Shown here: in pieces, positions 1-64,000 of the stretch | How the letters are laid out: every line of letters begins with the position of its first letter | How positions within the stretch are numbered: the first letter of the stretch is position 1 | Source: Patescibacteria group bacterium | GTDB taxonomy: Bacteria; Patescibacteriota; JAHJAL01 | Direction of reading: 5' to 3' | DNA length: 64,000 bases | Assembly (NCBI GenBank): GCA_041648895.1 | Contig: JBAZOB010000002.1 | Location: 826 to 64,825 of the forward strand | Position numbers and translations under genes: made by a program | The notes under the pieces: generated by a model | Database searches by the model: none | What the model saw: only the letters and a program-made list of their open reading frames with translations | Told to the model about the DNA's origin: nothing

Positions 1-798
1 GTCGATTTGGCTATCGTCCGTCTTTACAATACAGAGACCAAAAAACAGGTTGAAAGCAAAGTGACCGACAAAAACGGTCGCTATGGCTTTTTGGTGAAAA
101 AGGGAAAATATATTATCAAAGTGGCCAAACACGACTTCCGCTTTCCGGCTTTGGGCAGCTATGGTTTATATGACGGCCGCTACACCAATATTTATCTGGG
201 GGAAGAAATCACTGTTCATCAAGACAATGAGATTATCAACCTCAATATCCCCATTACCCCCAAAGAGACGATCAAACAAGCCCTGACCAAAAAAGGGACC
301 TACAACTTACGTCGCCTGCAATATTATCTCGGCGTGGTGTCTTTCCCCTTGTTATCCTTGGGCTTTGTCATTAGCATCGCCATTGCCCTGCTGCATGGCG
401 GATTTGTTAATTATTTTATCATGCTGGTTTACTTTGGCGCCTTGGTTTACAAAATATACAAAATGAGCATCCAGCCCAAGCCCTGGGGACTAATTTACGA
501 TTCCAAAACCGGCCTGCCGATTTCCATGGCCATCGTTAAAATCATCGACCCGGAATACGACCGCATTATGGAGACCAAACTAACCGATCCCGATGGTCGT
601 TTTGCCTTTCTGGTTGTGCCGGGCAAATACATTGTCCAGGTTGAAAAAACCGGCTATCAGTTTCCCACCAATGCCTGTGTCTTGATCAATAAAAAGAAAA
701 AATTTGACTGGTACTGTGGTCAGGTCTTTGAAATTAAATCCGAAAAAGAAGCCTACATCAATATCGACATCCCCCTCGACCGTGCCGCTAACGCGTAA
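1..798 (+). CDS. Membrane protein with two carboxypeptidase-regulatory-like (CarboxypepD_reg-type) beta-sandwich repeats. It is 5'-partial: the ORF runs into the window edge and the track uses a TTG start at position 7.
   Basis: The motif 'DKNGRYGF..KGKYIIKV' is repeated ('DPDGRFAF..PGKYIVQV'), with a hydrophobic TM stretch between the repeats. The ORF is open to the window start. Confidence 0.5.
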   Translation, partial: VDLAIVRLYNTETKKQVESKVTDKNGRYGFLVKKGKYIIKVAKHDFRFPALGSYGLYDGRYTNIYLGEEITVHQDNEIINLNIPITPKETIKQALTKKGTYNLRRLQYYLGVVSFPLLSLGFVISIAIALLHGGFVNYFIMLVYFGALVYKIYKMSIQPKPWGLIYDSKTGLPISMAIVKIIDPEYDRIMETKLTDPDGRFAFLVVPGKYIVQVEKTGYQFPTNACVLINKKKKFDWYCGQVFEIKSEKEAYINIDIPLDRAANA

Positions 799-1726
799 AT
801 TCCTTTATCTTCGTTCTCATCTCTCCCAAGTTTTGACAAAAAACCGTCTTCCCATATTTTCGAAACCAGGTCATTTGTCTTTTGGCGTAGTGATAATTAT
901 TGATTATCACTTTTTTCTTGGCCGCTTCCAAAGATATTTTACCCTGCAGATAGGGGATATATTCTTGCACACTGATGGTGGAATTCAAAATCGGATCGGC
1001 TGGTCCGTATTTTTTGATTAGATTTTCCACCTCCGTCAAAACACCTTTTTTTAAATGCACATCGACCCGTTTGGTAATTTTTTCGCGGATTATTTCTCGA
1101 TCGGGAATAAATGATAAAACCAAACCGGAATACTGGTGTGATTTTATCGTGCTGGGCGGGACAACCCCGCCCCTACGGTCGTTATTCGTAATGTGTAATT
1201 CATGATTCTTCTTCTCAATCGCTCGGATCAAGCGCCGGGGATTATGATAATCAATGCTGTTATATAAATCATTATCTAATTTTATTAATTTATCCTGTAA
1301 TTGTTGTAAAGACAGCTGGTTCAATTCCGTCCGCAAATTCACGTCATAATCCCGATGCAAATCGTAATTATCAACCATAGCCTGGATATACAAACCGGTT
1401 CCCCCGACCAAAAATGGCCGCTGGCCTTTTTTATTTATTTTCTTAATAGTTTGGCGCGCGTATTTTTGCCACTCGTACAAAGTCCAGGGCTTATCGATCG
1501 TCGTTAGATTAATTCCGTAATGATCAATATCTTGGTAAACAATTGGGTCAGAGTAGGGGAGTTGATATTGAATTTTATCAGTGGCAATATCCATTTCCCG
1601 ATAAATCTGTCGCGAATCACAGGAAATTATCGCCCCGTTAAACTCTTTGGCTAATTGCCACGCCGCCTCCGTCTTCCCCGAAGCCGTCGGCCCGCCAATA
1701 GCGATTATTTTTATTGGTAAAGACAT
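788..1726 (-). CDS. miaA: tRNA dimethylallyltransferase
   Basis: N-terminal P-loop 'IIAIGGPTASGKTEAA' followed by 'IISCDSRQIYREMDIATDK', the classic MiaA signature. Length is 312 aa. Confidence 0.85.
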   Translation of the reverse strand: MSLPIKIIAIGGPTASGKTEAAWQLAKEFNGAIISCDSRQIYREMDIATDKIQYQLPYSDPIVYQDIDHYGINLTTIDKPWTLYEWQKYARQTIKKINKKGQRPFLVGGTGLYIQAMVDNYDLHRDYDVNLRTELNQLSLQQLQDKLIKLDNDLYNSIDYHNPRRLIRAIEKKNHELHITNNDRRGGVVPPSTIKSHQYSGLVLSFIPDREIIREKITKRVDVHLKKGVLTEVENLIKKYGPADPILNSTISVQEYIPYLQGKISLEAAKKKVIINNYHYAKRQMTWFRKYGKTVFCQNLGEMRTKIKEFTR

Positions 1727-1940
1727 ATTTTTATTTACTATCAGATTTTGATATTCTTTTTAATTTATCTGCCCTTTCTTTCTGCAAGCGCTCGATCAAT
1801 TTAACCCCCCGCCCACTTTCTTTCATGCCATATTTCTTCTTTCTACTCTTAGCTTCCCGCCGCGCCGCTTTGTTGTCTTGGAAATGGTTATTTCTCATAA
1901 AAAATAATAATTATAAAACGAATATTATCAGTCTCTCTCC

Positions 1941-1976
1941 TGTCATCCCCGCCTTGAGCGGGGATCTCATCAATAA
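1941..1976. repeat. Short palindromic element of the TGTCATCCCCGCC...GGCGGGGAT repeat family (copy upstream of the GIY-YIG gene)
   Basis: The sequence tgtcatccccgccttgagcggggatctcatcaataa forms a hairpin and is closely related to copies at 2358, 12320, 16994 and 50662. Confidence 0.7.
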
Positions 1977-2046
1977 TTAATAAAAACAATAATTATATTT
2001 AATATTAATATTACTAAAATAAAAATACTAAAAAATATCAAGTCAA

Positions 2047-2343
2047 ATGCAAAAATTCTATTACGTCTACATTATGACAAATAAATACAACAAAATCTTG
2101 TACACTGGTATCACGAATAACCTTGTAAGGAGAATCTATGAACATAAAACAAGCACAATTAATAGTTTCACCAGTAAGTACAAATTAACTAAACTGATTT
2201 ATTATGAAGTTCATGAGGACGTTAATGTAGCCATAAACCGAGAAAAAAGATTAAAAAAATGGGGTCGGTCTTGGAAATTTGAATTAATACTAAAACAAAA
2301 TCCTGGGTTAGGTGATCTTTATTATGATGTTCTAAATTGGTAA
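2047..2343 (+). CDS. GIY-YIG nuclease superfamily protein (small stand-alone URI-domain protein)
   Basis: 'KFYYVYIMTNKYNKILYTGITNNLVRRIYEHK' matches the GIY-YIG motif pattern. The 98-aa gene is bracketed by MITE-like repeats on both sides. Confidence 0.75.
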   Translation: MQKFYYVYIMTNKYNKILYTGITNNLVRRIYEHKTSTINSFTSKYKLTKLIYYEVHEDVNVAINREKRLKKWGRSWKFELILKQNPGLGDLYYDVLNW

Positions 2344-2357
2344 ATAATCTTGGAATA

Positions 2358-2509
2358 TGTCATCCCCGCCTTCCGGGGTCCCCGCAAACTCTATTGATTT
2401 GTGGGGTGGGTTAGCGGGGATCTCATCATCAAGACTGTAATATACGCGTTGCATATAAGATCCCCGCTCAAGGCGGGGATGACACAGAAGAGAAGGCGGG
2501 GATGACAAA
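2358..2509. repeat. Composite MITE-like palindromic element of the TGTCATCC...GGATGACA family. It also contains a 45-nt segment that is the reverse complement of a segment in the copy at 8658.
   Basis: Terminal inverted repeats tgtcatccccgcc / ggcggggatgaca. The interior is about 85% identical to the copy at 12320-12407, and the tail ggcggggatgaca is duplicated. Confidence 0.7.
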
Positions 2510-2535
2510 ATAATCATCATTAATCATATTGATTG

Positions 2536-3834
2536 TTAGTTCTTGCGAATCTCCCCTTCCAATCCCCAATCCATCGCTTTGGTTATTTTTACTGGAATCA
2601 ATTTTCCAATTAATTCCTTCTTCCCCTCCAAATGCACCGGTTTTAAACCTTCCGTATAGGCCACCAACCGGCCGCGTTGATATTTGTGTACCAGCACATC
2701 AATGATTTGACCGACTAATTTCTTATTCTTGGCCAAAATAATTTTTCCCAGCACCTCATTGAGCCAATATTTACGCTTTTTCTTCTCGGCTTGGCTGACA
2801 TCATCTTCTAACTTGCTGGCCGCCGTTTTGGGACGGGGTGAATACTGGGCAATAAAAGCCATGTCAAATTGCACCCGCTCGAAAATATCCACGCTTTCCG
2901 CAAATTGCTCCCTGGTTTCTCCCGGAAAACCGACAATTAAATCAGTGGTAATGGTTACATCCGGAATCCATTTTTTAATTTTATCCACCAATACCAGATA
3001 ATCTTCCCGCGTATATTTACGATTCATTTTTCGGATAATTTCATTGCTGCCGGCTTGAATGGGCAAATGAATATAGTTGCATAAATTGGCACGTTCACCC
3101 ACCAGTTTAATTAATTCATCTGACATATCTTTGGGATGAGAAGAGATAAAATATATTCTTTTTAGCTCCGCAATATCCGAAATTTGGCGTAACAAATCAA
3201 CAAAGTCGTTTTCATTTTTACCCTCATGCCAGTCATTGCCATAGGAATTAACATTTTGCCCCAGCAGAGTTAACTCGACACAACCATCTTTGGCCAACTG
3301 TTCGGCTTCAGCGATAATATCGGTTTTCGGCCGTGACACCTCCCGCCCCCGCGTGTAAGGGACGGCGCAATAACTGCAAAAATTATTGCACCCAGTCATG
3401 ATGGGTAAATAAGCTGAAAATGAATTAGTATTTTGCGGAATAACCTGTAGATAATGATCATACTTATCTTTTGGCAACTCGTTGATCATTTTCCACTCGA
3501 ACAAATATTTTGGCAAATCAATCATCCGATCAATCGGCAAACATATATCAAATCGTCCTTTTCCTAATAATTTCTTCCAGATTTTATCCGACACCAAACA
3601 TCCGGTCGCTACTATTCTGGGTCGTTTTTTACTTTTGGCCAACTCGGTAATTTTACCATATGTTCTATCCTCCGCCATTTGTCGGACACTGCAACTGTTA
3701 ATTATCACTACATCTGCACTCTTACTCGTCTTGGACTTTTTTAATCCGCTATTTAACAAAATTGCCCCAATCCGCTCCGAATCAGCGTGGTTCATCTGAC
3801 AACCAAAAGTGATAATGTGGAAAGTTCTTGCCAT
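2536..3834 (-). CDS. miaB: MiaB-like tRNA methylthiotransferase (radical SAM MTTase with TRAM domain)
   Basis: N-terminal MTTase motif 'FHIITFGCQMNHADSE' and the radical-SAM CxxxCxxC 'CNNFCSYCAVPYTRGRE'. Length is 432 aa and the gene is adjacent to miaA. The MiaB versus RimO distinction cannot be made by eye. Confidence 0.65.
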   Translation of the reverse strand: MARTFHIITFGCQMNHADSERIGAILLNSGLKKSKTSKSADVVIINSCSVRQMAEDRTYGKITELAKSKKRPRIVATGCLVSDKIWKKLLGKGRFDICLPIDRMIDLPKYLFEWKMINELPKDKYDHYLQVIPQNTNSFSAYLPIMTGCNNFCSYCAVPYTRGREVSRPKTDIIAEAEQLAKDGCVELTLLGQNVNSYGNDWHEGKNENDFVDLLRQISDIAELKRIYFISSHPKDMSDELIKLVGERANLCNYIHLPIQAGSNEIIRKMNRKYTREDYLVLVDKIKKWIPDVTITTDLIVGFPGETREQFAESVDIFERVQFDMAFIAQYSPRPKTAASKLEDDVSQAEKKKRKYWLNEVLGKIILAKNKKLVGQIIDVLVHKYQRGRLVAYTEGLKPVHLEGKKELIGKLIPVKITKAMDWGLEGEIRKN

Positions 3835-3884
3835 AAATAATACTTAAATGAAAATATTCATCAGTATTATTATATTAGATATTT

Positions 3885-4289
3885 TTATTTTTCTGAAACT
3901 ATCTTTTTATATTGATCATATGTTTTTTGCGCCTTGATCATTTTGGCAAAAGATCCTGCATCGTTTTTTAAATCTTCTTGCAGATAATTCAACAACTCAT
4001 TGACCACCGCCGATATTTGATTTTTACCCTTGGAATGCTCCAAGGACTCAATAATAAACTCCCTCTTTTGCAGCGCTTTGGCAATCTTATCAGAGTACAT
4101 TTTTTTCGTTTTTTTATTCGTCTCCATCACTCCCAAATTCTTGGCCGCCATTGCTTCTTTTATCATATTCGTGGCCATTCGGTAACTAATATCCTGTCCC
4201 TCTTTGGCATATTCATGACTTCTCTTCCCAAAAACCAAGTCATTGGCCAATTCTCGAGGTCGATCCATGTCGCTCATTTTACCAATCAT
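3885..4289 (-). CDS. Hypothetical protein (134 aa, Lys-rich)
   Basis: Clean ORF in a gene-dense context. No recognisable motif. Confidence 0.4.
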   Translation of the reverse strand: MIGKMSDMDRPRELANDLVFGKRSHEYAKEGQDISYRMATNMIKEAMAAKNLGVMETNKKTKKMYSDKIAKALQKREFIIESLEHSKGKNQISAVVNELLNYLQEDLKNDAGSFAKMIKAQKTYDQYKKIVSEK

Positions 4290-4405
4290 AATTACTCCTA
4301 ATAAAATAATAAATTCTCGGCCATCAAAAGCCCCGCCATTCCAATAAAAAAACTTCTCATTAAACTAATAATGAGAAGTTATTAAATTACGCTTTACCAA
4401 TCACA

Positions 4406-6217
4406 TTATAACACATTAGTAATCAATTTTTTATCACGCTCCTTCTTTATCATCTTCATAAACTCCGCCAAGCTCATCGCCCCCATATCTTCCCCTTGGA
4501 GTGGCCGCACCGAAACGGTTTGATTCTCAATATCTCGATCGCCGACTACCAGAATATAATTAGGCTTTTGTAATTCCGCGTTACGGATCTTCTTGCCCAG
4601 CGAATCATCACCATCATCCACCACCACTCGAAAATCTTTATTAGCTAGTTTCTTAGCTACCTTTTGGCAATATTTCAAATGTTTTTGTGGATAAACCGGC
4701 AAAACAATCATTTGCACAGGAGAAAGCCATAGCGGGAAAGCACCGGCATATTGTTCGATCAATACCCCAATAAAGCGCTCAAATGAACCAAATAAAGCCC
4801 GATGAAGCATATATGGTCTTTCTTCTATGCCTTGCTCATTGATAAAACTCATTTCGAATCTTTCTGGCAGATTAAAGTCAAACTGTAAAGTTGAACATTG
4901 CCACTCGCGACCAATAGCATCCTTAACTTTGAAATCAAGTTTAGGACCGTAAAATGCCGCTTCACCCTCCAATTTCGTATAGGATAACTTTTTATCTTTA
5001 GCTACTTTTTCCAGCACTCCCTCAGTGAATTCCCAACCATTATCATTCCCGGCATATTTTTCCTTATTATTGGGATCACGCAATGACAGATAAACATTAA
5101 ATTCCTTGAACCCAAATGTGCTCAGCATAAAAATAATAAAATCTACCACCCGCTTTAATTCTGATTTTACCTGTTCCTTAGTGCAAACAATATGTGCGTC
5201 ATCTTGTGTAAAACCACGCACTCGTAATAATCCATTCAATTCACCTGATTTTTCATATCGATAAACAGTACCGCACTCGGCCCAGCGATAAGGCAGATCA
5301 CGATATGAGTGCATGCCTGATTTATAAATACGGACATGGAAAGGACAATTCATTGGTTTAATCAAATATTCTTCCTTAACTTTTGCCTCTTCGCCTTTTT
5401 GGTATTCTTCCAACGATTTCCCGACCTCCAACGGTGGATACATGCTGTCATTAAAAAAATTCCAATGACCAGATTGTTCCCACAGTTTTTTATTTCCCAA
5501 GTGAGGCGACCGTACCAGATTGTAGCCGTTATTCAGATGCTCTTTATACCAAAAATCTTCAATAATTCGCCACAATAAAGCTCCTTTGGGCAACCACATT
5601 GGCAATCCCATTCCGACCATCGGGTCAATCAAAAATAATTTTAAATCTTGTCCCAATTTCCGATGATCCCTTTTCTTAGCCTCTTCCACCATTTTCAGAT
5701 AATTATCCAACTCGGCTGGCGTCGCGAACGCCACACCATAGATTCGCTGTAGCATTTTGTTTTTCTCATCGCCCCGCCAATAGGCTCCGGAAATATGAGT
5801 CAGTTTAAACGCCCCCACTTTGCCGGTACTTTCCACGTGGGGACCTTTGCATAGATCAACAAACTTACCGGATCGATACAGAGTAATTTCGCCGTCATTT
5901 AATTCATTGATCAATTCGACTTTATATGGCTCCTGGGCCTGGCCAAAAAAATCCAATGCCTCTTTTTTACTCACCTCTTGTCGCTCAAACTTATTGTTTT
6001 GTTTGATCAAATGTCGCATCTTCTTTTCCAAAAGCGGTAGATCTTCCGGGATCAAAGTGCGCGGCAGGTCAAAATCATAGTAAAAGCCATTGTCGATCAC
6101 CGGCCCAATGGCAAATTTGACTTCCGGAAACATATCCTGCACCGCCTCGGCCATGATGTGCGACAGCGAATGCCGCATCGCGTGTACATATTCTTCGTTG
6201 TTATTTTGTTTATCCAT
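4406..6217 (-). CDS. thrS: Threonine--tRNA ligase
   Basis: Class II aaRS with 'HRKLGQDLKLF' and 'FTQDDAHIVC' (ThrRS motifs) and a C-terminal anticodon-binding domain. Length is 603 aa. Confidence 0.9.
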   Translation of the reverse strand: MDKQNNNEEYVHAMRHSLSHIMAEAVQDMFPEVKFAIGPVIDNGFYYDFDLPRTLIPEDLPLLEKKMRHLIKQNNKFERQEVSKKEALDFFGQAQEPYKVELINELNDGEITLYRSGKFVDLCKGPHVESTGKVGAFKLTHISGAYWRGDEKNKMLQRIYGVAFATPAELDNYLKMVEEAKKRDHRKLGQDLKLFLIDPMVGMGLPMWLPKGALLWRIIEDFWYKEHLNNGYNLVRSPHLGNKKLWEQSGHWNFFNDSMYPPLEVGKSLEEYQKGEEAKVKEEYLIKPMNCPFHVRIYKSGMHSYRDLPYRWAECGTVYRYEKSGELNGLLRVRGFTQDDAHIVCTKEQVKSELKRVVDFIIFMLSTFGFKEFNVYLSLRDPNNKEKYAGNDNGWEFTEGVLEKVAKDKKLSYTKLEGEAAFYGPKLDFKVKDAIGREWQCSTLQFDFNLPERFEMSFINEQGIEERPYMLHRALFGSFERFIGVLIEQYAGAFPLWLSPVQMIVLPVYPQKHLKYCQKVAKKLANKDFRVVVDDGDDSLGKKIRNAELQKPNYILVVGDRDIENQTVSVRPLQGEDMGAMSLAEFMKMIKKERDKKLITNVL

Positions 6218-6264
6218 ATTTTCTCCTTGGTTAATTACTTTATAATTAAATTTCGTCTTATTTT

Positions 6265-6312
6265 TGTCATCCTGGAGGCGGAAGCGTTGCGTTCCGGCAT
6301 CCAGGATCCAGG
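6265..6312. repeat. Palindromic element (variant of the TGTCATCC family) inserted between the thrS leader terminator and the thrS start
   Basis: The sequence tgtcatcctggaggcggaagcgttgcgttccggcatccaggatcca is an imperfect palindrome with the same tgtcatcc terminus as the main family. A related variant lies at 11694-11745. Confidence 0.5.
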
Positions 6313-6335
6313 CTTTATTAATGAAATCTACAAAT

Positions 6336-6545
6336 AAAAAATCGTCTCAATTATTGAGACGAGTATAACAAACCCGCGGTTCCACTCAAATTCCCTTTTA
6401 GGGCTCTTGTTTGATAAATTTTACCAATTTTAATTCGTCATTAAAACTGGTCCCAGTTGGTTTTCATTTGGCCCGTCATAAAAAAGCTTGCAGTCAAATG
6501 GCTTTTTCTCCCTGGACAACGAATGTCAAATTACTCGTCTGGTAA
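6336..6545 (-). promoter_or_regulatory. Putative T-box riboswitch leader of thrS, comprising a T-box sequence and an intrinsic terminator
   Basis: The minus strand reads 5'-AAUUUGAGUGGAACCGCGGG (15/19 matches to the T-box consensus AAUUAGGGUGGUACCGCGG) at 6373-6392. It is immediately followed by the hairpin tcgtctcaattattgagacga and a U6 run (6336-6363). Upstream ACC(A) triplets are candidate Thr specifier codons. Confidence 0.5.
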
Positions 6546-6549
6546 ATTT

Positions 6550-6578
6550 AGTATACACCAATAATTAATTGCCATCAA
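6550..6578 (-). promoter_or_regulatory. Putative sigma70-type promoter for the thrS leader (TTGATG-17nt-TATACT on the minus strand)
   Basis: Hexamer and spacing match, positioned at the 5' end of the ~330-nt leader. Confidence 0.35.
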
Positions 6579-6585
6579 TCAACCA

Positions 6586-6915
6586 CTACATCTTTTTTAT
6601 TCGTTCAAGTAACTGTTCGTAACTTTTCTTTTTTGATGGGCTCTGACTTTTCGAATCAAATTGCCGTTTTTCCTTAATAATATTTTCCATTTCTTTCACG
6701 TCATCGTCTATTTCAGCATTATTATCAACATCTATCTGTTCATAAATTAGACCGTGATCAACCAACGGGTGGGTGATAAAGGCATCCTCCCCTTCCTTTA
6801 AAAAACCAATCGCGGCGTATTTTTTTTCTGTTTTCTGTGGATCAAATTTATCTTTTTCTCGATTGAAAGAAACATAACTTGTCCGTTTTCCAATCTCATC
6901 AATATTGGCCCTCAT
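6586..6915 (-). CDS. Hypothetical protein (109 aa), translationally coupled to the upstream gene
   Basis: ATGA overlap with the 6912..7907 ORF. No recognisable motif. Confidence 0.45.
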   Translation of the reverse strand: MRANIDEIGKRTSYVSFNREKDKFDPQKTEKKYAAIGFLKEGEDAFITHPLVDHGLIYEQIDVDNNAEIDDDVKEMENIIKEKRQFDSKSQSPSKKKSYEQLLERIKKM

Positions 6916-7907
6916 GATTTTATTGTTTCTCCATTAATTTTTAAAAATAATTCGTCAATTTCCCTATTATATTTTCTTCTATTAGACAAAAACCTATTAA
7001 TCATTTCCATTCTTTCCGGTTTGATTGTATCAAGCCATTCTTTATTTACTGTCAGTGCCGGTTTTCTATTATCGACTATCTTGTCCTCCCATGAACTAGA
7101 CGCAGCATTGATCGGTGAGTCAATATTACTTGTGTCATTATTACTATTGTTATTAGCTGGCGCTTCGTCATATTCCTGATTATCAATTTCCACCTCTTCA
7201 TTTTCCAAAATATAGCCTTCAGTTAACACGTTGGTTCGGTATTTTTCCGGAAATTGTTTCAGCCTTTTCTCGATTATTATTAGCTTCTTTTGTAAGGGGA
7301 TCAATTTTTCAACCAGAGCATAATGATTAATACTATCCTCGGCTGGTTTTAGCATTTGACTTTGCAGGATTTCTCTCTTCTTCAACAAACTTGTCTTGGC
7401 CTCTTCAAAATAGGGAAAAAGGAAATCATTACGACAAAAAAATTGATTGTCAAAATAATCATCAGTTTTTTTCTCCAGCAGATGGGCACAAATACTATCA
7501 ACGAAAAAATCATTGGGATTATTCTCATTATTTCCTTCTGTTGGGGAATAAACATCTGTTTTCTTCAAACCGAATATTACCACCATCGACATATTGTCAT
7601 AAAAACGTTTTTGCCTTTGTTCTTTATTTTCATCATTCACCAGCACATTTTGCTTAAAAATATCAATCGCTTTTTGCCGTTTATCCTTGTCATTGGCTAT
7701 TTGTTTGACCTGCTCTTCATTAAATAAAATGCACAATTCCGGATCAAAATACCCTGGTTGGTAGCAATTAATAAAATCCTTAACCACCACTTGGGCTGGA
7801 TCCTCCTCTGATGACTCTGCCTGGTGTTCCTTAATTATCGTTTTTTTATCGCCATTTTCAGATGGGACATCCTTTAAGTCATCTAAATTTTTCTTCCAGA
7901 CTATCAT
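6912..7907 (-). CDS. Hypothetical protein (331 aa) with an Asn/Ser-rich low-complexity segment
   Basis: Long clean ORF in an operon with 7920..8618 and 6586..6915. No recognisable domain. Confidence 0.5.
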   Translation of the reverse strand: MIVWKKNLDDLKDVPSENGDKKTIIKEHQAESSEEDPAQVVVKDFINCYQPGYFDPELCILFNEEQVKQIANDKDKRQKAIDIFKQNVLVNDENKEQRQKRFYDNMSMVVIFGLKKTDVYSPTEGNNENNPNDFFVDSICAHLLEKKTDDYFDNQFFCRNDFLFPYFEEAKTSLLKKREILQSQMLKPAEDSINHYALVEKLIPLQKKLIIIEKRLKQFPEKYRTNVLTEGYILENEEVEIDNQEYDEAPANNNSNNDTSNIDSPINAASSSWEDKIVDNRKPALTVNKEWLDTIKPERMEMINRFLSNRRKYNREIDELFLKINGETIKS

Positions 7908-7919
7908 AGTAGAATCAAG

Positions 7920-8618
7920 TTAAAAAATATTAATCACCCGGTAAGCATCCCTAAAATTATCCACCAATGTCGCCAAGTTTACATAATCCAAAAAGACAAA
8001 CATGATGATAATATTTAAGAATAGCAAATTGGCCAGCAAAACAAAAATAATGCCGAAAATCTTCCCCGTTATTTTCATATCCGGTTGCTCAATTTTCAGT
8101 ATTTCCCAGTTGGACAGATAATGAAAACACAGACTGGCGCCCAGTAAAAAGAAAAAGAGAAAATAATAGCCAGTTAGATCCCAAAAACGATTGGCGATAA
8201 AATAGAGTACCGCCAACAAAATTGAATAAAGCGGGAAAAAATACGGCGCCAGATCAATAATAAAATTAGACTGAGTCAACTCCACCCAGCCGCCGCGACT
8301 CGCTACTTTAATCTTTTTCACCTGAGCCCCAGAGAAAATCGCAAAGATAGCGTGGGTAAACTCATGGGCTAGCACATAGAAAACTGTCGACTGATAGACA
8401 AAAAAATGAATCAAAGCATAAATTAATACTCCCATTAGCATTGACAGCATGGCCCGGGAAAAAATTGGCACCTGGGTAAATAGCCTTAACGTGGCCAGCA
8501 AAGTAATCAATACCAGCGGTATCAACAAAATACCCAGCGCACTCCAAACCACCAGACCACAAAAAGTCGCTTTTGGCCTGATAATCCGCTGTTTTTTCTT
8601 TTTTTTCGGTTGAGACAT
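7920..8618 (-). CDS. Polytopic membrane protein with an intramembrane HExxH motif, a putative zinc metallopeptidase (DUF3267/M50-like)
   Basis: About 6 predicted TM helices and 'LAHEFTHAIFA' (HExxH) in a hydrophobic context. N-terminal Lys-rich cytoplasmic tail. Confidence 0.45.
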   Translation of the reverse strand: MSQPKKKKKQRIIRPKATFCGLVVWSALGILLIPLVLITLLATLRLFTQVPIFSRAMLSMLMGVLIYALIHFFVYQSTVFYVLAHEFTHAIFAIFSGAQVKKIKVASRGGWVELTQSNFIIDLAPYFFPLYSILLAVLYFIANRFWDLTGYYFLFFFLLGASLCFHYLSNWEILKIEQPDMKITGKIFGIIFVLLANLLFLNIIIMFVFLDYVNLATLVDNFRDAYRVINIF

Positions 8619-8657
8619 AAATTAATGACAAATTACAAATGACAAGAAAATATTATT

Positions 8658-8724
8658 TGTCATCCCCGCTAACCCACCCCACAAATCAATAGAGTTTGCG
8701 GGGACCCCGGAAGGCGGGGATGAC
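8658..8724. repeat. MITE-like palindromic element (TGTCATCC family). Its interior is the reverse complement of a segment of the 2358-2509 copy.
   Basis: The sequence is tgtcatccccgctaacccaccccacaaatcaatagagtttgcggggaccccggaaggcggggatgaca. Flanking direct tgacaa/tgtcat motifs are present. Confidence 0.65.
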
Positions 8725-8773
8725 AGCGATTATTGTCATTCTTGTCATTTGTGATTAATTCCATTATAGACAA

Positions 8774-8802
8774 TTGAAAAAGAGGTTGAAACATGTTAAT
8801 AT
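8774..8802 (+). promoter_or_regulatory. Putative sigma70-type promoter for uvrA (TTGAAA-17nt-TAATAT)
   Basis: Near-consensus hexamers with a 17-nt spacer, 36 nt upstream of the uvrA ATG. Confidence 0.35.
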
Positions 8803-8837
8803 CAATAAATGTTTAAACGTTAAAAAAATGGAAAAAT

Positions 8838-11672
8838 ATGATTGATAAAATTACCATCAAAGGGGCCAGGGAACACAATTTAAAGAATATTGATATCGAA
8901 ATTCCCAAAAACAAGTTAGTGGTTATCACCGGTCTATCCGGTTCCGGCAAATCTTCTTTAGCTTTTGACACCATCTATGCCGAAGGCCAAAGAAGATATG
9001 TAGAATCCCTGTCCGCCTACGCTCGCCAGTTTTTAGGCATCATGGAAAAGCCCGACGTTGACAAGATTGAAGGCTTGTCCCCGGCCATTTCCATCGATCA
9101 AAAATCCGCCTCTTCCAACCCTCGTTCCACTGTTGGCACCATTACGGAGATATACGACTATCTCCGTTTGTTATTTGCCCGAGTAGGGGAGCCGCATTGT
9201 CCGCAGTGTGGTCAACCCATTTCCTCGCAGACTATCAGTCAAATCGCCGATCAGGTATTGCAAATTCCCGCCAAAACCAAAATCGTTATTTTGGCGCCAT
9301 TGGTCATCGCTCAAAAAGGAGAGCATAAAAATACATTAGCGGAAATAAAAAAAGCCGGCTTTGTCCGTGTCCGCATCAATGGTGATATTTTAGACATCAA
9401 CGAAACCATTGTTTTAGATAAGCAAAAAAAACATACCATCGAAATCGTCGTTGATCGTTTGATTATTGATAAAAAAAATCTAGATTTTCGCACCCGACTG
9501 GTTGAATCACTAGAAACCGCTCTCAACTATGGTAATGGTCTGGTTAATGTATTATTGCTTGATAAAAATGAAATTCAAACTTTTTCGGAGCGCTTTGCCT
9601 GTCCGACTTGTGGCATCAATCTTCCCGAAATAAACCCGCGTATTTTTTCTTTCAACAATCCCCAGGGTGCCTGCCCTGGTTGTACCGGTTTAGGCACTCG
9701 CTTGGAAGTTGATACCGACCTGATCTTCCCTAATCCAAAATTAACTATCGCCGAAGGCGGCATTGGCCCCTGGAGCAAAACTTCCGGCCAGCAAAACTGG
9801 CACATGCGTATTTTGGGGACTGTGGCCGGGGCTCAGGGTTTTAATCTCGACACCCCCATCAATAAATTATCTGATAAAGTGATCGATATTATTCTTCATG
9901 GCACGGGCGACCAGAAATATTTAGTCAAAAATCCCACTCCCTACGGGAAAGTTAAAGAATATGAGACCAATTATGAAGGTGTCATTCCCTCCTTGTTACG
10001 TCAGCATCGAGATACTACCAGCGACTATGTCCGCCAGGAAATTGAAAAATACATGACTATCAAAGTTTGTCCAGTTTGTCAGGGTCGTCGTCTCAAACCC
10101 GAATCTTTGGCCGTGACCATTGCCAAAAAGAATATTATCGAAGTTACCGAAATGGATATCCGTTCCTTGGCCAAGTTTTTTGCGGGGCTAAAGTTAAATG
10201 AACAACAAACTCAAATTGCTCGCCAGATCCTCAAAGAAATCAACGAGCGAATCGGTTTTATGCTCAACGTTGGTTTAAGTTATCTGACCCTGCACCGTAC
10301 CGCCAACACTCTTTCCGGCGGGGAAGCCCAACGTATCCGCCTCGCCACCCAGATAGGTTCTTCCCTGACCGGTGTCATGTATATTCTCGATGAGCCATCC
10401 ATTGGCCTACACCAACGTGATAATAGTAAATTAATCGATACTCTGAAAGCATTACGCGACATTGGTAATTCGATTATTGTCGTCGAACATGACGAAGAAA
10501 CCATGTTGTCCGCCGACCAGTTGATCGATATCGGCCCGGGCGCCGGTACTCGCGGCGGAGAAGTGATTGCCCAAGGTACCCCCGCCGAAATCATGAAAAA
10601 CAAAAATTCTCTCACCGGCCAATATTTATCTGGAAAAAAGAGCATCGCCATCCCCAGTGGTCGGCGTAAATCCACCGGTAAATCGATTGAAATTATCGGC
10701 GCCACTGAACATAATCTACAAAATATTAATGTCAAAATCCCCCTTGGGCAATTTGTTTGTGTCACCGGCGTCTCCGGATCCGGCAAATCGACTCTGATCC
10801 ACAGCATTCTTTCTAAATACTTGGCCAAATACTTTTATCGCGCCAAAGAACGCCCTGGTAAATACAAAGAAATCAAAGGAGTGGCCAATATCGACAAAGT
10901 AGTTACCATTGATCAATCGCCCATTGGTCGTACCCCTCGCTCCAATCCAGCCACCTACACCGGCGCCTTTACCATTATTCGTGATCTATTTGCCAACACT
11001 CCCGAGGCCAAAATGCGCGGCTACAAAACCGGTCGTTTTTCCTTCAATGTCAAAGGTGGTCGCTGTGAAAACTGTCGTGGAGACGGTTCCATCAAAATTG
11101 AAATGCACTTTTTGCCCGATGTCTATATCAAATGTCCCGAATGCCAAGGCAAGCGTTACAACCTGGAGGCGCTGGAAATATTTTACAAAGGTAAAACCAT
11201 TGCCGACGTCCTGGAAATGACCGCCGAAGAGGCCTATACTTTTTTCAAAAACATTCCCGCCCTGGAACGCAAACTCAAAATCCTCAATGATGTTGGTTTG
11301 AGCTACTTACAGCTGGGCCAATCGGCCAATACCCTTTCCGGCGGTGAAGCCCAACGCATCAAACTAGCCTCCGAACTCTCCCGCCGCGCCACTGGCCGCA
11401 CCCTCTACATTCTCGACGAGCCCACCATTGGCCTACACTACGACGATGTGGCCAATCTCCTCAAGGTCCTGGCCCGCTTAATCCGTAAAGGCAACACCAT
11501 TTTGGTCATCGAACACAATCTCGATGTCATCAAAACAGCCGACCACATTATTGACCTTGGTCCCGAAGGCGGCGACCAAGGCGGCCGCATCATCGCCCAA
11601 GGTACTCCCGAAGAAGTGGCCAAAGTCAAAGAGTCCTATACCGGCCAGTATTTGCGGAAGATATTGAAGTAA
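8838..11672 (+). CDS. uvrA: Excinuclease ABC subunit A
   Basis: Two ABC ATPase modules ('[14 protein letters not shown]', '[10 protein letters not shown]', 'LSGGEAQRI' twice) and zinc-finger Cys clusters. Length is 944 aa. Confidence 0.95.
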
Positions 11673-11693
11673 TTACCAATGGCAAACTTATCA

Positions 11694-11745
11694 TGTCATC
11701 CTGGACCCTAAGCGAGTCAGCGAGCGCTAGGGATCCAGGACCCCT
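11694..11745. repeat. Palindromic element (TGTCATCC-terminus variant) immediately after the uvrA stop. It may function as a terminator.
   Basis: The sequence is tgtcatcctggaccctaagcgagtcagcgagcgctagggatccaggac. It is related to the element at 6265-6312. Confidence 0.5.
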
Positions 11746-11947
11746 TAACGCCCTTGCCATCTAATAAAATATGTGCTATTCTCAAAAAGTCCTTATTGCC
11801 GGAGATAAGGAATTTTTTTTATTAGAAAGGGGGAAAGTTGTCGTTAAAAACTGAATAAGTAAAAATTCTTCATAAGGGGTTTTCGCTCCGGCCAACTCTT
11901 TGTGAAGATGCTCTTATAAAATAAAAAAACAAGGAGGAATTTTTTTA

Positions 11948-12154
11948 ATGTTACTATCAGATGTTGGGCGAGAAAAATATCTCGCCAAAAAAGCAGAAAA
12001 AAGAAGAAAAAAAGAAGAGGAAAAAAGAAGAAAAGAAGAGGAAAAAAGAAGAACTGATAAGCAGAAAAACGGAAACGGAAAAAAGTTCACTGATCTGGGG
12101 GCATATGGCCTCTGGCGAGGGGACCTTTTAGAAGTTCCTCCTAATAACAATTAA
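11948..12154 (+). CDS. Small highly charged Lys/Glu/Arg-rich protein (68 aa). Low confidence: the ORF lies on a purine-rich tandem DNA repeat.
   Basis: Strong Shine-Dalgarno AAGGAGG 9 nt upstream of the ATG. 'KKAEKRRKKEEEKRRKEEEKRR' is encoded by a tandem gaagaggaaaaaagaagaaaa repeat. A terminator hairpin follows. Confidence 0.3.
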   Translation: MLLSDVGREKYLAKKAEKRRKKEEEKRRKEEEKRRTDKQKNGNGKKFTDLGAYGLWRGDLLEVPPNNN

Positions 12155-12165
12155 TACAAAAAAGA

Positions 12166-12193
12166 TCCCGGGAGCAAAATGTTCCCGGGTTTT
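12166..12193 (+). terminator. Rho-independent terminator-like hairpin (tcccgggagcaaaatgttcccggg + TTTT)
   Basis: GC stem with a T-run, directly after the small ORF. Confidence 0.45.
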
Positions 12194-12319
12194 GTCATAT
12201 TAAATGGTATTTTTTTTCGACATCGATATTCTATCCAAAGCGTATCAAAGCGTGTCAAAGCGTTGAATATTGTTGTCTCGTATGCTAAAATTATCTACGT
12301 CTTTATTATTCTCACTATC

Positions 12320-12407
12320 TGTCATCCCCGCCTTGAGCGGGGAACCCATCATCAAGAATATAATCAGCGCGTTGCATAAGAGATCCCCGCTCAAGGCGGG
12401 GATGACA
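12320..12407. repeat. MITE-like palindromic element (TGTCATCC...GGATGACA family)
   Basis: The sequence runs tgtcatccccgccttgagcggggaacccatcatcaagaa...gcgcgttgcataagagatccccgctcaaggcggggatgaca. Closest relative is the interior of the 2358-2509 copy. Confidence 0.7.
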
Positions 12408-12461
12408 TGAACCTTAGTTAATTAGAACAACTCATTAATTATCTATTAATTATCCGAAGTT

Positions 12462-12791
12462 ATGAAAAGTACACCCGGCGAATCTTTACCAGACAATGGC
12501 GAATCTTTACCAGACAATAAAGAAGGCATTGATTACGATATCGACAACCGATATTCCATTCTAGGCATGCTCATCAGTAAAAAAGAGCCAGCTTCACCCT
12601 ACCTGAACAGTATTAAAGAGGCAATAAGCGGTCAAAACCGCGACTCGGGACCGCTGGAGCCCGACGAGGCTATCAAAGGAATGCTAGAAATGGTTACTGC
12701 TAACAAAAACAGAATATCACTATTGAAAAAAGAAATTGAGTTATTGGAAAAAAACACCAAAGAACTGGAAGATTATATTAGAGATTTCTAA
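12462..12791 (+). CDS. Hypothetical protein (109 aa) with an N-terminal direct repeat GESLPDN x2 and a C-terminal coiled-coil-like region
   Basis: Clean ORF. A 21-nt tandem duplication (ggcgaatctttaccagacaat) lies at the 5' end. Confidence 0.45.
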   Translation: MKSTPGESLPDNGESLPDNKEGIDYDIDNRYSILGMLISKKEPASPYLNSIKEAISGQNRDSGPLEPDEAIKGMLEMVTANKNRISLLKKEIELLEKNTKELEDYIRDF

Positions 12792-12825
12792 AACTACACA
12801 TTAAGATGTTTTTTATCACAAAAAA

Positions 12826-12859
12826 AGAAACCTGTTACTCTAACCGGTTTCTTTTTTTA
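12826..12859. terminator. Bidirectional terminator-like hairpin between convergent genes (agaaacc...ggtttct flanked by A7/T7 runs)
   Basis: 7-bp stem with T-runs on both strands. It sits between the 12462..12791(+) and hpf(-) stops. Confidence 0.4.
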
Positions 12860-12883
12860 TGTCCAATTAAAAACAAAAAACAA

Positions 12884-13426
12884 CTATTTTTTCTCCACAA
12901 TCACCCCATATCTCCCATCCGACTTCTTGTAAACCGTATTTGTCCGGCCAGTTTCGTTGTTGGTAAACACATAAAAATCCTGCTGCAATAAATTCATTTG
13001 TTCTTTGGCTTCATCCAGACTCATCGGTTCCTGCTCAACCTCATATGTATATTCATATTCGCCCTCGGTGTCCACCGGCGGCTGACTTTCCATCTGCCGC
13101 AAATGTTCCTTGCTCTGCCTGGCTTCATCAATAATCTTTTCTTTCAATCCCTTGATTTGCGCTGACATGGCCGCCTCCGCCAAATCAATCGCTTCAAACA
13201 ATTCCTGCCCTCGTTGTCGATCCACTCGAATTTTACGTCCCGGCAGAGAAACCAAGATTTCGCAAGAAAAATCCTTACCGTCGTCCCGTTTATCCTCAAA
13301 CTCCAATTCCACCCGCAAAATAATCACGTTACCAAAATATTTCTCCGCCCGGGCCAACTTTTCTTCCACGTAGGCTCTTACATCTGGCGTCATGTCAAAA
13401 TTGCGCGATGACAAAATAAGCTGCAT
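12884..13426 (-). CDS. hpf: Ribosome hibernation-promoting factor (long form)
   Basis: N-terminus 'MQLILSSRNFDMTPDVRAYVEEKLARAEKYF' is the canonical S30AE/RaiA fold signature. The long C-terminal dimerisation extension is present (180 aa). Confidence 0.85.
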   Translation of the reverse strand: MQLILSSRNFDMTPDVRAYVEEKLARAEKYFGNVIILRVELEFEDKRDDGKDFSCEILVSLPGRKIRVDRQRGQELFEAIDLAEAAMSAQIKGLKEKIIDEARQSKEHLRQMESQPPVDTEGEYEYTYEVEQEPMSLDEAKEQMNLLQQDFYVFTNNETGRTNTVYKKSDGRYGVIVEKK

Positions 13427-13445
13427 GATATACCTCCAATTATAA

Positions 13446-14690
13446 TTAATTGATTATTTTCTTAAAACCGCAATACTCTTGCAAAGCCTTGGGTATGGCC
13501 ACGCTACCATCTGCTTGTTGATAATTTTCCAAGATGGCCAGGGGAAAACGGGAATTAGTCATGGCGGTGCCATTGACGGTGTGGACAAATTTATTTTCAC
13601 CAGCAGCGTTTTTGTATCTGACGTTCATACGCCGCGCCTGATAGTCGGTGGCGTTGGAGGTGCTGGTAATTTCCCGATATTCTCCCAAACTGGGCACCCA
13701 GGCTTCAATATCAAACGATTTGGAGTAGGGGGCACCAATATCACCGGCGCAGATCGCCACCAGTCGATAGGGGATTTCCAATTCCTGCAAAATTTCTTCT
13801 TCAATCGCCAAAAATTCCTGATGCGTGGCTTCGCTCTCTTCCGGCCGAGTAAAAGCAAACATCTCCACTTTGGTAAACTGATGCATCCGATACAAACCTT
13901 TGGCATATTTACCATAGCTACCCGATTCCACGCGGAAACAATGCGATAACCCCACATATTTTTTTGGCAATTCATCTTCAGCCAATATCTCGTCCCGATG
14001 GTACCCAGCCAAGGTAATTTCAGCCGTACCGATCAAACTCAAATCTTGCTTTTCAATACTGTATATCTGGGCTTCATCACCGCGAGGGGCAAACCCGGTA
14101 CTGTGGCAAACCTCATCTTTGGCCATATCCGGCGTTGCCATCAGCGTAAAACCTTTTTTAAATAATTTTTCTAAGGCAAATTTCTGCAAAGCTAAATCCA
14201 GTAGTACTAATTGATTTTTAGCATAATAAAAGGCGCTGCCGGCCACTTTGGCGGCGCGCTCAAAATCGACTAGATCCAAAGCTTCAGCAATCTGTAAATG
14301 GTCCTTGATCTCAAAATCAAAACTTCTCACCTCTCCCACTTGTTTGATTTCCGGATTATCTTTGTCGCTTTTCCCATCCGGCGTATCATCTGACAAAATA
14401 TTGGGCAATTCCCACAATATTTCATCATAAATATGATCAATCTCGGCCAACTTCTTTTCTTCGGTTTCAATTTCTTTCTTGATTGTCTGTAATTTAACAA
14501 TTTCCGCTTGACTAGGTTTTTTCCCGACTTTATTTCTCTCGGCCTTCAATTTATCAATCGCCGTCATCAATTCCCGCTTTTGTTCATCAATCTCCAACAA
14601 ATTGTCAACCGATATCAAATCTTTACCACGTCTCTCTAAACTTTTTTTAACTATTTCCGGATTCTCCCGGATAAATTTTATGTCTAACAT
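13446..14690 (-). CDS. serS: Serine--tRNA ligase
   Basis: N-terminal coiled-coil arm 'MLDIKFIRENPEIVKKSLERRGKD' and class II catalytic core. Length is 414 aa. Confidence 0.9.
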   Translation of the reverse strand: MLDIKFIRENPEIVKKSLERRGKDLISVDNLLEIDEQKRELMTAIDKLKAERNKVGKKPSQAEIVKLQTIKKEIETEEKKLAEIDHIYDEILWELPNILSDDTPDGKSDKDNPEIKQVGEVRSFDFEIKDHLQIAEALDLVDFERAAKVAGSAFYYAKNQLVLLDLALQKFALEKLFKKGFTLMATPDMAKDEVCHSTGFAPRGDEAQIYSIEKQDLSLIGTAEITLAGYHRDEILAEDELPKKYVGLSHCFRVESGSYGKYAKGLYRMHQFTKVEMFAFTRPEESEATHQEFLAIEEEILQELEIPYRLVAICAGDIGAPYSKSFDIEAWVPSLGEYREITSTSNATDYQARRMNVRYKNAAGENKFVHTVNGTAMTNSRFPLAILENYQQADGSVAIPKALQEYCGFKKIIN

Positions 14691-15487
14691 AACATTTGTT
14701 GATTAATCTTCCCAATAATTTTATTATGTATTACCTCATCATTACTGGCCAATATCTGCTTATCATCAAATTTCCACTCCTGCCCTTGCCAATTAGTCAC
14801 TGCCCCGCCGGCTTCCTGGATTAGTAATATCCCTGCCGCTACGTCCCAAATCCGTGCCTTGTCCAATAGGTAGCTATTTAGACGCCCAACCGCCACATAG
14901 GCCAAAGCCAACTCCGCCGAGGCCATTTCTAATTTTACATGATTATTAGGCAAATCGGGAGTATAATCCAAAACATGTTGACAGCGAGTCTGATTAGTAT
15001 AACCGCCAAAAACTGACTTTGTTACTTGATTCTCCGGCCAACCCTCAATTTTCTTATCATTCAGCCACACCCCGTCACCTTTTTGCCCCCAAAACATTTC
15101 TTGGGTAATCGGGTTATAAACCACCCCCAGCAGCAATTGTTGGCCACGAGACAAAGCAATTGAAACACAAAAAAATGGATTATAAAAATAATAATTACTC
15201 GTGCCGTCCAGCGGATCAATTATCCATAAGTAATCATCCGGGTTATCCTCGATACCACTTTCTTCTGCCAAAAAATCATGATCAGGAAAATTATCTCTGA
15301 TCGTTTTTTTAATAATAATTTCGCTATCAATATCGTCCTGCAAATGCAGCCCAGTCTCGTTTCTTTCCAACACCACTCGTTTTTGGTAAAATCTTAATTT
15401 TAATAAATCACCCGCCCGCTTGGCCGCTTCTTTGGCTACCTCCAAATATTTCTTATCGTTTGCTTCCATATAAATATTATAAATCAT
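14684..15487 (-). CDS. Inositol monophosphatase family protein (SuhB/IMPase-like)
   Basis: 'WIIDPLDGTSNY' and 'WDVAAGILLIQEAGG' motifs. 7-nt overlap with the serS start. Confidence 0.75.
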   Translation of the reverse strand: MIYNIYMEANDKKYLEVAKEAAKRAGDLLKLRFYQKRVVLERNETGLHLQDDIDSEIIIKKTIRDNFPDHDFLAEESGIEDNPDDYLWIIDPLDGTSNYYFYNPFFCVSIALSRGQQLLLGVVYNPITQEMFWGQKGDGVWLNDKKIEGWPENQVTKSVFGGYTNQTRCQHVLDYTPDLPNNHVKLEMASAELALAYVAVGRLNSYLLDKARIWDVAAGILLIQEAGGAVTNWQGQEWKFDDKQILASNDEVIHNKIIGKINQQMLC

Positions 15488-15502
15488 TCACCCCTAATTA
15501 AA

Positions 15503-15670
15503 AATTACAAATTTACGAGTGGCGTGAACTAGTTCTAATATCATCCTAATTATTGGTTTATAACCTGTATGAGCGTGCATAAATAATACTGACCTAGCCT
15601 GAGCGAGTTTTATAAACCAATAATTAGGATGATATTAGAACTAGTTCACGCCACTCGTAAATTTGTAATT
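15503..15670. repeat. ~168-bp near-perfect palindrome (family 2) in the divergent intergenic region. It has a conserved asymmetric core, ttggtttataacctgtatgagcg...cctgagcgagttttataaaccaa.
   Basis: The arms acgagtggcgtgaactagttctaatatcatcctaattattgg and its exact reverse complement flank a ~50-nt non-palindromic core. The core is shared with the element at 19503-19682. Confidence 0.7.
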
Positions 15671-15730
15671 ATCCCATTTTTAATCTACAATATATCAACG
15701 TAATAAATATTAAGGACTACGCGTTTATTT

Positions 15731-16945
15731 ATGGAGGTGAATAAAAAGCATAGCTTTTTTGACACGTTTGTCTATGGCAGTATTCTCATACTGTCGACTT
15801 TTGTTGTCTTTTTTTCCACCCCGGCCTCCCTGCCGGCCCAAGCTAGTCAATCCGGTTGTCAGGCCGATAATTGCCTATTTACCACCAGTATTTTACATCG
15901 AGCCACCAAGATGGAAATTGATAATCAAGGTCAATATTCAACTTTTATCACTCGCCAGGAGTTACTCAATGATGGCCTCAAAGAAGCCGGTCTTGACATG
16001 AGTAGCGGTATCGTCAGTAATCCGCATCGCTATACCGAGCTCAATGGGGGAGATATCAAAGTATCAATTGCCGTCGCTATTATCCCCGTCAAAATTATTG
16101 ACCAAAATCGGGCTTACACTGTCACCACCTCCTATTCCACCGTTAAAAATATTCTTTACGCCTGCAATATTGAGCTTAATTCCAAAGATAAAGTCTATCC
16201 CGCTCTCGATACTCTAGTTACAGCCGGCTCCAATATTGTCATTGACCGCGCGGTGTCCGTCGAAATTGCCTATGGGGAAAAAACCTTCAATTTAGCCACT
16301 CAAGCCGACAACGTCTCGGAAGTGATGGCTGAAGCCAAAGAGGAATTAGATTTACCGGCCGAATTAACCAATCACAATCTTGATCATGATGTATATGCCG
16401 GTCAGAAAATCAGTCTGGTCAAAATAGATGAATCAGAAACCACCGAATTTGAAACTATTAAGCCCGAGACCCAATATCAAAATGATTGGGATATGACAGT
16501 CGGGGAAGAGCAAGTTATCTCTTTGGGTGTCGCCGGCGAAATCATGAAAAAGTATCATTTGACCTTAGAAAACGGTGTAGAAATCAGCCGGGAATTAATC
16601 AGTGAAGAAATAACCAGACCATCCGAACCGACCATAATTGCCGTTGGACAAAAACAACCAGCGGTCACCGCTCCCGCTGATAACTATGCCGCCAGCGGTG
16701 GCCAAGTTGGTACCGCCAGCTGGTATTATCATGGCGACGCTCCGGCCGCGGCCCACCGTGATTTTCCCCGCGGCACCAATTTGCTTGTCACCAATAACTC
16801 CACCGGCGCTTCAGTTGTAGTCGTCGTCAACGATTATGGCCCGGCCCTCTGGACCGGCCGCGTCATTGACCTCAATTCCGTCGCCTTCGCCGCCATCGCC
16901 CCACTAGGACAGGGTTTAGTCGAAGTGACGGTCACACCTTTATAA
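15731..16945 (+). CDS. Secreted G5-domain and 3D (RlpA-like double-psi beta-barrel) domain protein. YabE/Rpf-like peptidoglycan-binding or lytic protein.
   Basis: Signal/TM anchor at the N-terminus, a G5-like segment ('ISLVKIDESETTEFETIKPETQ...IIAVG'), and a C-terminal 'GTASWYYHGDAPAAAHRDFPRGTNLLVTNNSTGASVVVVVNDYGP' region typical of 3D/RlpA domains. Confidence 0.7.
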   Translation: MEVNKKHSFFDTFVYGSILILSTFVVFFSTPASLPAQASQSGCQADNCLFTTSILHRATKMEIDNQGQYSTFITRQELLNDGLKEAGLDMSSGIVSNPHRYTELNGGDIKVSIAVAIIPVKIIDQNRAYTVTTSYSTVKNILYACNIELNSKDKVYPALDTLVTAGSNIVIDRAVSVEIAYGEKTFNLATQADNVSEVMAEAKEELDLPAELTNHNLDHDVYAGQKISLVKIDESETTEFETIKPETQYQNDWDMTVGEEQVISLGVAGEIMKKYHLTLENGVEISRELISEEITRPSEPTIIAVGQKQPAVTAPADNYAASGGQVGTASWYYHGDAPAAAHRDFPRGTNLLVTNNSTGASVVVVVNDYGPALWTGRVIDLNSVAFAAIAPLGQGLVEVTVTPL

Positions 16946-16993
16946 TCAATGAATAATTAATAATGAATGAGTTGTACTAATTAGTCGTTCCCC

Positions 16994-17098
16994 TGTCATC
17001 CCCGACCGGAAGCGGAGCGCTCCGGTTATCGGGGATCTCATCAATAAGACGTTTAACAAAACTTAATGATGAGATCCCCGCTCAAGGCGGGGATGACA
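16994..17098. repeat. MITE-like palindromic element (TGTCATCC...GGATGACA family), >95% identical to the copy at 50662-50766
   Basis: The sequence runs cctgtcatccccgaccggaagcggagcgctccggttatcggggatctcatcaataag...gatgagatccccgctcaaggcggggatgaca. It is flanked by partially inverted gagttgtactaattag / ttaattagcacaactcat sequences. Confidence 0.75.
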
Positions 17099-17160
17099 TG
17101 AGGGAGATGTTTAATTAGCACAACTCATTCATTATTAATTATTCATTATTAATTATTTAC

Positions 17161-17928
17161 GTGCCCAAATTTTCCCAAAATTTTTTAATTGACACACGAG
17201 TGCTGCCAAAAATGATTCAGGCAGCTTCTTTAAATAAAGATGACGTCGTCATTGAAATCGGGCCGGGTAGGGGAGTCTTGACTAAAAAATTATGCGCCGT
17301 GGCCAAACAAGTTATCGCCATAGAAATTGATGCCACTTTAGCCCCCAAACTGCAAGATATACAAAACGAATATTCCAATTTGAAAATTATCTATGGTGAT
17401 TTTACTACATTTAATTGGCGATCATTGGTAGTCGGTAACAATTTCAAAATTTTAGCCAATATCCCCTATCATATTTCCGGCTTGATTATTCGCACAATAT
17501 TTGACACTGATCAAAAACTGCCCACCGACGTTGTTCTGATGATGCAATATGAAGTCGTCAAAAAGATAGTCACCAAACCTGATGATCGGACTGTCCTTTC
17601 TAACTTAATCGAATTGTTCGGTCAGCCCAAAATAGTGGCTAAAGTCGATAAAAAGTCCTTCCGTCCCACTCCAAAAGTTGACTCCGCCGTTGTCGCTATC
17701 AATAATATCAAAAAGCCCAATGTAGACGATTTTGATCAATTCTTCCGTATTATCAAAATTGGCTTTTCCCAGCGCCGCAAGACCATTCTTAATAATCTTT
17801 CGCACGGTCTAAAAATCGACAAAACAACAACCCGAGAATTATTATCACAAGCCAATATTGATCCAACTCGCCGCGCCCAGACCCTTTCCCTGGAGGAATG
17901 GAAAAGGTTATACTTATACATTAGATAA
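17161..17928 (+). CDS. rsmA: 16S rRNA (adenine1518/1519-N6)-dimethyltransferase
   Basis: 'FSQNFLID' (GQNFL motif), SAM-binding 'VIEIGPGRGVLT', GTG start, 255 aa. Confidence 0.85.
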   Translation: MPKFSQNFLIDTRVLPKMIQAASLNKDDVVIEIGPGRGVLTKKLCAVAKQVIAIEIDATLAPKLQDIQNEYSNLKIIYGDFTTFNWRSLVVGNNFKILANIPYHISGLIIRTIFDTDQKLPTDVVLMMQYEVVKKIVTKPDDRTVLSNLIELFGQPKIVAKVDKKSFRPTPKVDSAVVAINNIKKPNVDDFDQFFRIIKIGFSQRRKTILNNLSHGLKIDKTTTRELLSQANIDPTRRAQTLSLEEWKRLYLYIR

Positions 17929-17964
17929 TTTAAAATTTTAAATTTAAAATTTAAAATTTTATAT

Positions 17965-19521
17965 ATGAATAAATTCTACATCACTACTTCCATTGTCTAT
18001 GCCACCACCAAGCCCCACGTCGGGTTTGCCATGGAATTGTTTCAAGCTGACGCTATTGCCCGCCTGCATCGCCTGTATGGGCACGATGTTTTTTTCTTAA
18101 GTGGCACTGACGAAAACGGCTTAAAAAATTATCGGAAGGCCAAAGAGTTGGGCATTAGTCCTCAAGAGCATGTTGATGAAGTGAGTAAATTAGTGAAGGA
18201 TTTTGCTGATAGTCACCAAGTATCACTGACCGATTTCATCCGCACCACTGATCAAAAGCGACATTGGCCGGCCGCCCAAAAACTTTGGCAAATATTGTGC
18301 GACAAGAATTTGATAGAAAAAAAGAAATACTCCGGTCTCTATTGTGTGGGTTGCGAAAAATTTATGAAAGAAACTGAGCTTGATGCCGCCGGGAACTGTC
18401 CGCTCCATCACCAGAAACCCGAACCGCAATCCGTTGAAAACTATTTTTTCAAACTGTCACAATTTTCCGAAACCATCTACCAGAAGATAAAAAACAACGA
18501 AATAAATATCATACCCGGTCCTCGTCGTAATGAAATTTTACAAGTCATCGAAAATGGTTTGGAAGACGTCAGTTTCTCCCGTGAAAAATCTCAATTACCT
18601 TGGGGGATACCGGTTCCCAATGATCCGGAACACGTCATGTACGTCTGGTGTGATGCTTTGACTAACTATATTTCCGCCCTGGGATATGCTACCAATGATG
18701 ATAAATTTCAGCACTATTGGCCGGCCGATGTTCATTTTATCGGTAAGGACATTATCCGTTTTCACGCCGGTATTTGGCCCGGCATGCTCTTGGCGGCCGA
18801 CTTACCTTTGCCAAAAAACATTCTCGTCCATGGCTTTATTCATTCCGGCGGTCAGCGCATGAGCAAAACTACCGGCAACGTCATTGATCCCGTGGAAATA
18901 TCAACCAAATACGGCCCCGAAGCGCTGCGCCTTATACTACTCAAAGAAATTCCCACCTTCGGCGATGGCGATCTAACCATGGACAGAATTGGTGAAATAT
19001 ATCACAGCGAATTAGCTAATAAACTGGGGAATCTTGTCTCCCGAGTAATTGCCATGAATAATAAATATTTTGCCGGCCAAATTCCGGCGGGTAATTACGA
19101 TCAAATAATCAATTTTAGTCTTCCCGACCCCCGCCAATATCTGGAAGGCCAAAACAAATTTGGTCAAATTGATAAATATCTACATTCAACCTGGGAGATT
19201 ATTGAAGCCGCCAATCAATTTGTTGACCACCAAAAACCCTGGGAATTGGCCAAAAACCCCGATCAAACCCAACTCACAACCGTAATACTTAATCTTCTCG
19301 AAACCATTCGCCTCATCGCCATGCTCCTTGAACCAATTTCTCCCCATACTTCTCAAAAAATCCTGGCCGCTATTAATCAAGATTATATCGACAGTAGTCA
19401 CCATCAAACCGATCCCGATAAATATCATCAATTATTACAATGGGGCGGCCTCAAACAACAAGTTAGCATTAAATTAGATCAACCACTATTTCCCCGTCTG
19501 GAATTAGAAATTAGAAATTAA
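17965..19521 (+). CDS. metG: Methionine--tRNA ligase
   Basis: Class I aaRS with a KMSKS-like 'KMSKTTGNVIDP', a zinc knuckle 'CVGCEKF...CPLHH', and an anticodon-binding helical domain. Length is 518 aa. Confidence 0.9.
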   Translation: MNKFYITTSIVYATTKPHVGFAMELFQADAIARLHRLYGHDVFFLSGTDENGLKNYRKAKELGISPQEHVDEVSKLVKDFADSHQVSLTDFIRTTDQKRHWPAAQKLWQILCDKNLIEKKKYSGLYCVGCEKFMKETELDAAGNCPLHHQKPEPQSVENYFFKLSQFSETIYQKIKNNEINIIPGPRRNEILQVIENGLEDVSFSREKSQLPWGIPVPNDPEHVMYVWCDALTNYISALGYATNDDKFQHYWPADVHFIGKDIIRFHAGIWPGMLLAADLPLPKNILVHGFIHSGGQRMSKTTGNVIDPVEISTKYGPEALRLILLKEIPTFGDGDLTMDRIGEIYHSELANKLGNLVSRVIAMNNKYFAGQIPAGNYDQIINFSLPDPRQYLEGQNKFGQIDKYLHSTWEIIEAANQFVDHQKPWELAKNPDQTQLTTVILNLLETIRLIAMLLEPISPHTSQKILAAINQDYIDSSHHQTDPDKYHQLLQWGGLKQQVSIKLDQPLFPRLELEIRN

Positions 19522-19682
19522 CGAGTTGTGTGAATTAATTTTTATATCATTCAGATTATTGGTTTATAACCTGTATGAGCGTTTCTAAATAATACTGACC
19601 AAGCCTGAGCGAGTTTTATAAACCAATAATCTGAATGATATAAAAATTAATTCACACAACTCGTTAATTTCTAATTTCTAAT
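19503..19682. repeat. ~180-bp near-perfect palindrome (family 2) whose left arm overlaps the last codons and stop of metG and whose right arm ends at the next start codon
   Basis: The arms aattagaaattagaaattaacgagttgtgtgaattaatttttatatcattcagattattgg and its reverse complement flank the same conserved core as 15503-15670. The arms are unrelated between the two copies. Confidence 0.7.
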
Positions 19683-19686
19683 TAAA

Positions 19687-20526
19687 ATGTTCCCAGCTTT
19701 CGGCGCGGCGATCGCCTATATTATTGCCACCACAATCAATAAACATCTTTTGTCAAAGGAGCGGATGGGAGTCATTTCCTTTGGGATCTGGCTTTTTATT
19801 TTTTTAGCGGCCATCACCGGACTGACTTTGCCCTGGTTGGGAGAAATTAACTGGGAGCAAGCTCTGTCTATCCACTATACCTTTGCCTTCGCCGCCATGC
19901 TTCTATTGGCCTGCACTTGGAATTATTTCTACTATAGTTGTCTCCAAAAAGATACTCTGGCTGAATTTCAGCTGATGACTATCGTTCAGCCACTTTTGAC
20001 GATTTTTCTTGGCATGCTGGTTTTCCCGGATGAGAGAAACGAAAAAGTCTTTATTGTCACCATTGTGGCCGGTTTTATTTTGATTGCCAGTCACCTCGAT
20101 CGCTGGCGTCTGGAAAATGTCAACGTGACTGTACCCTTGCTTATATCCATATTTTTAGCCGCCGTTGAAAGTCTTTATCACAAAGAATTATTAGTCATCT
20201 ACAGCCCGGCCGCGCTGTATTTCACTCGCACCTTATTTATTGCCATTATTTTCTTTTTAGCCAATCCGAGCCACCTCAAAAAAGTCAATCAAAAGAACCT
20301 TTGGCAAACATTTATCATTGCTTTCTTTGCTGTTTTAGCCATGGTATTATCGTTCTATGGTTATCAGCAGCTCGGCCTGGCCAAAACCAATATCATTCTT
20401 CTCCTTTATCCCATCGGCACCACCATCATTTCTGTCTATATTCTCAAAGAAAGAATCAAAAAAAGAAAACTAGTCGCCTTTGCCCTCATTGTTCTCTGCA
20501 TTATATATGCCTTTATGAACGGCTAA
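19687..20526 (+). CDS. Polytopic membrane protein, possibly a DMT/EamA-like transporter
   Basis: About 9-10 hydrophobic helices and 279 aa. There is weak resemblance to the EamA duplicated 4-5 TM repeat and no diagnostic motif. Confidence 0.35.
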   Translation: MFPAFGAAIAYIIATTINKHLLSKERMGVISFGIWLFIFLAAITGLTLPWLGEINWEQALSIHYTFAFAAMLLLACTWNYFYYSCLQKDTLAEFQLMTIVQPLLTIFLGMLVFPDERNEKVFIVTIVAGFILIASHLDRWRLENVNVTVPLLISIFLAAVESLYHKELLVIYSPAALYFTRTLFIAIIFFLANPSHLKKVNQKNLWQTFIIAFFAVLAMVLSFYGYQQLGLAKTNIILLLYPIGTTIISVYILKERIKKRKLVAFALIVLCIIYAFMNG

Positions 20527-20572
20527 GTTAATATTGCAATTTCTATTATTAATTTTTAATTATTAATTTATT

Positions 20573-21337
20573 ATGTACACCGATACGCATTGTCATCTTA
20601 ATACAATTGAATTTGAAAATGACATCAAAGAAATAATCAGTCGGGCCAAGCGGGCGGAAGTTAATCAAATTATTGTCCCGGGCATTGATTTAAAATCATC
20701 AAAGGCGGCCTATACGCTCGCCCAAAATTTTGACATTATCTCCTCCGCCGCCGGCTATCACCCCAACTATATTCAGACCGCTTCGATTGAAAATCTGGGT
20801 GAATTAGTTGAATTAATCAGTAAGCCGGAAATCGTCGCCGTGGGCGAAATTGGACTCGATTATTATCGCCAAACCACCAATGTGGAAGAGCAACGCAAAA
20901 TTTTCCAATATCTTCTATCTATCGCCTCCCAAGAAGCCAAACCAGCTATCATTCATTCCCGCGCCGCCGAAGAAGACGTTTTAAGTATTCTCCAGGTTTA
21001 TAAACCAGACGGCTTGCGGGGCGTTTGGCATTGTTTTGAGGGTGACCGCGCTCTGGCTACGCGGATTTTGGATCTGGGATTCTATATTGGGTTTACCGGC
21101 AACATTACCTATTCCGACCATCAAGATATTAATGAAGTTATCAAAAATATTCCACTTGATCGTATCCTGATCGAGACTGACGCTCCCTACCTCACTCCCA
21201 CCCCCTATCGGGGTAAAAAAAATGAACCGGCCTATGTCGTGGAAGTAGCGCGAAAAATCGGCGATATCAAAAACATTGCCATTGAAGTCGTCGCCCAAAC
21301 CACCACCGAAAACGCCATTAAATTATTTAATTTATAA
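20573..21337 (+). CDS. tatD: TatD family metal-dependent DNase/hydrolase
   Basis: 'MYTDTHCHLN', 'GEIGLDYYR' and 'IETDAPYLTP' are the canonical TatD motifs. Length is 254 aa. Confidence 0.85.
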   Translation: MYTDTHCHLNTIEFENDIKEIISRAKRAEVNQIIVPGIDLKSSKAAYTLAQNFDIISSAAGYHPNYIQTASIENLGELVELISKPEIVAVGEIGLDYYRQTTNVEEQRKIFQYLLSIASQEAKPAIIHSRAAEEDVLSILQVYKPDGLRGVWHCFEGDRALATRILDLGFYIGFTGNITYSDHQDINEVIKNIPLDRILIETDAPYLTPTPYRGKKNEPAYVVEVARKIGDIKNIAIEVVAQTTTENAIKLFNL

Positions 21338-21368
21338 ACCGAATTAATTTGCAATTAATTCGCCCTCT

Positions 21369-23819
21369 ATGTCAACAAATTCATACGCCAATATTATCGT
21401 CAACTCCCGTCTGGACAATATATCCGGTGAGTTAACCTATTCAATTCCACCGACGCTATCGATGGTCATTAAACCTGGGCAATTGGTGTTGGTACCATTT
21501 GGGCGGCGTTTTATCCACGGTGTGGTCGCCAATATTCAGAGCCAACGCCCCGCCATCAAAGTCCGCACCAAAGACATTGCCGCCCTGCTCGGTGAACGCC
21601 CGATTGTCAAGCCAGAGCAAATCAAATTAGCCCAATATATCAGTCAGCATTATCACTGCTCTCTCGGGCAGGCTCTTTTTGCCATGATCCCCTCATTTGT
21701 CATGAATAGTATAAAAAAAGTATATTCCACCACTTCCCAGCTGTCTCCCCATCCCATTGTCCAATTTATTAACACGCGCGGTGGGCAAACCGCCACTGAA
21801 ATTTTATTACTAAAAAAATTCGGCGCCACCACTAAAGCTACCCTGTCTCGCCTCGTCAAAAAAGATATTCTCCGTCTTGGCTACCAATTATCTAGCCCCA
21901 AGATCAAGCCCAAATATGAAGAAATTATCAGTTTGTGCCCCCTTTCGGCTGATCAAAAAAAACAACTGTCACGCTATCCAAAACAAAACCAAGTCTATCA
22001 GTTTCTCAAATATCGTCGCCTCGCCAATTGGATCAAAATCCGCCAAGAATTAAATGTCAGTCGGGCCACCATTAGAGCCATGCAGCGAAAAAAAATGGTA
22101 GATATTGAAACCAAACAAGTCATTCGCGAGCCGCTTGGTTTTCATGTCATGGAAACAGTTTTTCCTGATCTAGTCGGTTCGCAACAAAAAGCCTGGCAGA
22201 CCATTGTCCAGCAACTAAATAATCATCACAAAAAGCCAATTATGCTTTTTGGTCGTACCGGCAGTGGTAAAACGGAATTATACCTCCGAGCGGCTGAGTG
22301 GACCCTCAAGCAGGGAAAAGGCGTGATTATTCTCGTGCCGGAAATTGCCTTGGTGCCGCAAACCCTGCAGCGATTTTATGAAAGATTTGGCCAAAGTTTG
22401 GCTGTCTATCATTCGCAAATGTCCGTTGGTGAAAGATATGATCAGTGGTTTCGCCTATACAATCATCAAGCCCAAGTTGTCATTGGCTCTCGCTCAGCCC
22501 TTTTTGCCCCCGTGCCCAATTTGGGCCTCATTATCATCGATGAAGAACATGAATACAGCTACAAACAAGATAACACCCCTCGCTATCACGCGGTTGATGC
22601 CGCTGTCAAATATGCCAAACTAACTGATTCCCTCCTCATTCTTGGTAGTGCTACCCCCCGACTGGAAACATTTTGGCGCGCCAAAAAAGGCGAGTACGAG
22701 CTGGTCAAACTTACCAAAACTATTACCGAGACTGTTAATCAGCAAATCATTCGCCGACCGGAAATCAGCATCGTCGATCTACGTGATGAATATATCGCCG
22801 GCAACCACACATTGTTGAGCATTAAACTACAAGAATCAATCCAAAAAGCTCTGCTGACTAAAAAACAAATTTTACTGTTTCTCAATCGTCGTGGTCACAC
22901 CACCTATGTTTTCTGCCGAGAATGTGGTTTTGTCGCCAAATGCCCCGAATGCAATATTCCCATGACCCTGCACATCAATGATAAACATTTTGCCACTTTC
23001 ACCCAACACAATGTCTCCCTTCGTCACGCGCTCATTTGTCACCATTGCGGTTTAACCATGCACAATTTTTCCACCTGTCCTGAATGTTCTTCCAAAGCGA
23101 TCAAATACTATGGCGCCGGCACTCAAAAAATTGAAGAAGATACTCGAGCTCTTTTTCCTCAAGCCCGCATTTTACGCATGGATTACGATACGACCCGCAC
23201 CAGAAACGCCCATCAAAAAATATTCCAGGCCTTCAAAGACAAGCGAGCTGATATTCTTATTGGTACCCAAATGATTACCAAAGGCTGGGATTTACCCAAT
23301 GTTGATCTCATTGGTATCGTCAACGCCGATGGTGGTTTCAACCTACCCGATTTCCGCGCCACTGAGAAAAATTTTTCTCTACTCTTGCAGCTAATTGGTC
23401 GAGTCGGACGAGGCCACACCCCCGGCCGGGTAGTCTTACAAACCTATGATCCCGATAATCCACTTTTTGATCCTCTGTTACGTGAAGACTATCAGTTATT
23501 TGCCTTTTCGGAATTAATTGAACGTAAAAACGGCAATTTCCCTCCCTTTGTCCAACTCGTTCGTCTGGTCTATGAATCACCCAACATGAACAAATGCAAA
23601 AATGAAGCGGTCAAATTATTCAAATTACTCAATGAGAAGTTTTCCGGGCAAAAAAGAAAGACCCTGATTGAAATTCTGGGTCCCACACCGGCTTTTTTAG
23701 CACGAATCAAACAAAAATACCGCTGGCATATTATTCTCAAAGGTCATAACCTGCAAAAATTTCTCGATATTATTCCGGCTGACTGGATTATTGACGTCGA
23801 TCCCTTCTCACTATTGTAA
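21369..23819 (+). CDS. priA: Primosomal protein N' (replication restart helicase)
   Basis: Walker A 'GRTGSGKTELYL', DEEH 'IIDEEHEYSY', and the Cys-rich zinc-binding insert 'CRECGFVAKCPECN...CHHCG...CPEC'. Length is 816 aa. Confidence 0.9.
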   Translation: MSTNSYANIIVNSRLDNISGELTYSIPPTLSMVIKPGQLVLVPFGRRFIHGVVANIQSQRPAIKVRTKDIAALLGERPIVKPEQIKLAQYISQHYHCSLGQALFAMIPSFVMNSIKKVYSTTSQLSPHPIVQFINTRGGQTATEILLLKKFGATTKATLSRLVKKDILRLGYQLSSPKIKPKYEEIISLCPLSADQKKQLSRYPKQNQVYQFLKYRRLANWIKIRQELNVSRATIRAMQRKKMVDIETKQVIREPLGFHVMETVFPDLVGSQQKAWQTIVQQLNNHHKKPIMLFGRTGSGKTELYLRAAEWTLKQGKGVIILVPEIALVPQTLQRFYERFGQSLAVYHSQMSVGERYDQWFRLYNHQAQVVIGSRSALFAPVPNLGLIIIDEEHEYSYKQDNTPRYHAVDAAVKYAKLTDSLLILGSATPRLETFWRAKKGEYELVKLTKTITETVNQQIIRRPEISIVDLRDEYIAGNHTLLSIKLQESIQKALLTKKQILLFLNRRGHTTYVFCRECGFVAKCPECNIPMTLHINDKHFATFTQHNVSLRHALICHHCGLTMHNFSTCPECSSKAIKYYGAGTQKIEEDTRALFPQARILRMDYDTTRTRNAHQKIFQAFKDKRADILIGTQMITKGWDLPNVDLIGIVNADGGFNLPDFRATEKNFSLLLQLIGRVGRGHTPGRVVLQTYDPDNPLFDPLLREDYQLFAFSELIERKNGNFPPFVQLVRLVYESPNMNKCKNEAVKLFKLLNEKFSGQKRKTLIEILGPTPAFLARIKQKYRWHIILKGHNLQKFLDIIPADWIIDVDPFSLL

Positions 23820-24254
23820 TTATCCCCAACGCTTATCTTTGTAATTGCTTTCCGGCGCATTTTTATTAAACTCCACCATCATCTCATGGGGAGATTTTTT
23901 TGGTTCATTTTCCCCAATGAATAACTTCGTTACCCCATTTCTAATTAGTTTGTATATCATTTTTGACACATCCCCCCAATTATCTTTATCAATATTATAA
24001 CCAGGGCGAAGCTGATTAGGTTTTTCAAATTTAATTTCATTAGCCAATGTCTGTGCTGGCATTGTGTTCTTATTCAAGTTTTTAATATTCTTTACTTCCT
24101 CTGATATTTTTAATAAATCGAATTTTCTCCCGACAACAAAGCAATCATCAACTGCATCGCTTTCCAGATAATCTGTTCGATTTGCTGTCATGTTGTCTAT
24201 TGGTTTATCAGTCTGCCGCATTTTCTCTTGTTCAATTGGATTATCACCAGTCAT
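23820..24254 (-). CDS. Hypothetical protein (144 aa)
   Basis: Clean ORF. No recognisable motif. Confidence 0.4.
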   Translation of the reverse strand: MTGDNPIEQEKMRQTDKPIDNMTANRTDYLESDAVDDCFVVGRKFDLLKISEEVKNIKNLNKNTMPAQTLANEIKFEKPNQLRPGYNIDKDNWGDVSKMIYKLIRNGVTKLFIGENEPKKSPHEMMVEFNKNAPESNYKDKRWG

Positions 24255-24323
24255 ATTTTCTTGTTATTTTCCTATATTCTAATATATTGCTTATCTGCTG
24301 CAAAGACAAGCCGGACAGATTTC

Positions 24324-26528
24324 TTACAGGCTCAAATCGTCACTTATTTTTTGCAGCGCTTCTAGTCCAATTCCCATCAATTTATCCATACTTATTCCTA
24401 ATTCTGCTCCACTATTGATAATTTCCCGACTGGCTCCTCTGGCGAAAGCTTTATCTTTAAATTTCTTCTTCATCGACTCTGTCGTGACTGATTTTAATTT
24501 TTTATCCGGCTGCACCAGGCCGCAGGCGATAATAAAGCCGCTCAAAGGATCTACCGCGTAAATAGCCTTATCCAATCTGGTTTGTCGGACGCCGCCACAA
24601 GCCGGATTATGGGCCTTGATGGCTTGAATAATCAGCGGGCTGACTTTTTTTTCCTTCAAAATTCCCTCAGTAATAATGCAATGCTGGGTTGGTTCCTTCA
24701 TAGTTTTTTCATAATCAATATCGTGTAGTAAACCGGCCAATCCCCATACGTCTTCATCAGCACCGATTTCCTTTGCCACTCCTCTTAAAATCGCCTCCAC
24801 TGCCAAACTATGTTTTTGCAGATTCTCATTGGTTAAATTTTCTCGCATCAATTTTAATGCTTCATCGCGACTAATACCCATTGTCTCCACATTTAATTTA
24901 TCCAGCTCCTCATCGTCCATCAGATCAACAGTCAATCGACTTCCCATTTCATCCAGAGGTAAATCATCGATCAGCTCTTTACTTTTTCTAAGTGGGCGAG
25001 GCGAAGCATCAACTTTGTCGACAATAATATGTTCTACTTCCTCTTTGGCCTTGGGTTTAACAAATGGGAAGAGAATTAATTCCCGAATATTGTCAATTCC
25101 GGTCACCAAAGACATAAAACGATCAATCCCCATTCCCCAGCCGGCAATCGGCGGCATGCCGTGTCGCATAGCTTCAATATAATCCTGATCAAAATCATGG
25201 GCTTCCTCATCGCCTTGGGCTTTATTCAGAGCTTGTAGTTTAAATCTTTCTTCTTGATCAATCGGATCAATCAACTCCGAATAGGCATTGCACATCTCCC
25301 AGCCATTAATTACCAACTGAAAACGATCTACCCGCGATGGATCACCATCTTTTTTTCGAGCCAATGGCGATAATTCAATCGGATGATCAACCAGAAATAC
25401 CGGATTGACAATATGAGGGCGAGCTATCTTTTTATATATTTCATCGATCAACTTGCCATATTCAAGCGTGTTGATATCTCCGTCAATTTCGATTCTAGCT
25501 TGATGAATAAAAGAACGTAAGTCATCAGCCGTTTTGTGATTGGAAAGATCATGCCCGGAATATTCTTTAATTAATTCATAAATATTTCGGCGCGGATAAG
25601 GTGGCGTTAGATCAATCTGTTGCTCCCCGACTTTGACGATTAAATTACCCATTACCTTGGTCATAGTTGTTTTCATCAGTTCTTCCGTCAATATCATCAA
25701 ATCTTCATAATTGGCGTAAGCCTGGTAAAACTCAAATAGCGTGTATTCTTGCAAATGTGATGGATCGCGGCCTTCATTCCGATAAACCCGGCCAATTTCA
25801 TATACTCTCTCGTAACCCGCTACAATCAATGTTTTTAAGGGTATTTCCAACGATATGCGTAATTTAACATCGACATCAAAAGCATTGTAGTGCGTCAAAA
25901 ACGGCTTAGCCAATGCTCCACCAGTCGTGTTTTGCAAGGTTGGAGTCTCAACCTCCAAGAAGCCATTCTTGTCCATAAATTCCCGCATCGCCCTAACAAT
26001 TTTAGCCCGCCGGCGGAATCGTTCTCTCAAACCATCGTCCATCAATAAATCCAGATAACGATAACGATGCTTCTTCTCAATATCTTGTAAACCACTCCAT
26101 TTTTCCGGCAGGGGGCTCAATGATTTAGATAATAATTTGTATTCAAAGACTTCAATCGATTTTTCCCCCCGTTTAGTGACAAAAGCCTGGCCTTTAACTT
26201 GGACAAAATCAGCGATATCAATCAAATCAGAAAAGAAGGCATATTCATTTTCTCCCACTGTATCGGCTTTAAAATGTAATTGTATCTCGGCCAAATCATC
26301 TTTCAGATCAGCGAAAGATGCTTTGCCATGGCCGCGAATCGCCATAATCCGCCCGCACAAGACCAGTTCTTTTCCGGTCCATTTTTCAAAATCAGTCAAA
26401 ATATTACCAATCGAGTCAGTCCGCTCCCCTCGATCGAGGTAAGGCGCCACTCCTGTTTCTTTTATCTTGGCCAGTTTCTCTTCCCGCACCTCTTGTACGC
26501 TCTTATGTATAAAATTATCTGCCGACAT
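24324..26528 (-). CDS. lysS: Lysine--tRNA ligase (class II) fused to a C-terminal HD-domain phosphohydrolase module (YqeK/COG2316-like)
   Basis: The OB-fold anticodon-binding domain and class II catalytic core end near 'GIDRFMSLVTGIDNIRELILFP' (aa ~500). A linker follows, then 'QKHSLAVEAILRGVAKEIGADEDVWGLAGLLHDIDYE' (H...HD signature) to aa 734. Confidence 0.85.
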   Translation of the reverse strand: MSADNFIHKSVQEVREEKLAKIKETGVAPYLDRGERTDSIGNILTDFEKWTGKELVLCGRIMAIRGHGKASFADLKDDLAEIQLHFKADTVGENEYAFFSDLIDIADFVQVKGQAFVTKRGEKSIEVFEYKLLSKSLSPLPEKWSGLQDIEKKHRYRYLDLLMDDGLRERFRRRAKIVRAMREFMDKNGFLEVETPTLQNTTGGALAKPFLTHYNAFDVDVKLRISLEIPLKTLIVAGYERVYEIGRVYRNEGRDPSHLQEYTLFEFYQAYANYEDLMILTEELMKTTMTKVMGNLIVKVGEQQIDLTPPYPRRNIYELIKEYSGHDLSNHKTADDLRSFIHQARIEIDGDINTLEYGKLIDEIYKKIARPHIVNPVFLVDHPIELSPLARKKDGDPSRVDRFQLVINGWEMCNAYSELIDPIDQEERFKLQALNKAQGDEEAHDFDQDYIEAMRHGMPPIAGWGMGIDRFMSLVTGIDNIRELILFPFVKPKAKEEVEHIIVDKVDASPRPLRKSKELIDDLPLDEMGSRLTVDLMDDEELDKLNVETMGISRDEALKLMRENLTNENLQKHSLAVEAILRGVAKEIGADEDVWGLAGLLHDIDYEKTMKEPTQHCIITEGILKEKKVSPLIIQAIKAHNPACGGVRQTRLDKAIYAVDPLSGFIIACGLVQPDKKLKSVTTESMKKKFKDKAFARGASREIINSGAELGISMDKLMGIGLEALQKISDDLSL

Positions 26529-26677
26529 AAATAAACTCCTTAAAAAAATTGCTAATTACAAATTACGAATTATTAAAAATATTTTTTAAATTCGCCATTC
26601 GTAATTATATTAACATTATAAAAAATCCCCAGCACAATTACAAAGCCGAGGATCTTAGCTTGATACAAAATAATAAA

Positions 26678-27142
26678 TTAAGCAATTGTCATTATCCGCA
26701 TTTTAACCTTTCCGCCAGGCGCTTGGATTTCCACTTCGTCACCGACTGCGCGGTCAAGCAAAGCCTTGCCCACTGGCGATTCGACGGATATTTTGCCTTG
26801 ATCAGGATTGGCTTGGGTAGCACCAACCAGCATATATTCGAATTCCTTGCCACTGCGATTAATTTTTACTTTTGACCCCACGCAGACATTGTTACGTCCG
26901 CATTTGTTGTCGCTAATCACATGGTTACGCACGATATCTTCTAATTCCATTATCCGACCCTCCAGCAAGCCCTGCCTTTCTTTGGCGTCAGAATATTCTG
27001 AATTTTCTGAAATATCGCCATAACTTCGTGCTTCCTTGATCTGGGCTGCAATGACCTTCCGTTCGTCATACAAACGGGCCAATTCTGTTTTGATTTCTGC
27101 CAGTCCGTCTTTGGTCAGAATGTATTTGTTGTTTTCGTTCAT
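26678..27142 (-). CDS. greA: Transcription elongation factor GreA
   Basis: N-terminal coiled coil 'LTKDGLAEIKTELARL...ARSYGDISENSEYSDAKERQ' and a C-terminal FKBP-like domain. Length is 154 aa. Confidence 0.85.
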   Translation of the reverse strand: MNENNKYILTKDGLAEIKTELARLYDERKVIAAQIKEARSYGDISENSEYSDAKERQGLLEGRIMELEDIVRNHVISDNKCGRNNVCVGSKVKINRSGKEFEYMLVGATQANPDQGKISVESPVGKALLDRAVGDEVEIQAPGGKVKMRIMTIA

Positions 27143-27392
27143 TTACTTTGTTTTAAATAATAAATCTTTACTGTTTTAGCTGAAAAAAATACCCCCTTTC
27201 TTAAAAAAAGAAAGGCCTATCACCTTTAACTACATCCTAAATTCTAGCCCAGTCATACCCTCAAGTCAAGCCTCTGACTGTATTGCTAAAACAAGCATAA
27301 ATAGTGGATAATCATGTATTTCGCCCATATATTAATTCTCTCTAATATTATTTTAATGTATCTTTAATAATTTCGTTCAAAATATTGTTAAT

Positions 27393-27428
27393 CAAATAAA
27401 ATAAGACGAGCCATATCCTCGTCTTATT
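27393..27428 (-). terminator. Rho-independent terminator after rplT (hairpin aagacgag...ctcgtctt + U-run)
   Basis: 8-bp stem followed by AUUUUAUUU on the minus strand, 20 nt downstream of the rplT stop. Confidence 0.45.
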
Positions 27429-27450
27429 CAATTATTTAATACTTATTCTC

Positions 27451-27813
27451 TTACTCTTTTTTACTTCCCAGTCCAGCCTGAGCAGTTTTGACCAATTCCT
27501 CAAATACTTTAGGTTCAGCTACGGCCAAATGAGCCATTATTTTTCGATCCAATTCAACATTCTTCTTCTTCAGCCCACTGATAAAACGATTATAACTCAA
27601 CCCATGCAGCCGACTGGCCGCGCCAATCCTCAATATCCACAAACTGCGAATATCTCGCTTTTTAATCTTTCTGCCTTTATACGCGTGCACGCCCGCCTTC
27701 AAGAAAGCTTCGCGGCGTCTTTTAACTTGCTTTGGCCCTTGATAACCCTTGGTCAACTTCATCAGCTTCTTATGCTTGCGTTTGGTAACTGTCCCACGTT
27801 TTATTCTGGTCAT
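27451..27813 (-). CDS. rplT: 50S ribosomal protein L20
   Basis: 'MTRIKRGTVTKRKHKKLMKLTKGYQG' is the canonical L20 N-terminus. Length is 120 aa. Confidence 0.9.
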   Translation of the reverse strand: MTRIKRGTVTKRKHKKLMKLTKGYQGPKQVKRRREAFLKAGVHAYKGRKIKKRDIRSLWILRIGAASRLHGLSYNRFISGLKKKNVELDRKIMAHLAVAEPKVFEELVKTAQAGLGSKKE

Positions 27814-27902
27814 TGATAATGAATAATGAATAATAAATAACGAATAATGAATAATTTATATAATCATCAATTTTCTTCCAAATTGATTATTAATTATTCA
27901 TT

Positions 27903-28100
27903 TTAAAGATAAGGCACCATTCTCTTAATTCTTTTTAGATCGGCGGCATGTACCAATTCTGGCACGTCTAATTTTCTTTTTCGCTTTTGTGTTCTCTTCT
28001 CCAAAAAGTGCGTCTCACCAGCGTGTTTACGCTTTAATTTACCCGAGGCTGTCTTGGTTAATCTTTTTTTATATCCGCGATGTGTCTTTAATTTAGGCAT
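27903..28100 (-). CDS. rpmI: 50S ribosomal protein L35
   Basis: 'MPKLKTHRGYKKRLTKTASGKLKRKHAG', 65 aa, in the infC-rpmI-rplT arrangement. Confidence 0.9.
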   Translation of the reverse strand: MPKLKTHRGYKKRLTKTASGKLKRKHAGETHFLEKRTQKRKRKLDVPELVHAADLKRIKRMVPYL

Positions 28101-28175
28101 TTTTCTTCATTATTTATAGCAATTCGTACAAGTTATATTATACTTGATTATTTACTTATGTCAAAAAAATTATTC

Positions 28176-28769
28176 CTAATTTTCCACGTTCTTTACCTGA
28201 GTGGCTGTTTTCTTACTCCAATCGGGATCGGGCAAAATCACCATCTGCCATTGCCGCCCCAGTTTTTTGGCGGGAGTTTCCACCTTGGCCATGCCATCCA
28301 GACGATTATAATAGGTATCCATCATCTCTTTGGCCGCGTCATATTGCACCACTTCCCGCCCCTTCAAGCGCAGCGTTATCTTGACCTTATGCTTTTTCTC
28401 CAAAAACTCTTTTGTCTTTCTTATCTTTATTAATAAATCATTTTCACTAATATTGAGCGATAACCTGATTTCCTTCAAATCCTGCCCCTTATTCCTTGCC
28501 CGCTGTTTGCGTTGCTGTTTTTCCATCTCATACTTATATTTCCCAAAATCCATAATCTTGCACACCGGTGGCCGTTCCTTCGGCGCCACCTCTACCAGAT
28601 CCAATTCCGCCGCTCTCGCTCTCTGCAAGGCTTCTTCCCGACTCACCTTACCAATCGGACCATCCTCATCCACCAGAAAAACTTCCGGCATGGTAATCCT
28701 CTCATTGATCCTCACCTTGATCTTCGGCTGAAAACTCGGCCTTCTACCCCCAAAACGTCTTTTACCCAA
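28176..28769 (-). CDS. infC: Translation initiation factor IF-3 (non-AUG start; the ORF begins with TTG)
   Basis: 'INERITMPEVFLVDEDGPIGKVSREEALQRARAAELDLVEVAP' with a basic N-terminal tail like E. coli IF3. The unusual start codon is consistent with known infC autoregulation. Confidence 0.85.
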   Translation of the reverse strand: MGKRRFGGRRPSFQPKIKVRINERITMPEVFLVDEDGPIGKVSREEALQRARAAELDLVEVAPKERPPVCKIMDFGKYKYEMEKQQRKQRARNKGQDLKEIRLSLNISENDLLIKIRKTKEFLEKKHKVKITLRLKGREVVQYDAAKEMMDTYYNRLDGMAKVETPAKKLGRQWQMVILPDPDWSKKTATQVKNVEN

Positions 28770-28914
28770 AAGAAAATCCTTTTATTATTTAATATCTAAA
28801 TCGAATACCTACATTATATCGAATATCATATCTATTGAGCAAGCCCCCGCCATAATTAAACAAGAAAAAAGCCAGGTACTTTTTGTACCTGGCTTAAAAA
28901 AACCAGCTAAAAAA

Positions 28915-29259
28915 TTAAAAACTTTTACCACAGTGGGGGCATGTAACCCCGACCAGACTAGCCACCCTATTGGTGACTTTTTTTATTAGGCCATCTTTTT
29001 TAATAATACTCTTCGCTATCTTTTCCCCGACTTTCTTGCGACTGTCGGGACAAGATTTGAAGAAATCATCAAAAAGCGGCCTTAACTTCTTGGCCAAACT
29101 ATTATCGATATTAATGTCTTTGAAAGCGATAACTGCTTCCTCGGACATAAATTCTTTAACAGTTTCACTGTGGCTATGGGTTATCGATTTCTCGAACCCC
29201 TTGTAGATTCTTTTCAGCTGGTAGTCGATCGTCTTCAGGACGATAATGTCGTCCGACAT
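28915..29259 (-). CDS. Hypothetical protein with a C-terminal CxxC-type zinc-ribbon motif (114 aa)
   Basis: Ends in 'VTCPHCGKSF'. Last gene of the minus-strand block. Confidence 0.4.
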   Translation of the reverse strand: MSDDIIVLKTIDYQLKRIYKGFEKSITHSHSETVKEFMSEEAVIAFKDINIDNSLAKKLRPLFDDFFKSCPDSRKKVGEKIAKSIIKKDGLIKKVTNRVASLVGVTCPHCGKSF

Positions 29260-29389
29260 ACGATCGCCCCCTTTCTTTTTATTTAGGAAAAATAATTTCC
29301 CACCTCAGCCAGAAACAAATCTTATTCTATTAAAAGTTTCTTTCCAAGGAGGGAAATCAATTCCCTCAAGAAAATTAATTTTAAATGTA

Positions 29390-32068
29390 TTATGGTCCGG
29401 GATTCACTGGGGGAGCACCGCCGGGGTTAACTGGAGGGGCGCCACCTGGATTTACGGGCGGAGCACCAGCCGGTCCGTAGGCGCCGCCTAGATTAACAGG
29501 AGGCGCGCCAGCTGGCTGTCGTCTTCGATTCCACCAATTTCTGATTCCACCAATAGCTCTGCCGCCCAATCCAATCGCGCCACCAATTACTGGAATAACA
29601 ACATATCTACCAGCCAATAACCCACCACCAACTTTTAAACCTGTATTTACCACCTCATTATAATTTACATAATTCGTCAAGGGAGCATTATCGCCAATCG
29701 GTTTATCCGGATTCCACAACCACCCCCACCAACTTTCCGGTGCTGGTGATCTGGCTGGAATTGTCGATTGTGCTTTTGCCGCCAACTCTTTTGCAATATC
29801 AACTCTTCTTTCCACATCGGGGATTAACTTACCATCGGTATCTGTCAATCCGTATGAATCTTTCAGACGGTCAATAGAGTCCTGGTCGAGGCCGGCATGA
29901 TGCAGTGCTTCATCGAGATTAACATTATGATGATCAAGTGCCATCATGGCAGCTTTCATCTTGCTTATGTCTTCTGATTGAGCGAATTTTACTACTTTAG
30001 CTAAATCAGATTTTGAAATACCGGTTAGACTCGGTTGTTTTAATGAACTATATTCGCCACTGAACGTATTGTCATAATCAAAATGAGTTGCATCAGCAGA
30101 TTTATTAATCACTTCTTTGGTAAATTGTTCAAGATGAGAAATATCATCCTGATTTTTCAAAATATTAGCCACATGCTGAATGCGAGCCCAGTTTTCTGGT
30201 TTACTGGCATCAAATAAACAATTGCGATCCAAGCCCTTATCAAGACACTGTTTATAAAATACTTGTATATTTTGTCCTTCCAGATGAAAAGTGTGGGGAT
30301 TATCTTGCCACGCCTTAATGATTTCCGGATGTAATGGGATCTCTTGTTGGATTTTTGCCAACTCATCTTTGTAGGCTTGTAGTGTCTCGGCGGAAGTATC
30401 CTTAACGCCATAATCATGACTTGCTACACTTTTTGAATCCGGTGCCATATCGTGATGCCGTAGATCATTATGGTCAACAACATTTGCGTCATGATTTTTG
30501 GTTAATTCCGCATATTTGTCAGCGTCATCAAACTTGTAGTTATCACTGAAATAATGATTATTGTTATCTAAATCAAATTTAGATTGTTTATAATCTGCAA
30601 ACAAACTGTCGTCGTCAGCACTAAATTTATTCGAATATTCTGATTTATCTAATTTGCTCCACCAATCAGCTGCATCTTGATGATTATTCGGATCAACTGG
30701 AGCTCCAAAGCCATGCTCTAGATTATCCGGTACCCCCATTCCTATACCATGGCCATTACCAAAAGTTCCGGACAAATCATTACTCTGATCAACATTGGAG
30801 ACGAAAAACCCTTGATTATGAGGTGAATGAATCACGTTGTGAGCTAAACGCTTTGAAGAATCAACAACGGGAGTGTTATCATTTACATCATTAGCTGAGG
30901 CCATATGGTGACTAGCTGCCAACTCAAACATGCCACCAATAAATCCACCAATAGCAGCGCTTTTCCCCATAGTTTTTAAATGATCCCACGTCGCCTTGCT
31001 TCCGGTGTTTTTAACTGCTTCGTTGTCAACAAAAGATCGATAATTAGTATCTATTTTTTTACCGAAGTTATCGACGTGACTCTGCAATTCTACCATGTAA
31101 TCCAGATCAACCTGCTTGTTTGCCACCAAGCCCCATTTACGTTTAATAAACTCTTTATTTGTTAGTACATTATGGATAGTAGCACCCAATGTCGCCAACT
31201 TTCTTTTCTTTTCTTCTGTCGAATAATTATTACTTTTTAGATAATTTTCTAATTTTGCTCGTAGATCATTGCCCGCAACATCAGGCCCAAAATCCATTTG
31301 AGCTTCAAAACGTCGATCCCACTGTTTTACTTCAAATTGCTTCGCCTGAATTTGCGCGTTAAGAGCTCCCGCACTCATACCAACTAAAACACCACCTAGA
31401 CCAACTAGATAGCCAGCTTTTCTGAGAGTATATATGGACACAACTGAACCAAGAGCCAATAATCCTTGGGCTATTTGTCTGACTCGGATAGATTCTATTT
31501 TATTCGGCCAAGTAACTGCATTTTTATATAATTCAGACGTTTCTTTATTCACCGTTACCAATGCTTCTAGTCTCGGATCATTATATTTAATATCTCGTCC
31601 TTCATTCTTCTCAGCCAAAATTCGCCCAACCATACGAGCAATCTTGCCATCATCGACTGCGATTTTATCTTTGTTCTCAAGCTCGGCCAAGGACCTTTCT
31701 TTTAGTTCATCATGTTTACCCAATTTGAAAGCAATTTTATCCCAAAGATTTCTTACGCCATTTCGAACCCTACCCAGAAGACCAATTATTTCACCTTTTT
31801 TATATCGTTTATCACTATCATGCTTGATAACGGTCGAAGCCATCTCGTTCATTAGCTCGCTTCGTAAGTATTTACACTCATTAAATACTCTTTCCTCATT
31901 GGCTGGGGTATTTACCCCATTCTCATCTAAGATGGTACTAATTCTGTCTTTTAATTTTTTATCAGCAGTGTCAAACGACATTCGCTCGCTATATTTCTCT
32001 TTTCTTTCGCTAGCTGCACTGATTCCTCTAGTGTTAGTGACATCTTTTTCAATTATGAGTGTGCTCAT
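29390..32068 (-). CDS. Large membrane protein (892 aa) with glycine-zipper TM helices, Asp/Asn/His-rich regions, and a C-terminal Pro-rich tandem repeat (GAPPVNPG x4)
   Basis: Hydrophobic GxxxG-rich segments ('GLLALGSVVSIYTLRKAGYLVGLGGVLVGMSAGAL', 'GGGLLAGRYVVIPVIGGAIGLGG') are followed by 'RNWWNRRRQ' and then 'PAGAPPVNLGGAYGPAGAPPVNPGGAPPVNPGGAPPVNPGP'. No known domain recognised. Confidence 0.55.
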   Translation of the reverse strand: MSTLIIEKDVTNTRGISAASERKEKYSERMSFDTADKKLKDRISTILDENGVNTPANEERVFNECKYLRSELMNEMASTVIKHDSDKRYKKGEIIGLLGRVRNGVRNLWDKIAFKLGKHDELKERSLAELENKDKIAVDDGKIARMVGRILAEKNEGRDIKYNDPRLEALVTVNKETSELYKNAVTWPNKIESIRVRQIAQGLLALGSVVSIYTLRKAGYLVGLGGVLVGMSAGALNAQIQAKQFEVKQWDRRFEAQMDFGPDVAGNDLRAKLENYLKSNNYSTEEKKRKLATLGATIHNVLTNKEFIKRKWGLVANKQVDLDYMVELQSHVDNFGKKIDTNYRSFVDNEAVKNTGSKATWDHLKTMGKSAAIGGFIGGMFELAASHHMASANDVNDNTPVVDSSKRLAHNVIHSPHNQGFFVSNVDQSNDLSGTFGNGHGIGMGVPDNLEHGFGAPVDPNNHQDAADWWSKLDKSEYSNKFSADDDSLFADYKQSKFDLDNNNHYFSDNYKFDDADKYAELTKNHDANVVDHNDLRHHDMAPDSKSVASHDYGVKDTSAETLQAYKDELAKIQQEIPLHPEIIKAWQDNPHTFHLEGQNIQVFYKQCLDKGLDRNCLFDASKPENWARIQHVANILKNQDDISHLEQFTKEVINKSADATHFDYDNTFSGEYSSLKQPSLTGISKSDLAKVVKFAQSEDISKMKAAMMALDHHNVNLDEALHHAGLDQDSIDRLKDSYGLTDTDGKLIPDVERRVDIAKELAAKAQSTIPARSPAPESWWGWLWNPDKPIGDNAPLTNYVNYNEVVNTGLKVGGGLLAGRYVVIPVIGGAIGLGGRAIGGIRNWWNRRRQPAGAPPVNLGGAYGPAGAPPVNPGGAPPVNPGGAPPVNPGP

Positions 32069-32201
32069 AACTAATCTCCAAAATTAAACTATACAATTTA
32101 TGAGGGATAAATAAATTTCTAATAAAACTATAACATTAAAGCATAAAAAGTAAAGGATTTCGTTTCCAAAACCCTCCTTTCTGCATGTTTTAAATCAATT
32201 A

Positions 32202-32537
32202 TTATTTTGTCTGATCTTCAATGGCGCCATCAATTCTTTGCATGTCGGCCATAATTTCTTTTTTACTATCTGTCATACTCGCCTGCAAAACATTGACAAA
32301 ATCTGGCATTACTTCAGCAATATAGTTAAGAATATCCATCATGTCTACCTTGTTCTCAATTTTTTCCGCTACCATCTTTTGCTGTTCTTCATTTAGATTA
32401 TTCATCACATCATGAAATAATTTCTGTTCGATCCTCTCTGTTAAACTTTGTTTGAGCTCATTCTTTTGCTCATCGGGTAAATTGGAAAACCCCAAGTCAG
32501 CAATAAGTTCATTAATAAATTGTTCTTGATTGTTCAT
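32202..32537 (-). CDS. Small acidic helical protein (111 aa), a paralog of 38695..39024. Encoded immediately upstream of the large membrane protein gene.
   Basis: Shares 'NLP(D/E)(E/G)(Q/K)K.E(L/M)' and downstream acidic helical spacing with the 38695..39024 product. No known motif. Confidence 0.5.
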   Translation of the reverse strand: MNNQEQFINELIADLGFSNLPDEQKNELKQSLTERIEQKLFHDVMNNLNEEQQKMVAEKIENKVDMMDILNYIAEVMPDFVNVLQASMTDSKKEIMADMQRIDGAIEDQTK

Positions 32538-32673
32538 TTTTATTTATTCTTAATTATTATAAATATATTTAGATCACAAATTAGACTAAACCATATCATA
32601 TATTGTTCAATAAGTCAATAAGAAAGAAACAACTATATCAGTTGTTTCTTTCTTTTATATGAGTATTCTTATT

Positions 32674-34503
32674 CTATATTTTTTTTAGTAACTCCCTTGC
32701 TTCGCTATTATTATCATCCATTTTTAGTGCCTCATTGAGCTCTTTTTTCGCTTCATCATTCCTGCCGTTCTCTATTAAAACTCGTCCCAAAAAAGTTCTA
32801 ACCCAGGTATTATTTGGTTCAAGATTTTTACATCTTTGAGCAGATTTTAAAGTATTCTTAGTATCACCAAGCTGCATAAAGGCGTGACCCTTATCGTACT
32901 CAGCCCACATCATATTTGGATCAATTATTATTGCTTTATCCAAAAATTCTAAAGCTAATCTTGATTTACCCTCTTTCAAATATTGAGAACCTTCATCTTT
33001 ATATCGATTAACATCTGATTTGAGAAATTTTACCTCGTCTAAATTAGGATTATTGCTATTTACATCTCGGTAGTATTTCATCGCCTCATCATAATCACCG
33101 ATACGAGTTAATATCTCAGCCATAGTAATTTTCACATATGGATTATTCGGAATTTGGTGCAAAGCCGCTTTTTGGAATTCCAATGCATCATCATATTTCA
33201 TCGTTTTTAGTAAAATTGTTGCTGAATCAGCCAACAACCATGGTTCGCCTGGATTCTCTTGACGCGCTTTCATAATATATTTTTCGGCGACTGCATAAAA
33301 ACTCGATTTCAACATTTTAATTGCTTTAGCATGATTACCGGGCTGTATAGTGGGTCTTACCTCAAGGCCAACTTTCCAAGAATGAGCATCTATTTTTGTC
33401 TCAACTTGCGACATATCAATGATGGTTCTATGTTTTCGTGTACTATTAAGATTACTATGCAATGTTTCCACGTTTTTCTGTCTTTTTTTCTCGTCTATTC
33501 TTGTTTCGTGGCTAATGTGATGACAAAAAGCTGAAGGACATGGAACAATGTAGTTTCCCAAGCTCAAAAGTTGCGCAGCCAAAATATCATCTTCAGCTCC
33601 CCAGCCCTTGATTCTTTCGTCATATCCCACCCCAATCTTGATCAAATCTTCTTTTTTGGCAGCAATATTTAATCCCCAGAAAAAGCTATAAGGACCCCAT
33701 TCCCCATGATCAATCCATATATCTTTAGTTTGGCCAAATCTTTTCAAATAATCATAATCAGATAAATGATCATAACACCATCTACCATCTTGTTCTAAAT
33801 CATACGGTAAATTAGGTAAATTACCCTTCAAATTCTCCAAAGAAATTTTTGGATCATCCATTTCAATATGGCCGCGTGCGCCAAACATAATAATATTATC
33901 AAGCTTCTCAAACCTCTTAGCATATTCCTCAATACTATTTGGATTAAGCACCACATCTGGATCATGAAAAATAATATGGCTATTCTTGGCCATATTAACA
34001 CCAGTATATCTGGCTTTTATTGGACCACCATTTTCTTGGCGGCACACTTTAATATTTAAATTTTTAACTAAGCCCTTATCAAATAATTCTTGCACTGCAT
34101 CAGATATATGACTCTCGCCCCTTGTTGATCCATCATCAACTACAACAACTTCCAATCTATCGTTATATTTGTTATTAAACGTGCTCGCTTCGATAGATGA
34201 TAAACATTTTTGTAATCTTTCACCATTGTTATATGCAGGAATAACAATACTTATAGTAGTATTTTTTATTTCGACATTGGTCTCAAAAGATTGATATGGA
34301 TCTTCGGCTAATTTCGATCCAGTTTCCTTTTCATAGTATTTATCCAACTCGTCATAGTTATTACCAAGCTTTTCCAAAATTTCTTTTACTGATTTACCCT
34401 CCAAAGTCATTTGGTCGGCAGTCTTCCGTCTTTCTCGTATTAACTTTTCAATATTATCTGGTAATTTTTTATTTTCCTTTGTCTCATTATTTTCAATATT
34501 CAT
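32674..34503 (-). CDS. Family 2 glycosyltransferase (GT-A fold) with a C-terminal TPR repeat domain
   Basis: 'TISIVIPAYNNGERLQKCL', 'LEVVVVDDGSTRGE' and a DPD motif mark the GT2 domain. C-terminal TPRs include 'AEILTRIGDYDEAMKYYRDV'. Length is 609 aa. Confidence 0.7.
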   Translation of the reverse strand: MNIENNETKENKKLPDNIEKLIRERRKTADQMTLEGKSVKEILEKLGNNYDELDKYYEKETGSKLAEDPYQSFETNVEIKNTTISIVIPAYNNGERLQKCLSSIEASTFNNKYNDRLEVVVVDDGSTRGESHISDAVQELFDKGLVKNLNIKVCRQENGGPIKARYTGVNMAKNSHIIFHDPDVVLNPNSIEEYAKRFEKLDNIIMFGARGHIEMDDPKISLENLKGNLPNLPYDLEQDGRWCYDHLSDYDYLKRFGQTKDIWIDHGEWGPYSFFWGLNIAAKKEDLIKIGVGYDERIKGWGAEDDILAAQLLSLGNYIVPCPSAFCHHISHETRIDEKKRQKNVETLHSNLNSTRKHRTIIDMSQVETKIDAHSWKVGLEVRPTIQPGNHAKAIKMLKSSFYAVAEKYIMKARQENPGEPWLLADSATILLKTMKYDDALEFQKAALHQIPNNPYVKITMAEILTRIGDYDEAMKYYRDVNSNNPNLDEVKFLKSDVNRYKDEGSQYLKEGKSRLALEFLDKAIIIDPNMMWAEYDKGHAFMQLGDTKNTLKSAQRCKNLEPNNTWVRTFLGRVLIENGRNDEAKKELNEALKMDDNNSEARELLKKI

Positions 34504-34549
34504 ATTTCCAAGATTAAGTTCTTACGCATTTTACTTAAAATATTTAACA

Positions 34550-36133
34550 TCATCTTTGAACATCCGAAATAATTTTCATATCGCGCGCCAAGATTAATGA
34601 TGCCGCATGATTCTCATGATAAAACTTTTCCACTTCATAATTATATTCTAGCCCATACTGCTTTGCCATTTTAGACCAATCGGAGCGATTGAGATAATCA
34701 GCTGGGTCAAATTTGTCAGGAAATACTGTTATAAGATTTGCACAATAATTAGCTAATAGATGCCATTTACCGTGATCAGTTGGCAAAACATTATAACCCA
34801 TATTCCGTAATTGATCATTTCTCTCTATGTATCTGTCATAATCTTCAGCAGTCTTTTTAAAACCATGCAATGTTTTAATAATTTCTACCCAATCTTTGTC
34901 GGTAATAACAGAAGCATATTCTTTAAATTTATCCTCTGATACTGTTTTTAAATCTCTTAAGTCGCCGACAAGAAAATCATATTTTTCCCGCCTTTTCCAG
35001 TCCTCAATATCTCTTTTATATCTTTGCCAATCTAGATCTTCGATAGATTTTCTTATCAATTTAGATTTAGAAAACTTATCAGGAAATACCTGTTTTAAAC
35101 TGGCCAAGCTATATAAGTAATTACCTGGTTCCCCTTCCTTCCTCCACCCCAACGTATCTTCAAAAGAATAAAATATTTTTTCATTGATGTTTATTGCAGA
35201 AAATTTTTCTGAGCCTAACAGCACTTTAAGTTTAGGTAATTCAAAAGAAACATCATCCCATTCACAATTCTCTCTACCTAATATCTCAAACGTCTTTTTA
35301 AAATCTCTATTTATCTCTTCTACTTCATACGAAAACGGGAAAATTGGCCCCTCATTCAGATCTTCCCGGCTTGCCCTTCCACTCGACATTGATTTATGCT
35401 CAACCAAATTAAAAGTAGAATCCGAATTATTTTTTTCTTCTATTAAAGATCCAAATAAATCTTTTGCTTCTTTATTGTTGGCATCAATATTCATTGCAGC
35501 CTCTAATTCTTCTCTAGCTTCAGTCATCTTTCCATTCATTATCAAAGCCTTGCCCAAAAAAGTTCTAACCCAGGTATTATTTGGTTCAAGATTTTTACAT
35601 CTTTGAGCAGATTTTAATGCATTCTTAGTATCACCCAGCTGCATAAAGGCGTGACCCTTATCATACTCAGCCCACATCATATTTGGATCAATTACTAATG
35701 TTTTATCAAGATCATCAAGAGCTTTTTGCAATTTTCCCTCTTTTAAATATTTTGTACCCTGATCCTTATAATGATTGGATTGTTCATCAAGAAACTGCAA
35801 TTCTGATAAATTATGATTCAGCTCTCTAGCTGCATCATAATATTGTTTTGCTTGATCATATTGACCCATTCTGGCCAATATATCGCCCATACCAATTTTT
35901 ACATATGGATTATCAGGCATCATTTTCTCTGCTGATCCCTGAAGTTTTTTTGCTTCCTCATATCTAGATCTTTTAAGATATATAGATGCCATATCGTTCA
36001 TTATCCAAGGATCATCTGGATTGTAATGTAATGCTCTTTCTATTAATTTTTCTGCTTCTTTATAGTTCTCTTTTTTCAGCATTTTAACTGCTTCAGAATG
36101 ATTATCAATATTTGTTTTTGTTTCGATGTTCAT
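34550..36133 (-). CDS. TPR-repeat protein (N-terminal ~230-aa TPR module paralogous to the C-terminus of the adjacent GT2 gene) with a C-terminal domain of unknown function
   Basis: TPR helices. The stretch 'PNMMWAEYDKGHAFMQLGDTKNALKSAQRCKNLEPNNTWVRTFLG' is near-identical to the neighbouring gene. Length is 527 aa. Confidence 0.6.
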   Translation of the reverse strand: MNIETKTNIDNHSEAVKMLKKENYKEAEKLIERALHYNPDDPWIMNDMASIYLKRSRYEEAKKLQGSAEKMMPDNPYVKIGMGDILARMGQYDQAKQYYDAARELNHNLSELQFLDEQSNHYKDQGTKYLKEGKLQKALDDLDKTLVIDPNMMWAEYDKGHAFMQLGDTKNALKSAQRCKNLEPNNTWVRTFLGKALIMNGKMTEAREELEAAMNIDANNKEAKDLFGSLIEEKNNSDSTFNLVEHKSMSSGRASREDLNEGPIFPFSYEVEEINRDFKKTFEILGRENCEWDDVSFELPKLKVLLGSEKFSAININEKIFYSFEDTLGWRKEGEPGNYLYSLASLKQVFPDKFSKSKLIRKSIEDLDWQRYKRDIEDWKRREKYDFLVGDLRDLKTVSEDKFKEYASVITDKDWVEIIKTLHGFKKTAEDYDRYIERNDQLRNMGYNVLPTDHGKWHLLANYCANLITVFPDKFDPADYLNRSDWSKMAKQYGLEYNYEVEKFYHENHAASLILARDMKIISDVQR

Positions 36134-36162
36134 TATATTTAATTATTTTATTAGAAATATCT

Positions 36163-38691
36163 TCATTTAATATTTAATAAACCTTTCTCTAATCTAGACA
36201 TATCAGTAAAAGTAATTTTACTTTGAGGTGGATTAGTTTTAAACATTCGTTCCCCATAAGCATTTTTCTCTAAATCACCGGCAACATAATTAATGTCATA
36301 TTTTACTCCCCACAATCCCAACGCCCGGCTTAAAACAGCTTTCGTGTCCTCAATAGTTTGTTTCCCGATATCCCTATCTTCGGTTAATAACTCAGTCACT
36401 AAATCATCTTCATATCCGACCCCTGACTCCCGACGTCGTATAACCTTAGGATGTTGATCATATAGACGCCAAAATCTTTGTGACATGTATACATTAAATA
36501 ATGCCGTTGCTTCTTGTTCTAATTTGTCTTTAAACTCTGGTGAGCCAACTTTTAGATCCTTGATCTTCTCTGGTGTTTGCTTTTGCGACATTATATCTTC
36601 CACATACCAACTATCATATTGTCGAGCAAGCGGTATGCCATTTTCAGCCGCATATATATCTCGACGATTATTTGTTGTGACTTTGATGGTATTGTCAAAT
36701 TTTACGGCTTCGTTCCCACGATATGCATTCTCTACAGCATATGAAAGCCGAATATCCTCAGCTATTTCATCTCTGGCATTGTAACCATTGGCCTTGGCAT
36801 AACCTTCAGCGGTCAATGTAGTATTCGGACCACCTGCTTTAGGTAAATAGGCAAAGTATTTATCCCTTTTAGCAATAATATCAACGTACTGCCATAATCT
36901 CCTTGCTGCAACTAGATATGGATACTTCTTAATTTCATCAGAAATATAATCCATTTTTGAAATCAACATTTTGGTATCTCGATTTTTCTCGTAATTATTG
37001 ATAACTTTTTCAAAAAATCTTTCATCAATATCCTGTAAATCTGCATCTGCACTAGCTACTATTAAGTCATGTCTTTGTTTTTTTCGCGCCAGACTTCTCA
37101 TTAATGTAACATCAGTAATCATCTTTCTGAGAAGACCCATATTTTGTTTACTACCAAACTCCTTACTAATGACATTGATTTTTACACCTGGATACTGCTT
37201 TTGAAAATTATCTAACTCCTTCACAGATTTCTCAATATTTTTGTCTGTATCGCCATAAGCATTTACAAAAACATTAATCTCGAAATTTTCGGCGGCAATG
37301 TATCCGCCACCATATTTTTGATTAATGTATTTTTCCAAGGTTTTTTTATATGTTTCCGGTTTTTCTTTAGCGTAAATGGGCAGGCATACAACCACTTTAC
37401 AATTTTCATCCATTGCAGGCAGACTCTCGGTATATTTTTTAATCTCATCAATATATGCTTTGTCAGTTGTCTCTAAATCTTTAAAATATCTCTTCAGTTG
37501 TATTCTTTCCTCTTTTATCCTTTCATTGGCATCGGTGAATTCTTTTACTTTTTCGATCTTTGCACTCGGGCTAGCGTCCGGCCCATAAGGCCTTCCTCGA
37601 TCTGGCCCATATCCTGGTCCATAACCAGGTCCATATCCCGGTCCTGTTCTAATTGGAGTCCACGCGTCACCCTTTTTTGTTGGCCACATTGAATCCACGG
37701 CTCTACCAGTTAAATAGGCAAGAGCAGAACCTAGACCAACTTTTTCAAAGAAACCAAGCCCGCTACCCAATACATGTGTGTTACCATATATAGCATTTTG
37801 TAAGACAGTAAGGTTACCAGCGGCCGGACCAAATGCCCTAGCCACTTTATCGGCTGTCTGTATGGCGTGGCTAGCCTCGCCAGGATTATAAACAAATTCC
37901 GCACCAGTTGCTTTCCAAATAACTTTATGATGATGATCTAAAAATCCGAGAGGATGTTTTTCAGTAATTGGGGTTAGCCCCTTGTCATAATCTTGAATAC
38001 CCAAAGATACTCCGCCCAGTAACCCAACTCCCAAAGTAGCCGCAGTTGAACCAATGGTCCGGCCTAATTTCCAGCGCCGCTCACTAGTCATATTTCTATT
38101 CTGAGTCTCGATTACCTCGGTTTCCTTACTGTGTAAGCGATTAAGTGCTTGTTGAAATTGGTTATAATTACGACTTCTCGCGGCCGTCTTTAACTCATCA
38201 GCTATAGTTGTTAATTCAGTTTGTACCCGCCATTCCAACTGAGCCCTATTTCGCCCCCAATGTAATTGTTCTGCTGCCTCCATTAAACCATCGAAACCTT
38301 CTCTCAAACCAGCCATTGATAGTGATGGGGTTAAAATTGTTCCTATCCCCCCGCCAAAAGTTAAACCAGCAAAAACACCAAAACCACCAATTGTTTTAAT
38401 GCCAATTTTTAACCACTTTCGCCAACGAGTAGTATCATAACGACCAGCCTCATCAAGAGTTTGGGCTGTTCTTCGTTCGCCTTCGCGATTCAACCACGCC
38501 TTGGCACGACTAAATAAACCAGAACCATATCTATCTATGGATCTTTGATGATCTCGTTGAGCCAAATTATTTATCGCATCGAGAGCTCTTTGCTCTAATG
38601 TATCTGGTGGACGGTCCGGTCCATAGGCTGGTCCGTAACTTGGTCTGTGCTCTGGTCCATAACTAGGACCATAACTTGGTCTTGACATCAT
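36163..38691 (-). CDS. Large membrane protein (842 aa) with N-terminal and internal Gly/Pro/Tyr tandem repeats (SYGP, GPGYGP), glycine-zipper helices, and a C-terminal GT2-like glycosyltransferase domain
   Basis: 'PSYGPSYGPEHRPSYGPAYGP' and 'GPGYGPGYGPGYGPDRGRPYGPD' repeats. C-terminal 'VVVCLPIYAKEKPE', 'INVFVNAYGDTD' and 'IVASADADLQD' align motif-by-motif with the GT2 N-domain of the 32674..34503 product. Confidence 0.55.
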   Translation of the reverse strand: MMSRPSYGPSYGPEHRPSYGPAYGPDRPPDTLEQRALDAINNLAQRDHQRSIDRYGSGLFSRAKAWLNREGERRTAQTLDEAGRYDTTRWRKWLKIGIKTIGGFGVFAGLTFGGGIGTILTPSLSMAGLREGFDGLMEAAEQLHWGRNRAQLEWRVQTELTTIADELKTAARSRNYNQFQQALNRLHSKETEVIETQNRNMTSERRWKLGRTIGSTAATLGVGLLGGVSLGIQDYDKGLTPITEKHPLGFLDHHHKVIWKATGAEFVYNPGEASHAIQTADKVARAFGPAAGNLTVLQNAIYGNTHVLGSGLGFFEKVGLGSALAYLTGRAVDSMWPTKKGDAWTPIRTGPGYGPGYGPGYGPDRGRPYGPDASPSAKIEKVKEFTDANERIKEERIQLKRYFKDLETTDKAYIDEIKKYTESLPAMDENCKVVVCLPIYAKEKPETYKKTLEKYINQKYGGGYIAAENFEINVFVNAYGDTDKNIEKSVKELDNFQKQYPGVKINVISKEFGSKQNMGLLRKMITDVTLMRSLARKKQRHDLIVASADADLQDIDERFFEKVINNYEKNRDTKMLISKMDYISDEIKKYPYLVAARRLWQYVDIIAKRDKYFAYLPKAGGPNTTLTAEGYAKANGYNARDEIAEDIRLSYAVENAYRGNEAVKFDNTIKVTTNNRRDIYAAENGIPLARQYDSWYVEDIMSQKQTPEKIKDLKVGSPEFKDKLEQEATALFNVYMSQRFWRLYDQHPKVIRRRESGVGYEDDLVTELLTEDRDIGKQTIEDTKAVLSRALGLWGVKYDINYVAGDLEKNAYGERMFKTNPPQSKITFTDMSRLEKGLLNIK

Positions 38692-38694
38692 TTT

Positions 38695-39024
38695 TTACCC
38701 TTGTTGTATTAAGTCAAGTAATTCTTTTTTATATACTAAAGCTTCTTCTGTTACCAACATATCTAGTTTTATTCCATATGAATCTAAATATTCTCTAATC
38801 TCATCATCATTATTCTCGTCTAATAAAGAAAAAAATTCAGCCTCATTTTCTTGGCCCAATTCTTCTACGATTCTAACCATCACCCTGTCTCTTACTGATT
38901 CCATCATTTTCGAAATCATTTCTTCTTTCTTGCCTTCTGGTAAATTTTCCAAACCTGCCAATTCAAACAAATCTCCCTCAATCAAGTTCTTTAAATCCAA
39001 TCCCTTTTTAGTTTTTGGTTCCAT
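38695..39024 (-). CDS. Small acidic helical protein (109 aa), a paralog of 32202..32537. First gene of the minus-strand block.
   Basis: 'LAGLENLPEGKKEEMISKMMESVRDRV' aligns with 'DLGFSNLPDEQKNELKQSLTERIEQKL' of the paralog. The gene lies 3 nt upstream of the 842-aa gene. Confidence 0.5.
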   Translation of the reverse strand: MEPKTKKGLDLKNLIEGDLFELAGLENLPEGKKEEMISKMMESVRDRVMVRIVEELGQENEAEFFSLLDENNDDEIREYLDSYGIKLDMLVTEEALVYKKELLDLIQQG

Positions 39025-39237
39025 TTTGTCTCTTTTTTATTAAATTATTTTATTTCAACATATTGTATCATTATCTTATTAAAAAAGCAACAATAATTCT
39101 GCCACAAATCAATATATCTGACATTTTGTTGTATATATTAATATTTTAATATATTGCTCTTGGATTGAAACATATTTTCAACCATGCTAACATATAATCT
39201 AATTAGCTCATTTTTTTAAAAATCTGGCCCAAAAAAC

Positions 39238-39516
39238 ATGGCCGAAAAACCTAATTCTAAGTCAGAATCTGTCTTTCAGCCACTTCAGTTAGCTCTCAAC
39301 CTTGGCTACATGATCGCTTTGCCCCTGGTGATATTGGCCTTGGTCGGTCGTTACCTGGATAAAATATACCAGACCAGCCCCATATTCCTTTTGATTGGTC
39401 TCTTTATTGCCTTTGGTATTTCCTGCTACTATGTGTATAGGAAAGTTATAAAGATCTACTCCAATTTAGAAATTACCTCTTCAAAAGATAAGAATAGTGA
39501 TAAAAAAGATAAATAA
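39238..39516 (+). CDS. Small two-TM protein, AtpZ/AtpI-like ATP-synthase-operon leader protein
   Basis: 92 aa with two hydrophobic helices ('LGYMIALPLVILALVGRYLDK', 'IFLLIGLFIAFGISCYYVYRK'), positioned directly upstream of atpB. Confidence 0.4.
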   Translation: MAEKPNSKSESVFQPLQLALNLGYMIALPLVILALVGRYLDKIYQTSPIFLLIGLFIAFGISCYYVYRKVIKIYSNLEITSSKDKNSDKKDK

Positions 39517-39641
39517 TATCTCCAGATATCCCATTGCCCATGTGTGACATATTCATGTAAAATAAAATAAATAATTATGTTTCCGTATAAACAATTGGTT
39601 TATATCGGAACATAATCGTTTATTTATTCACCTGATTATCA

Positions 39642-40397
39642 ATGGAACCAGTCATCTCACTATCGGCTGAGCCAATTGTGCACCTGGGAAGTCTACCAAT
39701 TACCAATACCTTGATAGTGTCCCTGGTTATTTCCGTTTCGCTGATTATTTTTAGTGTCATTTTTAATTTTTTTATTAAACCGGTCCCATCAGGTATCCAG
39801 AATATAATTGAATCGATATTTGAAGGCGCGCTGGATTTTATTGAATCTGTCTTGCAAGACCGCCAGTTGGCTTATCAATTTTTCCCGGTGGTTTTTACCA
39901 TCTTCCTTTTTGTTATTCTTTCCAACTGGATTGAAATTGTGCCTGGCCTGGGCAGCATTGGCATTTGGGGGGAACATCATGGAGAAACCGTCCTAATTCC
40001 CTTTATCCGTTCATCTTCCGCTGACATGAATGTGACTCTGGCCTTGGCGATCTCGGCCATGCTAGCCGTGCAAATATTTGGCACTGTTAAACTAGGTTTT
40101 AGTGAATACGCGGGCAAATTTCTGGTTAATCCATTCAAACAGCCATATATTATCGGTACTTTTGTGGGTTTACTGGAGATCGTCTCCGAATTTGCCAAGA
40201 TTATTTCTTTTTCCTTTCGTCTTTTTGGCAACATCTTTGCCGGCGAAGTCTTGCTTTTGGTTGTCGGCTTCCTTGTACCCTATATAATCCCTTTACCTTT
40301 TCTTTTTCTGGAAATATTTGTCGGCTTCATTCAGGCGCTGGTTTTTTCCATGCTGACGCTAGTGTTTATTAAAAGCGCGACGACAGCGCATCATTAG
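39642..40397 (+). CDS. atpB: ATP synthase F0 subunit a
   Basis: Essential Arg region 'FSFRLFGNIFAGEVLLLVV', 5-6 TM helices, 251 aa. Confidence 0.85.
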   Translation: MEPVISLSAEPIVHLGSLPITNTLIVSLVISVSLIIFSVIFNFFIKPVPSGIQNIIESIFEGALDFIESVLQDRQLAYQFFPVVFTIFLFVILSNWIEIVPGLGSIGIWGEHHGETVLIPFIRSSSADMNVTLALAISAMLAVQIFGTVKLGFSEYAGKFLVNPFKQPYIIGTFVGLLEIVSEFAKIISFSFRLFGNIFAGEVLLLVVGFLVPYIIPLPFLFLEIFVGFIQALVFSMLTLVFIKSATTAHH

Positions 40398-40407
40398 TCA
40401 TTAGTAA

Positions 40408-40662
<255 letters not shown>

Positions 40663-40743
40663 ATGATAATCTGGTTCTTAGGGTTTGAAAGTTCATAAAA
40701 TTTTTATGAACTTCACAAACTTTATCAACTTTCACTTCAAGCC

Positions 40744-41247
40744 ATGGATTTAATCACTAAATTAGGTATAGACTGGCGTCTTTTGACCGCCCAAATATTA
40801 AATTTTACTGTCTTATTGGTCATTCTAAATTATTTTCTATATAAACCTATTCTAAAAACTTTGCGCGAACGCGAACAAAAAGTTAAAAAAAGTATCGAAG
40901 ATAGCCATAAAATTGAAGAGGAGTTGCTCAAAGTAGCTAAAGAACGAGAAGAAAAACTTAAAACCGCCAAAGTCGAAGCCTCTCATATTATCAAAGAATC
41001 TCAAACTACGGGCGCCGAAGCCAGGGAAAAAATTATCCAGGTGGCCAAAGCCGAAGCCGAACAAATCATCGCCAAAGCCGCCCTTGAATCCAATCAAGCG
41101 GCTGCCGAAATTAAAAATGAAGTCCTGGCTGAACTGGTTGATATTGTCATTTCTGTCACGGAAAAGGTTCTAGATCAAAAAATTACTAACGAAGAAGATA
41201 AAAAACTGATTAGTAAGTCAATCAAATCTATTATCAAAAATAAGTGA
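40744..41247 (+). CDS. atpF: ATP synthase F0 subunit b
   Basis: Single N-terminal TM helix followed by a long charged coiled coil (167 aa), between atpE and atpH. Confidence 0.75.
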   Translation: MDLITKLGIDWRLLTAQILNFTVLLVILNYFLYKPILKTLREREQKVKKSIEDSHKIEEELLKVAKEREEKLKTAKVEASHIIKESQTTGAEAREKIIQVAKAEAEQIIAKAALESNQAAAEIKNEVLAELVDIVISVTEKVLDQKITNEEDKKLISKSIKSIIKNK

Positions 41248-41699
41248 AAATCTCTCCCCAACAATACGCTGCGGCTCTAACTGAATCAATTACCGGGTTG
41301 ACTCCCAGAAAGAGTCAGTCAGTCATGGCTAAATTTGGGCAAATTATTAAGAAACATGGCGACCAATCATTGTCAAAACAAATTATGGCCGAATTTACTG
41401 AAATTATTGATCAACAAAATAAGTCAGGTGAAATCAAAATAATTACCCAAGTGCCTCTCGGTGGCCTAGATGAATTGTCTCAGAAATTGTCTCTCCAAAC
41501 TGGCCGAGAATATCGCCTAATTAATTCTTTGCAAGACGACTTAATTGGCGGCGCTATCATGGTTATTGATAACTTAAAAATTGACTTATCCATTAAAAGC
41601 CGATTGCATAAAGCCAAACAACTTAAGCCAGCTAGGACCCATATTTTGCCCGAATATATTGAGGAAATAATTAAAATCATTCAAAAGAATATTGCCTGA
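41244..41699 (+). CDS. atpH: ATP synthase F1 subunit delta (OSCP), shortened version
   Basis: C-terminal 'LIGGAIMVIDNLKIDLSIKSRL' matches the delta C-terminal motif. 151 aa, overlapping atpF by 4 nt. Confidence 0.65.
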   Translation: MKISPQQYAAALTESITGLTPRKSQSVMAKFGQIIKKHGDQSLSKQIMAEFTEIIDQQNKSGEIKIITQVPLGGLDELSQKLSLQTGREYRLINSLQDDLIGGAIMVIDNLKIDLSIKSRLHKAKQLKPARTHILPEYIEEIIKIIQKNIA

Positions 41700-41769
41700 T
41701 AACTATTTATTAGTCACCAGCGTTAATAATTAGTCATTAGTCATTAGTCATTAGTAATTATTATTCATC

Positions 41770-43293
41770 ATGACCACAAAATTCGACAAAAACACGATTA
41801 TTTCCCAGTTAAAAAAAGAATTATCCAAAATTGATAATGAACCAGCCATCGAAAAAGTTGGCCGGATTATTCAAATTGGTGACGGTATTGCTTTAATTGA
41901 TGGGCTAAACGACGTGATGTCGCAGGAAATTGTCCAATTTTCCAACGGCGAATTCGGTGTCGCGCTCAATCTTAACGAAGACACTGTTGGCGCCATTATT
42001 ATGGGTGAATATGAAAACATCAAAGAAGGTGATGAAGTTAAAAGCACCGGCCGAATTTTATCAGTACCGGTGGATAATAGTCTGATTGGCAGGGTAGTCA
42101 ATCCTTTAGGACAAGTACTGGATGGCAAAAGCGAAATTAAAACTGATACTTATTATCCAATTGAAAAAATCGCCCCCGGTGTTATTACCCGGCAAGAAGT
42201 TAAAGAGCCGGTGCAAACCGGTATCGTGGCTATTGACGGCATTATTCCGATTGGTCGTGGCCAACGCGAGTTAATCATTGGCGATCGCCAAACCGGTAAA
42301 ACTGCTCTGGCCATTGATACCATCATCAATCAAAAAGGCCAAGATATGATCTGTATCTATGTGGCTATCGGCCAGAAAAAATCAAAAATCGCTCAAATTA
42401 TTGATAAATTAAATCAACATGGCGCCATGGATTACACCATTGTTGTTTTGGGTGGCGCTTCCGACTCGGCCGCTTTGAACTACATCGCTCCCTATACCGG
42501 CTGCGCGATTGGTGAATATTTCATGGATCGAGGCAAAGATGTACTCGTAGTCTATGATGACCTATCTAAACATGCCGTTGCTTACCGTCAAATCTCTCTA
42601 CTGCTACGTCGTCCGCCCGGTCGTGAAGCCTATCCGGGTGACGTTTTTTATCTGCACTCTCGTTTGTTAGAAAGAGCTGCCAAATTGGATAAAAATTTTG
42701 GCGGTGGTTCACTCACGGCCTTACCAATCATTGAGACCCAAGCCGGCGATATCTCGGCCTATATCCCCACCAACGTAATCTCCATTACCGACGGTCAAAT
42801 ATTCCTGGAATCAGATCTTTTTTATAAAGGGGTACGGCCAGCTTTAAATATTGGCCTTTCCGTCTCCCGAGTTGGTTCCGCCGCTCAGATTAAAGCCATG
42901 AAAAAAGTAGCCGGCAAACTCAAATTATCTCTAGCCCAATTCCGTGAGTTGGAAGCTTTTGCCCAATTTGGTTCTGATCTGGATGAGGATACTAAAAAAG
43001 CCATTGAACTTGGGCGTCGCATAACCGAAATTCTAAAACAACCCCAATATTCCCCCCTGCCGGTTGGTAAACAAATTGCTATCCTCTACGCCGCCAACAA
43101 CGGTTATCTCGACGATATTGCGGTGTCCAATATTAAACGATTTCAAAATGAGTTCAATGACTACCTCGAAAGTGAGCCGTCACAAGTAGTGAAAGCTATC
43201 ATGGAGAAAAAGGAATTAGATGAAAAGATAGAAAATAATCTCAAAGAAGCGATAGAAGCTTTTAAATCCAGTATTGACTATATTGAAAGTTAA
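41770..43293 (+). CDS. atpA: ATP synthase F1 subunit alpha
   Basis: Walker A '[15 protein letters not shown]', 507 aa, canonical alpha sequence throughout. Confidence 0.95.
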
Positions 43294-43384
43294 TTTCCTT
43301 CATTGAAAATTAGAAATTAGAAATTGAAAATTCATCAACTAGGGCAACATATCGGTAACGTATTCATAAACATATAATTGTCCC

Positions 43385-44305
43385 ATGTCCAACACGCGCG
43401 AAATAAAACGTCGAATAAAATCGATCCAAAGTACGCAAAAAATCACCAAAGCCATGGAAATGGTAGCGGCGGCTAAAATGCGTAAAGCCGTTGATCAAGT
43501 TTTAATCTCTCGGCACTATTCCAATATCGCCTGGGAAATTATCCAAAAAATCGCCACTAGTGAGGTGCAGCACAAGCACCCATTATTGCGAGAAATCAAA
43601 AACGTTAAAAAAGTAGCTATCCTAACCATTGCCTCTAATCGAGGTTTATGTGGAGGCTTCAATAGTAATCTTTTCAAAACTGCTCTTGCCGCCTGTCAAA
43701 AACTTTCCGCCAATCAAATCGAATTCGAATTTATCACTTTTGGTAAACAAATCGCCGCCGAAATCAGGAAAAAGAATTTAAATATTGTCGCCGATTTTGC
43801 CAAACCGGATTTATTGCAAAACATTACCACCGTTTCACCCATCGCGCACATTTTATTGGATGGTTTTATCTCCAAAAAATATCAGCAAGTTTTGTTGGTC
43901 TACACTGACTTCCAATCATCTCTCAAACAAACTCCAGTCGTTAAACAATTATTACCTTTAAAAACTACTGCCGATCAAGATCTGGGCGTGGTTGGACCAC
44001 AATCTACTAAAAAATCATATTCCCAGACCCCCGCCGATACTCATGAAATTATTGAATATAAATTTGAACCATCACCCGCCCACGTTCTCGATGAAATCTT
44101 GCCGCGTATCCTCGAAATACAAGTTTATCAAGCCGTGTTAGAATCAGATGCTTCCGAACACTCCGCCCGCATGATGGCCATGAAAAACGCTCACACTGCC
44201 GCCACTGACGTGATTGATTCATTAACTCTAGCCTACAATCAAGCTCGCCAGGCCGCCATCACGCAAGAAATTGCCGAAATCGTGGCTGGCGCGAACGCGA
44301 TTTAA
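43385..44305 (+). CDS. atpG: ATP synthase F1 subunit gamma
   Basis: 'IKRRIKSIQSTQKITKAMEMVAAAKMRKA' N-terminal helix and C-terminal 'ITQEIAEIVAGANA'. Length is 306 aa. Confidence 0.85.
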   Translation: MSNTREIKRRIKSIQSTQKITKAMEMVAAAKMRKAVDQVLISRHYSNIAWEIIQKIATSEVQHKHPLLREIKNVKKVAILTIASNRGLCGGFNSNLFKTALAACQKLSANQIEFEFITFGKQIAAEIRKKNLNIVADFAKPDLLQNITTVSPIAHILLDGFISKKYQQVLLVYTDFQSSLKQTPVVKQLLPLKTTADQDLGVVGPQSTKKSYSQTPADTHEIIEYKFEPSPAHVLDEILPRILEIQVYQAVLESDASEHSARMMAMKNAHTAATDVIDSLTLAYNQARQAAITQEIAEIVAGANAI

Positions 44306-44327
44306 TTCTTCATTTTTCATTAATTAA

Positions 44328-45716
<1,389 letters not shown>

Positions 45717-45765
45717 TTGTTTAAGTTATATAAAATGAATTATTCATTCCACCTAGTTTATTAAT

Positions 45766-46188
45766 ATGACCAAAATTAATTTCCAAATTATTACTCCCGA
45801 ACGCACCCTCTTTTCCGAGGAGGTAGACGCCGTGACCTTAAAAACCACTGAAGGCGAAATTACTGTTTTACCCGGGCATATCCCAATTATTACTACCTTA
45901 GCACCAGGAGAATTACGCTTTATAAAAGATAATGAAGAAGTACCCATGGTAGTACTGGGCGGTTTTGCTGAAATTACCAAGACATCAGTTATTGTCCTGG
46001 CTGACGCGGCCGAGAAAGTGGAAGAAATTATCGAAGAACGTGCCTTGGCAGCCAAAAAACAAGCCGAAGAACTCAAGCAAAAGAAAATTGGCGACCAGAC
46101 TGAATTTACCGCTCTTTCCGCTCAGATCGAAAGGGAGTTAGCCAGACTTAAGGTAGCGGAGAAATATAAGAAAAGGAGAAAAATATGA
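45766..46188 (+). CDS. atpC: ATP synthase F1 subunit epsilon
   Basis: 'INFQIITPERTLFSEEVDAVTLKTTEGEITVLPGHIPIITTLAPGELRF' beta-sandwich plus a C-terminal helical hairpin. Length is 140 aa. Confidence 0.85.
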   Translation: MTKINFQIITPERTLFSEEVDAVTLKTTEGEITVLPGHIPIITTLAPGELRFIKDNEEVPMVVLGGFAEITKTSVIVLADAAEKVEEIIEERALAAKKQAEELKQKKIGDQTEFTALSAQIERELARLKVAEKYKKRRKI

Positions 46189-46616
46189 AAACCTATCAAT
46201 TTGAAGACTTTCACGAAGTCGAGGCGGCTGTCGTCTTCTGCGTTGACCCTCGATTTTGGCGCCAAACCATTCAATTCGTTGATGAGGAGCTGGGCATAAA
46301 AAAATTTGATCCCTACACCTATCCTGGTGGACCCTTATGCTTGGCTCGTCCCGAAAGCATGCAACTTTATCTTGATAATATCAAAGCTGCTTCTTTAGAA
46401 CTTCACCACGCTAAAAAAATCATCTTGATCAGTCACGATAAATGCGGCGGCTACCGTCTGATTGAAGGCGTGGAAGGTGAAGAAGCCACCTCTCGTCAAA
46501 AGACTCATCTCGACAGCATCAAAGCTAAATTTATGGAACAATTTCCCGATATCGCAGTCGAAGCCTATTTGCTTAAAATTGTCTCGGATAACGAGATTGC
46601 TTTCGAAAAAATGTAG
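46185..46616 (+). CDS. Hypothetical Cys/His-motif protein (143 aa) with CxDPR and SHDKCGGY motifs, translationally coupled to atpC. Paralogous to the C-terminal half of 47324..48274.
   Basis: ATGA overlap with the atpC stop. 'VVFCVDPRF' and 'ILISHDKCGGYRL' are about 56 aa apart, a spacing and residue pattern reminiscent of the beta-carbonic-anhydrase zinc ligands (CxDxR / HxxCGG). The family is otherwise unassigned. Confidence 0.5.
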   Translation: MKTYQFEDFHEVEAAVVFCVDPRFWRQTIQFVDEELGIKKFDPYTYPGGPLCLARPESMQLYLDNIKAASLELHHAKKIILISHDKCGGYRLIEGVEGEEATSRQKTHLDSIKAKFMEQFPDIAVEAYLLKIVSDNEIAFEKM

Positions 46617-46759
46617 ATTATCGGTCAAAACTATTGGCTTGTCAGCCTTTCATCCCCGCCAGCCAGCGGGGATATTATATTTGACAATAACGGATATTCG
46701 ATATTATTGTATTAGATAAACATGGTTAACATTATGAAAACACCTATAAACTGAATATT

Positions 46760-47266
46760 ATGAAATTATCTCGCCACTTTGATTCTTCACCCGCCAATAT
46801 CCATCATTGGAAAGAACTGATCAAAATCAATCACCAGGAAAAAAAGCATCCAGAAAATGAAACGGAGCATGAGCCATTTGATCTTGATTATCATGAATAT
46901 CGATTCGTCAAACCGGAAAGCCGACGTTCAAACTGTCCTGATTTAAAAAAATCCGCCAAAGAAGAAATGCTATCAATTACCAAACAATATTTTCAAAAGA
47001 TTGTTTGCAAAAATATTATTAATGGTTTCAAACGAAATCGTCCCTGTGCCCCAAATCATCTAAAATTATTTCTGCGTTCGCCCGAAGATAAAAAATATTT
47101 CAAAAAAATATTGATGGAAGAATTTATATCAGCCATCAAAAAAGGCCATGATATCTCCCATTTCCACACCGTCTTTATTGCTCTCTCCAGTGACGATTCG
47201 GTGTTTAAACTACTGAAGAAAATCATCGACACCAAGAACAAATTCGAGGACAAACAGAATCCATAA
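46760..47266 (+). CDS. Hypothetical protein (168 aa, basic, Cys/His-containing)
   Basis: Clean ORF between the two paralogous CxDP/CGGY genes. No recognisable motif. Confidence 0.4.
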   Translation: MKLSRHFDSSPANIHHWKELIKINHQEKKHPENETEHEPFDLDYHEYRFVKPESRRSNCPDLKKSAKEEMLSITKQYFQKIVCKNIINGFKRNRPCAPNHLKLFLRSPEDKKYFKKILMEEFISAIKKGHDISHFHTVFIALSSDDSVFKLLKKIIDTKNKFEDKQNP

Positions 47267-47323
47267 TCATTATCATACTAATCAGATTTAGCGTTATTTT
47301 TTTATTTATTAACATATTAGACT

Positions 47324-48274
47324 ATGTCATTATCATTGCTTGAACAAAAAGAATTAGCTCCAGAAAATGGTTTGGACAATTTATCTAAAGAAAATTTTTA
47401 TTTTGAAAAAAATACTAAACCCGTTGACATTGCCCTAATCAGTTTTCTAGACCACAATCACCAAATGAATCCCGAGGAAGTATTGCGCAACGTCAGAATT
47501 AACTGCAAAAACATCAAAAATCTATCCCCATCAGATAACCGTAAAATTGATGGCTACTTTTTACCTAGTGACCCAACATTATATCAATCAACAAATCATG
47601 AATTCGTCGATTTTATAACTCAAAGCATCGCCGATGCATCGATTGACGCCCATCAAGCCGAAAATTTTATTTTCTATGATCAAGAAGGGTGCAAAGTACG
47701 AGAATACTTTTATCAAGAATTAGAAAAGAAAATTGATCGAAAAAATAAATTTAGAAAAAGCACGGCCATATATCATTTCGCCAGAGTAGGTAATAATTTA
47801 TCTGTTGACGCGAAGGTTTCTCAACCCGATGGTATTATTTTTGTCTGCATTGACCCCAACTTAATTGAACAATCATTGACCAAAATTGTTAAAAGTTATG
47901 GTTTTAAAAAATATCAAGTAGTTGGCTTGCCTGGTAGCGCTTATAGTATGGTCAGGCCCGAAACTAAGGAAATTTTAACAGATTATATAAAAAATTATCC
48001 TTTGGCCAGAGCCGTTTTTTGTTCACATGGGCCCTCTCCCGACCAGAAACAAGATGAGCCATGCTATAACTGTGGCGGTTATCAGCTCTTTGAACATATA
48101 ACTGGTATTGAAGCCTATCAACAAGCCAAGCGAGATTTGCAACAAGTCAAAAGCGAATTAAAGAAAAACAATATAACTAAAGTGGACACCGTCATCAACA
48201 TGGCGCAATATATGGGCCAAGGTAGCGCGGCAGATTCAAAACTCTATAAGGCAACGTTCGAAATTGTGGCTTAA
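47324..48274 (+). CDS. Hypothetical protein (316 aa). Its C-terminal half is a paralog of the 46185..46616 product (CxDPN and SH...CYNCGGYQL motifs).
   Basis: 'IIFVCIDPN' aligns with 'VVFCVDPR', 'GFKKY' with 'GIKKF', 'VRPET' with 'ARPES', and 'AVFCSHGP...CYNCGGYQLFE' with 'IILISHDKCGGYRLIE'. Confidence 0.5.
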   Translation: MSLSLLEQKELAPENGLDNLSKENFYFEKNTKPVDIALISFLDHNHQMNPEEVLRNVRINCKNIKNLSPSDNRKIDGYFLPSDPTLYQSTNHEFVDFITQSIADASIDAHQAENFIFYDQEGCKVREYFYQELEKKIDRKNKFRKSTAIYHFARVGNNLSVDAKVSQPDGIIFVCIDPNLIEQSLTKIVKSYGFKKYQVVGLPGSAYSMVRPETKEILTDYIKNYPLARAVFCSHGPSPDQKQDEPCYNCGGYQLFEHITGIEAYQQAKRDLQQVKSELKKNNITKVDTVINMAQYMGQGSAADSKLYKATFEIVA

Positions 48275-48287
48275 GCCCAAAATCTTG

Positions 48288-48740
48288 TCAATCAGTGAAA
48301 TCCCAGTGTAAAACTTTGACAATTTTCCGTCGGCCGCCATAGTCCCAGCCATGACGCACCACTTTTTTCAATTTCCAATTATTACTAATCGCTTTCTTGT
48401 CGCCGACATAGAATCCAATATGTGGATGCTTGTATCCAATTTGTTTACGTTCCCAAACCAAGACATCGCCTGCCTGGATATCCACCAAATCAACCTCATG
48501 CCAGCCATATTTAAGCATAGCCTCAATGGCCGCCTTCACGGTGGCTTTTTGTTCATCAATCAAATTATGCAATTTCAACACCCCCGTCACAAAGACCGCG
48601 CAGCTTAATTCGCCCCTATTTAAAATCTCTTTCTCTTGCTGATTATCATTCACCCATAACTCGCGGAACATCTCTGACCCGACCGCGTTGTTGATCATGG
48701 ATAAATAATTTTTTTTCTTATTTATATTTAAATTGTTCAT
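48288..48740 (-). CDS. NlpC/P60-superfamily-like papain-fold protein (putative cysteine peptidase/amidase)
   Basis: Candidate Cys nucleophile in 'GELSCAVFVTGV' and His in 'HPHIGFYVGDKKAISNN', similar to the NlpC/P60 'HVGIYxGNGxxIHA' region. No signal peptide seen. Confidence 0.4.
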   Translation of the reverse strand: MNNLNINKKKNYLSMINNAVGSEMFRELWVNDNQQEKEILNRGELSCAVFVTGVLKLHNLIDEQKATVKAAIEAMLKYGWHEVDLVDIQAGDVLVWERKQIGYKHPHIGFYVGDKKAISNNWKLKKVVRHGWDYGGRRKIVKVLHWDFTD

Positions 48741-48869
48741 AATCTAAATCTTATCATTTCTCATTCCTAATTTCTAATTCCTGATTTTATTTATCAATAA
48801 ATTGCATCCGCGACAAAAATTAACTAAAATAAATTATGTAACGTTTTCCATCCGTGAAGAAAGAAAAAC

Positions 48870-49796
48870 ATGATGATTAAAATAAAAAATTTAAGCAAAA
48901 ACTACGGTATTACCAAAGCCTTGGACGGTATTAGTTTTGAAGTCAATCAAGGTGAAATAGTTGGTTTACTTGGTCCAAATGGTGCCGGGAAAACCACCGC
49001 CATGCGTATTATCACCGGATTCTTGCCACCTACTAGTGGTCAAGTAGAAATTGATAATATCAATGTTGTTGAGCATCCCGAGAAAGTGCAAAGCCAAATC
49101 GGCTATTTACCCGAAACCGCCGCTCTCTATCATGATTTGTCCGTGCGTGAACATCTGGAATACGCCGCCGCCATTCATGGTCTGGTGGGTGACGAGCAAA
49201 AGCAAGCCATCAAAAATATCGCCCAGGCCTGCGGCATTGCTGATAAACTATATTTTGACGTCTCCGAATTATCCAAAGGTTACAAACAACGGGTCGCTTT
49301 AGCCCAGGCTCTCATCCATAATCCTAAAATTCTTATTCTCGATGAACCATCCACTGGACTCGATCCTAACCAAATAATTGAAATACGCGATCTGATCAAA
49401 AAACTTAGCGAAGAAAAAACCATCATCCTCTCCACTCACATCATGCAGGAAGTGGAAGCCCTTTGCAGCCGAGTGGTATTAATAAACAAAGGGAAAATCG
49501 TTGCCGACGGCTCGGTCGCCGAATTAAAACATGGCCAAAACGCCGTTCATCAAATCAACGTGACTATCAAAGGCAATCAAGAAGAAATCTGGCATCATCT
49601 CAAAAATATCGCCGGCATCACCAGCGCGCAACAAATCAAGCACCCCGACAAAGGTGTCGGTGTCTACACCATTAACGCCGATCAAGATATCCGCTCCGAC
49701 ATCAATAAAACCATGATCAAGGCCGGCTATGACATCCTCGAAATCGCCGCCAAAGAAAATACCATGGAAGATGTTTTTCATGAATTAACCAAATAG
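48870..49796 (+). CDS. ABC transporter ATP-binding protein (GldA-like ABC-2 exporter ATPase)
   Basis: Walker A 'GLLGPNGAGKTT', signature 'LSKGYKQRVALAQAL', Walker B 'ILILDEPSTGLD'. Length is 308 aa. Confidence 0.85.
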   Translation: MMIKIKNLSKNYGITKALDGISFEVNQGEIVGLLGPNGAGKTTAMRIITGFLPPTSGQVEIDNINVVEHPEKVQSQIGYLPETAALYHDLSVREHLEYAAAIHGLVGDEQKQAIKNIAQACGIADKLYFDVSELSKGYKQRVALAQALIHNPKILILDEPSTGLDPNQIIEIRDLIKKLSEEKTIILSTHIMQEVEALCSRVVLINKGKIVADGSVAELKHGQNAVHQINVTIKGNQEEIWHHLKNIAGITSAQQIKHPDKGVGVYTINADQDIRSDINKTMIKAGYDILEIAAKENTMEDVFHELTK

Positions 49797-49804
49797 AAGA
49801 TTAT

Positions 49805-49885
49805 GTGAGCAGTGAACAGTGAACAGTGAACAGTAAAAAACTGAATTACTTGTTATTTACTCACTGCTCACTGCTCACTGTTCAC
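49805..49885. repeat. 81-bp palindrome built from tandem GTGAACAG octamers, in the intergenic region between co-oriented ABC genes
   Basis: The sequence gtgagcagtgaacagtgaacagtgaacagtaaa...tttactcactgctcactgctcactgttcac forms a ~30-bp stem. Confidence 0.7.
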
Positions 49886-49905
49886 TTCTAACTTATCATT
49901 ATCAT

Positions 49906-50628
49906 ATGCCATCCAAATTAACTCAACTAAAAGCCATTATCCAAAAAGAGCTGCGAGTTTATTTCAACTCACCCATTGCCTATATCTTTTTAGTCGCCTT
50001 TTTGGGTTTTACTTTCTGGTTGTTTTTCCGTAATTTCTTCTTGGTTGGTCAGGCCGATGTGCAATACATGTTCGATGTTTTACCTTGGATCTACTTATTG
50101 CTTATCCCCGCCATGACCATGCGCCTCTGGGCGGAAGAAAAACGCGGTGGCACAATTGAAAATCTCTTAACTTCTTCCGCTCCCTTGTCCATCTCCGTTT
50201 TGGCCAAATTTATTGCCAGTTTAATTTTCTTGCTAATTACCCTGGCAGCCACTTTACCCCTGCCGCTTATTGTTTCTTCTTTAGGCCCGCTGGATTGGGG
50301 GGCCACCTTGGCTGCTTATCTGGGAGCGATTTTACTCGGCAGTAGCTATATAGCTCTGGGATTATTATTGAGCTCGATTACCAATAACCAAATCGTCGCC
50401 TACATTATCTCCTCTCTGGCTTGTTTCGCTTTATTTATCATTGCCCAACCGCTCGTGACTATTTCTTTGCCGGCCTTCATTATTCCAGTCGTCGACTTTA
50501 TTAGTTTCGGCTCCCACTATGATTCCATTGTCCGCGGCGTTGTCGACACCCGAGATTTAATATATTACCTTTCTTTTATTGGGTTAATGTTATATTTAAA
50601 TGCTTATGTTTTATTCGCAAAAAAATAA
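49906..50628 (+). CDS. ABC-2 family transporter permease (GldF-like)
   Basis: 6 TM helices, 240 aa, immediately downstream of the ABC ATPase. Confidence 0.7.
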   Translation: MPSKLTQLKAIIQKELRVYFNSPIAYIFLVAFLGFTFWLFFRNFFLVGQADVQYMFDVLPWIYLLLIPAMTMRLWAEEKRGGTIENLLTSSAPLSISVLAKFIASLIFLLITLAATLPLPLIVSSLGPLDWGATLAAYLGAILLGSSYIALGLLLSSITNNQIVAYIISSLACFALFIIAQPLVTISLPAFIIPVVDFISFGSHYDSIVRGVVDTRDLIYYLSFIGLMLYLNAYVLFAKK

Positions 50629-50661
50629 AAATTAATGAGTTGTGCTAATTAGTCGTTCCCC

Positions 50662-50766
50662 TGTCATCCCCGACCGGAAGCGGAGCGTTCCGGTTATCGG
50701 GGATCTCATCAATAAGGCGTTTAACAAAACTTAATGATGAGATCCCCGCTCAAGGCGGGGATGACA
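50662..50766. repeat. MITE-like palindromic element (TGTCATCC...GGATGACA family), >95% identical to the copy at 16994-17098
   Basis: Same ~105-bp sequence with 3 substitutions. It lies between the permease and gldG-like genes. Confidence 0.75.
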
Positions 50767-50828
50767 TGAGAGAGATGGTTAATTCACGCCACTCATTAAT
50801 TCTTAATTTCTAATTCCTAATTAAATTA

Positions 50829-52487
50829 ATGTTTCACTCGTCCAAAATATTTTTATTCACCGCTTTATTTGTAATTCTAAACATACTATCCAGTATGCTT
50901 TTCACCCGGTTCGATTTTACCGCCGGGCAAATATATACTTTGTCAAATTCCACTCGGCAAATAGTTGATAATTTACCCGAAGGGATAGAAATCAAGGCCT
51001 TTGTGTCCAATAATTTGCCGGCCCAATATGTTACCTCCAAAAATCAACTATTGGATAAATTGGATGAATATCGCAATATTTCCGGTAAATTATCGGTCAA
51101 TATCTATGATCCGGTTAATGATACCGCGGCCGCCAGCCTGGCTGAAGCTCTGGGCATTCCTTCGCTTGATCTGCAAGCGGTGGAAAAAGATCAATATCAA
51201 GTCGTTAAAGCCTATTTTGGTTTAGCCGTTTTAAAACATAAATCTGATGCGTCGAACCCTAGTGATAACAGTAATTCCGGGCCCTTGGCCGACTATGAAA
51301 AGCAAGAAGTTCTGCCGGTTATCCAAAGCTTGAACTCTTTAGAATATGACTTAGGCTCAATGCTTCTGAAAGTTGGCTCAAATGAGCAAATGACCATCGG
51401 TTTTCTGACCGGTCACGGCGAACATGGTTTTGCATCAGCCAACTCCTATTTTACCGGCGCCAATGTCAATCCTCGTGATGACTACACCATCTGGCAGACT
51501 TTGAGTCGCAATTATCATGTTATTCAGATTGATCTGTCAGCCGCTCCCGCTGTGGAAAACAGTGATAACCAAGATCCATTAGCCAGCGTTGATACGTTGG
51601 TAATTGCCGGTCCGACTCAAGCTTTTAGTGAAGAAGATATCAATCAAATCCATAATTTTGTGCAAAACGGTGGTCAGGCCATTTTACTCATTGACAGTAT
51701 GAATGTCGATTTACAGTATTCATTGTCCGCCTCGACTTTACCGGAAAATTACCAGCAATTATTGGCCCCCTGGGGAGTGAGAGTCGATAATAAATTAGTC
51801 GCCGATGCCAACAATGACATGGCCAGTTTTAACCAAGGTTATGTTACCTATTCTTTGCCTTATCCATATTTTGCGAAAGTTACCGATTTGAGTGAAGATA
51901 ATGTCATTACTCGTGATTTGGAATCAATCACCTTGCCCTGGACTAGCCCACTCGATATTACTGACATTGAAGGGGTTAGTATCGAAAAAATAGCCTATTC
52001 TTCGCCTCATTACAATTTAGTTACCGAAAATACCGTCGCCGCGCCAGCTGACACTACAAATCTGGCTGACGAAACCGATACTAGTGTCGCCGCCAACCCC
52101 GCCACTCAAACCGAACCAATTGATCTAAATCCCCAACAAGATTTTAATATTTCCAGTCAAGCCAAAGATCCGGTCACTCTGGCCGTTATCGCCAAAAAAA
52201 ATAACGAAGGGCAAGTTTTAATTATGGGTGATTCTGATTTTTTAAGTCAAAATTTTCCCGGCAATGAAATATTTTTTCAAAATGCCGTTGATACTTTTAC
52301 TCTCGGTGACACCCTGATCCAAATCCGTTCCAAAAATATCACTGATCGCCCCCTCCGGCCTTTAACTGAAACAAAAAAAGACACCATTCGCTGGGGCCTG
52401 ATCATTGGCATACCGCTCTTATTTGTCCTCTATGGCATTTTCCGCCGCTGGCAACGTGTTAATTTAAAAAATGCCAGCCAGATTTAA
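50829..52487 (+). CDS. GldG-like auxiliary component of an ABC-2 exporter (N- and C-terminal TM anchors, large periplasmic/extracellular domain)
   Basis: N-terminal anchor 'IFLFTALFVILNILSSMLFTRFDFTAGQIYTLS' and a C-terminal TM 'WGLIIGIPLLFVLYGIF'. 552 aa, in an operon with the ABC ATPase and permease. Confidence 0.6.
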   Translation: MFHSSKIFLFTALFVILNILSSMLFTRFDFTAGQIYTLSNSTRQIVDNLPEGIEIKAFVSNNLPAQYVTSKNQLLDKLDEYRNISGKLSVNIYDPVNDTAAASLAEALGIPSLDLQAVEKDQYQVVKAYFGLAVLKHKSDASNPSDNSNSGPLADYEKQEVLPVIQSLNSLEYDLGSMLLKVGSNEQMTIGFLTGHGEHGFASANSYFTGANVNPRDDYTIWQTLSRNYHVIQIDLSAAPAVENSDNQDPLASVDTLVIAGPTQAFSEEDINQIHNFVQNGGQAILLIDSMNVDLQYSLSASTLPENYQQLLAPWGVRVDNKLVADANNDMASFNQGYVTYSLPYPYFAKVTDLSEDNVITRDLESITLPWTSPLDITDIEGVSIEKIAYSSPHYNLVTENTVAAPADTTNLADETDTSVAANPATQTEPIDLNPQQDFNISSQAKDPVTLAVIAKKNNEGQVLIMGDSDFLSQNFPGNEIFFQNAVDTFTLGDTLIQIRSKNITDRPLRPLTETKKDTIRWGLIIGIPLLFVLYGIFRRWQRVNLKNASQI

Positions 52488-52512
52488 TGAATAATTATTC
52501 ATTATTAATTAT

Positions 52513-53121
52513 TCATTTATAATTTGTTATTCTGACTCCCACCTCCGCCAAAAATAACCCCAAAAAAGCTCCCGCCATCACATCGATTACAAAATGTACT
52601 CCCAAATAAACTCGGGAAAAAGCCACTAAAAAAGCCAACAGATAAAACGCCAAATTTATTTTGGCGTTATATTTATAATGATTTGTCAAAAAATAAGCGA
52701 TAAAAAAAGCAAAGGCACTATGCCCGCTTGGGAAACTATATTGCCACATCAGGTTCGAAGAAACTAACTGGGCCACGCCCGGGATATCTTCAAAGGGGCG
52801 CAAACGGGCTACATAGGCGTTGAGAAACAAATATATGATCGACAATAATATCATCAACAAACCCGTCATCAAAACCGCCGACCGGTCTTTTTTGTAGGCC
52901 AGATAAACTAAAAACAAAAAAACACCCACATAACTGCCCAAAGTATAACGAGTAATGAAAATCAGCCAATCAGTTATTGTCTGGCTATGTAGAGCATCAT
53001 AAATTACCAGAGTGATATTTTTATCCCACTCTCCGCCGAAGGAAGTCCCATAGAGCCACCACATCAAAACAAACCCGCCGAGATAAATCCAGTGTGTATA
53101 GCTCTTTCTGGCTATCTTCAA
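52513..53121 (-). CDS. PAP2-family membrane phosphatase (undecaprenyl-diphosphatase/lipid phosphatase-like). TTG start.
   Basis: 'PSGHSAFAF' and 'SRVYLGVHFVIDVMAG' are the PAP2 catalytic motifs. 6 TM helices. Confidence 0.75.
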   Translation of the reverse strand: MKIARKSYTHWIYLGGFVLMWWLYGTSFGGEWDKNITLVIYDALHSQTITDWLIFITRYTLGSYVGVFLFLVYLAYKKDRSAVLMTGLLMILLSIIYLFLNAYVARLRPFEDIPGVAQLVSSNLMWQYSFPSGHSAFAFFIAYFLTNHYKYNAKINLAFYLLAFLVAFSRVYLGVHFVIDVMAGAFLGLFLAEVGVRITNYK

Positions 53122-53173
53122 TTTAATATTTCCCTAATTATTAATTCCAAATTTCTAATTCCTGATTTTAAAG

Positions 53174-53247
53174 TGGGCGGTATAGGGATCGAACCCATGA
53201 CCTCCTCGGTGTAAACGAGGCGCTCTAGCCAGCTGAGCTAACCGCCC
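53174..53247 (-). tRNA. tRNA-Val (anticodon TAC). No encoded CCA.
   Basis: Manual cloverleaf: acceptor GGGCGGU/ACCGCCC, D-stem GCUC/GAGC, anticodon stem CCUCG/CGAGG with loop UUUACAC, T-loop UUCGAUC. 74 nt. Confidence 0.8.
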
Positions 53248-53319
53248 ATATTCTGATTACATTTTAATCACATCTTAAATTCTAATTCATAACTGGTATT
53301 TTTTCAAACATGCAAATAA

Positions 53320-55512
53320 TTAATCAATTTTCCGCAGGGGTGCAATCGCCGCCGCCAGACTTTTTACCCCGCCACCAATAAAAGCCACTTTAATTATCCC
53401 ACCTTGAACTTGTACCACTCGACCTTCACCGAATTTCGGATGGACCACTTTGTCGCCAGAACAATATTCGCCATTATCCTCATCAAGCACAATCTTGGTA
53501 GTTTCTGGCTGTGTGTATTTACTTCCTGATGATTTTTTTGGCTTAACATGATAACGTAAATTTTCCGGAATATCATCAATAAATTGCGAGGGCAAATTAC
53601 TTTGTAAATTACCAAATATTTTACGCATAATGGCGTAGGTTAAATAGAGCCTTTTTTTCGCCCTGGTTACTCCCACGTAACACAGTCGCCGTTCCTCCTC
53701 CATTTCCGCCGGCTCGGTTAGGGAACGAGCGTGCGGAAAAATATTTTCCTCCATGCCGACAATAAACACAGCGGGGAACTCTAAGCCTTTGGCACTATGC
53801 ATAGTCATCAAGGTGACCGCGTTTTCATTGACGTCATAGTTATCAATATCCGTAATTAGCGCAATCTCTTCCAAAAATAACCGCACACCTTCGACCGCCG
53901 CATAATCATTGTATCGATCCAGCACAGTTAATAACTCCTGTAAATTTTCCACCCGACTTTCACCCTCCACCGTTTTATTATCTGTCCATTCCAAATATCC
54001 AGTCTTATTCAACACCAAGGTCAAAAACTCCCCCGGCAATAATTCATCCAAATGATTCTGCAGTCCATTGATTACCTGATGAAATTTTATCAAGGCGTTA
54101 ATAGCTCGACTGTTCAAATGATTAGCCGCTAATTCCGACACCCCATTTTCACCAGCCGCCATTTGTCCGATCACCTCCCATAAAGTCATGGAGTATTCCA
54201 GACCAATCACTTCCAAAGCTGTCACTGTTTTGGCGCTTATAGCACGGGGCGGCACATTGATAACGCGTTTAATGCTCAAGGTGTCGGTGGGATTAACAAT
54301 AAGACGTAAATAAGCCAAAGCGTCTTTAATTTCTTTTCTTTCGTAAAATTTTTGCCCGCCCACAATCCGGTAGGGAATATTGTAACGTAAAAACATTTCT
54401 TCCAGTGTTCTCGATTGAGCGTTAGTACGATACAAAACGGCGAAATCACCATAATCCATCCCATCCTGACTTTTGAGGCGATTGATCTCACTGGCGACAT
54501 AGCGAGCTTCATCTTGTTCACTACTGGACTCATAAACAGAAATTAGCTCACCCTTGGGGTTGTCAGTCCACAATTTCTTTTTTTTCTGCCTTTTATTTTT
54601 GGCAATAATATAGCCGGCCGCCTCCAGAATATTCTTCGTCGACCGATAATTACGTTCCAACTTCACCACTTTGGCCCGCGGATAATCTTTTTCAAATTCC
54701 AAAATATTACGGATCGTCGCCCCCCGCCAGGAATAGATCGATTGAGCGTCATCACCCACCACGCAAATATTTTCCCGTTGATTAACCAAAAGACGAATCA
54801 GAGTGTACTGAGCATGATTAGTATCCTGGTATTCATCAATCAATACATATTGAAAACGAGTCTGATATTCCCGTCGCACTTCATCATGATTTTGCAGTAA
54901 TTCCACGGTTTTCATAATTAGATCATCAAAATCCAAAGCGTTATTTTCTTTGAGAATTTTTTGATAAGCCGTATAAACGTCGGAGACAATTGAACCAAAA
55001 TGACTCAAATGAGCCACCTCTTGGTATTGAGTCGGATTCATCAACTCATTTTTAGCTCCCGAAATATGAGCCTTGATGGCTTGTGGATTGTATTGTTTGG
55101 GATCAATATTGAGATCTTTCATCACTTGTTTAATCACCACCTGTTGATCCTTGGTATCGTAAATGACAAAACTACTATTGTAACCCACCAGACCACCATG
55201 CTGGCGTAAAATCTTCACGCAGACAGAATGAAAAGTTCCCATCCATGGCAAAAACCGATTAATATCACTTTTAGTGTGACCAATCAGCAAAAAAATCCGC
55301 TCCTTCATCTCTTTGGCCGCCTTATTGGTAAAAGTCACCGCCAAAATATTGAACGGACTAACTTTCATTTTATGTACAATGTAAGCCATCCGGTGTGTCA
55401 AAGTCTTGGTCTTACCACTGCCCGCTCCCGCCAAAATTAATAATGGACCTTCAGTTGTTTCCACCGCGGCTCGCTGTTTATCATTTAAATCTTTCAAAAT
55501 ATGCTTTATCAT
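53320..55512 (-). CDS. pcrA: ATP-dependent DNA helicase PcrA/UvrD family
   Basis: Motif I 'LAGAGSGKT' and 'AVTFTNKAAKEM'. Length 730 aa, with a C-terminal Tudor-like tail. Confidence 0.9.
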   Translation of the reverse strand: MIKHILKDLNDKQRAAVETTEGPLLILAGAGSGKTKTLTHRMAYIVHKMKVSPFNILAVTFTNKAAKEMKERIFLLIGHTKSDINRFLPWMGTFHSVCVKILRQHGGLVGYNSSFVIYDTKDQQVVIKQVMKDLNIDPKQYNPQAIKAHISGAKNELMNPTQYQEVAHLSHFGSIVSDVYTAYQKILKENNALDFDDLIMKTVELLQNHDEVRREYQTRFQYVLIDEYQDTNHAQYTLIRLLVNQRENICVVGDDAQSIYSWRGATIRNILEFEKDYPRAKVVKLERNYRSTKNILEAAGYIIAKNKRQKKKKLWTDNPKGELISVYESSSEQDEARYVASEINRLKSQDGMDYGDFAVLYRTNAQSRTLEEMFLRYNIPYRIVGGQKFYERKEIKDALAYLRLIVNPTDTLSIKRVINVPPRAISAKTVTALEVIGLEYSMTLWEVIGQMAAGENGVSELAANHLNSRAINALIKFHQVINGLQNHLDELLPGEFLTLVLNKTGYLEWTDNKTVEGESRVENLQELLTVLDRYNDYAAVEGVRLFLEEIALITDIDNYDVNENAVTLMTMHSAKGLEFPAVFIVGMEENIFPHARSLTEPAEMEEERRLCYVGVTRAKKRLYLTYAIMRKIFGNLQSNLPSQFIDDIPENLRYHVKPKKSSGSKYTQPETTKIVLDEDNGEYCSGDKVVHPKFGEGRVVQVQGGIIKVAFIGGGVKSLAAAIAPLRKID

Positions 55513-55515
55513 CGA

Positions 55516-56109
55516 CTAAATCTTTTCCTTTAATTTAAAAAACTGACTAAAAATTTCGATCAGCTGCCGGTTATCGGCAAATTGATAATCGGTAATAAAG
55601 ATAATCTGGTTTAATTCGGTAAATTCCAAACAATTAACTTGACCTTGGAACAAATCGGATAAACTGATTAATAAATCATTGGATTTAACTAAATTATCAA
55701 TAATATACGTCTCCGGCGCGGTGATGGTGTAAATTTGGCCATTGATATGGATTGGTCTTTGCTCTGGCCAATTATATTTTTGGTCGCTGCTACTGATTAT
55801 CATTGGTCGCACCTCATCTGCAAGCAGGAAGAAAGTAAAATTCACCCCGGCTTGGTCAAATAAACCAAAATATAATTCCTTGCCTTCTCTTTTGCCGCCA
55901 TAGAAATATTGCCAATTGATTTGCGGCAAATGGCTGAAATATTGCGAATAATGCAATAAATCAGTGATTTCTCCTTGGTATTTATGCAGATTAAAATAAT
56001 TGACAAATTCCCTGATTATTGGCGGTGTTTTGGACCCAAACCAGCTAATTGCCAAGGTGACTATTACCAACAAAGCCCCGATTAAAATAATAAGTAGTCG
56101 CCAATCCAT
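55516..56109 (-). CDS. Hypothetical N-terminally membrane-anchored protein (197 aa)
   Basis: One N-terminal TM helix. The gene ends 4 nt before the pcrA start. Confidence 0.45.
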   Translation of the reverse strand: MDWRLLIILIGALLVIVTLAISWFGSKTPPIIREFVNYFNLHKYQGEITDLLHYSQYFSHLPQINWQYFYGGKREGKELYFGLFDQAGVNFTFFLLADEVRPMIISSSDQKYNWPEQRPIHINGQIYTITAPETYIIDNLVKSNDLLISLSDLFQGQVNCLEFTELNQIIFITDYQFADNRQLIEIFSQFFKLKEKI

Positions 56110-56274
56110 ATATATTGATGAAATATTAAATCCTGCTTACTTTAGTTTAAATTTTTCTATTCATAAAAGCAAAAAACAAAAATTGCTTTTTATATGGTTT
56201 GAGGCTATGATTATTATTGTCCCAATAAAAATAACTGCACCCTATAACTCAAATTTACCACGAGTAAATAATCG

Positions 56275-56345
56275 GGCGTGGTGACCGAGTAGCTAGGTAG
56301 CGGTCTGCAAAACCGCGTACACGGGTGCAAATCCCGTCCACGCCT
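56275..56345 (+). tRNA. tRNA-Cys (anticodon GCA). No encoded CCA; followed by a T6 run.
   Basis: Acceptor GGCGUGG/CCACGCC, anticodon stem GCGGU/ACCGC with loop CUGCAAA, T-arm ACGGG-UGCAAAU-CCCGU. Domain lengths parallel E. coli tRNA-Cys. Confidence 0.65.
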
Positions 56346-56382
56346 TTTTTGTAATTTTTAATTTTAAATTTAAAATTATTCT

Positions 56383-56601
56383 ATGCCAACCTATTATCAA
56401 ATTGCCCAAATTGTCGTTAGCGTTTTATTGATACTATTTATCCTCCTGCAGCACAAAAGCTCGGCTCTGGGTGGAGTTTTTGGTGGCGACGGTAATGTCT
56501 ATAAAAGTAAAAGGGGATTAGACAAATTTCTACATTGGGGAACCATTGTTCTAGCCACTCTTTTTATCGTTTCCTCGGTGGTTAATTTGTTGATCCAATA
56601 A
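56383..56601 (+). CDS. secG: Preprotein translocase subunit SecG
   Basis: 72 aa with two TM helices and the Gly-rich loop 'LLQHKSSALGGVFGGDG', typical of SecG. Confidence 0.7.
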   Translation: MPTYYQIAQIVVSVLLILFILLQHKSSALGGVFGGDGNVYKSKRGLDKFLHWGTIVLATLFIVSSVVNLLIQ

Positions 56602-56617
56602 ATAATACTCATCAACC

Positions 56618-58339
56618 ATGAGCTCATCCTGGCGACGTTTTAAGCCAAAACAATTTATCTTGCCCAAAAATGCGCGCGACCTTCTTTCTTTTCTTGGCCG
56701 CTATTTGCCGCATATTTTAATTTTTTTAGTAGTTTTCGGTCTAATATTTTTTGGCTATCGATACTATATAGATCACACCGCTAGCGCCCCCCAAACTGGT
56801 GGCACGTTTATTGAAGGCATGGCTGGGCAACCGGGCATGATTAATCCCATCCTCTCTCAAACCAATGACGTTGACCGTGATTTATGCCAACTAATCTTTT
56901 CCGGCTTATTGACCTATAACCAGGATCATAACCTGATTGGTGATTTAGCTGATCACTGGGATATTTCCGAGGATGAAAAAGTATACACCGTCTATCTGAA
57001 AGATAATTTAAAATGGCATGATGGTGAGCCTCTAACTAGTGATGATGTGGTCCTCACCTTTCACCTTATTCAAAATGAACAATACCCGGGTACTTTAGCC
57101 AATAATTGGCAAGATGTCAGGGTGGAAAAAATTGATGACCAAACCATCCAGTTTTCGTTAAATGAAGTTTTCTCACCATTCTTAGTCAACCTCACCACTG
57201 GTATTTTGCCAGCGCATATTTTTGCCAATGCCGATCCCGCCAAAATTGACACCATGGACTTCAATTCCCAACCCATTGGCAGTGGTCCTTACAAAATCAG
57301 TAAAATTAAAATTGACAAAAAGGGTGTTTATAGTTCCATTGAGCTGGAATCTTTCCCTGATTATTATGGCCAGGCGCCGTATATTCCAAAAATTATTATC
57401 AAATTCTATGATGATTATCAGACACTTTACAGTGCCTATCGCCAAAAAGAAGTCCTAAGTATCGCCCATGTCTTAACCGCCGACTGGCCCATGGCTGATG
57501 GTATGCTAACCAACGTCAGTTATTATGATATTGCCTTGCCTCAATATACGGCTATTTTTATCAATCAAGACGCCAACACCACTCTCCGCGATCCCTATAT
57601 CAAAGAAGCCCTATATTATGGTCTGGACCGAGAGAGAATACTCGAAGAGGCTGTTTATAACAAAGGAAAAGTAATCGATACTCCCATCTTGGAGGGCTTT
57701 ATGGGCTATAATCCCGATATTGCGCATATTAATCGTGATGTAGAAAAAGCCAAAGCTGTCCTGGAACAAGGTAAATGGACTGATGTTGATGGTGATGGCG
57801 TTCGAGAAAAAGACAATGTCCGCTTAAAAATTAACTTGATTACCTCCGACAACCCCGAATTCGTTTTAGCATCCCGGATTATTCAAACCAACTGGCAGGA
57901 AATTGGTATTCAAGTCGAAGTTGGCGTGTTTACCATTGGCGAGTTGGAAAGCCAATACATCAAACCCCGACAATATGATGCTTTATTATTTGGTGAAAAC
58001 CTGGGCGCCGACCCCGACCCCTATGTTTATTGGCATTCCAGTCAGATCAATGATCCAGGATTAAATTTATCCAACTATACCAACGTTGAAGTCGATCGAT
58101 ATTTAGAAAATGGTCGCCAAACCAACGATATCGAATCTCGCATTCATAACTACCTACCATTTCAAGAAGTGATTACCGATGAAAAACCAGCCATCTTTCT
58201 CTATCGGCCATACTACATTTATGCCGTTAATCCATCTGTTCAAGGTATCAATGTCGATCACGCTTCCAATCCCGCTGAACGCTTTTTATTTATCAGTGAT
58301 TGGTATATCAACACCCAGCGTGTTTGGAAAACTGCCTAA
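56618..58339 (+). CDS. ABC transporter substrate-binding protein, family 5 (peptide/nickel-binding, OppA/DppA-like), membrane-anchored
   Basis: N-terminal TM anchor, 573 aa, and 'LKWHDGEPLTSDDVVLTF' typical of SBP_bac_5. No cognate permease lies in the window. Confidence 0.6.
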   Translation: MSSSWRRFKPKQFILPKNARDLLSFLGRYLPHILIFLVVFGLIFFGYRYYIDHTASAPQTGGTFIEGMAGQPGMINPILSQTNDVDRDLCQLIFSGLLTYNQDHNLIGDLADHWDISEDEKVYTVYLKDNLKWHDGEPLTSDDVVLTFHLIQNEQYPGTLANNWQDVRVEKIDDQTIQFSLNEVFSPFLVNLTTGILPAHIFANADPAKIDTMDFNSQPIGSGPYKISKIKIDKKGVYSSIELESFPDYYGQAPYIPKIIIKFYDDYQTLYSAYRQKEVLSIAHVLTADWPMADGMLTNVSYYDIALPQYTAIFINQDANTTLRDPYIKEALYYGLDRERILEEAVYNKGKVIDTPILEGFMGYNPDIAHINRDVEKAKAVLEQGKWTDVDGDGVREKDNVRLKINLITSDNPEFVLASRIIQTNWQEIGIQVEVGVFTIGELESQYIKPRQYDALLFGENLGADPDPYVYWHSSQINDPGLNLSNYTNVEVDRYLENGRQTNDIESRIHNYLPFQEVITDEKPAIFLYRPYYIYAVNPSVQGINVDHASNPAERFLFISDWYINTQRVWKTA

Positions 58340-58517
58340 TTATCTTAATAATTCATCTTTAGGGGCCCCAGAAATTGTGAGCGTCCGATCAAGCGGAGCG
58401 TAGCGAGCATTGATCAGGCAGCGAAAATTTTTGGGGAAAGGTAGAGACGCTCTAATTAGCAAAGCAGGAGGCCCGATAGGGACTCATGCGTAGCGGTGAA
58501 AGCGATCTCGACCGAGA

Positions 58518-58599
58518 GCGGACGTGGCGAAACTGGTAGACGCGCATGCTTGAGGGGCATGTGGGGCAACCTATGGGAGTTCGAATCTCCCCGTCCGCA
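58518..58599 (+). tRNA. tRNA-Leu (anticodon GAG), long variable arm. No encoded CCA.
   Basis: Acceptor GCGGACG/CGUCCGC, 3-bp D-stem with loop GCGAAACUGGUAGACGC (Leu-type), anticodon stem CAUGC/GCAUG with loop UUGAGGG, a 13-nt variable arm, and T-arm GGGAG-UUCGAAU-CUCCC. Confidence 0.8.
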
Positions 58600-58681
58600 T
58601 TTGTGTAAATAAAAAAAATAACCCGAAACAAAATCTTCGGGTTATTTAATTTTTCGTTTCTGCGCTTGTCAGCGTTTTGCT

Positions 58682-59308
58682 TTACATCATACCACCCATT
58701 CTCATCCGTCCACCACCAAAGCCTAGATCACCCATAATTCCTTTTCCATAACCATTGTCACTATTATGAGCGAATTCAAGAATTTGGCTTAATGAATTAA
58801 AGGCGTTTTCATCAACCAAATCAAGTAACTGCGAGCCATATTCACGAGTTTCAATAATTGATTTCCAGGCCTCAAAGTCGCCATTCTTGATTGCGTCCAT
58901 AACTGCCTGCCTGTCTGCCATATCATATTTTGGCCCCATGACATCGCTCAAGCCCAATTCATCCATAATGGCTTTCGCGCCTTCTTTGTCACCAGACTCC
59001 ATCAGTTGATGGGCCGCGGCAAACTGGGCGAAATTATTTTCGTTTATCACACTCAATAATTTATCTCCCCGCGGACTATCGGCCACTAATTGACTCCAGG
59101 TAGTATAGTCGCCGGCATCCATAGCCGCTTCAACTTCTTCACGAATTTGGCTCATTTGACCAGGATTATCGGCATTACCTGAAAAGGCCAAAGCGCCAGC
59201 GGCGGTGGTTAAGATAACTCCTCCGGTAATCAGACCGGTTAATATTTTATTCATAATCATTCTCCTTTTTAATTTGACTAATTTAGTAAAATGGGATCCC
59301 GTTCTCAT
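58682..59308 (-). CDS. Secreted hypothetical protein (208 aa) with a signal peptide and a C-terminal Gly/Met-rich tail
   Basis: N-terminal 'ILTGLITGGVILTTAAGALAFSG' signal/anchor. Ends in 'GFGGGRMRMGGMM'. Confidence 0.45.
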   Translation of the reverse strand: MRTGSHFTKLVKLKRRMIMNKILTGLITGGVILTTAAGALAFSGNADNPGQMSQIREEVEAAMDAGDYTTWSQLVADSPRGDKLLSVINENNFAQFAAAHQLMESGDKEGAKAIMDELGLSDVMGPKYDMADRQAVMDAIKNGDFEAWKSIIETREYGSQLLDLVDENAFNSLSQILEFAHNSDNGYGKGIMGDLGFGGGRMRMGGMM

Positions 59309-59388
59309 GCGCAGTTCGACCTATAGACTCCTGCTTTCAGTAGGTAGTACGTCCGGTGGCCCCATTTTCTTGCAAAAAAATTACTATA

Positions 59389-60147
59389 TTAATTCTTCGG
59401 ACCACCCATAAAACCCTTAGGCATATTATTTAGTCTCAACATATCACCCGCCTGCCAGGGTCGAAATTCTTCCGCCTTAAATTCAAACTCACCGGTTTTT
59501 TTGCCCAATATTTTTATCTTTTGGCCATTTTCCAATTTTTTTCCCGGAGGAATCTTCGCCTCACCAATATCAACTTTCCAATCATGAGGATCGATGGTTT
59601 TTAAAGTTAATGACTCATCATTTATATCAATAATTTTCCCCGCCAACAGACCCTGATCGGGCAAATAATATAGTTGATCCTTATTGGGCATAAAATTTTG
59701 AAAAATTGGTGCCCGATCGTGCAAGAAATTTCGTGCTTTTTTGGCCAAGCCGGCATAATGAAAAGCCCCTGCCGTCAAAATTATTAATATCAAACCAAAT
59801 AAAATTACCTGGTATTTAGGATAACGATAACCCTTGGGAGTGTTGAGAAAATTATAATATGCCAAAACAGCAACTACTATCAAAATTGCTGACCAAAAAT
59901 AAGGGAAGAAGCTAAATAACCAATGCCCCAAACCAATGCCCAACATCGGCCGCAGCCCCCATTCAACATCGGTTAGCTCAAAAAAAGTAATTCCGAGCGA
60001 AATTGCTCCCAGCAATAATAGAATAACCAACAATACCCACAGAAAACCGTGCTGCAGCCAAAAATGCCAACGGGGAATTGGTTTCACATTTTCCTGCTTG
60101 ATCTTGTCAATTACCTTGTCGCTGATTTTGATGTTATCTTTGTCCAT
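59389..60147 (-). CDS. Membrane protein, putative anti-sigma factor partner of the upstream ECF sigma
   Basis: N-terminal cytoplasmic segment followed by TM helices and an extracytoplasmic C-terminal domain. The gene sits directly downstream of the sigma-24 gene, with a 32-nt gap. Confidence 0.4.
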   Translation of the reverse strand: MDKDNIKISDKVIDKIKQENVKPIPRWHFWLQHGFLWVLLVILLLLGAISLGITFFELTDVEWGLRPMLGIGLGHWLFSFFPYFWSAILIVVAVLAYYNFLNTPKGYRYPKYQVILFGLILIILTAGAFHYAGLAKKARNFLHDRAPIFQNFMPNKDQLYYLPDQGLLAGKIIDINDESLTLKTIDPHDWKVDIGEAKIPPGKKLENGQKIKILGKKTGEFEFKAEEFRPWQAGDMLRLNNMPKGFMGGPKN

Positions 60148-60178
60148 AATAAATTATGAATTAATTTAAACTAATCAT

Positions 60179-60787
60179 TTAAATCAAATCCTTTAAATTA
60201 TGTTCCTTATCTAATTTTTTAATCTTATCTTTGGCCCGATGGATTAGCGCCGAAACTGTTCCCACCGGTTTATGCAAAACATCACTAATTTCCTCATAAT
60301 CTTTTTGTTCCAAGTATCGCAGAATCAAAACTTCACGATAATTTTCCGGCAACAAATTAATTACTTCAACTATTTTTTCTTGCCGCTCCTTATCATGCAG
60401 TTCACTGCTAATTGTCTCATCGTCGGCGAGGGTGTTGGCCAAACCATTCTCTTCCTTGTCGATACTAATATATTTAACGTTTCTTTGCTGCCGACGCCAA
60501 TAACCAATGGCTTCATTGTGGGCAATCCGATAAATCCAGCTGGAAAACTTCAGGCTGGGGTCAAAATTATTAAGGTAGCGATAAGTCTTAATAAATGTCT
60601 CCTGCAAAATATCCTCCGCCGTTTCTTGATTAATTTTAATAATGCGGCGAATATAGCGCAACAATTTATGCTCATAACGTTGCATCAATTTATAAAATGC
60701 CGCTTCATCATCAACTGCCGCCTTGGCTAATTGTTCATCGGAATAATCCGATCCCAGAGTCATAATGGTTACAACTGCATTAATCAA
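60179..60787 (-). CDS. RNA polymerase sigma-70 family ECF (sigma-24-type) factor
   Basis: Region 2 'AEDILQETFIKTYRYLNNF' and region 4 HTH 'REVLILRYLEQKDYEEISDVLHKPVGTVSALIHRAKDKIKK'. Length is 202 aa. Confidence 0.8.
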   Translation of the reverse strand: MINAVVTIMTLGSDYSDEQLAKAAVDDEAAFYKLMQRYEHKLLRYIRRIIKINQETAEDILQETFIKTYRYLNNFDPSLKFSSWIYRIAHNEAIGYWRRQQRNVKYISIDKEENGLANTLADDETISSELHDKERQEKIVEVINLLPENYREVLILRYLEQKDYEEISDVLHKPVGTVSALIHRAKDKIKKLDKEHNLKDLI

Positions 60788-60889
60788 TAAGCGTCACTTT
60801 CAATATTTAATACGCGATATTCTTTTATTTTCTTGCAGATAAATTATAAACTATAATTAAAATAAGAATTAATTATTAATTAAAAAAAT

Positions 60890-61267
60890 ATGGCCAAAAT
60901 TAGAGGTGTCTACAAATGTAACGTTTGCGGTAACGTGGTCGAAGTTTTGCACTCCGGCGGAGGTACTCTGGTTTGTTGCGGGGAAGATATGCATTTATTT
61001 ACGGCTAAAAATATGGACGAAGGGGTCGAGAAACATCTGCCCGTGGTGGAAAAAGATGATCAATTCATTCATGTCCGAGTTGGGGAAGTGCTCCATCCCA
61101 TGGAAGATACGCATTATATCGAGTGGATTGAAATCATGGCCGATGGACAATCTTACCAACAATTTCTTAACCCCGGCGATAAACCCGAAGCCACCTTTTG
61201 TCTATCCGCTCCAACCTATTTAATCCGCGCCTATTGCAATGTTCATGGGCTGTGGGAGAAAGAATAA
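60890..61267 (+). CDS. dfx: Desulfoferrodoxin (2Fe superoxide reductase)
   Basis: N-terminal desulforedoxin-like 'YKCNVCGNVVEV...LVCCGEDM' and C-terminal SOR centre II 'HYIEWIEI...YCNVHGLWE'. Length is 125 aa. Confidence 0.85.
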   Translation: MAKIRGVYKCNVCGNVVEVLHSGGGTLVCCGEDMHLFTAKNMDEGVEKHLPVVEKDDQFIHVRVGEVLHPMEDTHYIEWIEIMADGQSYQQFLNPGDKPEATFCLSAPTYLIRAYCNVHGLWEKE

Positions 61268-61273
61268 GCATTC

Positions 61274-61990
61274 ATGATCAATCAAAAAATTAAAATTATT
61301 AATCCCATCTTACGACTATTATTGTTAATAATAATTATTTTCCCTATCTACTATTATCACGAATTTTACGAACATTTCTATGTCTATCTGACCGGCAATG
61401 TCATCTCACGCGTTATTACCCAAGAATGGCATGTGGTGCTAATTAGTATAGTATTATTTTGCGCCTTTTTGATTCCCTTGTCTTACCGCCGCCGCGCTCC
61501 CTGGATGGAATATGGCCTGGTGGGCGCTTTTTTTGTATCCTTGTTTATCGAAATGTACGGCATCCCGTTAACCATACTTTTTGCCGCCAAATATTTCTTG
61601 GCCAGCGACGTGATACTCCCAGATAATGTGGTTGGCTTTCATCTATTCGGAGTTGGCTTCGGCATGGATCTGCCCATGGCCTACGCCGCCGTCATCATGG
61701 CCATTGGCATGATTTTAATCATCTGGGGTTGGGTCACTCTCTATTTCAATATCAAAAAAGATCAGCCGGTTACTGTGGGCATTTATCAGTATTCCCGCCA
61801 CCCGCAATATCTCGGTTTCATTTTAATCGTCCTTGGCTGGTTTATTGGCTGGCCCACCATTTTGACCATCATCTTCACGCCCATATTGATCTACAAATAT
61901 ATCACCGTCTGCCGTACCGAGGAAGCAGAACTATTGAAACAAAATCCCCAATATCAACAATATATCCATAGCACCCCGTTTTTTGTTTAA
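61274..61990 (+). CDS. Isoprenylcysteine carboxyl methyltransferase (ICMT)/phospholipid methyltransferase family membrane protein
   Basis: 'VGIYQYSRHPQYLGFILIVLGW' is the ICMT/PEMT signature (RHPxY...G). 5-6 TM helices. Confidence 0.7.
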   Translation: MINQKIKIINPILRLLLLIIIIFPIYYYHEFYEHFYVYLTGNVISRVITQEWHVVLISIVLFCAFLIPLSYRRRAPWMEYGLVGAFFVSLFIEMYGIPLTILFAAKYFLASDVILPDNVVGFHLFGVGFGMDLPMAYAAVIMAIGMILIIWGWVTLYFNIKKDQPVTVGIYQYSRHPQYLGFILIVLGWFIGWPTILTIIFTPILIYKYITVCRTEEAELLKQNPQYQQYIHSTPFFV

Positions 61991-62086
61991 TCAGCCAGGT
62001 ATTTATCAACGTTTTTTCTTATTCCTTAATCCAAATTTAACCTCCACTAATGTTATAATTAACATGGAAAAAAATATACTATATCC

Positions 62087-62680
62087 ATGAATAAAATCAC
62101 CGGACTGCTCGTCACGTTAGTAATCGCAATTATCGCTTTTTCCGTTGGCATTATTGCCATTGGTTTCTATCTTTCTCCCCAAGATCCACTTTCGCCCGCC
62201 GACGCCATTGTAGTAATTAGCGGGGGTGAGACTTTCACTCGCACTACCAGAGGAATTGACCTTTATTTAGATGGCTATGCGCCCCTGCTTATTTTTTCCG
62301 GCGATGCTCTTGATCCCGACAGTATCTCCAACGCCGAAGCCATGGAAAAAATCGCCCTTGAAGAATATGACATCCCCGCCGGTAATATTATTACCGAGAA
62401 AGCATCGACCAGTACCTACGAAAACGCTATCAATCTCCAGTCGGTCTTTACCAAGTTAGATATTAATTCAATTATTCTTGTTACCAGCCCCTATCATCAA
62501 CGCCGCTCCAAAATGACTTTTCAGCATGTCATGGGTCCTGATTTTACCATTATTAACCAGTCAGCTACCGATGAGTTCTGGCGTAAAATCGCCTGGTGGC
62601 AAAATGACCGCGCCGTTTACCTGACCCTTTCCGAACTGTGGAAAATTATTTATATTGATGTGACTGGAGAATATCAGTAA
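62087..62680 (+). CDS. DUF218 (YdcF/ElyC/SanA) family protein, N-terminally membrane anchored
   Basis: 'DAIVVISGGETFTRTTRGIDLYLDGYAPLLIFSGD' matches the DUF218 core. Length is 197 aa. Confidence 0.7.
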   Translation: MNKITGLLVTLVIAIIAFSVGIIAIGFYLSPQDPLSPADAIVVISGGETFTRTTRGIDLYLDGYAPLLIFSGDALDPDSISNAEAMEKIALEEYDIPAGNIITEKASTSTYENAINLQSVFTKLDINSIILVTSPYHQRRSKMTFQHVMGPDFTIINQSATDEFWRKIAWWQNDRAVYLTLSELWKIIYIDVTGEYQ

Positions 62681-63015
62681 CGAATTTTAAATTTTAAATT
62701 TTAAATTTTAAAATAATTTAAAATTTCTAAATGTCTAAATTTAAAAACAGCATAAAGACAGGAACGTTTTAGCCTATAAAATTTAATCATTTATAATTAT
62801 TTTAAAATTTAAAATTCATTAACTAACAAAAATGCCTAAAAAATCATCCAAAAAACAATCCAAGGATATTTTCATGCCCGCCGAGGCCAATCCGAGCTTT
62901 GAGCGGCAGAAAAAAAGTAAATTTATCGCTCGCACCAATCAGGAAAAAGGCAAAAAAATAAAAAATGCCCTCAAAAAATAGTGTAATATCATTAATAAAT
63001 ATTTATTAACTAAAT

Positions 63016-64000
63016 ATGAAAAAATTCATTTTTAAGCTCTATATAGCTGCTTTGATTATTTTTCCATTCTCCAATCTTTACTCAACTCATAGTCAAGAAA
63101 ATTCACCTGTCAGTGTCCGGGCGTCCAGCCAGGAAGATGATCTGTCACTATTGGCCGGCATAATGAGCGCCGACCAACCATCTTGGCTCTATACTTCTGA
63201 TTTAATCACGTCCGAGATTCCGGCCTGGATGATCGCCCTCAAAATATCTTTATATACTCCATCCGCGGTCGATTATCGACTCTCCTATCAATCTAGCGCC
63301 GACAATATCACCTGGTCCGCTTGGCACCCCCTCTATTTGTCAGAAAGAGAGGCCGATGATTTGGAATTATTCACTGATCCCTATGGCTTGGATCAGCAGT
63401 CAAGTTATTTTCATTATCAAATTCAAGTTGCTCCGGACAATCAAACTGCTCTGAGCAATATTAAAAATGTTAAATTGGTCGCTCTCGATCCCACCGATCC
63501 CGCGGCCCAGATTAATTCCCGCTTAGTTGCTCCCGCTGCCGCCCAAGAAGAATTTAATGTCATCACTCGCACCGAATGGGGCGCCGATGAGTCCATCATG
63601 TTCTGGGATGAAGATATGGAACATGAGGCGATTGATCAAATTGTTCTCCATCACACCGCCACCAATGATAATTCTCCTCTCGACCCGGAAGCCACTATCC
63701 GTGGTATCTATTATTACCATACTGTCGATCGGGGCTGGGGCGATATTGGCTACAACTATATTGTTGACCAGCATGGCAATATCTATGAGGGGCGCAAGGG
63801 TGGTTTGGGCAGCGTCGCGGCGCACGCTGAAGGTTTTAACTCCGGCAGTGTCGGCATTTCCGTTCTTGGTAACTATGAAGAAGTAGCTCCGGTTCAAGAT
63901 AGTCAGGGTGCAGTGGCCAATATTATTTCCTTCGTCAGTTATCAAACCAATCTTGATTTGGAAGGAACAGTCGAAATCAATGGAAAAACCTATCCTACCG
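63016..64000 (+). CDS. N-acetylmuramoyl-L-alanine amidase (Amidase_2/PGRP domain) with a signal peptide. 3'-partial: it runs off the window end.
   Basis: My own translation of frame 1 from the ATG at 63016 is open to the window end and is not in the ORF track. It contains 'ITRTEWGADE', 'IVLHHTATND' and 'GWGDIGYNYIVDQHGNIYEGR', which are amidase_2/PGRP signatures. The track ORFs 63527..63886(+) and 63523..63945(-) are out-of-frame shadows. Confidence 0.8.
   Translation, partial: MKKFIFKLYIAALIIFPFSNLYSTHSQENSPVSVRASSQEDDLSLLAGIMSADQPSWLYTSDLITSEIPAWMIALKISLYTPSAVDYRLSYQSSADNITWSAWHPLYLSEREADDLELFTDPYGLDQQSSYFHYQIQVAPDNQTALSNIKNVKLVALDPTDPAAQINSRLVAPAAAQEEFNVITRTEWGADESIMFWDEDMEHEAIDQIVLHHTATNDNSPLDPEATIRGIYYYHTVDRGWGDIGYNYIVDQHGNIYEGRKGGLGSVAAHAEGFNSGSVGISVLGNYEEVAPVQDSQGAVANIISFVSYQTNLDLEGTVEINGKTYPT

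Follow-up and report, generated by a model that had tools for sequence, protein, structure and literature searches.

Ssn is a GIY-YIG enzyme of ~94 aa that binds a single-stranded DNA hairpin and cleaves 3 nt upstream of it (Chenal et al., Nat Commun 2025, PMC11893778). The Neisseria motif, NTS, reads CGTCATTCCCGCGMAVGCGGGAATCYRG, the C after the palindrome being the key base for binding; an IS-like architecture was noted for the Ssn/SRM system and an IS-like origin raised, and Patescibacteria are not mentioned in that work (PMC11893778). The CGTC/TGTC-tagged REPs have a comparable grammar, consisting of a TGTC tag, an 8-bp stem starting with AT, a 5-nt loop and a short unpaired tail, and no tyrosine transposase was found adjoining CGTC REPs (Di Nocera et al., BMC Genomics 2013, PMC3733652).

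The 64,000-nt stretch of Patescibacteria DNA analysed here (the window) is best explained as containing an Ssn/SRM system, with its repeats as the cognate Ssn-related motifs (SRMs), a reading to which we give a probability of about 0.85. The system itself has been known since 2025; what is new is an example in the Patescibacteria (CPR), in a metagenome-assembled genome (MAG), because the repeats correspond to the hairpin motifs recognised by an Ssn-family nuclease. As in the described systems, a single-domain GIY-YIG protein (about 94-98 aa) with equal Tyr-Tyr-Glu spacing is accompanied by hairpin repeats whose (C/T)GTC tag is oriented and whose palindrome is followed by a C; these repeats flank the gene on both sides and are also scattered through intergenic DNA (PMC11893778). 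The window differs in its host, in being known from sequence alone, and in having heterodimers and some units with long inner hairpins. Moreover, the published degenerate SRM pattern has no match in the window, since the units with a 5-nt CTTGA loop are built in another stem/loop register.

The window repeats are also the same objects as the tagged REPs of 2013, which include Neisseria dRS3 and Rickettsia RPE-4/6 (PMC3733652). Tag, AT-starting 8-bp stem, 5-nt loop and short unpaired tail are shared, as are the extragenic location and the predominance of inverted dimers, and the window units have the stem and loop lengths of family CGTC-2. Their tail is CTC or CCC instead of the CCA consensus, the CPR host is absent from the five phyla of that paper and, whereas a dedicated enzyme was unreported there, the window repeats flank ssn, as in Chenal et al.

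A family of intergenic hairpin repeats

Matches to TGTCATCCCCGCC with at most two mismatches number 17 in the 64,000 nt, against 1.04 expected, a count reached in 0 of 100 shuffles. Exact GTCATCC heads occur 14 times (8 on the plus and 6 on the minus strand), and all 14 are members of a single hairpin family, spread over nine loci. Intergenic DNA represents 13% of the window, yet it holds the nine loci (9/9; P about 1e-8). Folded as DNA, all units and dimers form hairpins (z between -3.2 and -8.4). Thus, the dispersed family described in the initial annotation is genuine, and its nine intergenic copies are borne out. Further matches at 9980, 32271, 62368 and 62870 lie outside the hairpin family and are apparently chance partial matches.

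The basic unit is composed of TGTC, ATCCCCGC, CTTGA, GCGGGGAT and a C-tail, so that in its canonical form the C immediately follows the palindrome. Some units stand alone, others are paired in heads-out dimers (88-105 nt), and units also flank the 98-aa GIY-YIG gene (Table 1). The initial annotation had attributed palindromic termini to all copies. This stands for only five loci (2358-2484, 8658-8725, 12320-12407, 16994-17098 and 50662-50766), whereas the copies at 1941-1972, 6265-6312 and 11694-11745 are each a lone unit bearing a single TGTCATCC head. Those at 6265 and 11694 have a different stem and an inner hairpin, and 46648-46675 lacks the GTC tag.

Table 1. Positions of the ssn gene and of the repeat units in the window
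Feature	Position	Strand	Description
Canonical SRM unit upstream of ssn	1941-1972	+	TGTC tag, 8-bp stem ATCCCCGC/GCGGGGAT, loop CTTGA, tail CTCATCA; head directed away from ssn; DNA fold -9.5 kcal/mol, z -4.6
ssn gene	2047-2343	+	98-aa single-domain GIY-YIG nuclease; Pfam PF01541, E 1.2e-16
SRM unit with 44-nt insert in place of loop	2358-2421	+	Left half of dimer downstream of ssn; insert itself with hairpins
Canonical SRM unit, head at 2484	2453-2484	-	Right half of dimer downstream of ssn
Truncated head (GGCGGGGATGACA)	2495-2507	-	10 nt past the 2453-2484 unit
Single variant unit	6265-6312	+	TGTC and ATCCTGGA stem around inner hairpin (GGCGGAAGCGTTGCGTTCCGGC), tail CCAGG; z -4.8
Double-headed unit, TGTC at both ends	8658-8725	.	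64 nt of 2358-2421 inverted; 112 nt upstream of uvrA
Single variant unit	11694-11745	+	ATCCTGGA-type stem, AGCG-rich inner hairpin; z -3.2; 21 nt past uvrA stop codon
Heads-out dimer, 88 nt	12320-12407	.	Two canonical units around 24-nt spacer; -31.5 kcal/mol, z -8.4
Heads-out heterodimer, 105 nt	16994-17098	.	Left unit with stem ATCCCCGA and inner palindrome, right unit canonical; z -7.7
Degenerate unit without GTC tag (TTTCATCC...)	46648-46675	+	TTTCATCCCCGC-CAGCCA-GCGGGGAT; z -4.0
Second copy of 105-nt heterodimer	50662-50766	.	103/105 identical to 16994-17098

Several copies are closely related. The segment shared in opposite orientation by the 2358 and 8658 copies is in fact longer than the 45 nt claimed, 2358-2421 and 8662-8725 being exact reverse complements over 64 nt, and 2413-2484 is 88% identical to 12336-12407. 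The identity above 95% reported for the two 105-nt heterodimers was confirmed, and their likeness extends past the dimers (204 nt at 90%; left flank 37/42, right flank 44/57). An outer inverted repeat with arms of 47 nt (16948-16994/17101-17147) is centred on the first of them. The GIY-YIG gene had been considered the only bracketed protein gene, which is not so, since uvrA (8838-11672) also lies between two units.

The GIY-YIG gene and its association with the repeats in other genomes

Residues Y8, Y19, R29, H33 and E66 of the ssn protein are invariant in alignment A1, and the spacing of Y8, Y19 and E66 (11 and 47 residues) is that of the catalytic Y6, Y17 and E64 of SsnA from N. meningitidis. 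In BLASTP, the protein matches (E 1e-25 to 1e-32, 40-45% identity) proteins from genes that have exact NTS-consensus matches at their flanks; the homologous genes of L083 and L105 have such matches on both sides, in heads-out arrangement. Taken together, this indirect homology and the architecture indicate that the window protein is probably an Ssn-family GIY-YIG endonuclease. An identical protein is on record as 'GIY-YIG nuclease family protein [Patescibacteria group bacterium]', and the NCBIfam group I intron endonuclease model gives a sub-threshold score (16.7 bits; cut-off 56). Free-standing GIY-YIG homing endonucleases (I-TevI, SegA) share the catalytic domain and a selfish-gene flavour, but they possess an extra DNA-binding domain, cut dsDNA at one cognate site, and are not flanked by dispersed hairpin repeats.

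The same association of gene and repeats is found elsewhere. Homologues in L002, L008 and L015 have T/CGTCATCC hairpins on both sides of the gene; in L008 the published SRM pattern matches both units beside the gene, and in L015 it matches the upstream one, the downstream one containing the exact 24-mer of the window. Among 50 IMG/VR loci with close homologues, a forward unit lies upstream in 24, a reverse unit downstream in 27, and both are present in 21. The recurrence of the same gene and heads-out layout in independent loci of other phyla, together with the cutting by Ssn beside such motifs as ssDNA (PMC11893778), supports the GIY-YIG protein as the partner nuclease of the repeats, one of the roles suggested in the initial annotation.

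Stems covary between lineages (ATTCCCGC, ATGGCCGGG, ACCCCGGA, ATTCCAGC and others), with tag and tail constant. The 24-mer of the window, TGTCATCCCCGCCTTGAGCGGGGA, recurs without a mismatch at 44 loci in several phyla (GC 39-70%), its hosts including Fibrobacter, Zixibacteria, Peregrinibacteria, Rickettsiales, Micavibrio and Gammaproteobacteria, while the Ssn proteins of different hosts are only 44-57% identical. Hence, the unchanged 24-mer would reflect constraint on the motif and not recent transfer. ORF GC is 0.29 in the window and 0.575 in L002, ranging from 0.29 to 0.62 across hosts.

Alternative explanations and the question of mobility

Taking into account that every locus is intergenic and that several are located shortly past stop codons (11694, 46648), the hairpins could be only transcription terminators or RNA-stabilising stem-loops, the GIY-YIG adjacency being a coincidence. 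This is improbable: the stems have no following T-run, the units went unflagged in a terminator scan that found classic terminators at 12167, 6362 and 4380, they are found in divergent promoter regions too and face either way with respect to genes, and a non-palindromic tag and tail kept across phyla is unexpected for terminators. They could also be ordinary REPs or BIMEs moved by a Y1 HUH transposase (RAYT or IS200/IS605 TnpA) encoded elsewhere, with the GIY-YIG gene as a bystander. The layout is analogous, as REP hairpins are repeated, extragenic, form inverted dimers and flank the single-copy gene of the RAYT that recognises them as ssDNA, and residence in the host appears long-term in both. 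However, the RAYT enzyme is a Y1 HUH transposase and not a GIY-YIG nuclease, the tag is TGTC instead of GTAG, no adjoining tyrosine transposase was found for CGTC REPs (PMC3733652), and the GIY-YIG adjacency is seen again in about half of the 50 independent loci. None of the 30 window ORFs scanned carries a transposase domain, so that this origin is decidedly improbable and the proposed link to an IS200/IS605 TnpA/TnpB unneeded. Finally, the window is part of a MAG, which might have produced collapsed or chimeric repeats, but the copies lie on a single contig among different housekeeping genes and differ in interior and flanks, and unrelated assemblies contain the motif at 44 loci, making an assembly artefact hardly credible.

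A distinct proposal, compatible with the Ssn/SRM explanation, is that SRM-ssn-SRM constitutes an autonomous transposon that is active at present, in which Ssn would act as the transposase and the dimers without a gene would be its MITEs. Besides the IS-like architecture with heads-out ends in several phyla, and the IS-like origin raised by Chenal et al. (PMC11893778), it is favoured by the gene-less dimers, which share ends and are heads-out in 6/6 dimers of the compared loci and 4/4 of the window, by the 98% identity of the two 105-nt dimers against 77-88% in their flanks, and by the location of dimers at the centres of outer palindromes. The check for insertion polymorphism also gave one site that is empty (L065), filled (L114, L109) or filled with a flipped spacer (L070) in related contigs, with boundaries 2-3 nt outside the heads, near the SsnA cut position; mobility or precise loss is therefore possible. 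Nevertheless, a 5-nt direct repeat (CACCG) is present at this site, so that slippage deletion stimulated by the hairpin accounts for it just as well. Within the window, target-site duplications are not seen, repeat positions are the same, without indels of at least 8 nt, in two genome pairs (95.6% and 97.3% identical) sharing SRM loci, and ten strain-level Curtissbacteria contigs are also unchanged. Ssn is shown only as a cutter of one strand orientation, with no strand-transfer activity known (PMC11893778), and the large protein divergence and spread of ORF GC point to long residence and not to recent spread. IS200/IS605 elements are likewise very small, recognise ssDNA hairpins and generate no target-site duplication, but TnpA acts on one and the same strand at both ends, cutting and then rejoining them, whereas the window ends are inverted, each strand thus offering a single end in the orientation that permits cleavage, and a joining activity is not known. 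Classical DDE-derived MITEs are also short, non-coding, intergenic and multicopy, with terminal inverted repeats, but the window repeats have neither target-site duplication nor DDE parent, and their terminal repeats are hairpins in their own right. Thus, mobility of the repeats is plausible, an autonomous and currently active transposon is a tentative and rather unlikely proposal, and the terms 'recently active' and 'mobilised in trans', used in the initial annotation, are unproven; the Ssn paper notes IS-like architecture only.

Proposed mechanism and role in the cell

Within the Ssn/SRM explanation, and by homology, each unit would form its 8-bp hairpin whenever replication, repair or uptake, for instance, leaves the DNA single-stranded. 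Ssn would bind it in one orientation only (TGTC-stem-loop-stem-C) and would cleave the strand that carries the hairpin, some 3 nt 5' to the TGTC tag. Since the heads point outward both in the units flanking ssn and in the gene-less dimers, cuts are predicted just outside each end, one per strand. In a CPR cell, such a system may serve in ssDNA restriction or in the modulation of recombination, as in Neisseria, or may act in the propagation of the repeats themselves.

A probable ssn gene and its hairpin repeats

When Di Nocera et al. defined the CGTC-tagged REPs in 2013, they stressed that the dedicated enzyme was unknown (PMC3733652). It was supplied in 2025 by Chenal et al. as SsnA of N. meningitidis, a 94-aa single-domain GIY-YIG protein (CDD cd10448; PMC11893778). 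SsnA binds the Neisseria hairpin motif NTS (CGTCATTCCCGCGMAVGCGGGAATCYRG) solely as ssDNA and on one strand alone, the key binding base being the C after the palindrome. From the oligonucleotide lengths given, its cut falls 3 nt 5' of the motif, and cutting is abolished by Y6A, Y17A and E64A (PMC11893778). The window gene ssn encodes a 98-aa protein in which Pfam GIY-YIG, spanning residues 5-77, is the sole match, as in single-domain proteins of ~94-100 aa. Residues Y8, Y19 and E66 are spaced (11 and 47 residues) as Y6, Y17 and E64 of SsnA and, together with G21, R29 and H33, are invariant in a 15-sequence alignment of homologues. BLASTP against proteins whose genes have exact matches to the NTS consensus at their flanks, used as a proxy for the NMV_0044/cd10448 comparison, gave E values of 1e-25 to 1e-32 (40-45% identity), and at two comparison loci (L083 and L105) such matches lie on both sides of the gene, heads-out. 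Exact look-ups for this protein and for UvrA retrieved no record; an identical protein is entered as 'GIY-YIG nuclease family protein [Patescibacteria group bacterium]' on a contig of 64,977 nt, and the window thus makes up nearly all of a contig of a Patescibacteria MAG. A PDB sequence search with the protein gave no match, and NCBIfam yielded only a sub-threshold match, to a group I intron endonuclease model.

Repeat units flank ssn on both sides, with a single unit 74 nt upstream and a dimer from 14 nt downstream, followed by a truncated head. The initial annotation was right about this bracketing, but not in making ssn the only bracketed gene, since uvrA is bracketed too. Among Ssn homologues, an Ssn-related motif (SRM) has been found nearby in 71% and on both sides in 42% (PMC11893778). 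Judged from its sequence, the locus is very probably an Ssn/SRM system in Patescibacteria, a reading to which we give a probability of about 85%.

In the basic unit, TGTC + ATCCCCGC + CTTGA + GCGGGGAT + CTCATCA, an unpaired tag precedes an 8-bp stem beginning with AT and a 5-nt loop, and a C stands immediately 3' of the palindrome; the SRM motif of the window is TGTCATCCCCGCCTTGAGCGGGGATCTCA. The 8-bp stem ATCCCCGC with its CTTGA loop occurs in six canonical units, the closing A-T pair is mismatched at 12320-12344 (GCGGGGAA), and variant units keep the AT-initiated stem around loops of 23-44 nt. All the exact GTCATCC heads in the window (14; 8 on the + strand, 6 on the -) belong to one family and are preceded by T, the unpaired tag at one end being TGTC in 14/14. 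Tails are CTC(A), CCC or CCAG in the window and CCAG, CCAT or CTCA at related loci, the REP consensus being CCA. In total, four heads-out dimers (two inverted units, tags outward) and one double-headed unit are present, and when folded as ssDNA each unit or dimer is far better than shuffles (z -3.2 to -8.4).

That these hairpins form a real dispersed family, as initially annotated, is borne out by the 17 matches to TGTCATCCCCGCC (up to 2 mismatches) in the window, against 1.04 expected and with no shuffle reaching 17, and by the position of the loci, nine of nine being intergenic where intergenic DNA makes up 13% of the window (P ~1e-8). They are placed among housekeeping genes (miaA, a MiaB-like gene, thrS, uvrA, an Rpf-like gene, ksgA, ATP synthase and ABC transporter genes) in DNA of ~40% GC. 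The copies at 16994 and 50662, described as >95% identical, agree at 103/105 positions, and their similarity extends past the dimers (204 nt at 90% overall; flanks 88% and 77%), each dimer being centred within an outer inverted repeat. The segment common to 2358 and 8658 in opposite orientation proved longer than claimed, with 64 nt at 100%.

Features of the window
Feature	Coordinates	Description
Single unit	1941-1972 (+)	Upstream of ssn
ssn	2047-2343 (+)	98-aa GIY-YIG protein
Heads-out dimer	2358-2484	Downstream of ssn; 44-nt insert in place of short loop at 2358
Truncated head	2495-2507	13 nt
Single unit	6265	AGCG-rich inner palindrome instead of short loop
Double-headed unit	8658-8725	44-nt insert in place of short loop
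uvrA	8838-11672	Enclosed by units 8658-8725 and 11694-11745
Single unit	11694-11745	AGCG-rich inner palindrome instead of short loop
Purine-rich tract	11987-12078	Low complexity; AAAAAAGAAG-type overlapping repeats
Terminator-like hairpin	12167-12189	Strong; after purine-rich tract
Heads-out dimer	12320-12407	88 nt
Second module	12408-12440	
Second module	15496-15531, 19500-19538	Arms
Long palindromes	15503-15670, 19502-19683	~180 nt; arms 61 and 68 nt
Second module	16948-16993 / 17099-17147	
Heads-out dimer	16994-17098	105 nt; AGCG-rich palindromes inside
TPR-repeat genes	32674-36133	Two, adjacent
Heptamer-like runs	40389-40433, 41718-41762, 49802-49895	Short, tandem
Tag-less unit	46648	
Second module	50620-50661 / 50767-50823	
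Heads-out dimer	50662-50766	105 nt; AGCG-rich palindromes inside

CGTC-tagged REPs, which are extragenic and multi-copy, have a CGTC or TGTC tag, AT-initiated stems of 8-9 bp, loops of 4-5 nt and a short tail, inverted dimers predominate, and their hosts include Alphaproteobacteria, Micavibrio, Rickettsia (RPE-4/6), Wolbachia and Neisseria (dRS3) (PMC3733652). In stem and loop length, the window units agree with the class that Di Nocera et al. call CGTC-2. Another candidate reading, of the hairpins as terminators, was rejected: the units lack T-tails and a terminator scan flags none of them, yet finds classic terminators in other parts of the region. An Rfam search of the window brought three tRNAs alone to the gathering score.

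Other repeats were also observed. A second module, (A/C)(T/C)GAGTTGTG..AATTA with AT-rich runs, is matched 6 times where 0.21 matches are expected; it forms the outer inverted repeat around SRM dimers and the outer arms of two long palindromes. All right arms are followed, 25-60 nt downstream, by the start of a + strand gene (12462, 15731, 17161, 19687, 50829); the module is possibly a promoter or 5'-UTR cassette. The long palindromes share a conserved 46-nt centre; their arms are 100% complementary within a copy while the copies are only ~83% alike, and therefore about 11 differences between the copies are each compensated in the other arm. The RNA fold reaches -96.7 kcal/mol (z -19); Rfam gives just a sub-threshold match to a plant miRNA precursor, judged meaningless, and the centre and arm have no exact match in viral contigs. 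The purine-rich tract falls within the 716-nt gap after uvrA. One heptamer-like run, (ACAGTGA)n, is an inverted repeat between two genes, and others, (AGTCATT)n, lie upstream of genes. A cyanobacterial origin, first suspected because of heptamer repeats, was discarded, as just 2 HIP1 sites occur in the window and the GIY-YIG protein is assigned by name to Patescibacteria. The two TPR-repeat genes are paralogous, with 300 nt at 79% identity in common, and the first also has a glycosyltransferase domain.

The motif and its gene in other genomes

The exact 24-mer TGTCATCCCCGCCTTGAGCGGGGA was searched in a collection with one genome per species and found in 44 loci, with a locus GC from 39% to 70%, in hosts that include Fibrobacter, Zixibacteria, Peregrinibacteria, Rickettsiales, Micavibrio and other Alpha- and Gammaproteobacteria. 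A C directly follows the palindrome in 50 of its 51 occurrences; spacers and flanks are not conserved, and the two-copy loci are heads-out dimers in 6/6. When the window protein was compared with these loci by tblastn, three were matched, and in them (T/C)GTCATCC-hairpin ... hairpin-GGATGAC(A/G) encloses the homologous gene in a compact cassette of ~400-490 nt. Analogous units with other stems accompany homologues in a Curtissbacteria contig (GTCATTGCGAG) and in Thermodesulfovibrio (GTCATTCCGAG). A scan of IMG/VR with the 15-sequence alignment gave 50 close homologues. A forward unit is present upstream, at a distance of no more than 350 nt, in 24 of them, a reverse unit downstream in 27 and both in 21; the nearest units stand at about -64 and +26 to +45 from the gene. 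Their stems covary by lineage, whereas tag and tail persist.

Pairwise identities among the six Ssn proteins compared are only 41-62% (44-57% for pairs that include the window protein), and the GC of the ORF varies greatly from host to host (window 0.29, L002 0.575, L008 0.62). Since the proteins have diverged and their genes differ so much in GC while the 24-mer is unchanged, we take the latter to reflect constraint on the DNA motif and not recent horizontal transfer. As a separate observation, the GC of the ssn ORF is below that of its own locus in the window (0.29 vs 0.40), L002 (0.575 vs 0.67), L047 (0.33 vs 0.39) and L055 (0.31 vs 0.42), and in the GC-rich genomes of L002 and L008 the cassette has AT-rich borders of 20-35 nt.

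The published SRM search pattern, HGTCWYN(0-2)YYVSBRHN(0-5)WNVSBRGN(0-2)RNCYNB, has 0 matches in the window, because CTTGA-loop units are built in another stem/loop register; the miss concerns loop and register, and the architecture is unaffected. In L008 the same pattern matches both ssn-flanking units; in L015 it matches the upstream one, and the downstream one carries the window's exact 24-mer. For this reason the locus has been filed as an Ssn/SRM system, and its motif as a loop variant outside the published pattern. Taking into account that this pattern overlooks the widespread CTTGA loop variant as well as long-loop variants, current censuses probably undercount the system. Around one ssn homologue of Thermodesulfovibrio sp. 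3907-1M (CP144373.1; L055:1454-2910), 26 GTCAT(T/C)CCGAG heads were seen in 1.46 kb, adjoining two tRNA-gene-like sequences; the published pattern fits none of these units.

Mobility of the repeats

The initial annotation had proposed a recently active MITE-like family, possibly mobilised in trans. Of this interpretation, the hairpin-repeat family stands as real and the GIY-YIG nuclease as its partner; transposition is unproven, and no recent activity was seen in genome pairs. A classical MITE has a target-site duplication, whereas no flanking direct repeats were found beside the window copies, where the initial annotation had advised looking for them, or beside dimers in other genomes. A classical MITE also has a parent insertion sequence with a transposase, whereas these ends were found only on ssn, a nuclease without known transposase activity, and none of 30 window ORFs scanned has a transposase domain. 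The system differs likewise from REPIN-RAYT, with its GTAG tag and Y1 HUH (RAYT) gene, in having TGTC as its tag and, between the repeats, a gene for a GIY-YIG protein. The insertion-sequence-like look of NTS-ssnA-NTS was noted by Chenal et al., who proposed domestication (PMC11893778).

It is nevertheless conceivable, though we consider it rather unlikely, that the SRM dimers and the SRM-ssn-SRM cassette are truly mobile and make up a new GIY-YIG/ssDNA transposon class, with Ssn as its nuclease and the repeats as its MITEs. Ssn would then cut ~3 nt outside the outward heads, releasing a hairpin-ended segment or seeding its copying, and this segment would insert at the centres of other palindromes. 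The centring of the 16994 and 50662 dimers in an outer inverted repeat agrees with such insertion, and is also compatible with other explanations. The same holds for a single site beyond the 3' end of ssn in related IMG/VR contigs (90-95% identical). This site is empty in L065 (1826-1850), CCCACCCACCG|AGTTGGAGG; it is filled and 83 nt longer in L114 (1821-1936) and L109, CCCACCCACCG-gc[TGTCATCC...GGATGACA]ccg-AGTTTGGGG; and L070 has a dimer at the same place with the spacer inverted. The boundaries are offset outward from the heads by 2-3 nt, near where SsnA cuts, with a 5-nt alignment ambiguity due to a CACCG repeat. This short direct repeat would also allow a hairpin-stimulated slippage deletion, and thus the single polymorphic site does not settle mobility.

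Against recent activity, besides the missing target-site duplications, stands the absence of indels of at least 8 nt at the repeat loci of two genome pairs (L016/L028, 95.6%; L008/L014, 97.3%) and of repeat polymorphism among ten near-identical, strain-level Curtissbacteria contigs (L045-L054). An automated scan for indels brought to light no other insertion bounded by heads at any of the 141 loci, a KsgA metagenome scan for relatives that would permit an empty-site comparison found nothing nearer than 56% identity, and no later paper on Ssn mobility was found in the literature searched. In the 'Rhizobium sp. Q54' MAGs (L008:1489-1976 and L014:1-220; 97% identical over 4.8 kb), homology begins exactly at the SRM right of ssn, the stem of which differs (CCCCGCG vs CCCGGCC); L014 has an unrelated 192 nt in place of the L008 ssn cassette and is not a clean empty site.

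Proposed action and role of the system

The anatomy of the units, its conservation and the orientation rule are demonstrated by these comparisons, and homology with SsnA allows a mechanism to be proposed. Ssn would bind each unit once the DNA is single-stranded and would cut the motif strand ~3 nt 5' of TGTC. Because the heads point outward, the two cuts predicted for the ssn cassette, and likewise for any dimer, would lie just beyond its ends and on opposite strands. The system might, as in Neisseria, restrict ssDNA or control recombination, or it might propagate the repeats. In Neisseria, SsnA reduces transformation by NTS-bearing DNA, and a repeat-gene-repeat layout has been linked to reduced transformation of the enclosed gene by Chenal et al. 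(PMC11893778). In the window, uvrA and the units on its two sides have a repeat-gene-repeat layout.

The repeats have been known since 2013 and the enzyme since 2025; what is novel here is the host group and the motif variants that the published pattern misses. An identical 24-nt motif across phyla, paired with proteins only ~50% identical, offers a natural data set for how Ssn reads its site, and the pairing of enzyme and site a ready-made pair for ssDNA tools, while the empty, filled and flipped states of one site give a concrete handle on how the repeats spread. The host range of Ssn/SRM would be extended to the candidate phyla radiation (CPR), whose members are episymbionts with tiny genomes that rely heavily on DNA uptake. 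In such cells, the control of recombination could be affected by a nuclease that is specific for single strands and has recognition sites in the genome.

Follow-up and report, generated by a model that had tools for sequence, protein, structure and literature searches.

Highly stable miniature inverted-repeat elements (MITEs) of bacteria include Chunjie of Geobacter, Nezha of cyanobacteria, Correia/NEMIS, and ERIC/RU-1, with predicted Chunjie hairpins reaching −98 to −130 kcal/mol (PMC3184786). REPINs are doublets of REP sequences that form hairpins and are mobilized by RAYT Y1 transposases (Bertels & Rainey 2011, PMC3116915), and compensatory changes are frequent in these hairpins (PMC3116915). 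As a mutational process, template switching has been documented to homogenize and expand the arms of inverted repeats and to invert their spacers (PMC13100816, PMC8604942, PMC7202029). Here, we describe two long palindromes, A and B, in a 64,000-nt stretch of Patescibacteria DNA (the window). They are members of a dispersed family of short non-coding hairpin ("foldback") repeats, MITE/REPIN-like in character, that occupies intergenic spaces of one Patescibacteria genome. The parts of the two palindromes are as follows:

15503..15563, unstranded: A left arm, 61 nt, 100% complementary to 15610-15670 and homologous to the arms of other copies
15564..15609, plus strand: A loop, 46 nt, asymmetric, CCTGTATGAGCG-TGCA-TAAATAATACTGACC-T-AGCCTGAGCGAGTT
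15610..15670, unstranded: A right arm, 61 nt, 100% complementary to the A left arm
19502..19569, unstranded: B left arm, 68 nt, in which 19502-19520 is 2.7 units of the 7-nt repeat AATTAGA
19570..19615, plus strand: B loop, 46 nt, differing from the A loop at 4 positions
19616..19683, unstranded: B right arm, 68 nt, in which 19665-19683 is 2.7 units of TAATTTC

Both palindromes (A, 15503-15670; B, 19502-19683) thus have the layout that the initial annotation had noticed, an asymmetric core between exactly mirrored arms, with 100% arm complementarity in each. The core is somewhat shorter than the ~50 nt proposed there, as the truly non-palindromic part measures 46 nt and the remainder belongs to a conserved inner stem (TTGGTTTATAA/TTATAAACCAA). 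The window contains exactly two occurrences of the core motifs, with none expected from shuffled sequence, and each hairpin has a predicted folding energy near −97 kcal/mol (z near −20). Outside the A arms, a weaker and gapped extension of the palindrome is present (15495-15502 and 15671-15684). The annotation's view that the two copies have wholly different arms proved incorrect: A and B share 85% identity across 175 nt, their arms are 82-83% cross-complementary, and each of the ~11 arm positions at which they differ is mirrored in the opposite arm. Differences in kind are confined to the outermost arm, that is, to the AT-rich 7-nt repeats and beyond.

At least 10 copies of the A/B family are present in a single metagenome-assembled genome (MAG) of ~1 Mb. 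The annotation had proposed a wider search for the core: a 20-mer from the stem-loop junction retrieved seven further copies on metagenome contigs, and a profile search added a tenth, diverged one. The proteins flanking these copies carry accessions MFA4930336-MFA4931227, placing them in the NCBI MAG from which the window derives. Individual copies are ~140-250 bp long and have no conserved ORF; their arms span 56-103 nt at 99-100% complementarity, and their loops 46-48 nt (57 nt in the diverged copy). All share one layout, with a conserved asymmetric loop, a conserved inner stem, and long arms carrying AT-rich 7-nt repeats with copy-specific DNA outside. The inner 15 nt of the arm have a mean pairwise identity of 97%, compared to 80% at positions 16-52 and 85% over the arm as a whole, and the loop averages 89% across the nine close copies, with a 4-nt hypervariable patch. 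Conservation hence peaks at the apex of the hairpin and not at its ends, and the true termini are undefined, as homology between copies fades into the 7-nt repeats. The loop and inner stem are probably the part needed for spread, and a hairpin-recognizing HUH/Y1 (RAYT-like) transposase is, by analogy only, a candidate for the mobilizing enzyme. The annotation had asked whether all copies are flanked by locus-specific inverted duplications, which holds for the outer arms of several copies; the inner ~52-56 nt of the arm are homologous in all of them, so most of the arm travels with the element.

Within each copy, the arms are essentially perfect Watson-Crick mirrors despite a difference of ~15-20% between copies. 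The nine close copies contain a single mismatch in 681 arm base pairs, with the caveat that bubble-popping by the assembler could mask a few genuine mismatches. In an alignment of all 10 copies, 98.6% of cells are paired, and double-sided changes are found in 31 of the 56 stem pairs (60 cells). Apart from one G:U pair in 553 cells, this alignment contains no one-sided changes, and none of 500 shuffles matched the observed covariation values. Insertions and deletions of 1 nt, as well as the numbers of 7-nt repeats, are likewise mirrored between the two arms of a copy. Taken together, the double-sided changes, the lone G:U pair, and the mirrored indels point to a symmetry maintained at the level of DNA, rather than to selection on RNA.

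All copies are intergenic and fit closely between their neighboring genes. Most have arms that end in or at stop codons, with the arm overlapping the stop codon in some, or that end 3-15 nt from start codons, and the element fills at least 86% of the gap in about six of eight fully bounded cases. At L009 and L006, the genes on either side are convergent, and the element overlaps the stop codon of each. As the annotation had stated, the left arm of B encodes the end of metG (ORF 17965-19521), the final 20 nt of which (19502-19521, codons ELEIRN and the stop) lie inside the arm. The right arm, said to run up to the next ATG, nearly does so, ending at 19683, 3 nt short of the start codon of an EamA/DMT gene at 19687. 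Palindrome A is placed between the starts of divergently transcribed genes. An intrinsic terminator would be a short GC-rich stem with a T-run behind it, lying downstream of a gene; the terminator scan made no call at A or B.

In several copies, the perfect palindrome runs past the sequence shared by the family and reaches or enters the flanking genes. In L006, L009, L004, and L007, the outermost 20-50 nt of each arm are specific to the copy but still perfectly mirrored, and beyond generic 7-nt repeats these stretches matched none of the other sequences compared. Element-free arrays of AT-rich 7-nt repeats are common in the intergenic regions of this genome (a 16-mer, AATTAGAAATTAGAAA, recurs at 43308), and an element-free relative with 77% identity (L011) carries similar repeats directly upstream of the EamA ATG. 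Because such repeats are native to intergenic DNA, their mirrored presence on both arms implies copying. The copy-specific outer arms and the native repeats of L011 are, in our reading, suggestive of expansion into flanking DNA. The proposal that the flank is copied as an inverted duplication therefore fits these four copies, while the arms of A and B are mostly shared and not locus specific.

We consider it somewhat more probable than its converse that the arms are kept identical, and extended into their flanks, by DNA-level copying within each copy. The process would most likely be template switching during replication at quasi-palindromes (Ripley/Lovett model) or an equivalent hairpin-templated repair. 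One arm would serve as the template for the other, such that mismatches are corrected and indels mirrored, and the palindrome would grow outward until it meets constrained coding sequence. Growth into flanking DNA would account for metG now ending inside the B arm, with an ambiguous direction of copying at this site, since the tails of related methionyl-tRNA synthetases (MetRS; IEDEDKN, IDDVDKN) weakly resemble LELEIRN. A bolder version, which we advance tentatively and regard as possible rather than probable, is that the palindromes perfect themselves and keep growing: once a gap has been seeded with a core hairpin, template switching continually rewrites the hairpin's arms and expands the palindrome until coding selection intervenes, and spread may depend on hairpin or cruciform structure instead of transposase ends. 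If true, gene 3′ ends (such as the metG tail) and 5′ leaders would have been overwritten, and several such families would have remodeled the greater part of the intergenic DNA in a streamlined Patescibacteria genome.

The architecture recurs in other hairpin families of this genome, and two family C elements lie in the window:

16943..17155, unstranded: family C element between a G5-domain gene and rsmA/ksgA, with imperfect arms (87%)
50620..50823, unstranded: second family C element, 90% identical to 16952-17155

The first of these has a mid/outer arm motif in common with A/B (7-nt repeats and TAAYGAGTTGYRYKAATTA) around a distinct interior segment of 106 nt with GC-rich REP-like hairpins, and the outer arm of the second resembles the B arm (87% over 39 nt). 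A/B and family C have one semi-conserved arm unit in common, TAAYGAGTTGYGTGAATTA, which is at the same time the most variable stretch of the stem. In family D, the loop measures 71-73 nt and the arms are 94-100% complementary, with mismatches only in the outer 7-nt repeats. Since family C arms are imperfect within this same genome (77-87%), homogenization is not universal. A short spacer may be a prerequisite for it, or the copies with perfect arms may just be of recent origin.

Comparison with relatives that lack the element, also proposed in the annotation, indicates empty sites at the species level. In syntenic relatives (serS, inositol-P, G5, rsmA, metG, EamA, tatD, priA), the gap between metG and EamA is 27 or 51 nt, compared to 165 nt here, and the B element is missing; the G5-rsmA gap of a syntenic relative is 33 nt, compared to 215 nt, and its family C site is empty. 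At the A site, where the gap in a relative is 163 nt as opposed to 243 nt, no element was detected, and ~26 kb of sequence from the relatives contained no long inverted repeats. From these empty sites, in relatives with 65-77% MetRS identity, and thus different species and not sister strains, we infer that the elements were inserted. The flanks of nine copies show no consistent direct repeat that would represent a target-site duplication, with a possible 9-bp repeat (AATAGTAAA) at L007 only. No transposase or parent insertion sequence (IS) with matching ends was found among the few window ORFs scanned.

An unlikely alternative to copying within each element is that the mobile unit consists of the loop with ~50 nt per arm and inserts preferentially at the dyad center of existing intergenic palindromes, so that the outer arms represent the split target. 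Mirrored 7-nt-repeat palindromes without a core do exist in the window (52486-52503, AATGAATAATTATTCATT; 17922-17963; 62697-62816), and 7-nt repeats flank all of the hairpin families (A/B, C, and D). Such insertion would, however, leave the copy-by-copy mirroring of 31 stem positions in the shared part of the arm unexplained. It would also require prior perfect palindromes of 40-100 bp of unique sequence across both convergent stops at L009 and L006, and none were seen in the element-free relatives.

To a similarly small degree, we credit a REPIN-RAYT-type system, in which a single-copy domesticated Y1 (HUH) transposase copies REP-doublet hairpins as single-stranded hairpin DNA and arm perfection reflects selection for a foldable substrate. 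Conserved units and frequent compensatory changes characterize REPIN hairpins (PMC3116915), family C has the A/B arm motif along with GC-rich REP-like hairpins (GATCCCCGCTCAAGGCGGGGATGAC), and the absent target duplication is consistent with Y1 transposases. Furthermore, among the proteins of a syntenic relative is a Y1_Tnp member (27 bits, cutoff 23) that has HUH and Tyr motifs and homologs named RayT. This relative is element-free, however, and a Y1-type (RAYT) homolog was found neither by tblastn in ~150 kb of this MAG nor in the window, in which the ORF at 12884-13426 is HPF. The AT-rich A/B arms also lack a GC-rich REP sub-hairpin, the conservation of the family peaks at the apex and not, as in REPINs, at the ends, and selection for folding would allow occasional mismatches.

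Much less probable is that selection on RNA pairing preserves a structured RNA (a cis-regulatory hairpin, RNase III site, mRNA stabilizer, or small RNA). The very strong covariation, conserved loop, and extreme predicted stability would fit this explanation, and many bacterial MITEs do act as RNA hairpins (PMC3184786). Selection on RNA would, however, tolerate wobble pairs and bulges, in contrast to the lone G:U pair and the mirrored indels. The loop has no consistent orientation relative to co-directional genes (four to five copies in the same direction, two in the opposite), and A lies between divergent genes. No promoter-like or terminator-like site was called within either loop, the single promoter-like match (15663-15691) covering the last 8 nt of the A right arm. 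No Rfam model matched at threshold, the best being a generic miRNA hairpin, MIR7996, at 56 bits against 119.

Least probable is an assembly or library artifact: the source is a short-read MAG, and foldback chimeras can arise or near-identical inverted arms be merged by assemblers (de Bruijn bubble collapse), but one conserved loop is common to ten loci, the JGI and MEGAHIT/ENA assemblies of the L009/L016 copy are identical over 5.2 kb, real mismatches are kept where present (L007, L010b, families C and D), arms of 56-103 nt would be shorter than the final k of the assemblers used, and Logan contigs (unitig based, k=31) end exactly 30 nt (k−1) inside the outer arm at two copies, breaks that a perfect inverted repeat present in the reads would produce.

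Compared to classical MITEs, the A/B family is alike in being small, non-coding, and multi-copy (~140-250 bp, at least 10 copies), in its terminal inverted repeats (arms of 56-103 nt, 99-100%), and in being present or absent at given sites between species. It differs in lacking a consistent target-site duplication in the flanks of nine copies, and the terminal repeats of a MITE match those of a parent IS, of which none was found in the few window ORFs scanned. Classical MITE arms decay independently, whereas those of A/B co-vary perfectly and the palindrome exceeds the shared sequence. The annotation's remark that these are neither terminators nor textbook MITEs thus stands. Elements of the Chunjie, Nezha, Correia, and ERIC type are similar in size, non-coding nature, intergenic location, overlap with gene ends, and hairpins of about −100 kcal/mol.

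REPINs are likewise short, non-coding, intergenic, multi-copy within one genome, and largely lineage specific, and in both cases the whole element is one long hairpin with common compensatory changes (31 of 56 pairs in A/B). No target duplication is expected for REPINs, and none is consistent in the A/B family. However, REPINs measure ~70-110 nt and have GC-rich REP units conserved at both ends around a less conserved middle, whereas the apex of A/B (46-nt loop and inner stem) is its most conserved part and variability is greatest at the copy-specific ends. The arms of A/B are also rich in AT, much longer, and essentially perfect. The short GC-rich imperfect palindrome that defines a REP unit is absent from them, with REP-like hairpins in family C only.

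Template switching is a mutational process and not a family of elements, and documented events involve arms of ~7-25 bp (PMC7202029, PMC8604942, PMC13100816). The quasi-palindrome model (Ripley 1982; Lovett) predicts perfected arms, mirrored indels, arm growth into the flanks, and an invertible spacer, in agreement with the A/B copies, in which such growth is suggested by the outer arms. As in template-switch products, differences between the A/B arms are mirrored exactly, indels included, and are Watson-Crick save for the one G:U pair. To our knowledge, no natural bacterial genome has been reported in which sustained template switching acts on an entire family of 56-103-bp arms. A further comparison is with Rickettsia palindromic elements (RPEs), reported by Ogata et al. 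in 2000, which are ~100-150 bp long and able to join protein-coding genes. RPE insertions lie within genes, in frame, and become internal peptide segments of the translated protein, whereas elements of the A/B family only clip gene 3′ ends and are otherwise intergenic. B nevertheless resembles RPEs in supplying coding sequence: metG takes its six final codons and its stop from B, and C-terminal tails are contributed in the same manner by other copies.

Palindromes A and B of the window prove to be two members of a dispersed family of hairpin repeats. Both are perfect around an asymmetric core, as the initial annotation had described them: A (15503-15670) has 61-nt arms at 15503-15563 and 15610-15670, and B (19502-19683) has 68-nt arms at 19502-19569 and 19616-19683, the arms being 100% complementary and separated in each case by a 46-nt non-palindromic center. 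The core motifs occur at only these two sites within the window, with none expected in shuffled sequence, and both strands have a predicted folding energy near -97 kcal/mol (z about -20). The reported overlap of B with the metG stop also stands, with the last 20 nt of metG (17965-19521) lying inside the left arm of B and the right arm ending 3 nt before the ATG of an EamA/DMT transporter gene at 19687. The arms of A and B had, in addition, been taken to be unrelated. This did not hold: the two align with 85% identity across 175 nt, and each of the ~11 positions at which their arms differ is matched by a complementary change in the opposite arm.

Searching metagenome contigs with the 20-mer at the stem-loop junction recovered seven further copies, and a profile built from nine copies detected a tenth, more diverged one. 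Because the genes flanking these copies (accessions MFA4930336 to MFA4931227) belong to the accession series of the window's own metagenome-assembled genome (MAG), the A/B family numbers 10 or more copies within a single genome of about 1 Mb. The recurrence of the core beyond the window, which the initial annotation had left to a wider search, is thereby established. Among 185,579 representative genomes, a set that excludes the window's own, the loop pattern matched once, in a Trueperaceae MAG; we consider this a chance match, since the surrounding DNA is GC-rich coding sequence and contains no palindrome. No A/B copy was found in viral contigs scanned with the stem pattern and the junction 20-mer, nor in plasmids searched by distant blastn. 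When 15300-19900 was compared with Rfam (E<=5), only generic miRNA-hairpin matches came back, all below threshold.

The copies are built in layers. The loop, CCTGTATGAGCG-NNNN-TAAATAATACTGACC-N-AGCCTGAGCGAGTT, is 46-48 nt long (in the diverged tenth copy the arms stand 57 nt apart) and shows 89% mean pairwise identity with one 4-nt hypervariable patch. Around it, the 15 stem base pairs nearest the loop (ATTATTGGTTTATAA) are 97% identical between copies, and stem positions 16-52 are homologous at only 80% identity. Past about 52-56 nt, the arms consist of AT-rich 7-nt repeats (AATTAGA, AATGAAT, AATTACG, and similar), to which the copies at four other loci of the genome (L006, L009, L004, and L007) add a further 20-50 nt of copy-specific sequence. 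The palindrome is perfect across all layers, from the inner stem and middle to the 7-nt repeats and copy-specific DNA, with arms of 56-103 nt and a single mismatch in the 681 arm base pairs of nine close copies. The earlier picture of locus-specific mirrored arms thus fits the outermost sequence at these four loci and not the inner arm. Having the inner arm and loop in common, A and B are copies of a single element; they did not arise from local sequence by separate inverted duplications. To see whether the copy-specific outer arms came from the flanks of other copies, they were searched for elsewhere, with generic 7-nt-repeat matches the only result. Loop and inner stem are more conserved than the rest, which suggests that they are required for spread or retention. 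Of eight bounded elements, about six take up at least 86% of the intergenic gap. Arms end at the flanking genes, a few codons inside them, or a few nucleotides short of a start codon.

The A/B family is accompanied by other hairpin repeats, and at least four hairpin families in all fill a large share of the intergenic gaps in the regions examined; one 21.5-kb region (L016), chosen for its A/B copy, holds five elements.

Other hairpin elements of the same genome
Window 16943-17155: family C
Window 50620-50823: family C (further copies exist)
Window 1924-1987: family C, partial
Window 2409-2494: family C, partial
Window 12303-12453: family C, partial
L007 1097-1327: family D
L007 7507-7693: family D
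L009 3782-3996 (= L016 13680-13894): family D
L016 7130-7310: family D
L016 15819-16029: family D
L004 1-169: family D
L004 2690-2832: single hairpin, arms 46 nt, 100% complementary
L007 10854-11052: single hairpin, arms 79 nt, 99% complementary
L008 8117-8320: single hairpin, arms 64 nt, 92% complementary

Family C shares the middle and outer arm motif of A/B (7-nt repeats plus TAAYGAGTTGYRYKAATTA), encloses an interior of 94-118 nt with GC-rich REP-like hairpins (GTCATCCCCGC..GCGGGGATGAC), and has arms that are only 77-87% complementary. Family D, found in six copies in the same MAG, combines a conserved asymmetric loop of 71 or 73 nt and a conserved inner stem, ATTAGTCATATATCATTTATTTTAATTA, with 7-nt repeats in the outer arms that vary from copy to copy. 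Complementarity between its arms is 94-100%, and the few mismatches fall in the outer repeats. In some copies, a 31-aa hydrophobic peptide could be read from the 73-nt loop, but L004 has an early stop there. The three single elements (E, F, and G), single-copy in the sequence examined, follow the same plan, with loops of 41-76 nt. Separately, a 64-nt GC-rich REP-like sequence occurs twice in inverted orientation (2358-2421 and 8662-8725, 100% identity), 6.2 kb apart. The pair encloses several genes, among them thrS and a radical-SAM MiaB-like gene, and is a possible substrate for inversion. Downstream of a family C fragment, an exact 21-nt tandem duplication (12477-12518; GGCGAATCTTTACCAGACAAT x2) lies within a possible small ORF.

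The AT-rich 7-nt arrays of the outer arms are general in the intergenic DNA of the window, often ending a few nucleotides before a start codon, and also occur without a hairpin element; an identical 16-mer, AATTAGAAATTAGAAA, is found at 43308. Their units include AATTAGA, ATTAGTC, AATGAAT, and AAATTAC, and AATTNNNAATTNNNAATT occurs 19 times in the window against 0.13 expected.

Period-7 arrays in the window (examples)
17927-17959
20545-20573
26546-26572
27816-27855
40391-40417
41729-41760
43302-43332
48756-48787
50797-50822
52490-52524
53136-53160
62683-62746

At 49802-49895, just upstream of a gene starting at 49906, GC-richer 7-nt arrays (GTGAACA x4.3 and CTCACTG x3.9) are mirrored as 33-nt arms, 85% complementary and 28 nt apart. 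Elsewhere in the window, two large adjacent minus-strand genes (32674-34503 and 34550-36133) have in common a 460-nt stretch of 75% identity (32689-33146 and 35456-35913) and look like tandem paralogues.

Two syntenic relatives, L011 and L012, with 77% and 65% MetRS identity to the window, retain the gene order serS, inositol monophosphatase, G5 protein, rsmA, metG, EamA, tatD, priA. The metG-EamA gap is 27 nt or 51 nt in these relatives, which lack the insertion, versus 165 nt in the window, and the G5 gene-rsmA gap is 33 nt versus 215 nt, the family C site at 16943 being empty. Their syntenic regions (about 26 kb) contain none of the elements and no inverted repeats of at least 24 nt. Given these short gaps and the lack of inverted repeats, the elements are best read as additions in the window lineage. 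The 7-nt arrays are present in both relatives, and in L011 lie directly upstream of the EamA ATG. MetRS homologs end 2-8 residues past a conserved ...LFPR, and the ELEIRN tail of the window MetRS is encoded by the B arm; LELEIRN weakly resembles the relatives' tails IEDEDKN and IDDVDKN.

In an alignment of all ten A/B copies, 98.6% of cells are paired, and 31 of the 56 stem pairs carry double-sided changes (60 cells); apart from a single G:U pair, no change is one-sided. Neither shuffles nor slid registers come near this covariation, and the arms also mirror each other in one-nucleotide indels and in their 7-nt repeat counts. Because the differences between copies are mirrored perfectly, and the palindrome runs into copy-specific and native-looking 7-nt DNA, copying from arm to arm within each copy is needed. 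Replication template switching at quasi-palindromes, in which one arm is copied from the other, would provide this; its documented effects include the perfecting of imperfect arms, arm growth into the flanks, and spacer inversion (PMC7202029, PMC8604942, PMC13100816). We infer that it acted on A/B. It would explain why arms end at or slightly inside genes or just before starts and why most bounded elements fill at least 86% of the gap, why loop orientation is unbiased, and why family C, with its long structured spacer, was left unhomogenized. Either arm of B could have been the template, the native 7-nt repeats of L011 pointing to the right arm and the likeness of the LELEIRN tail to the left. 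Self-homogenizing, outward-growing palindromes are plausible and, if the outward growth is real, template switching rewrites gene ends and leaders genome-wide.

Other routes to this symmetry may be considered. A REPIN-RAYT-type mechanism may have selected for a foldable single-stranded substrate, and compensatory changes are indeed common in REPINs (PMC3116915). Alternatively, the element may have inserted at the center of pre-existing palindromes, or the copies may be young and turning over rapidly.

A structured RNA, one option of the initial annotation, is disfavored. Under selection for an RNA helix, wobble pairs would be expected to persist and bulges to be tolerated; pairing that is exclusively Watson-Crick points instead to symmetry at the DNA level. 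Where the flanking genes are co-directional, the loop has the same orientation in 4-5 cases and the opposite one in 2, and A lies between divergently transcribed genes. A consensus scan found no promoter-like or terminator-like sites inside either loop, the sole promoter-like hit near an element (15663-15691) overlapping just the last 8 nt of the A right arm. Together, these features argue against a strand-specific RNA role. Of the small ORFs in the A loop, 5 codons on the plus strand and longer on the minus strand, neither is conserved in B. Covariation in such repeats is open to being misread as proof of functional RNA; with ten copies in one genome, 31 mirrored positions, and almost no wobble, DNA copying and RNA selection are separated more cleanly here than usual, and the family offers a natural data set on the concerted evolution of inverted-repeat arms.

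The suspicion of an assembly or foldback artifact was not borne out. For another A/B copy, JGI and MEGAHIT/ENA assemblies are identical over 5.2 kb, and the metG and PEGA-domain gene contigs from Logan (k=31) both end exactly 30 nt into the outer arm end, where a perfect inverted repeat in the reads starting at that base forces the de Bruijn graph to branch. Hence, the palindromes are not an assembly product. Two versions of an L004 protein (P0132 and P0133) differ in start-codon translation alone and reveal no strain variation. Terminators were rejected for want of a T-run, in agreement with the initial annotation, and attC/integron and retron origins because the neighbors are housekeeping genes with no adjacent RT or integrase.

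A mobilizer was sought without success: the A/B copies show no consistent target-site duplication, the few window ORFs scanned include no transposase, and tblastn with RAYT homologs detected none of the Y1 type in about 150 kb of the MAG. The 65%-identity relative does encode a 175-aa RAYT-like Y1/HUH protein between its Ham1 gene and serS.

L012 4900-5427, minus strand: Y1/HUH transposase-like gene, identical in L013 and L014

The protein scores 27 bits against Pfam Y1_Tnp (cutoff 23), carries the HUH and Tyr motifs, and has homologs annotated RayT. It is a lead only, because this relative has no elements in the region examined and the window has no gene at the corresponding position, where HPF abuts serS. 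The window ORF next to serS (12884-13426) was rejected as its counterpart, being a ribosome hibernation factor.

Patescibacteria (CPR) have small genomes, and the literature searched yielded no account of dispersed hairpin repeats in them. The initial annotation was right that these are not simple MITEs: the A/B elements differ from classical MITEs in having no consistent target duplication and no parent IS in the sequence searched, and from REPINs in lacking a GC-rich REP unit and, in the sequence searched, a cognate RAYT. Nevertheless, they work like hairpin MITEs and REPINs; the Chunjie MITE, for example, is likewise very stable, with similar folding energies, and also overlaps genes (PMC3184786).

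Follow-up and report, generated by a model that had tools for sequence, protein, structure and literature searches.

Introduction

Firmicutes carry YqeK, the symmetrical bis(5'-nucleosyl)-tetraphosphatase of COG1713 and TIGR00488, which splits Ap4A into two ADP and whose gene typically lies in a nadD-yqeK(-rsfS) neighbourhood. YqeK hydrolyses Ap4N and also acts as a decapping enzyme on Np4 caps (PMC13627108, PMC13010140). According to the S. pyogenes YqeK paper, YqeK and ApaH exclude each other across bacteria (PMC11857287). The metal ligands of Sp-YqeK are H29, H58, D59, H91, H117 and D135 (PMC11857287, PMC13627108); its substrate contacts have been assigned to R18, R133, F135 and F163 in GtYqeK/BsYqeK (PMC13627108) and to K62 in Sp-YqeK (PMC11857287). 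Lysyl-tRNA synthetase (LysRS) is the classical source of Ap4A (PMC13627108).

Several known proteins combine activities in related ways. Rel/SpoT (RSH), GGDEF-EAL and GGDEF-HD-GYP proteins hold the synthase and the hydrolase of one messenger in a single polypeptide. LysX, the mycobacterial LysRS-MprF fusion, joins a class II LysRS to a partner enzyme by which a LysRS product is used or handled. Domains appended to aminoacyl-tRNA synthetases (aaRSs) are often RNA-binding. The beta subunit of the bacterial (alpha-beta)2 GlyRS holds an HD-fold domain within a class II aaRS; this domain has lost the catalytic His-Asp doublet (Ser393/Lys394), and its role is tRNA binding (PMC8464048). The literature yielded no account of a LysRS-HD fusion or of the 183-aa HD family reported here, and COG2316, a predicted HD-superfamily hydrolase, was absent from a full-text literature search.

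Results

A LysRS gene with a C-terminal HD extension

The original prediction for the window (the whole 64-kb stretch of DNA that was analysed) proposed a 734-aa ORF encoding a complete class II LysRS that ended near residue 505 and was followed by an HD-domain extension of about 200 aa. The ORF listing confirmed a single ORF without interruption, with the following features.

24324..26528, minus strand: LysRS-linker-HD fusion gene, 734 aa, ATG start, TAA stop at 24324-24326 (ORF listing, coordinates checked by translation)
25050..26498, minus strand: complete class II LysRS, aa 11-493 (NCBIfam PRK00484 and TIGR00499, Pfam PF01336 and PF00152)
26130-26363, minus strand: OB anticodon-binding domain, aa 56-133 (Pfam PF01336)
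25062-26078, minus strand: class II catalytic core, aa 151-489 (Pfam PF00152, E 6e-80)
24876..25049, minus strand: acidic linker, predicted to be disordered, aa 494-551 (pI 4.3; AF2 pLDDT <50 over residues 496-534)
24327..24875, minus strand: full-length HD-domain phosphohydrolase module, aa 552-734 (family HMM, Pfam, AF2, hhalign)
26678..27142, minus strand: greA, directly upstream of the fusion gene (ORF listing)
26615..26643, minus strand: TTGTAA-17-TATAAT, a promoter-like site some 85 nt ahead of the start codon (consensus scan only, weak evidence; the number of sites in the scan was not significantly above that in shuffled sequence)

The synthetase was indeed complete. It scored 505.4 bits against the lysS equivalog TIGR00499 (cutoff 427.6; residues 12-493) and 575.9 bits against PRK00484 (cutoff 468), covering positions 3-488 of the 488 in the latter model, and motif 2 (RVYRNEG) and motif 3 (GWGMGIDR) could be read in the translation. 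Its C-terminal end, however, lies at about residue 493 (ILFPFVKPK) and not at 505, and the extension comprises 241 aa, namely a 58-aa linker and a 183-aa HD domain. We take aa 1-493 to be the cell's housekeeping class II LysRS, predicted to lysylate tRNA-Lys; no second LysRS was found in the 64-kb window. Both strings that had been named as the HD signature, HSLAVEAIL (aa 573-581) and GLAGLLHDIDYE (aa 596-607), are present.

The 734-aa protein is identical to database protein P0121, an NCBI MAG entry annotated 'lysine--tRNA ligase [Patescibacteria group bacterium]', and this exact sequence is on record in four sources. The gene order infC-rpmI-rplT-greA-lysS~HD is conserved and was matched in an independent MAG (L087). 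Sixteen Patescibacteria relatives from different samples (64-78% identity) all encode proteins of 730-737 aa in frame. Among these 16, the linker keeps its length and frame at 42% identity, versus 69-70% for both domains; in other lineages its length ranges from about 10 to about 70 aa. The full-length AF2 model (pTM 0.66) had a disordered linker and no confident inter-domain geometry, so it gives no ground for arguing substrate channelling.

The fusion recurs and is specific to LysRS

More than 100 further LysRS-HD proteins were found in Spirochaetota, Planctomycetota, Firmicutes and other groups, and the whole HD domain was present in 118 of 119 long LysRS matches. The fusion is thus genuine and conserved, and does not reflect a frameshift or an assembly join: length, frame and gene order are all kept among relatives.

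The HD family is large (494 clusters at the 50% identity level, E<=1e-30), uncharacterised and mostly standalone. When the best 150 family representatives were sorted by architecture, 106 were standalone 183-aa proteins and 21 were fused to a tRNA synthetase, which in every case (21/21) matched the window LysRS. The evolutionary link of the family to LysRS is specific. A quick neighbour-joining tree spread the fused HD domains over at least four clades; the tree carries no support values, and the implied minimum of four fusion or fission events is suggestive only. Saccharibacteria-type genomes carry lysS and the HD gene as separate neighbours. At five Saccharibacteria/Patescibacteria (CPR)-type loci lysS is the gene directly before the HD gene on the same strand, the two being spaced by -8 to +73 nt; GreA is encoded two genes upstream of the HD gene in CPR loci where lysS and the HD gene are separate.

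The HD domain has an intact predicted metal site

The C-terminal extension matched Pfam HD PF01966 (aa 572-656, E 4.5e-9, 37-39 bits against a gathering cutoff of 22) and the NCBIfam HDIG domain TIGR00277 (residues 567-641, 40-43 bits against 27.6). Against an HMM built from the standalone family members, the HD part scored 260 bits over positions 1-183 (E 6e-80), far beyond chance, and it is about 50% identical to standalone proteins. The AF2 model of the domain was all-helical with a pLDDT of 95.5. The HD superfamily motif H...HD...D is present as H573, H602-D603 and D660. The following sites were assigned.

24549..24812, minus strand: predicted binuclear metal site, comprising H573, H602-D603-I604-D605, H616, H640 and D660 (conservation and YqeK alignment)
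24810-24812, minus strand: H573, predicted metal site
24714-24725, minus strand: H602-D603-I604-D605, predicted metal site
24681-24683, minus strand: H616, predicted metal site
24609-24611, minus strand: H640, predicted metal site
24549-24551, minus strand: D660, predicted metal site
24426..24539, minus strand: family-specific invariant residues of the C-terminal subdomain, G664, P674-x-K676, F695-A696 and R701 (column conservation)

The predicted metal-site residues were invariant or near-invariant in 119 fused and 117 standalone domains, position 660 being D or E. H602 was kept in all 119 fusions and D603 in 114 of them; all six ligands were present in 114-119 of the 119 and in the window protein. 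With this ligand set intact, the HD module is predicted to be a catalytically competent phosphohydrolase that uses two metal ions.

YqeK is the closest characterised relative

A PDB profile search with the HD domain returned five significant matches, all of them YqeK (best E 5e-8). With hhalign, the domain aligned to YqeK with 98.5% probability (E 3.5e-15; 33% identity over the N-terminal 112 columns). H573, H602, D603, H616, H640 and D660 aligned with H29, H58, D59, H91, H117 and D135 of Sp-YqeK, so that all six ligands are matched and intact. The two proteins share the HD fold, a length of about 185-200 aa, an acidic character (mean pI 5.7 for standalone family members and 5.1 for YqeK), homology over the N-terminal two-thirds and an identical ligand set, H...HD...H...H...D.

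There were differences, too. The YqeK model TIGR00488, whose cutoff is 70.15 bits, gave a score of only 15.2 and no single stretch passed; in hhalign, the C-terminal third of the domain did not align to YqeK. YqeK also has some 20 extra residues, inserted between its HD doublet and third His, that the HD module lacks. The YqeK residues R18, K62, R133, F135 and F163 were not conserved at the aligned positions of the HD family, as judged by sequence alignment and not by structural coordinates. The HD family has Leu three residues before the first His, and the HDYAK motif of YqeK is replaced by HDxDY (HDIDY here). G664, P674-x-K676, F695-A696 and R701 lie outside the YqeK-alignable segment and have no YqeK counterpart; this region is presumed to be the substrate-binding region. 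The C-terminal substrate subdomain being unlike that of YqeK, the substrate preference may differ as well.

Genomic context separated the two families further: nadD-rsfS for YqeK, versus lysS or rnr-smpB for the HD family. No NadD cluster was among the 22 largest neighbour families of 79 loci, and a search for a true YqeK with an SP1746 fragment in the window and 86 loci matched only HD-family members. In Foldseek, similarity of the HD domain to YqeK was weak (E ~1e-2, TM ~0.5), with PgpH and the GlyRS-beta HD domain scoring equally well or better. Sequence comparison places YqeK as the closest characterised relative, by remote homology, and the 183-aa HD family as a sister of YqeK that stands outside YqeK itself. 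The original prediction of a YqeK/COG2316-like HD hydrolase held as far as kinship to YqeK and ligands are concerned; the YqeK model, substrate contacts and nadD context did not bear it out. Its interpretation of the fusion, an Ap4A producer joined to a hydrolase, is partly supported.

Discussion

A proposed hydrolase tethered to an Ap4A producer

The explanation that we favour, still tentatively, is that the fusion tethers a hydrolase of dinucleoside polyphosphates (Ap4A/Np4N) to their producer. The protein would be bifunctional: LysRS, then a flexible and acidic tether some 58 residues long, then an HD phosphohydrolase. When tRNA is limiting, LysRS would make side-products from lysyl-AMP and ATP or NTP; the HD module would hydrolyse these products (Ap4A, Ap3A, Ap4N) and might also act on Np4 RNA caps generated from dinucleoside polyphosphates. 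A single polypeptide would then couple the making of the alarmone to its removal, both stoichiometrically and spatially. We favour this reading because YqeK, an Ap4N hydrolase, is the only significant solved relative; because LysRS, the classical Ap4A source, is the exclusive aaRS fusion partner; and because the fusion is genuine and its catalytic ligands are intact. The acidity of the HD domain, like that of small-molecule hydrolases, fits, as does one family member with a PAS-PAS-GGEEF-HD architecture and intact metal ligands, another arrangement in producer-degrader style. These observations suggest that an Ap4A-making enzyme carries its own disposal unit, with Ap4A as the putative substrate.

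Under this explanation the design would be that of Rel/SpoT and of the GGDEF-EAL or GGDEF-HD-GYP proteins, in which an HD-type degrader or its like is tied to the producer domain; one member of the 183-aa HD family does follow a GGEEF cyclase. Sequence kinship to these proteins is limited to the HD superfamily, and the likeness is one of putative design, the producer here being an essential aaRS that serves mainly translation. LysX differs in that its N-terminal partner is a membrane lysyl-phosphatidylglycerol synthase, whereas here a soluble HD hydrolase stands at the C-terminus; the NCBIfam LysX model matched the LysRS part only. ApaH and the Nudix Ap4A hydrolases are possible functional analogues (Np4N removal, decapping), their folds being unrelated, and no sequence similarity of the HD module to either was detected.

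A conserved producer-hydrolase fusion would be a self-limiting alarmone synthase, and the large orphan HD family would gain a function. Such a fusion would bear on the control of Ap4A and of the RNA caps derived from it in cells without ApaH or YqeK, which matters especially for genome-reduced Patescibacteria. As a 'Rosetta-stone' signal, the recurrent, exclusive pairing with LysRS is strong, and it makes the function directly testable by simple enzyme assays.

Part of the evidence speaks against an Ap4A/Np4N hydrolase. The failed YqeK model and the unalignable C-terminal third, which in YqeK binds the adenines and the phosphate chain, count against it, as do the lack of conserved equivalents of R18, K62, R133 and F135 and the weak Foldseek similarity of the modelled domain to YqeK. 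If YqeK and ApaH are mutually exclusive and Firmicutes carry YqeK, the function of the HD family in Clostridia-type Firmicutes would be non-redundant with YqeK.

Alternative substrates and roles

In Clostridia-type Firmicutes, where standalone members are abundant, the HD gene lies directly upstream of rnr-smpB and not near nadD, a context that points to RNA metabolism. Of 79 loci, 27 have the RNase R gene next downstream in the same orientation and 23 have SmpB nearby; rnr, smpB, secG, eno and lysS are among the 22 largest neighbour families of these loci. In Dictyoglomus, the HD-family gene is located between argS and tyrS. Tri-domain relatives carry an inserted PheT B3/4-like editing domain or a HAD domain, one of them being LysRS-PheT B3/4-like-HD, and these insertions hint at tRNA-directed chemistry. 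The HD domain of E. coli CCA-adding enzyme has 2',3'-cyclic phosphodiesterase and phosphatase activities. Under the main rival explanation, which we consider rather unlikely, the HD module would resemble that domain in being an RNA or tRNA end phosphoesterase that removes 2',3'-cyclic phosphate, 3'-phosphate or 3'-pyrophosphate. Such groups would otherwise stand in the way of aminoacylation (on LysRS) or of 3'-exonucleolytic decay (beside RNase R and SmpB). The rnr-smpB and Dictyoglomus contexts and the LysRS-PheT B3/4-like-HD relative speak for this reading. The archaeal Trm56-HD model PRK12703, whose HD part shows a weak full-length match (30 bits), and the top Foldseek match, the tRNA-facing HD domain of GlyRS-beta (7eiv_C, E 1.8e-3; PMC8464048), agree with it, but both similarities are weak. 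The domain is also acidic (mean pI 5.7), unlike typical RNA-binding modules; secG-rnr-smpB is a conserved gene-order block, so a shared function may not follow; and LysRS as the sole aaRS fusion partner is left unexplained.

In its most far-reaching form, which would be surprising to us, the 183-aa family would represent a new RNA-end processing activity (Np4-cap decapping and/or 3'-phosphoryl removal). LysRS would have recruited it repeatedly, as would the RNase R-SmpB rescue operon in Firmicutes. The fusion would then give an aaRS its own tRNA/RNA 'end-cleaning' module, a new type of quality-control domain as yet undescribed for any aminoacyl-tRNA synthetase, and the placement upstream of rnr-smpB would be explained. 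A less radical version is that the family may be an unrecognised group of Ap4N hydrolases beside ApaH, YqeK and Nudix, coupled to the producer in Patescibacteria and Spirochaetota.

The PAS-PAS-GGEEF-HD architecture can also be read differently, as can the C-terminal substrate subdomain unlike that of YqeK: the HD module might act on a different nucleotide messenger or by-product, with the LysRS link being regulatory and not one of product removal. The candidates are linear dinucleotides/nanoRNA (pApA, pGpG), cyclic dinucleotides, (p)ppGpp or (p)ppApp, lysyl-AMP and dNTPs/NTPs. The c-di-AMP phosphodiesterase PgpH was among the best structural matches (Foldseek TM 0.56), and short oligonucleotides, the end-products of RNase R, would fit the rnr neighbourhood. 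We doubt this reading, since YqeK alone was significant by profile and PgpH, HD-GYP, Rel and SAH families were not, the domain has no GYP motif, and among the candidates only lysyl-AMP has a known special relation to LysRS.

That the HD domain is a non-catalytic appendage serving tRNA binding, dimerisation or allostery, as in the GlyRS beta subunit, is very improbable, and we rejected it on the conservation of the metal ligands: GlyRS-beta is the best Foldseek match, and appended aaRS domains tend to be RNA-binding, but the site that GlyRS-beta has lost is intact in the fusions, the domain is acidic, and it is also widespread as a free protein. An artefact in which a frameshift or mis-assembly merged adjacent lysS and HD genes has a negligible likelihood: separate Saccharibacteria-type genes with an 8-nt overlap could be joined by one indel, but the 58-aa in-frame linker of conserved length in 16 relatives from different samples, the identical gene order in an independent MAG, the more than 100 fusions in other phyla and the same exact protein in four sources all contradict it, and it was rejected on conservation and synteny.

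A LysRS–HD fusion encoded by a single ORF

The lysS~HD gene encodes an essential LysRS covalently tethered to an HD phosphohydrolase whose six-ligand site is intact. Both parts of the 734-aa product, a LysRS with a C-terminal HD extension as in the original prediction, were matched by Pfam and NCBIfam models. The features are as follows.

24324–26528, minus strand: single uninterrupted LysRS-linker-HD ORF, 734 aa, ATG start, TAA stop
aa 11–493: lysS part (NCBIfam, above curated cutoffs)
aa 56–133: OB anticodon-binding domain (Pfam)
aa 151–489: class II core (Pfam, E 6e-80)
aa 494–551: acidic linker, 58 aa, pI 4.3
aa 552–734: HD module, 183 aa
aa 567–641: HDIG domain (NCBIfam)
aa 572–656: HD domain (Pfam, E 4.5e-9, exceeding the gathering score)

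The window protein scored 576 against PRK00484 (cutoff 468) and 505 against TIGR00499 (cutoff 428), and it contains class II motif 2 (RVYRNEG) and motif 3 (GWGMGIDR). LysRS is complete, as predicted, but ends near residue 493 rather than ~505, and the extension comprises the linker plus the HD module. The HD signature strings were located at aa 573–581 and 596–607. In an AF2 model of the full-length protein (pTM 0.66), LysRS and HD were both folded confidently, and pLDDT was below 50 over residues 496–534; these values point to a flexible tether. The HD domain modelled alone was excellent (pLDDT 95.5).

Conservation and spread of the fusion

A survey of related genomes, as originally proposed, found the fusion in 16 close relatives and ~100 more distant ones. 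Four sources list the identical sequence, P0121, as a Patescibacteria MAG 'lysine--tRNA ligase'. The 16 relatives (64–78% identity) are all 730–737 aa long; their mean identity to the window protein was 69% for LysRS, 70% for HD and 42% for the linker, whose length and frame were kept despite this value. The gene order infC-rpmI-rplT-greA-lysS~HD-...-priA-tatD-eamA-metG-ksgA is common to the window and the independent MAG GCA_049322675.1. Another ~100 LysRS proteins of ~40% identity (686–751 aa) all carry a whole C-terminal HD domain behind linkers of about 10 to about 70 aa; their named sources include Spirochaetota, Planctomycetota, Coatesbacteria, Peribacteria, Roseburia and Ruminococcus. 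A frameshift or assembly join of two genes, the artefact originally considered, is ruled out for practical purposes by the conserved length and in-frame linker, the synteny and the wider set of fusions, and we give it a negligible probability.

The HD family is related to YqeK

The window HD module shares ~50% identity with standalone 181–185-aa proteins, annotated 'HD/HDIG domain-containing', that form a very large family and occur in Clostridia-type Firmicutes, Chloroflexota, Dictyoglomus, Thermotogae, Bathyarchaeia and several CPR groups. An exhaustive profile search yielded 494 clusters at the 50% identity level (E<=1e-30). No family-specific curated model was found; both the window protein and a standalone member from Dictyoglomus had only the generic HDIG domain as their best NCBIfam match. 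Residues H573, H602-D603, D605, H616, H640 and D/E660 were invariant or near-invariant in 119 fused and 117 standalone domains, as were G664, P674, K676, F695-A696 and R701.

The only significant solved relatives by sequence were five YqeK structures (8jja, 2ogi, 8wmy, 2o08 and 3ccg; best profile E 5e-8), and profile-profile comparison with streptococcal YqeK gave 98.5% probability (E 3.5e-15, 112 columns). Foldseek against PDB returned weak matches only (GlyRS-beta HD, E 1.8e-3; PgpH, TM 0.56; YqeK, E ~1e-2). The six metal ligands of Sp-YqeK (H29, H58, D59, H91, H117, D135; PMC11857287) and GtYqeK (H21, H50, D51, H83, H109, D127; PMC13627108) align with H573, H602, D603, H616, H640 and D660 of the window protein. 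The predicted YqeK likeness held for the near-invariant ligands, but not throughout: the YqeK equivalog model scored only 15 bits (cutoff 70), and the alignment with the HD family ends directly past the last ligand. The family lacks the insertion that YqeK carries after the HD doublet and ahead of the third His, and it has no conserved counterparts of the tetraphosphate/distal-adenine binders (R18, R133, F135, F163; K62 in Sp-YqeK). Leu occupies the position three residues ahead of its first His, and YqeK's HDYAK is replaced by HDxDY. We conclude that the HD family is a sister of YqeK: the two share a binuclear catalytic core but differ in the substrate-binding subdomain.

Genomic association with LysRS

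Evolution has tied the HD family specifically to LysRS. Among the best 150 family representatives, 106 were standalone and 21 were LysRS-fused; of these fusions, 14 were full-length and 7 were cut off by a contig end. LysRS was the only aaRS among the partners identified, the 23 other long representatives having been scanned in part. Fused HD domains were spread over at least four clades of a quick neighbour-joining tree without support values. In five Saccharibacteria/Patescibacteria-type loci, a separate lysS lies directly upstream of the HD gene on the same strand (gap -8 to +73 nt), preceded by greA as in the window.

Other contexts were also found. In Clostridia-type Firmicutes, the standalone gene lies in a cluster, secG-(alpha/beta hydrolase or hotdog 4HBT thioesterase)-HD-rnr-smpB (L005:6001-8676, L007, L010, L014–L017 and others). 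Of 79 loci, 27 have the RNase R gene immediately after it in the same orientation, often within 0–90 nt, and 23 have SmpB nearby. In Dictyoglomus, the HD gene lies between argS and tyrS. Separately, in five CPR loci where lysS and the HD gene are unfused, serS follows the HD gene at a distance of 1 or 2 genes downstream. Rare architectures are listed below.

LysRS-HAD-HD: P0326, 918 aa, HAD hydrolase in the middle
LysRS-PheT B3/4-like (editing-type)-HD: P0388, 973 aa, NCBI MFX1535370.1, Promethearchaeota MAG; HDxD motif reads HDIM
PAS-PAS-GGEEF-HD: P0311, 656 aa, diguanylate cyclase followed by a full-length HD copy, all ligands intact
4HBT-HD: P0009 and locus L059, hotdog 4HBT sometimes fused to HD
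AMMECR1-HD
beta-propeller-HD

Proposed function of the HD module

LysRS makes dinucleoside polyphosphates (Ap4A, Ap3A, Ap4N) from lysyl-AMP. The HD module would hydrolyse these products. Because the partner is specifically LysRS and YqeK is the only recognisable characterised relative, dinucleoside-polyphosphate hydrolysis is the most economical account, which we infer tentatively and with slightly less than even confidence. Np4-capped RNA may be a further substrate, since YqeK acts on both (PMC13010140, PMC13627108). Standalone members are acidic, with a mean pI of 5.7, which is more in keeping with hydrolysis of small nucleotides than with RNA binding. P0311 agrees with the hydrolase picture: GGEEF is a second dinucleotide producer preceding this domain, in a synthase-hydrolase style architecture with a dinucleotide different from that of LysRS.

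The main rival, an RNA or tRNA 3'-end phosphoesterase, would suit the location beside rnr-smpB, the inserted B3/4 domain and the aaRS contexts, but it leaves LysRS as the sole partner unexplained, and we consider it unlikely. Action on other nucleotide substrates also appears improbable. A non-catalytic role is contradicted by the metal-ligand conservation and is very improbable; GlyRS-beta has lost its HD doublet (PMC8464048), whereas the HD family retains its ligands.

The components, a class II LysRS and a YqeK-related HD-superfamily hydrolase, are already known; the LysRS-HD architecture and the HD family are uncharacterised. A full-text literature search found no description of either, and databases label the protein merely 'lysine--tRNA ligase'. 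As a Rosetta stone, the fusion yields a clean prediction that can be tested for an orphan HD family, with dinucleoside-polyphosphate hydrolysis as the key function proposed here.

Other genes in the window

Several other ORFs were observed.

2047–2343, plus strand: small standalone GIY-YIG nuclease-domain ORF, 98 aa (PF01541, E 1e-16)
23820–24254, minus strand: 144-aa ORF directly downstream of lysS~HD, without Pfam or NCBIfam match
29390–32068, minus strand: large orphan, 892 aa, GGAPPVNP-type repeats at its end, no Pfam match
32674–34503: GT2+TPR gene
34550–36133: TPR gene
36163–38691, minus strand: large orphan, 842 aa, PSYGP repeats at its start, sub-threshold glycosyltransferase-like match only
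46185–46616, plus strand: 143-aa ORF matching Pro_CA_2, a family of putative carbonic anhydrases (32.7 bits, cutoff 30)

The two large orphans flank the GT2+TPR and TPR genes, and the Pro_CA_2 ORF overlaps the end of an F-type ATP synthase operon (~39.2–46.2 kb). At the position syntenic to the 144-aa ORF, L087 (an independent MAG locus with the same gene order) has several small ORFs, likewise without match. By eye, the translated starts of 4406–6217, 13446–14690 and 17965–19521 resemble ThrRS, SerRS and MetRS, respectively. The window may thus hold four aaRS genes, including LysRS (24324–26528), the only one confirmed by family search; for MetRS, Pfam annotation of the syntenic position in L087 lends support.

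Follow-up and report, generated by a model that had tools for sequence, protein, structure and literature searches.

Several described systems bear comparison with the locus examined here. The carbonic anhydrases (CAs) of the beta class carry the zinc-ligand motifs CxDxR and HxxCG, and their N-terminal arm helps dimerisation; their canonical active site arises on dimer formation, where the subunits meet. Mammalian CA II, an alpha-class enzyme, supplies H+ to the V-ATPase. Patescibacteria (CPR bacteria) are mostly without respiratory chains, and ATP hydrolysis for the generation of proton-motive force is commonly assumed in those that are fermentative and respiration-poor. The juxtaposition or fusion of SulP with a CA is a documented signature of CAs, and a proton-consuming model of pH homeostasis has been proposed for it (PMC6458275). 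Examples of SulP-associated or SulP-fused beta-CAs are can2-sulP of Acidithiobacillus and Rv3273 (Felce and Saier, 2004, as cited in PMC6458275). In addition, carbonate and bicarbonate are reported to activate ATP hydrolysis by the F-ATPase and to inhibit synthesis (PMC9583940).

The window, which is the whole stretch of 64,000 nucleotides analysed from a Patescibacteria group bacterium, contains an F1Fo ATP synthase operon. In the ORF list, a small AtpI/Z-like ORF, atpB, atpE, atpF, atpH, atpA, atpG, and atpD occupy 39238..45716 of the plus strand. They are followed on the same strand by atpC (45766..46188), which encodes the epsilon subunit of 140 aa (Pfam ATP-synt_DE_N, E 8.9e-28; ATP-synt_DE, E 4.9e-5). 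The identical order of atp genes was recovered in related loci with tblastn and Pfam. A Na+-coupled ATPase was considered and rejected as an inference. Na+-binding c subunits carry E-S or E-T at a place that is taken by E-A in the c subunit of the window.

Directly behind atpC is a plus-strand gene for a protein of 143 aa (46185..46616), identified through PF20393, its NCBI name, an AF2 model, Foldseek, and invariant alignment columns as a Pro_CA_2 gene for a minimal beta-CA-like protein. The original prediction had reported that its start overlaps the atpC stop in an ATGA, and the overlap is exact; the four nucleotides at 46185-46188 are common to both genes. A Shine-Dalgarno sequence, AAGGAG, can be read within atpC at 46173..46178 (plus strand), 6 nt 5' of the ATG. 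Past the end of the gene, a consensus scan gave two pattern matches on the plus strand. One is a terminator-like GC-rich hairpin with 8 pairs, of which 6 are G-C, and with a weak T-tract behind it (46652..46673). It is likely the end of the atp-CA transcript, as judged from the pattern. The other is promoter-like, with TTGACA, an 18-nt spacer, and TATTGT (46681..46710; 10/12 consensus positions), and it lies 5' of the downstream genes. The 143-aa gene thus shares the strand of atpC, overlaps it, has a hairpin on its 3' side, and holds a conserved position. By these features of the sequence, it is predicted to belong to the F1Fo ATP synthase operon as the last cistron.

The 143-aa protein matches Pfam PF20393, Pro_CA_2 or "Putative carbonic anhydrase", with 32.7 bits, above the cutoff of 30. 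This family is also matched by 14 of 17 relatives. A precomputed Pro_CA_2 domain is present on all of the close homologues, and the NCBI name for exactly this protein is carbonic anhydrase. The gathering threshold of PF00484 was not reached (15.1 vs 25.7 bits, E 0.028), and the best E value among relatives was 8.5e-6. The protein is thus a remote relative and not a member of the classical beta-CAs.

The original prediction held that the rest of the sequence did not obviously resemble a beta-CA, and it proposed a Foldseek comparison. The AF2 model (pLDDT 94, pTM 0.88) instead adopts the beta-CA fold. Ranks 1-33 of the Foldseek search of the PDB are all beta-CAs, with E values of 8e-6 to 2e-3 and a top probability of 1.0. 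The best matches were Cab 1g5c, 6y04, 3las, and 1ylk (E about 1e-5, TM 0.43-0.58), and the model resembles beta-CAs to a moderate degree (TM about 0.5, rmsd 6-8 A). Only 13 residues come before strand 1 in the model, so the usual N-terminal arm of beta-CAs is absent. No relevant match came from a PDB phmmer search with the 143-aa sequence alone. The family profile, in comparison with the PDB, matched only chains of CA, CS2 hydrolase, and COS hydrolase, which belong to the beta-CA superfamily. In the best of these alignments printed, CxDxR (CiDfR) and HxxCG (HedCG) fall on the zinc-ligand motifs of beta-CAs. The choice had been left between a minimal beta-CA-like site and an unrelated Cys/His fold. 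PF20393, Foldseek, the family profile, and the invariant residues favour the former, and the 143-aa ORF is, on its model, one that encodes a protein with a beta-CA fold.

The same profile matches raise a further candidate, a hydrolase with this fold that acts on another small substrate, for instance in the manner of the hydrolases of carbonyl sulfide or carbon disulfide. Chains 3ten (CS2) and 3vqj (COS) are among the matches and have the same ligand motifs. However, their E values are 0.015 and 0.16, respectively, against 1e-4 for bona fide CAs. Sulfur-related neighbours do not recur in the loci, whereas bicarbonate- and proton-related partners do. Such a hydrolase is very improbable.

The motifs originally quoted for this ORF and for its paralog are present as given. 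In the 143-aa protein, CVDPR is at residues 19-23 and HDKCGG is at residues 84-89. The predicted zinc ligands, all encoded on the plus strand, are C19 (46239-46241), H84 (46434-46436), and C87 (46443-46445). The Asp-Arg dyad would be D21 (46245-46247) and R23 (46251-46253), also on the plus strand. The distance from Cys to His had been put at about 56 aa, but it is 65 residues from C19 to H84. In Cab, this spacing is about 55 aa. The protein carries the full beta-CA signature, with Cys19, His84, and Cys87 as putative zinc ligands and Asp21-Arg23 as putative dyad. As far as these residues can indicate, it may bind zinc and catalyse the reaction CO2 + H2O <-> HCO3- + H+.

These positions are kept throughout the family. 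Even when a profile was used, word-indexed homologue searches levelled off with 15-18 close relatives, and an exhaustive representative search reached further. It gave a family of 1103 clusters at 50% identity, with members of about 135-150 residues. CxDxR followed at 60-73 aa by HxxC was found in 156 of the 166 proteins checked. Where the motif pair could be located, the Arg was present in all except two of 158 sequences (156/158). In the family alignment of 80 sequences, no change is seen at C19, D21, G48, H84, or C87, and more than 90% keep R23. An alignment of 17 sequences likewise shows these Cys, Asp, His, and Cys columns to be invariant, a further sign that the paralogy with the 316-aa protein is real. 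The expected conservation of Cys, Asp, and His among homologues is therefore borne out family-wide. Three further residues, D42, H74, and Y90, are conserved outside the canonical CA signature. Some family members are on contigs that are catalogued as viral; a search of BFVD, a collection of viral structures, gave nothing significant.

The three additional residues would suit a zinc protein with a beta-CA fold that is non-catalytic or a sensor and that serves the ATP synthase as an accessory factor, in its assembly, or in its regulation. It could, for example, use the Cys/His site to sense CO2/bicarbonate or redox state, and modulate epsilon or F1. The minimal size and missing N-terminal arm also fit such a protein, and its translational coupling to epsilon would be a suitable means of making the two in stoichiometric amounts. 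However, the full catalytic set is present family-wide, including the Asp-Arg dyad, and a purely structural zinc site needs no such set. A role of this kind is rather improbable.

The second protein of the cluster is encoded by a plus-strand gene for 316 aa (47324..48274), which was identified as a diverged paralog by BLASTP, the family HMM, AF2, hhalign, and synteny. The paralogy that had been proposed between the 143-aa ORF and the C-terminal half of this one is upheld by BLASTP (E 2e-13, 26% identity, 116 columns). The family HMM also matches the 316-aa protein (E 1.2e-12), and PF20393 gave no match to it. Its motifs are CIDPN at 175-179, SH at 234-235, and CYNCGG at 247-252. From about residue 165 to 316, a Pro_CA_2-like C-terminal domain contains, on the plus strand, C175 (47846-47848), D177, N179, and H235 (48026-48028). 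A 12-residue insertion precedes its cysteines C247 (48062-48064) and C250 (48071-48073), also on the plus strand. The putative equivalents of the ligands are C175, H235, and C250, with C247 as an extra Cys. N179 is in the place of Arg, as had been noted for this paralog, and with CIDPN the 316-aa protein and its homologues are without the Asp-Arg dyad.

The ligands are lacking from the N-terminal half (about residues 29-155). This half gave 6.2 bits to the family HMM, which is weak, and an hhalign match to the family that is likewise weak (E 1.3e-3, probability 18%) and collinear over 88 columns. The secondary-structure pattern repeats in both halves of the AF2 model (pLDDT 68). With this low-confidence model, Foldseek found no significant match; the best was HGPRT (E 4e-3), and beta-CAs were present only at ranks 21 and 25. 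In related loci, the positional equivalents are of 241-305 aa with two Pro_CA_2-like domains, one of them ligand-less. Two of the loci (L011 and L013) have clear two-domain equivalents, and another (L162) has a syntenic ortholog directly after the CA gene. The N-terminal half is probably a degenerate second copy of Pro_CA_2, and the whole is probably a two-domain pseudo-dimer. Most likely, the 316-aa protein is not a standard CA but either a partner of pseudo-dimeric form or a relative that is regulatory or inactive. The persistence of degenerate-site paralogs alongside the 143-aa protein is also what a sensor or accessory factor could be expected to show.

Between the two paralogs is an orphan plus-strand ORF of 168 aa in the ORF list (46760..47266). 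It has no Pfam or NCBIfam match and no tblastn match in related loci L001-L016. In the syntenic locus L162, no gene was called at its position. A decayed paralog was considered for this ORF and rejected, given its 2 bits to the family HMM, the lack of a homologue in those 16 loci, and the lack of a gene in L162. It probably stands outside the CA/atp system. The cluster is bounded by a convergent NlpC/P60-like gene on the minus strand (48288..48740), identified by a weak Pfam NLPC_P60 match. This gene is kept downstream in L001, L002, L005, L006, L010-L014, and L162. Three minus-strand ORFs (46122-46274, 46395-46628, and 47056-47253) were treated as spurious because of their short length and their position entirely inside plus-strand genes.

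The position of the CA gene behind atpC recurs. A search for related loci with narrow alignments gave only 4 close genome loci. In every locus with a close homologue that extends upstream (L001-L013 and L162), atpC is followed by the CA gene. This order is kept at 33-39% identity (L016, L017, and L021) and at about 25-30% identity (L022 and L023). A metagenome sample was drawn by a motif-only search, which is biased toward AT-rich codons. Among the matches listed from it, atpC is immediately upstream in 24 of the 94 non-redundant informative loci, and some atp gene is nearby in 33 of 107 clusters. The atp-linked loci are spread across several clusters with less than 35% mutual identity. Placement behind atpC is conserved over deeply diverged loci of the Patescibacteria type, and the recurrence that had been sought in related genomes is seen in close and distant loci alike.

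The linkage varies in its form. The spacer from atpC to the CA gene has a median of 28 nt and extends up to 280 nt in some atp-linked loci, and others have intervening genes, GGDEF among them. In one locus (L087), the CA gene is inside the operon between atpA and atpG. Among the matches listed, a Na+/H+ exchanger separates atpC from the CA gene in 2 loci, and a SulP+STAS transporter is immediately upstream of the CA gene on the same strand in 5 loci. Most atp-linked loci are without translational coupling, which speaks against a sensor or accessory factor made in step with epsilon, as does the occurrence in this family of the SulP association that is typical of active CAs. About two thirds of the distant members in the metagenome sample, among the matches listed, have no atp linkage. 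One relative sits behind a leuA-like gene, and further members are behind HlyIII genes. The many distant members without atp linkage and the one behind the leuA-like gene indicate that coupling to atp genes is not obligatory for the family.

It could be argued from this variety that the protein is a genuine housekeeping CA, which provides bicarbonate for the few remaining carboxylations or general pH buffering. Its linkage to atp genes would then be a convenience of expression on a strong constitutive operon with no specific tie to F1Fo. The long spacers and the intervening genes agree with this, as do the many members with other surroundings, which follow SulP, HlyIII, or leuA-like genes or are found on viral contigs. 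However, the same post-atpC position recurs in lineages that are less than 30-35% identical, and the gene between atpA and atpG is within the operon itself. The Na+/H+ exchangers inserted twice between atpC and the CA gene point to ion and proton physiology. A housekeeping CA of this sort is unlikely, and if the protein is simply that, the finding is an ordinary annotation.

The reading that is favoured, with somewhat more belief than doubt, takes both proteins together. The 143-aa protein would be a cytoplasmic minimal CA of the beta-class type, encoded by the last F1Fo cistron and having a CO2/HCO3-/H+ role, and the 316-aa protein would be its diverged partner or relative. The repeated placement behind atpC in Patescibacteria suggests that CO2/bicarbonate chemistry is tied to the proton-pumping ATPase. 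The CA may connect the CO2/bicarbonate buffer with the proton traffic of an H+-type F1Fo. With an F1Fo that hydrolyses ATP for proton-motive force, the CA could provide H+ on the cytoplasmic side, where HCO3- would stay behind. With an inward flow of protons, it could take these away as CO2. The bicarbonate that it produces may also activate hydrolysis by F1.

A more tentative possibility is that Pro_CA_2 is, in Patescibacteria, an accessory dedicated to the F-type ATPase. It would form a proton/bicarbonate module, joined in some lineages by the Na+/H+ exchanger, and maybe a heteromer with the degenerate two-domain paralog. The CO2/HCO3- couple would then act as a source or sink of protons for these ultra-small cells with little respiration, bicarbonate would activate ATP hydrolysis, and both proton-motive force and cytoplasmic pH would be maintained.

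The identity of the 143-aa protein is not new, since NCBI names it a carbonic anhydrase and its Pfam family is catalogued. A search of the literature on PF20393/Pro_CA_2, on CA with atpC, and on CA in CPR/Patescibacteria found no description of the family, of the atp linkage, or of the two-domain paralogs. The new element is the recurrent atpC linkage of the Pro_CA_2 gene, which is unreported in the literature searched. The linkage offers a testable handle on the question of how Patescibacteria use the F-type ATPase and keep up their pH and membrane potential. A CA-like gene that is kept behind atpC across about 25-30% identity could indicate that CO2/bicarbonate chemistry belongs to the energy-coupling apparatus. 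The Pro_CA_2 family, a widespread family of predicted CAs, would also be the smallest scaffold of the beta-CA type.

Among the known systems, the 143-aa protein is most readily compared with the Cab-type beta-CAs, represented by Cab of Methanobacterium thermoautotrophicum (1g5c), Rv1284 (1ylk), the S. mutans protein (3las), and TvaCA1 of Trichomonas (6y04). Its model has the same alpha/beta fold, and it shares the motifs CxDxR and HxxCG(G/A). Like them, it is small and predicted to be cytoplasmic. It is, however, only 11-18% identical to them, about 25 residues shorter, and without the N-terminal helical arm. The conservation of D42, H74, and Y90 is a trait of the Pro_CA_2 family in comparison with these enzymes. 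The protein is a member of Pfam PF20393, and that family entry is itself a prediction.

The 316-aa paralog and its equivalents can be compared with tandem beta-CAs such as the CA of Porphyridium purpureum (1ddz). The equivalents likewise have two domains, one of them ligand-less, and the 316-aa paralog probably does, although the homology of the N-terminal domain in the window is weak. The site that the 316-aa paralog retains differs from that of the tandem enzymes in having Asn for Arg and the 12-residue insertion. The paralog can also be likened to the carboxysomal CsoSCA, which has one zinc-less domain.

The SulP-linked beta-CAs are similar in arrangement, as other Pro_CA_2 members are directly downstream of SulP+STAS on the same strand, which is the classical arrangement of a CA beside a bicarbonate transporter. 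The window differs in that the F1Fo ATPase stands in the place of an anion transporter and the CA is of another subfamily. In the DAB complex, a beta-CA-like subunit is coupled to a cation-translocating subunit. The DAB2 complex is described as one in which CO2 hydration is coupled to membrane potential (PMC13144422). With DAB, and with CA II and the V-ATPase, the locus would share the concept of CO2/HCO3-/H+ interconversion beside a proton-translocating machine, as a functional analogy only.

The window carries a full F1Fo ATP synthase operon on the plus strand, in which a small atpI-like ORF at 39238 is followed by atpB, atpE, atpF, atpH, atpA, atpG, atpD, and atpC. The last of these (45766-46188, +) matches Pfam ATP-synt_DE_N (E 9e-28). 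The gene for the 143-aa protein starts at 46185 on the same strand, and its ATG overlaps the TGA of atpC (ATGA, 46185-46188), as was originally predicted. Within atpC, on the plus strand, there is an AAGGAG Shine-Dalgarno sequence, 6 nt ahead of this ATG. A GC-rich hairpin (46652-46673) is present 36 nt past the stop codon of the 143-aa gene and is followed by a TTGACA/TATTGT promoter-like pair; both are pattern matches only. This layout is consistent with an atp transcript whose last cistron is the 143-aa gene. Just upstream of the operon, on the minus strand, there is an 842-aa ORF (36163-38691) with repeated SYGP/GYGP motifs in its N-terminal and middle parts.

The 143-aa protein scores 32.7 bits on PF20393 (Pro_CA_2, putative carbonic anhydrase; cutoff 30). 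An identical protein in NCBI is titled “MAG: carbonic anhydrase [Patescibacteria group bacterium],” and therefore its identity is not new. It is a regular member of a catalogued, uncharacterised family. An exhaustive HMMER search placed 1103 clusters (50% identity) in this family at E<=1e-3, of which 153 reach E<=1e-10; the majority of the family are single-domain proteins of 135-160 aa.

An AlphaFold2 model of the 143-aa protein, made from 16 sequences, was confident (pLDDT 94, pTM 0.88). Its secondary structure is E14-19, H22-35, E41-46, H49-53, H59-73, E78-84, H88-94, H98-119, E124-134, and E137-142. When the model was compared with the PDB by Foldseek, ranks 1-33 were all beta-class carbonic anhydrases (CAs), led by Cab 1g5c (E 8e-6), 6y04, 3las, 1ylk, CafA, CafC, pea CA, and E. 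coli Can (TM 0.43-0.58; probability 1.0 for the best ones). A family profile of 80 diverse members, run against all PDB sequences, matched only chains of the beta-CA superfamily (best E 1e-4). In the best alignments printed, the family motifs CiDfR and HedCG pair with CMDAR and HTDCG of the fungal CafC and with the equivalent motifs of TvaCA1. The chains matched include CS2 hydrolase and COS hydrolase as well as CAs, and a hydrolase of another small molecule is a rival reading of the 143-aa protein.

The motifs predicted for the 143-aa and 316-aa ORFs were both found in the sequence. The Cys-to-His spacing in the 143-aa protein is 65 residues, however, and not the roughly 56 that had been claimed. 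Among 166 family proteins examined, 158 have C-x-D-x-X followed 60-73 residues on by H-x-x-C, and in 156 of these 158 the first motif closes with Arg (CxDxR). C19, D21, G48, H84, and C87 are invariant in the 80-sequence alignment, and R23, D42, H74, G88, and Y90 are more than 90% conserved; the Cys, Asp, and His positions whose conservation was in question are thus among the invariant ones. The protein has the beta-CA fold and a complete predicted zinc-ligand and Asp-Arg signature. The original prediction had weighed a beta-CA-like metal site against an unrelated Cys/His fold; its observation is confirmed, and the structural and profile matches support the former. The 143-aa protein is very probably a zinc protein of the beta-CA superfamily. 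That it is an active CA is likely, though held with less confidence, and a rival to this reading is a protein that regulates the ATPase, or acts as its sensor, without being catalytic.

Recurrence of the linkage to atpC in related genomes had been proposed as a check, and the linkage does recur. In every locus with a close homologue (59-80% identity; loci L001-L013 and L162 from other genomes) that reaches upstream, the gene is directly behind atpC. More distant homologues are also atpC-linked, namely P0021 (39% identity; locus L016, whose atpC is just 48% identical to that of the window), P0026 (37%, L021), and P0023 (33%, L017). For P0031 (about 30%, L023), atpC is followed by two tandem Pro_CA_2 copies. 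For P0036 (about 25%; a Candidatus Parcubacteria MAG, L022), the order is atpA-G-D-C, a Na+/H+ exchanger, then Pro_CA_2. An exception is P0027 (31%), which is behind a leuA-like gene. The place at the end of the atp operon, where the gene of the window overlaps atpC, is deeply conserved.

Some of these operons have other peculiarities. L021:113-2044, on a short contig, has an unusual order in which atpG directly precedes atpC and Pro_CA_2, with no atpD between. A 23S_rRNA_IVP-family gene (PF05635) is found in the atpA-atpG or atpG-atpD gap at L005:2656-3021 and L162:3253-3615, and a further, unannotated gene of 197 aa lies between atpA and atpG in L162.

A sample blind to atp genes was obtained by scanning metagenome contigs with a DNA pattern for C[IM]DFR...HxDCG alone. 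The pattern is biased to AT-rich codons, the contigs are without taxonomy, and the lineages are not fully independent. The family HMM matched 119 of 120 metagenome loci (among the matches listed) and 18 of 18 viral loci. Clustering at 90% identity gave 107 clusters, 94 with at least one upstream gene visible, among the matches listed. In 24 of these 94, again among the matches listed, the next gene upstream is a same-strand atpC. By inference, a random gene would be expected behind atpC in about 0.1-0.2% of cases, which makes this an enrichment of more than 100-fold. Also among the matches listed, atpC is within three genes in 30 clusters, any atp gene is nearby in 33, and the atp-linked members are spread over several clusters with less than 30-35% mutual identity. 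The spacers between atpC and the CA gene are operon-like (median 28 nt; 22 of 43 at most 30 nt), the ATGA overlap of the window being the tightest among the matches listed. In L087:1085-1516 (-), the Pro_CA_2 gene is flanked by atpA and atpG within the atp operon instead of following atpC.

Homologues were also seen on 18 contigs catalogued as viral (L024-L041, IMG/VR, 27-205 kb; e.g. L027:7693-8205), one of them labelled GVMAG, and therefore large dsDNA viruses appear to carry the family. Thirteen viral and seven metagenome loci (the latter among the matches listed) group into one cluster of 20 members at 90% identity. The L027 neighbours match PHROGs for a clamp loader, a thymidine kinase, a nucleotide-sugar epimerase, and a glycosyltransferase. 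No atp genes were seen close by.

Among upstream neighbours other than atp genes, a Pfam scan showed two partners that recur, both immediately upstream on the same strand among the matches listed. These are SulP (Sulfate_transp and STAS; L042, L048, L119, L146, and L147) and a HlyIII-family membrane protein (L060, L081, L091, L093, and L143), each in five loci among the matches listed. A Na+/H+ exchanger (PF00999) lies between atpC and Pro_CA_2 in two unrelated loci (L022:4412-5992 and L076:1942-3375). The family is associated with bicarbonate and proton transporters. A passage in PMC6458275, citing Felce & Saier 2004, describes SulP-CA adjacency or fusion as a documented hallmark of active beta-CAs paired with bicarbonate transporters, and gives a proposed model in which the CA uses up cytoplasmic protons, turning bicarbonate into CO2. 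Tandem copies also occur, with two or three Pro_CA_2 copies or domains behind atpC in several loci (L011, L013, L016, and L023) and four consecutive copies in L150:404-2858 (-).

No signal peptide or transmembrane segment was found in the 143-aa sequence. The protein would bind zinc through C19, H84, and C87 and interconvert CO2 and HCO3- plus H+ in the cytoplasm. It may thereby serve the movement of protons through an H+-type F1Fo. When F1Fo pumps, the CA would be a proton supplier and bicarbonate generator; when protons enter, it would be a proton sink. According to a passage in PMC9583940 that cites Lodeyro et al. 2001, F-ATPase hydrolysis is reportedly activated, and synthesis inhibited, by carbonate/bicarbonate; activation of ATP hydrolysis by bicarbonate may be an extra effect here. 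A rival explanation is a housekeeping CA that simply rides on the atp operon, and the chances of a specific functional tie to F1Fo are about even.

The 316-aa ORF (47324-48274, +) was predicted to be a paralog in its C-terminal half. This holds, with residues 13-116 of the 143-aa protein matching its residues 169-279 by BLASTP (26% identity, E 2e-13). The C-terminal domain is homologous to the Pro_CA_2 family (family HMM E 1.2e-12) and has C175, D177, H235, and C250. The predicted Asn is present as Asn179 at the position of the dyad arginine, and a 12-residue insertion with an extra Cys (C247) separates the His from the Cys. The N-terminal half lacks the zinc ligands and echoes the C-terminal strand-helix pattern in a medium-confidence model (pLDDT 68), for which Foldseek was uninformative. 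Its matches to the family are weak and collinear (6 bits on the family HMM; hhalign E 1.3e-3, probability 18%, 88 columns), and hhalign places VDIALISFLDHN opposite AAVVFCVDPR and ASIDAHQAENFIFYDQ opposite ASLELHHAKKIILISHD. Only three full-length homologues are detectable (P0017, P0018, and P0019). In related genomes the two-domain make-up of the Pro_CA_2 protein at this position is clearer, one domain being intact and the other degenerate. In L011 and L013 the degenerate domain is N-terminal (IGNPE and GDGQGE) and the intact one C-terminal (CIDPR and HEACGG); the domain order is opposite in L002, L005, and L012. The 316-aa protein is therefore read as a probable pseudo-dimeric, site-altered paralog.

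Between the two paralogs there is a 168-aa ORF (46760-47266, +). It has no Pfam, NCBIfam, or Pro_CA_2 family match, and loci L001-L016 of related genomes have no homologue of it. Either it was inserted in this lineage alone or it is not a true gene; it is probably irrelevant to the CA cluster. The NCBI contig L162 has atpD, atpC, Pro_CA_2 (143 aa), a 331-aa paralog, an opposite-strand NlpC/P60 gene, and an ABC transporter, which matches the order of the window save for a 73-nt gap without a called gene in place of the 168-aa ORF. In the window, the NlpC/P60-like gene is at 48288-48740 (-) and the ABC set (ABC_tran, ABC-2 permease, and ABC_transp_aux) is at 48870-52487 (+). Related genomes also have both of them downstream of the CA cluster, and L162 has them in the same order.

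No report of the conserved atp-operon linkage of Pro_CA_2, of the Na+/H+-exchanger insertions between atpC and Pro_CA_2, or of the adjacent degenerate two-domain paralogs was found in the literature searched. The genomic association of atpC with Pro_CA_2 is apparently unreported, and it is testable. Compared with the classical beta-CAs, the 143-aa protein is a remote relative (11-18% identity) that falls below the PF00484 threshold in Pfam (15.1 bits against a cutoff of 25.7). It is also smaller than these enzymes and does not have their N-terminal arm.
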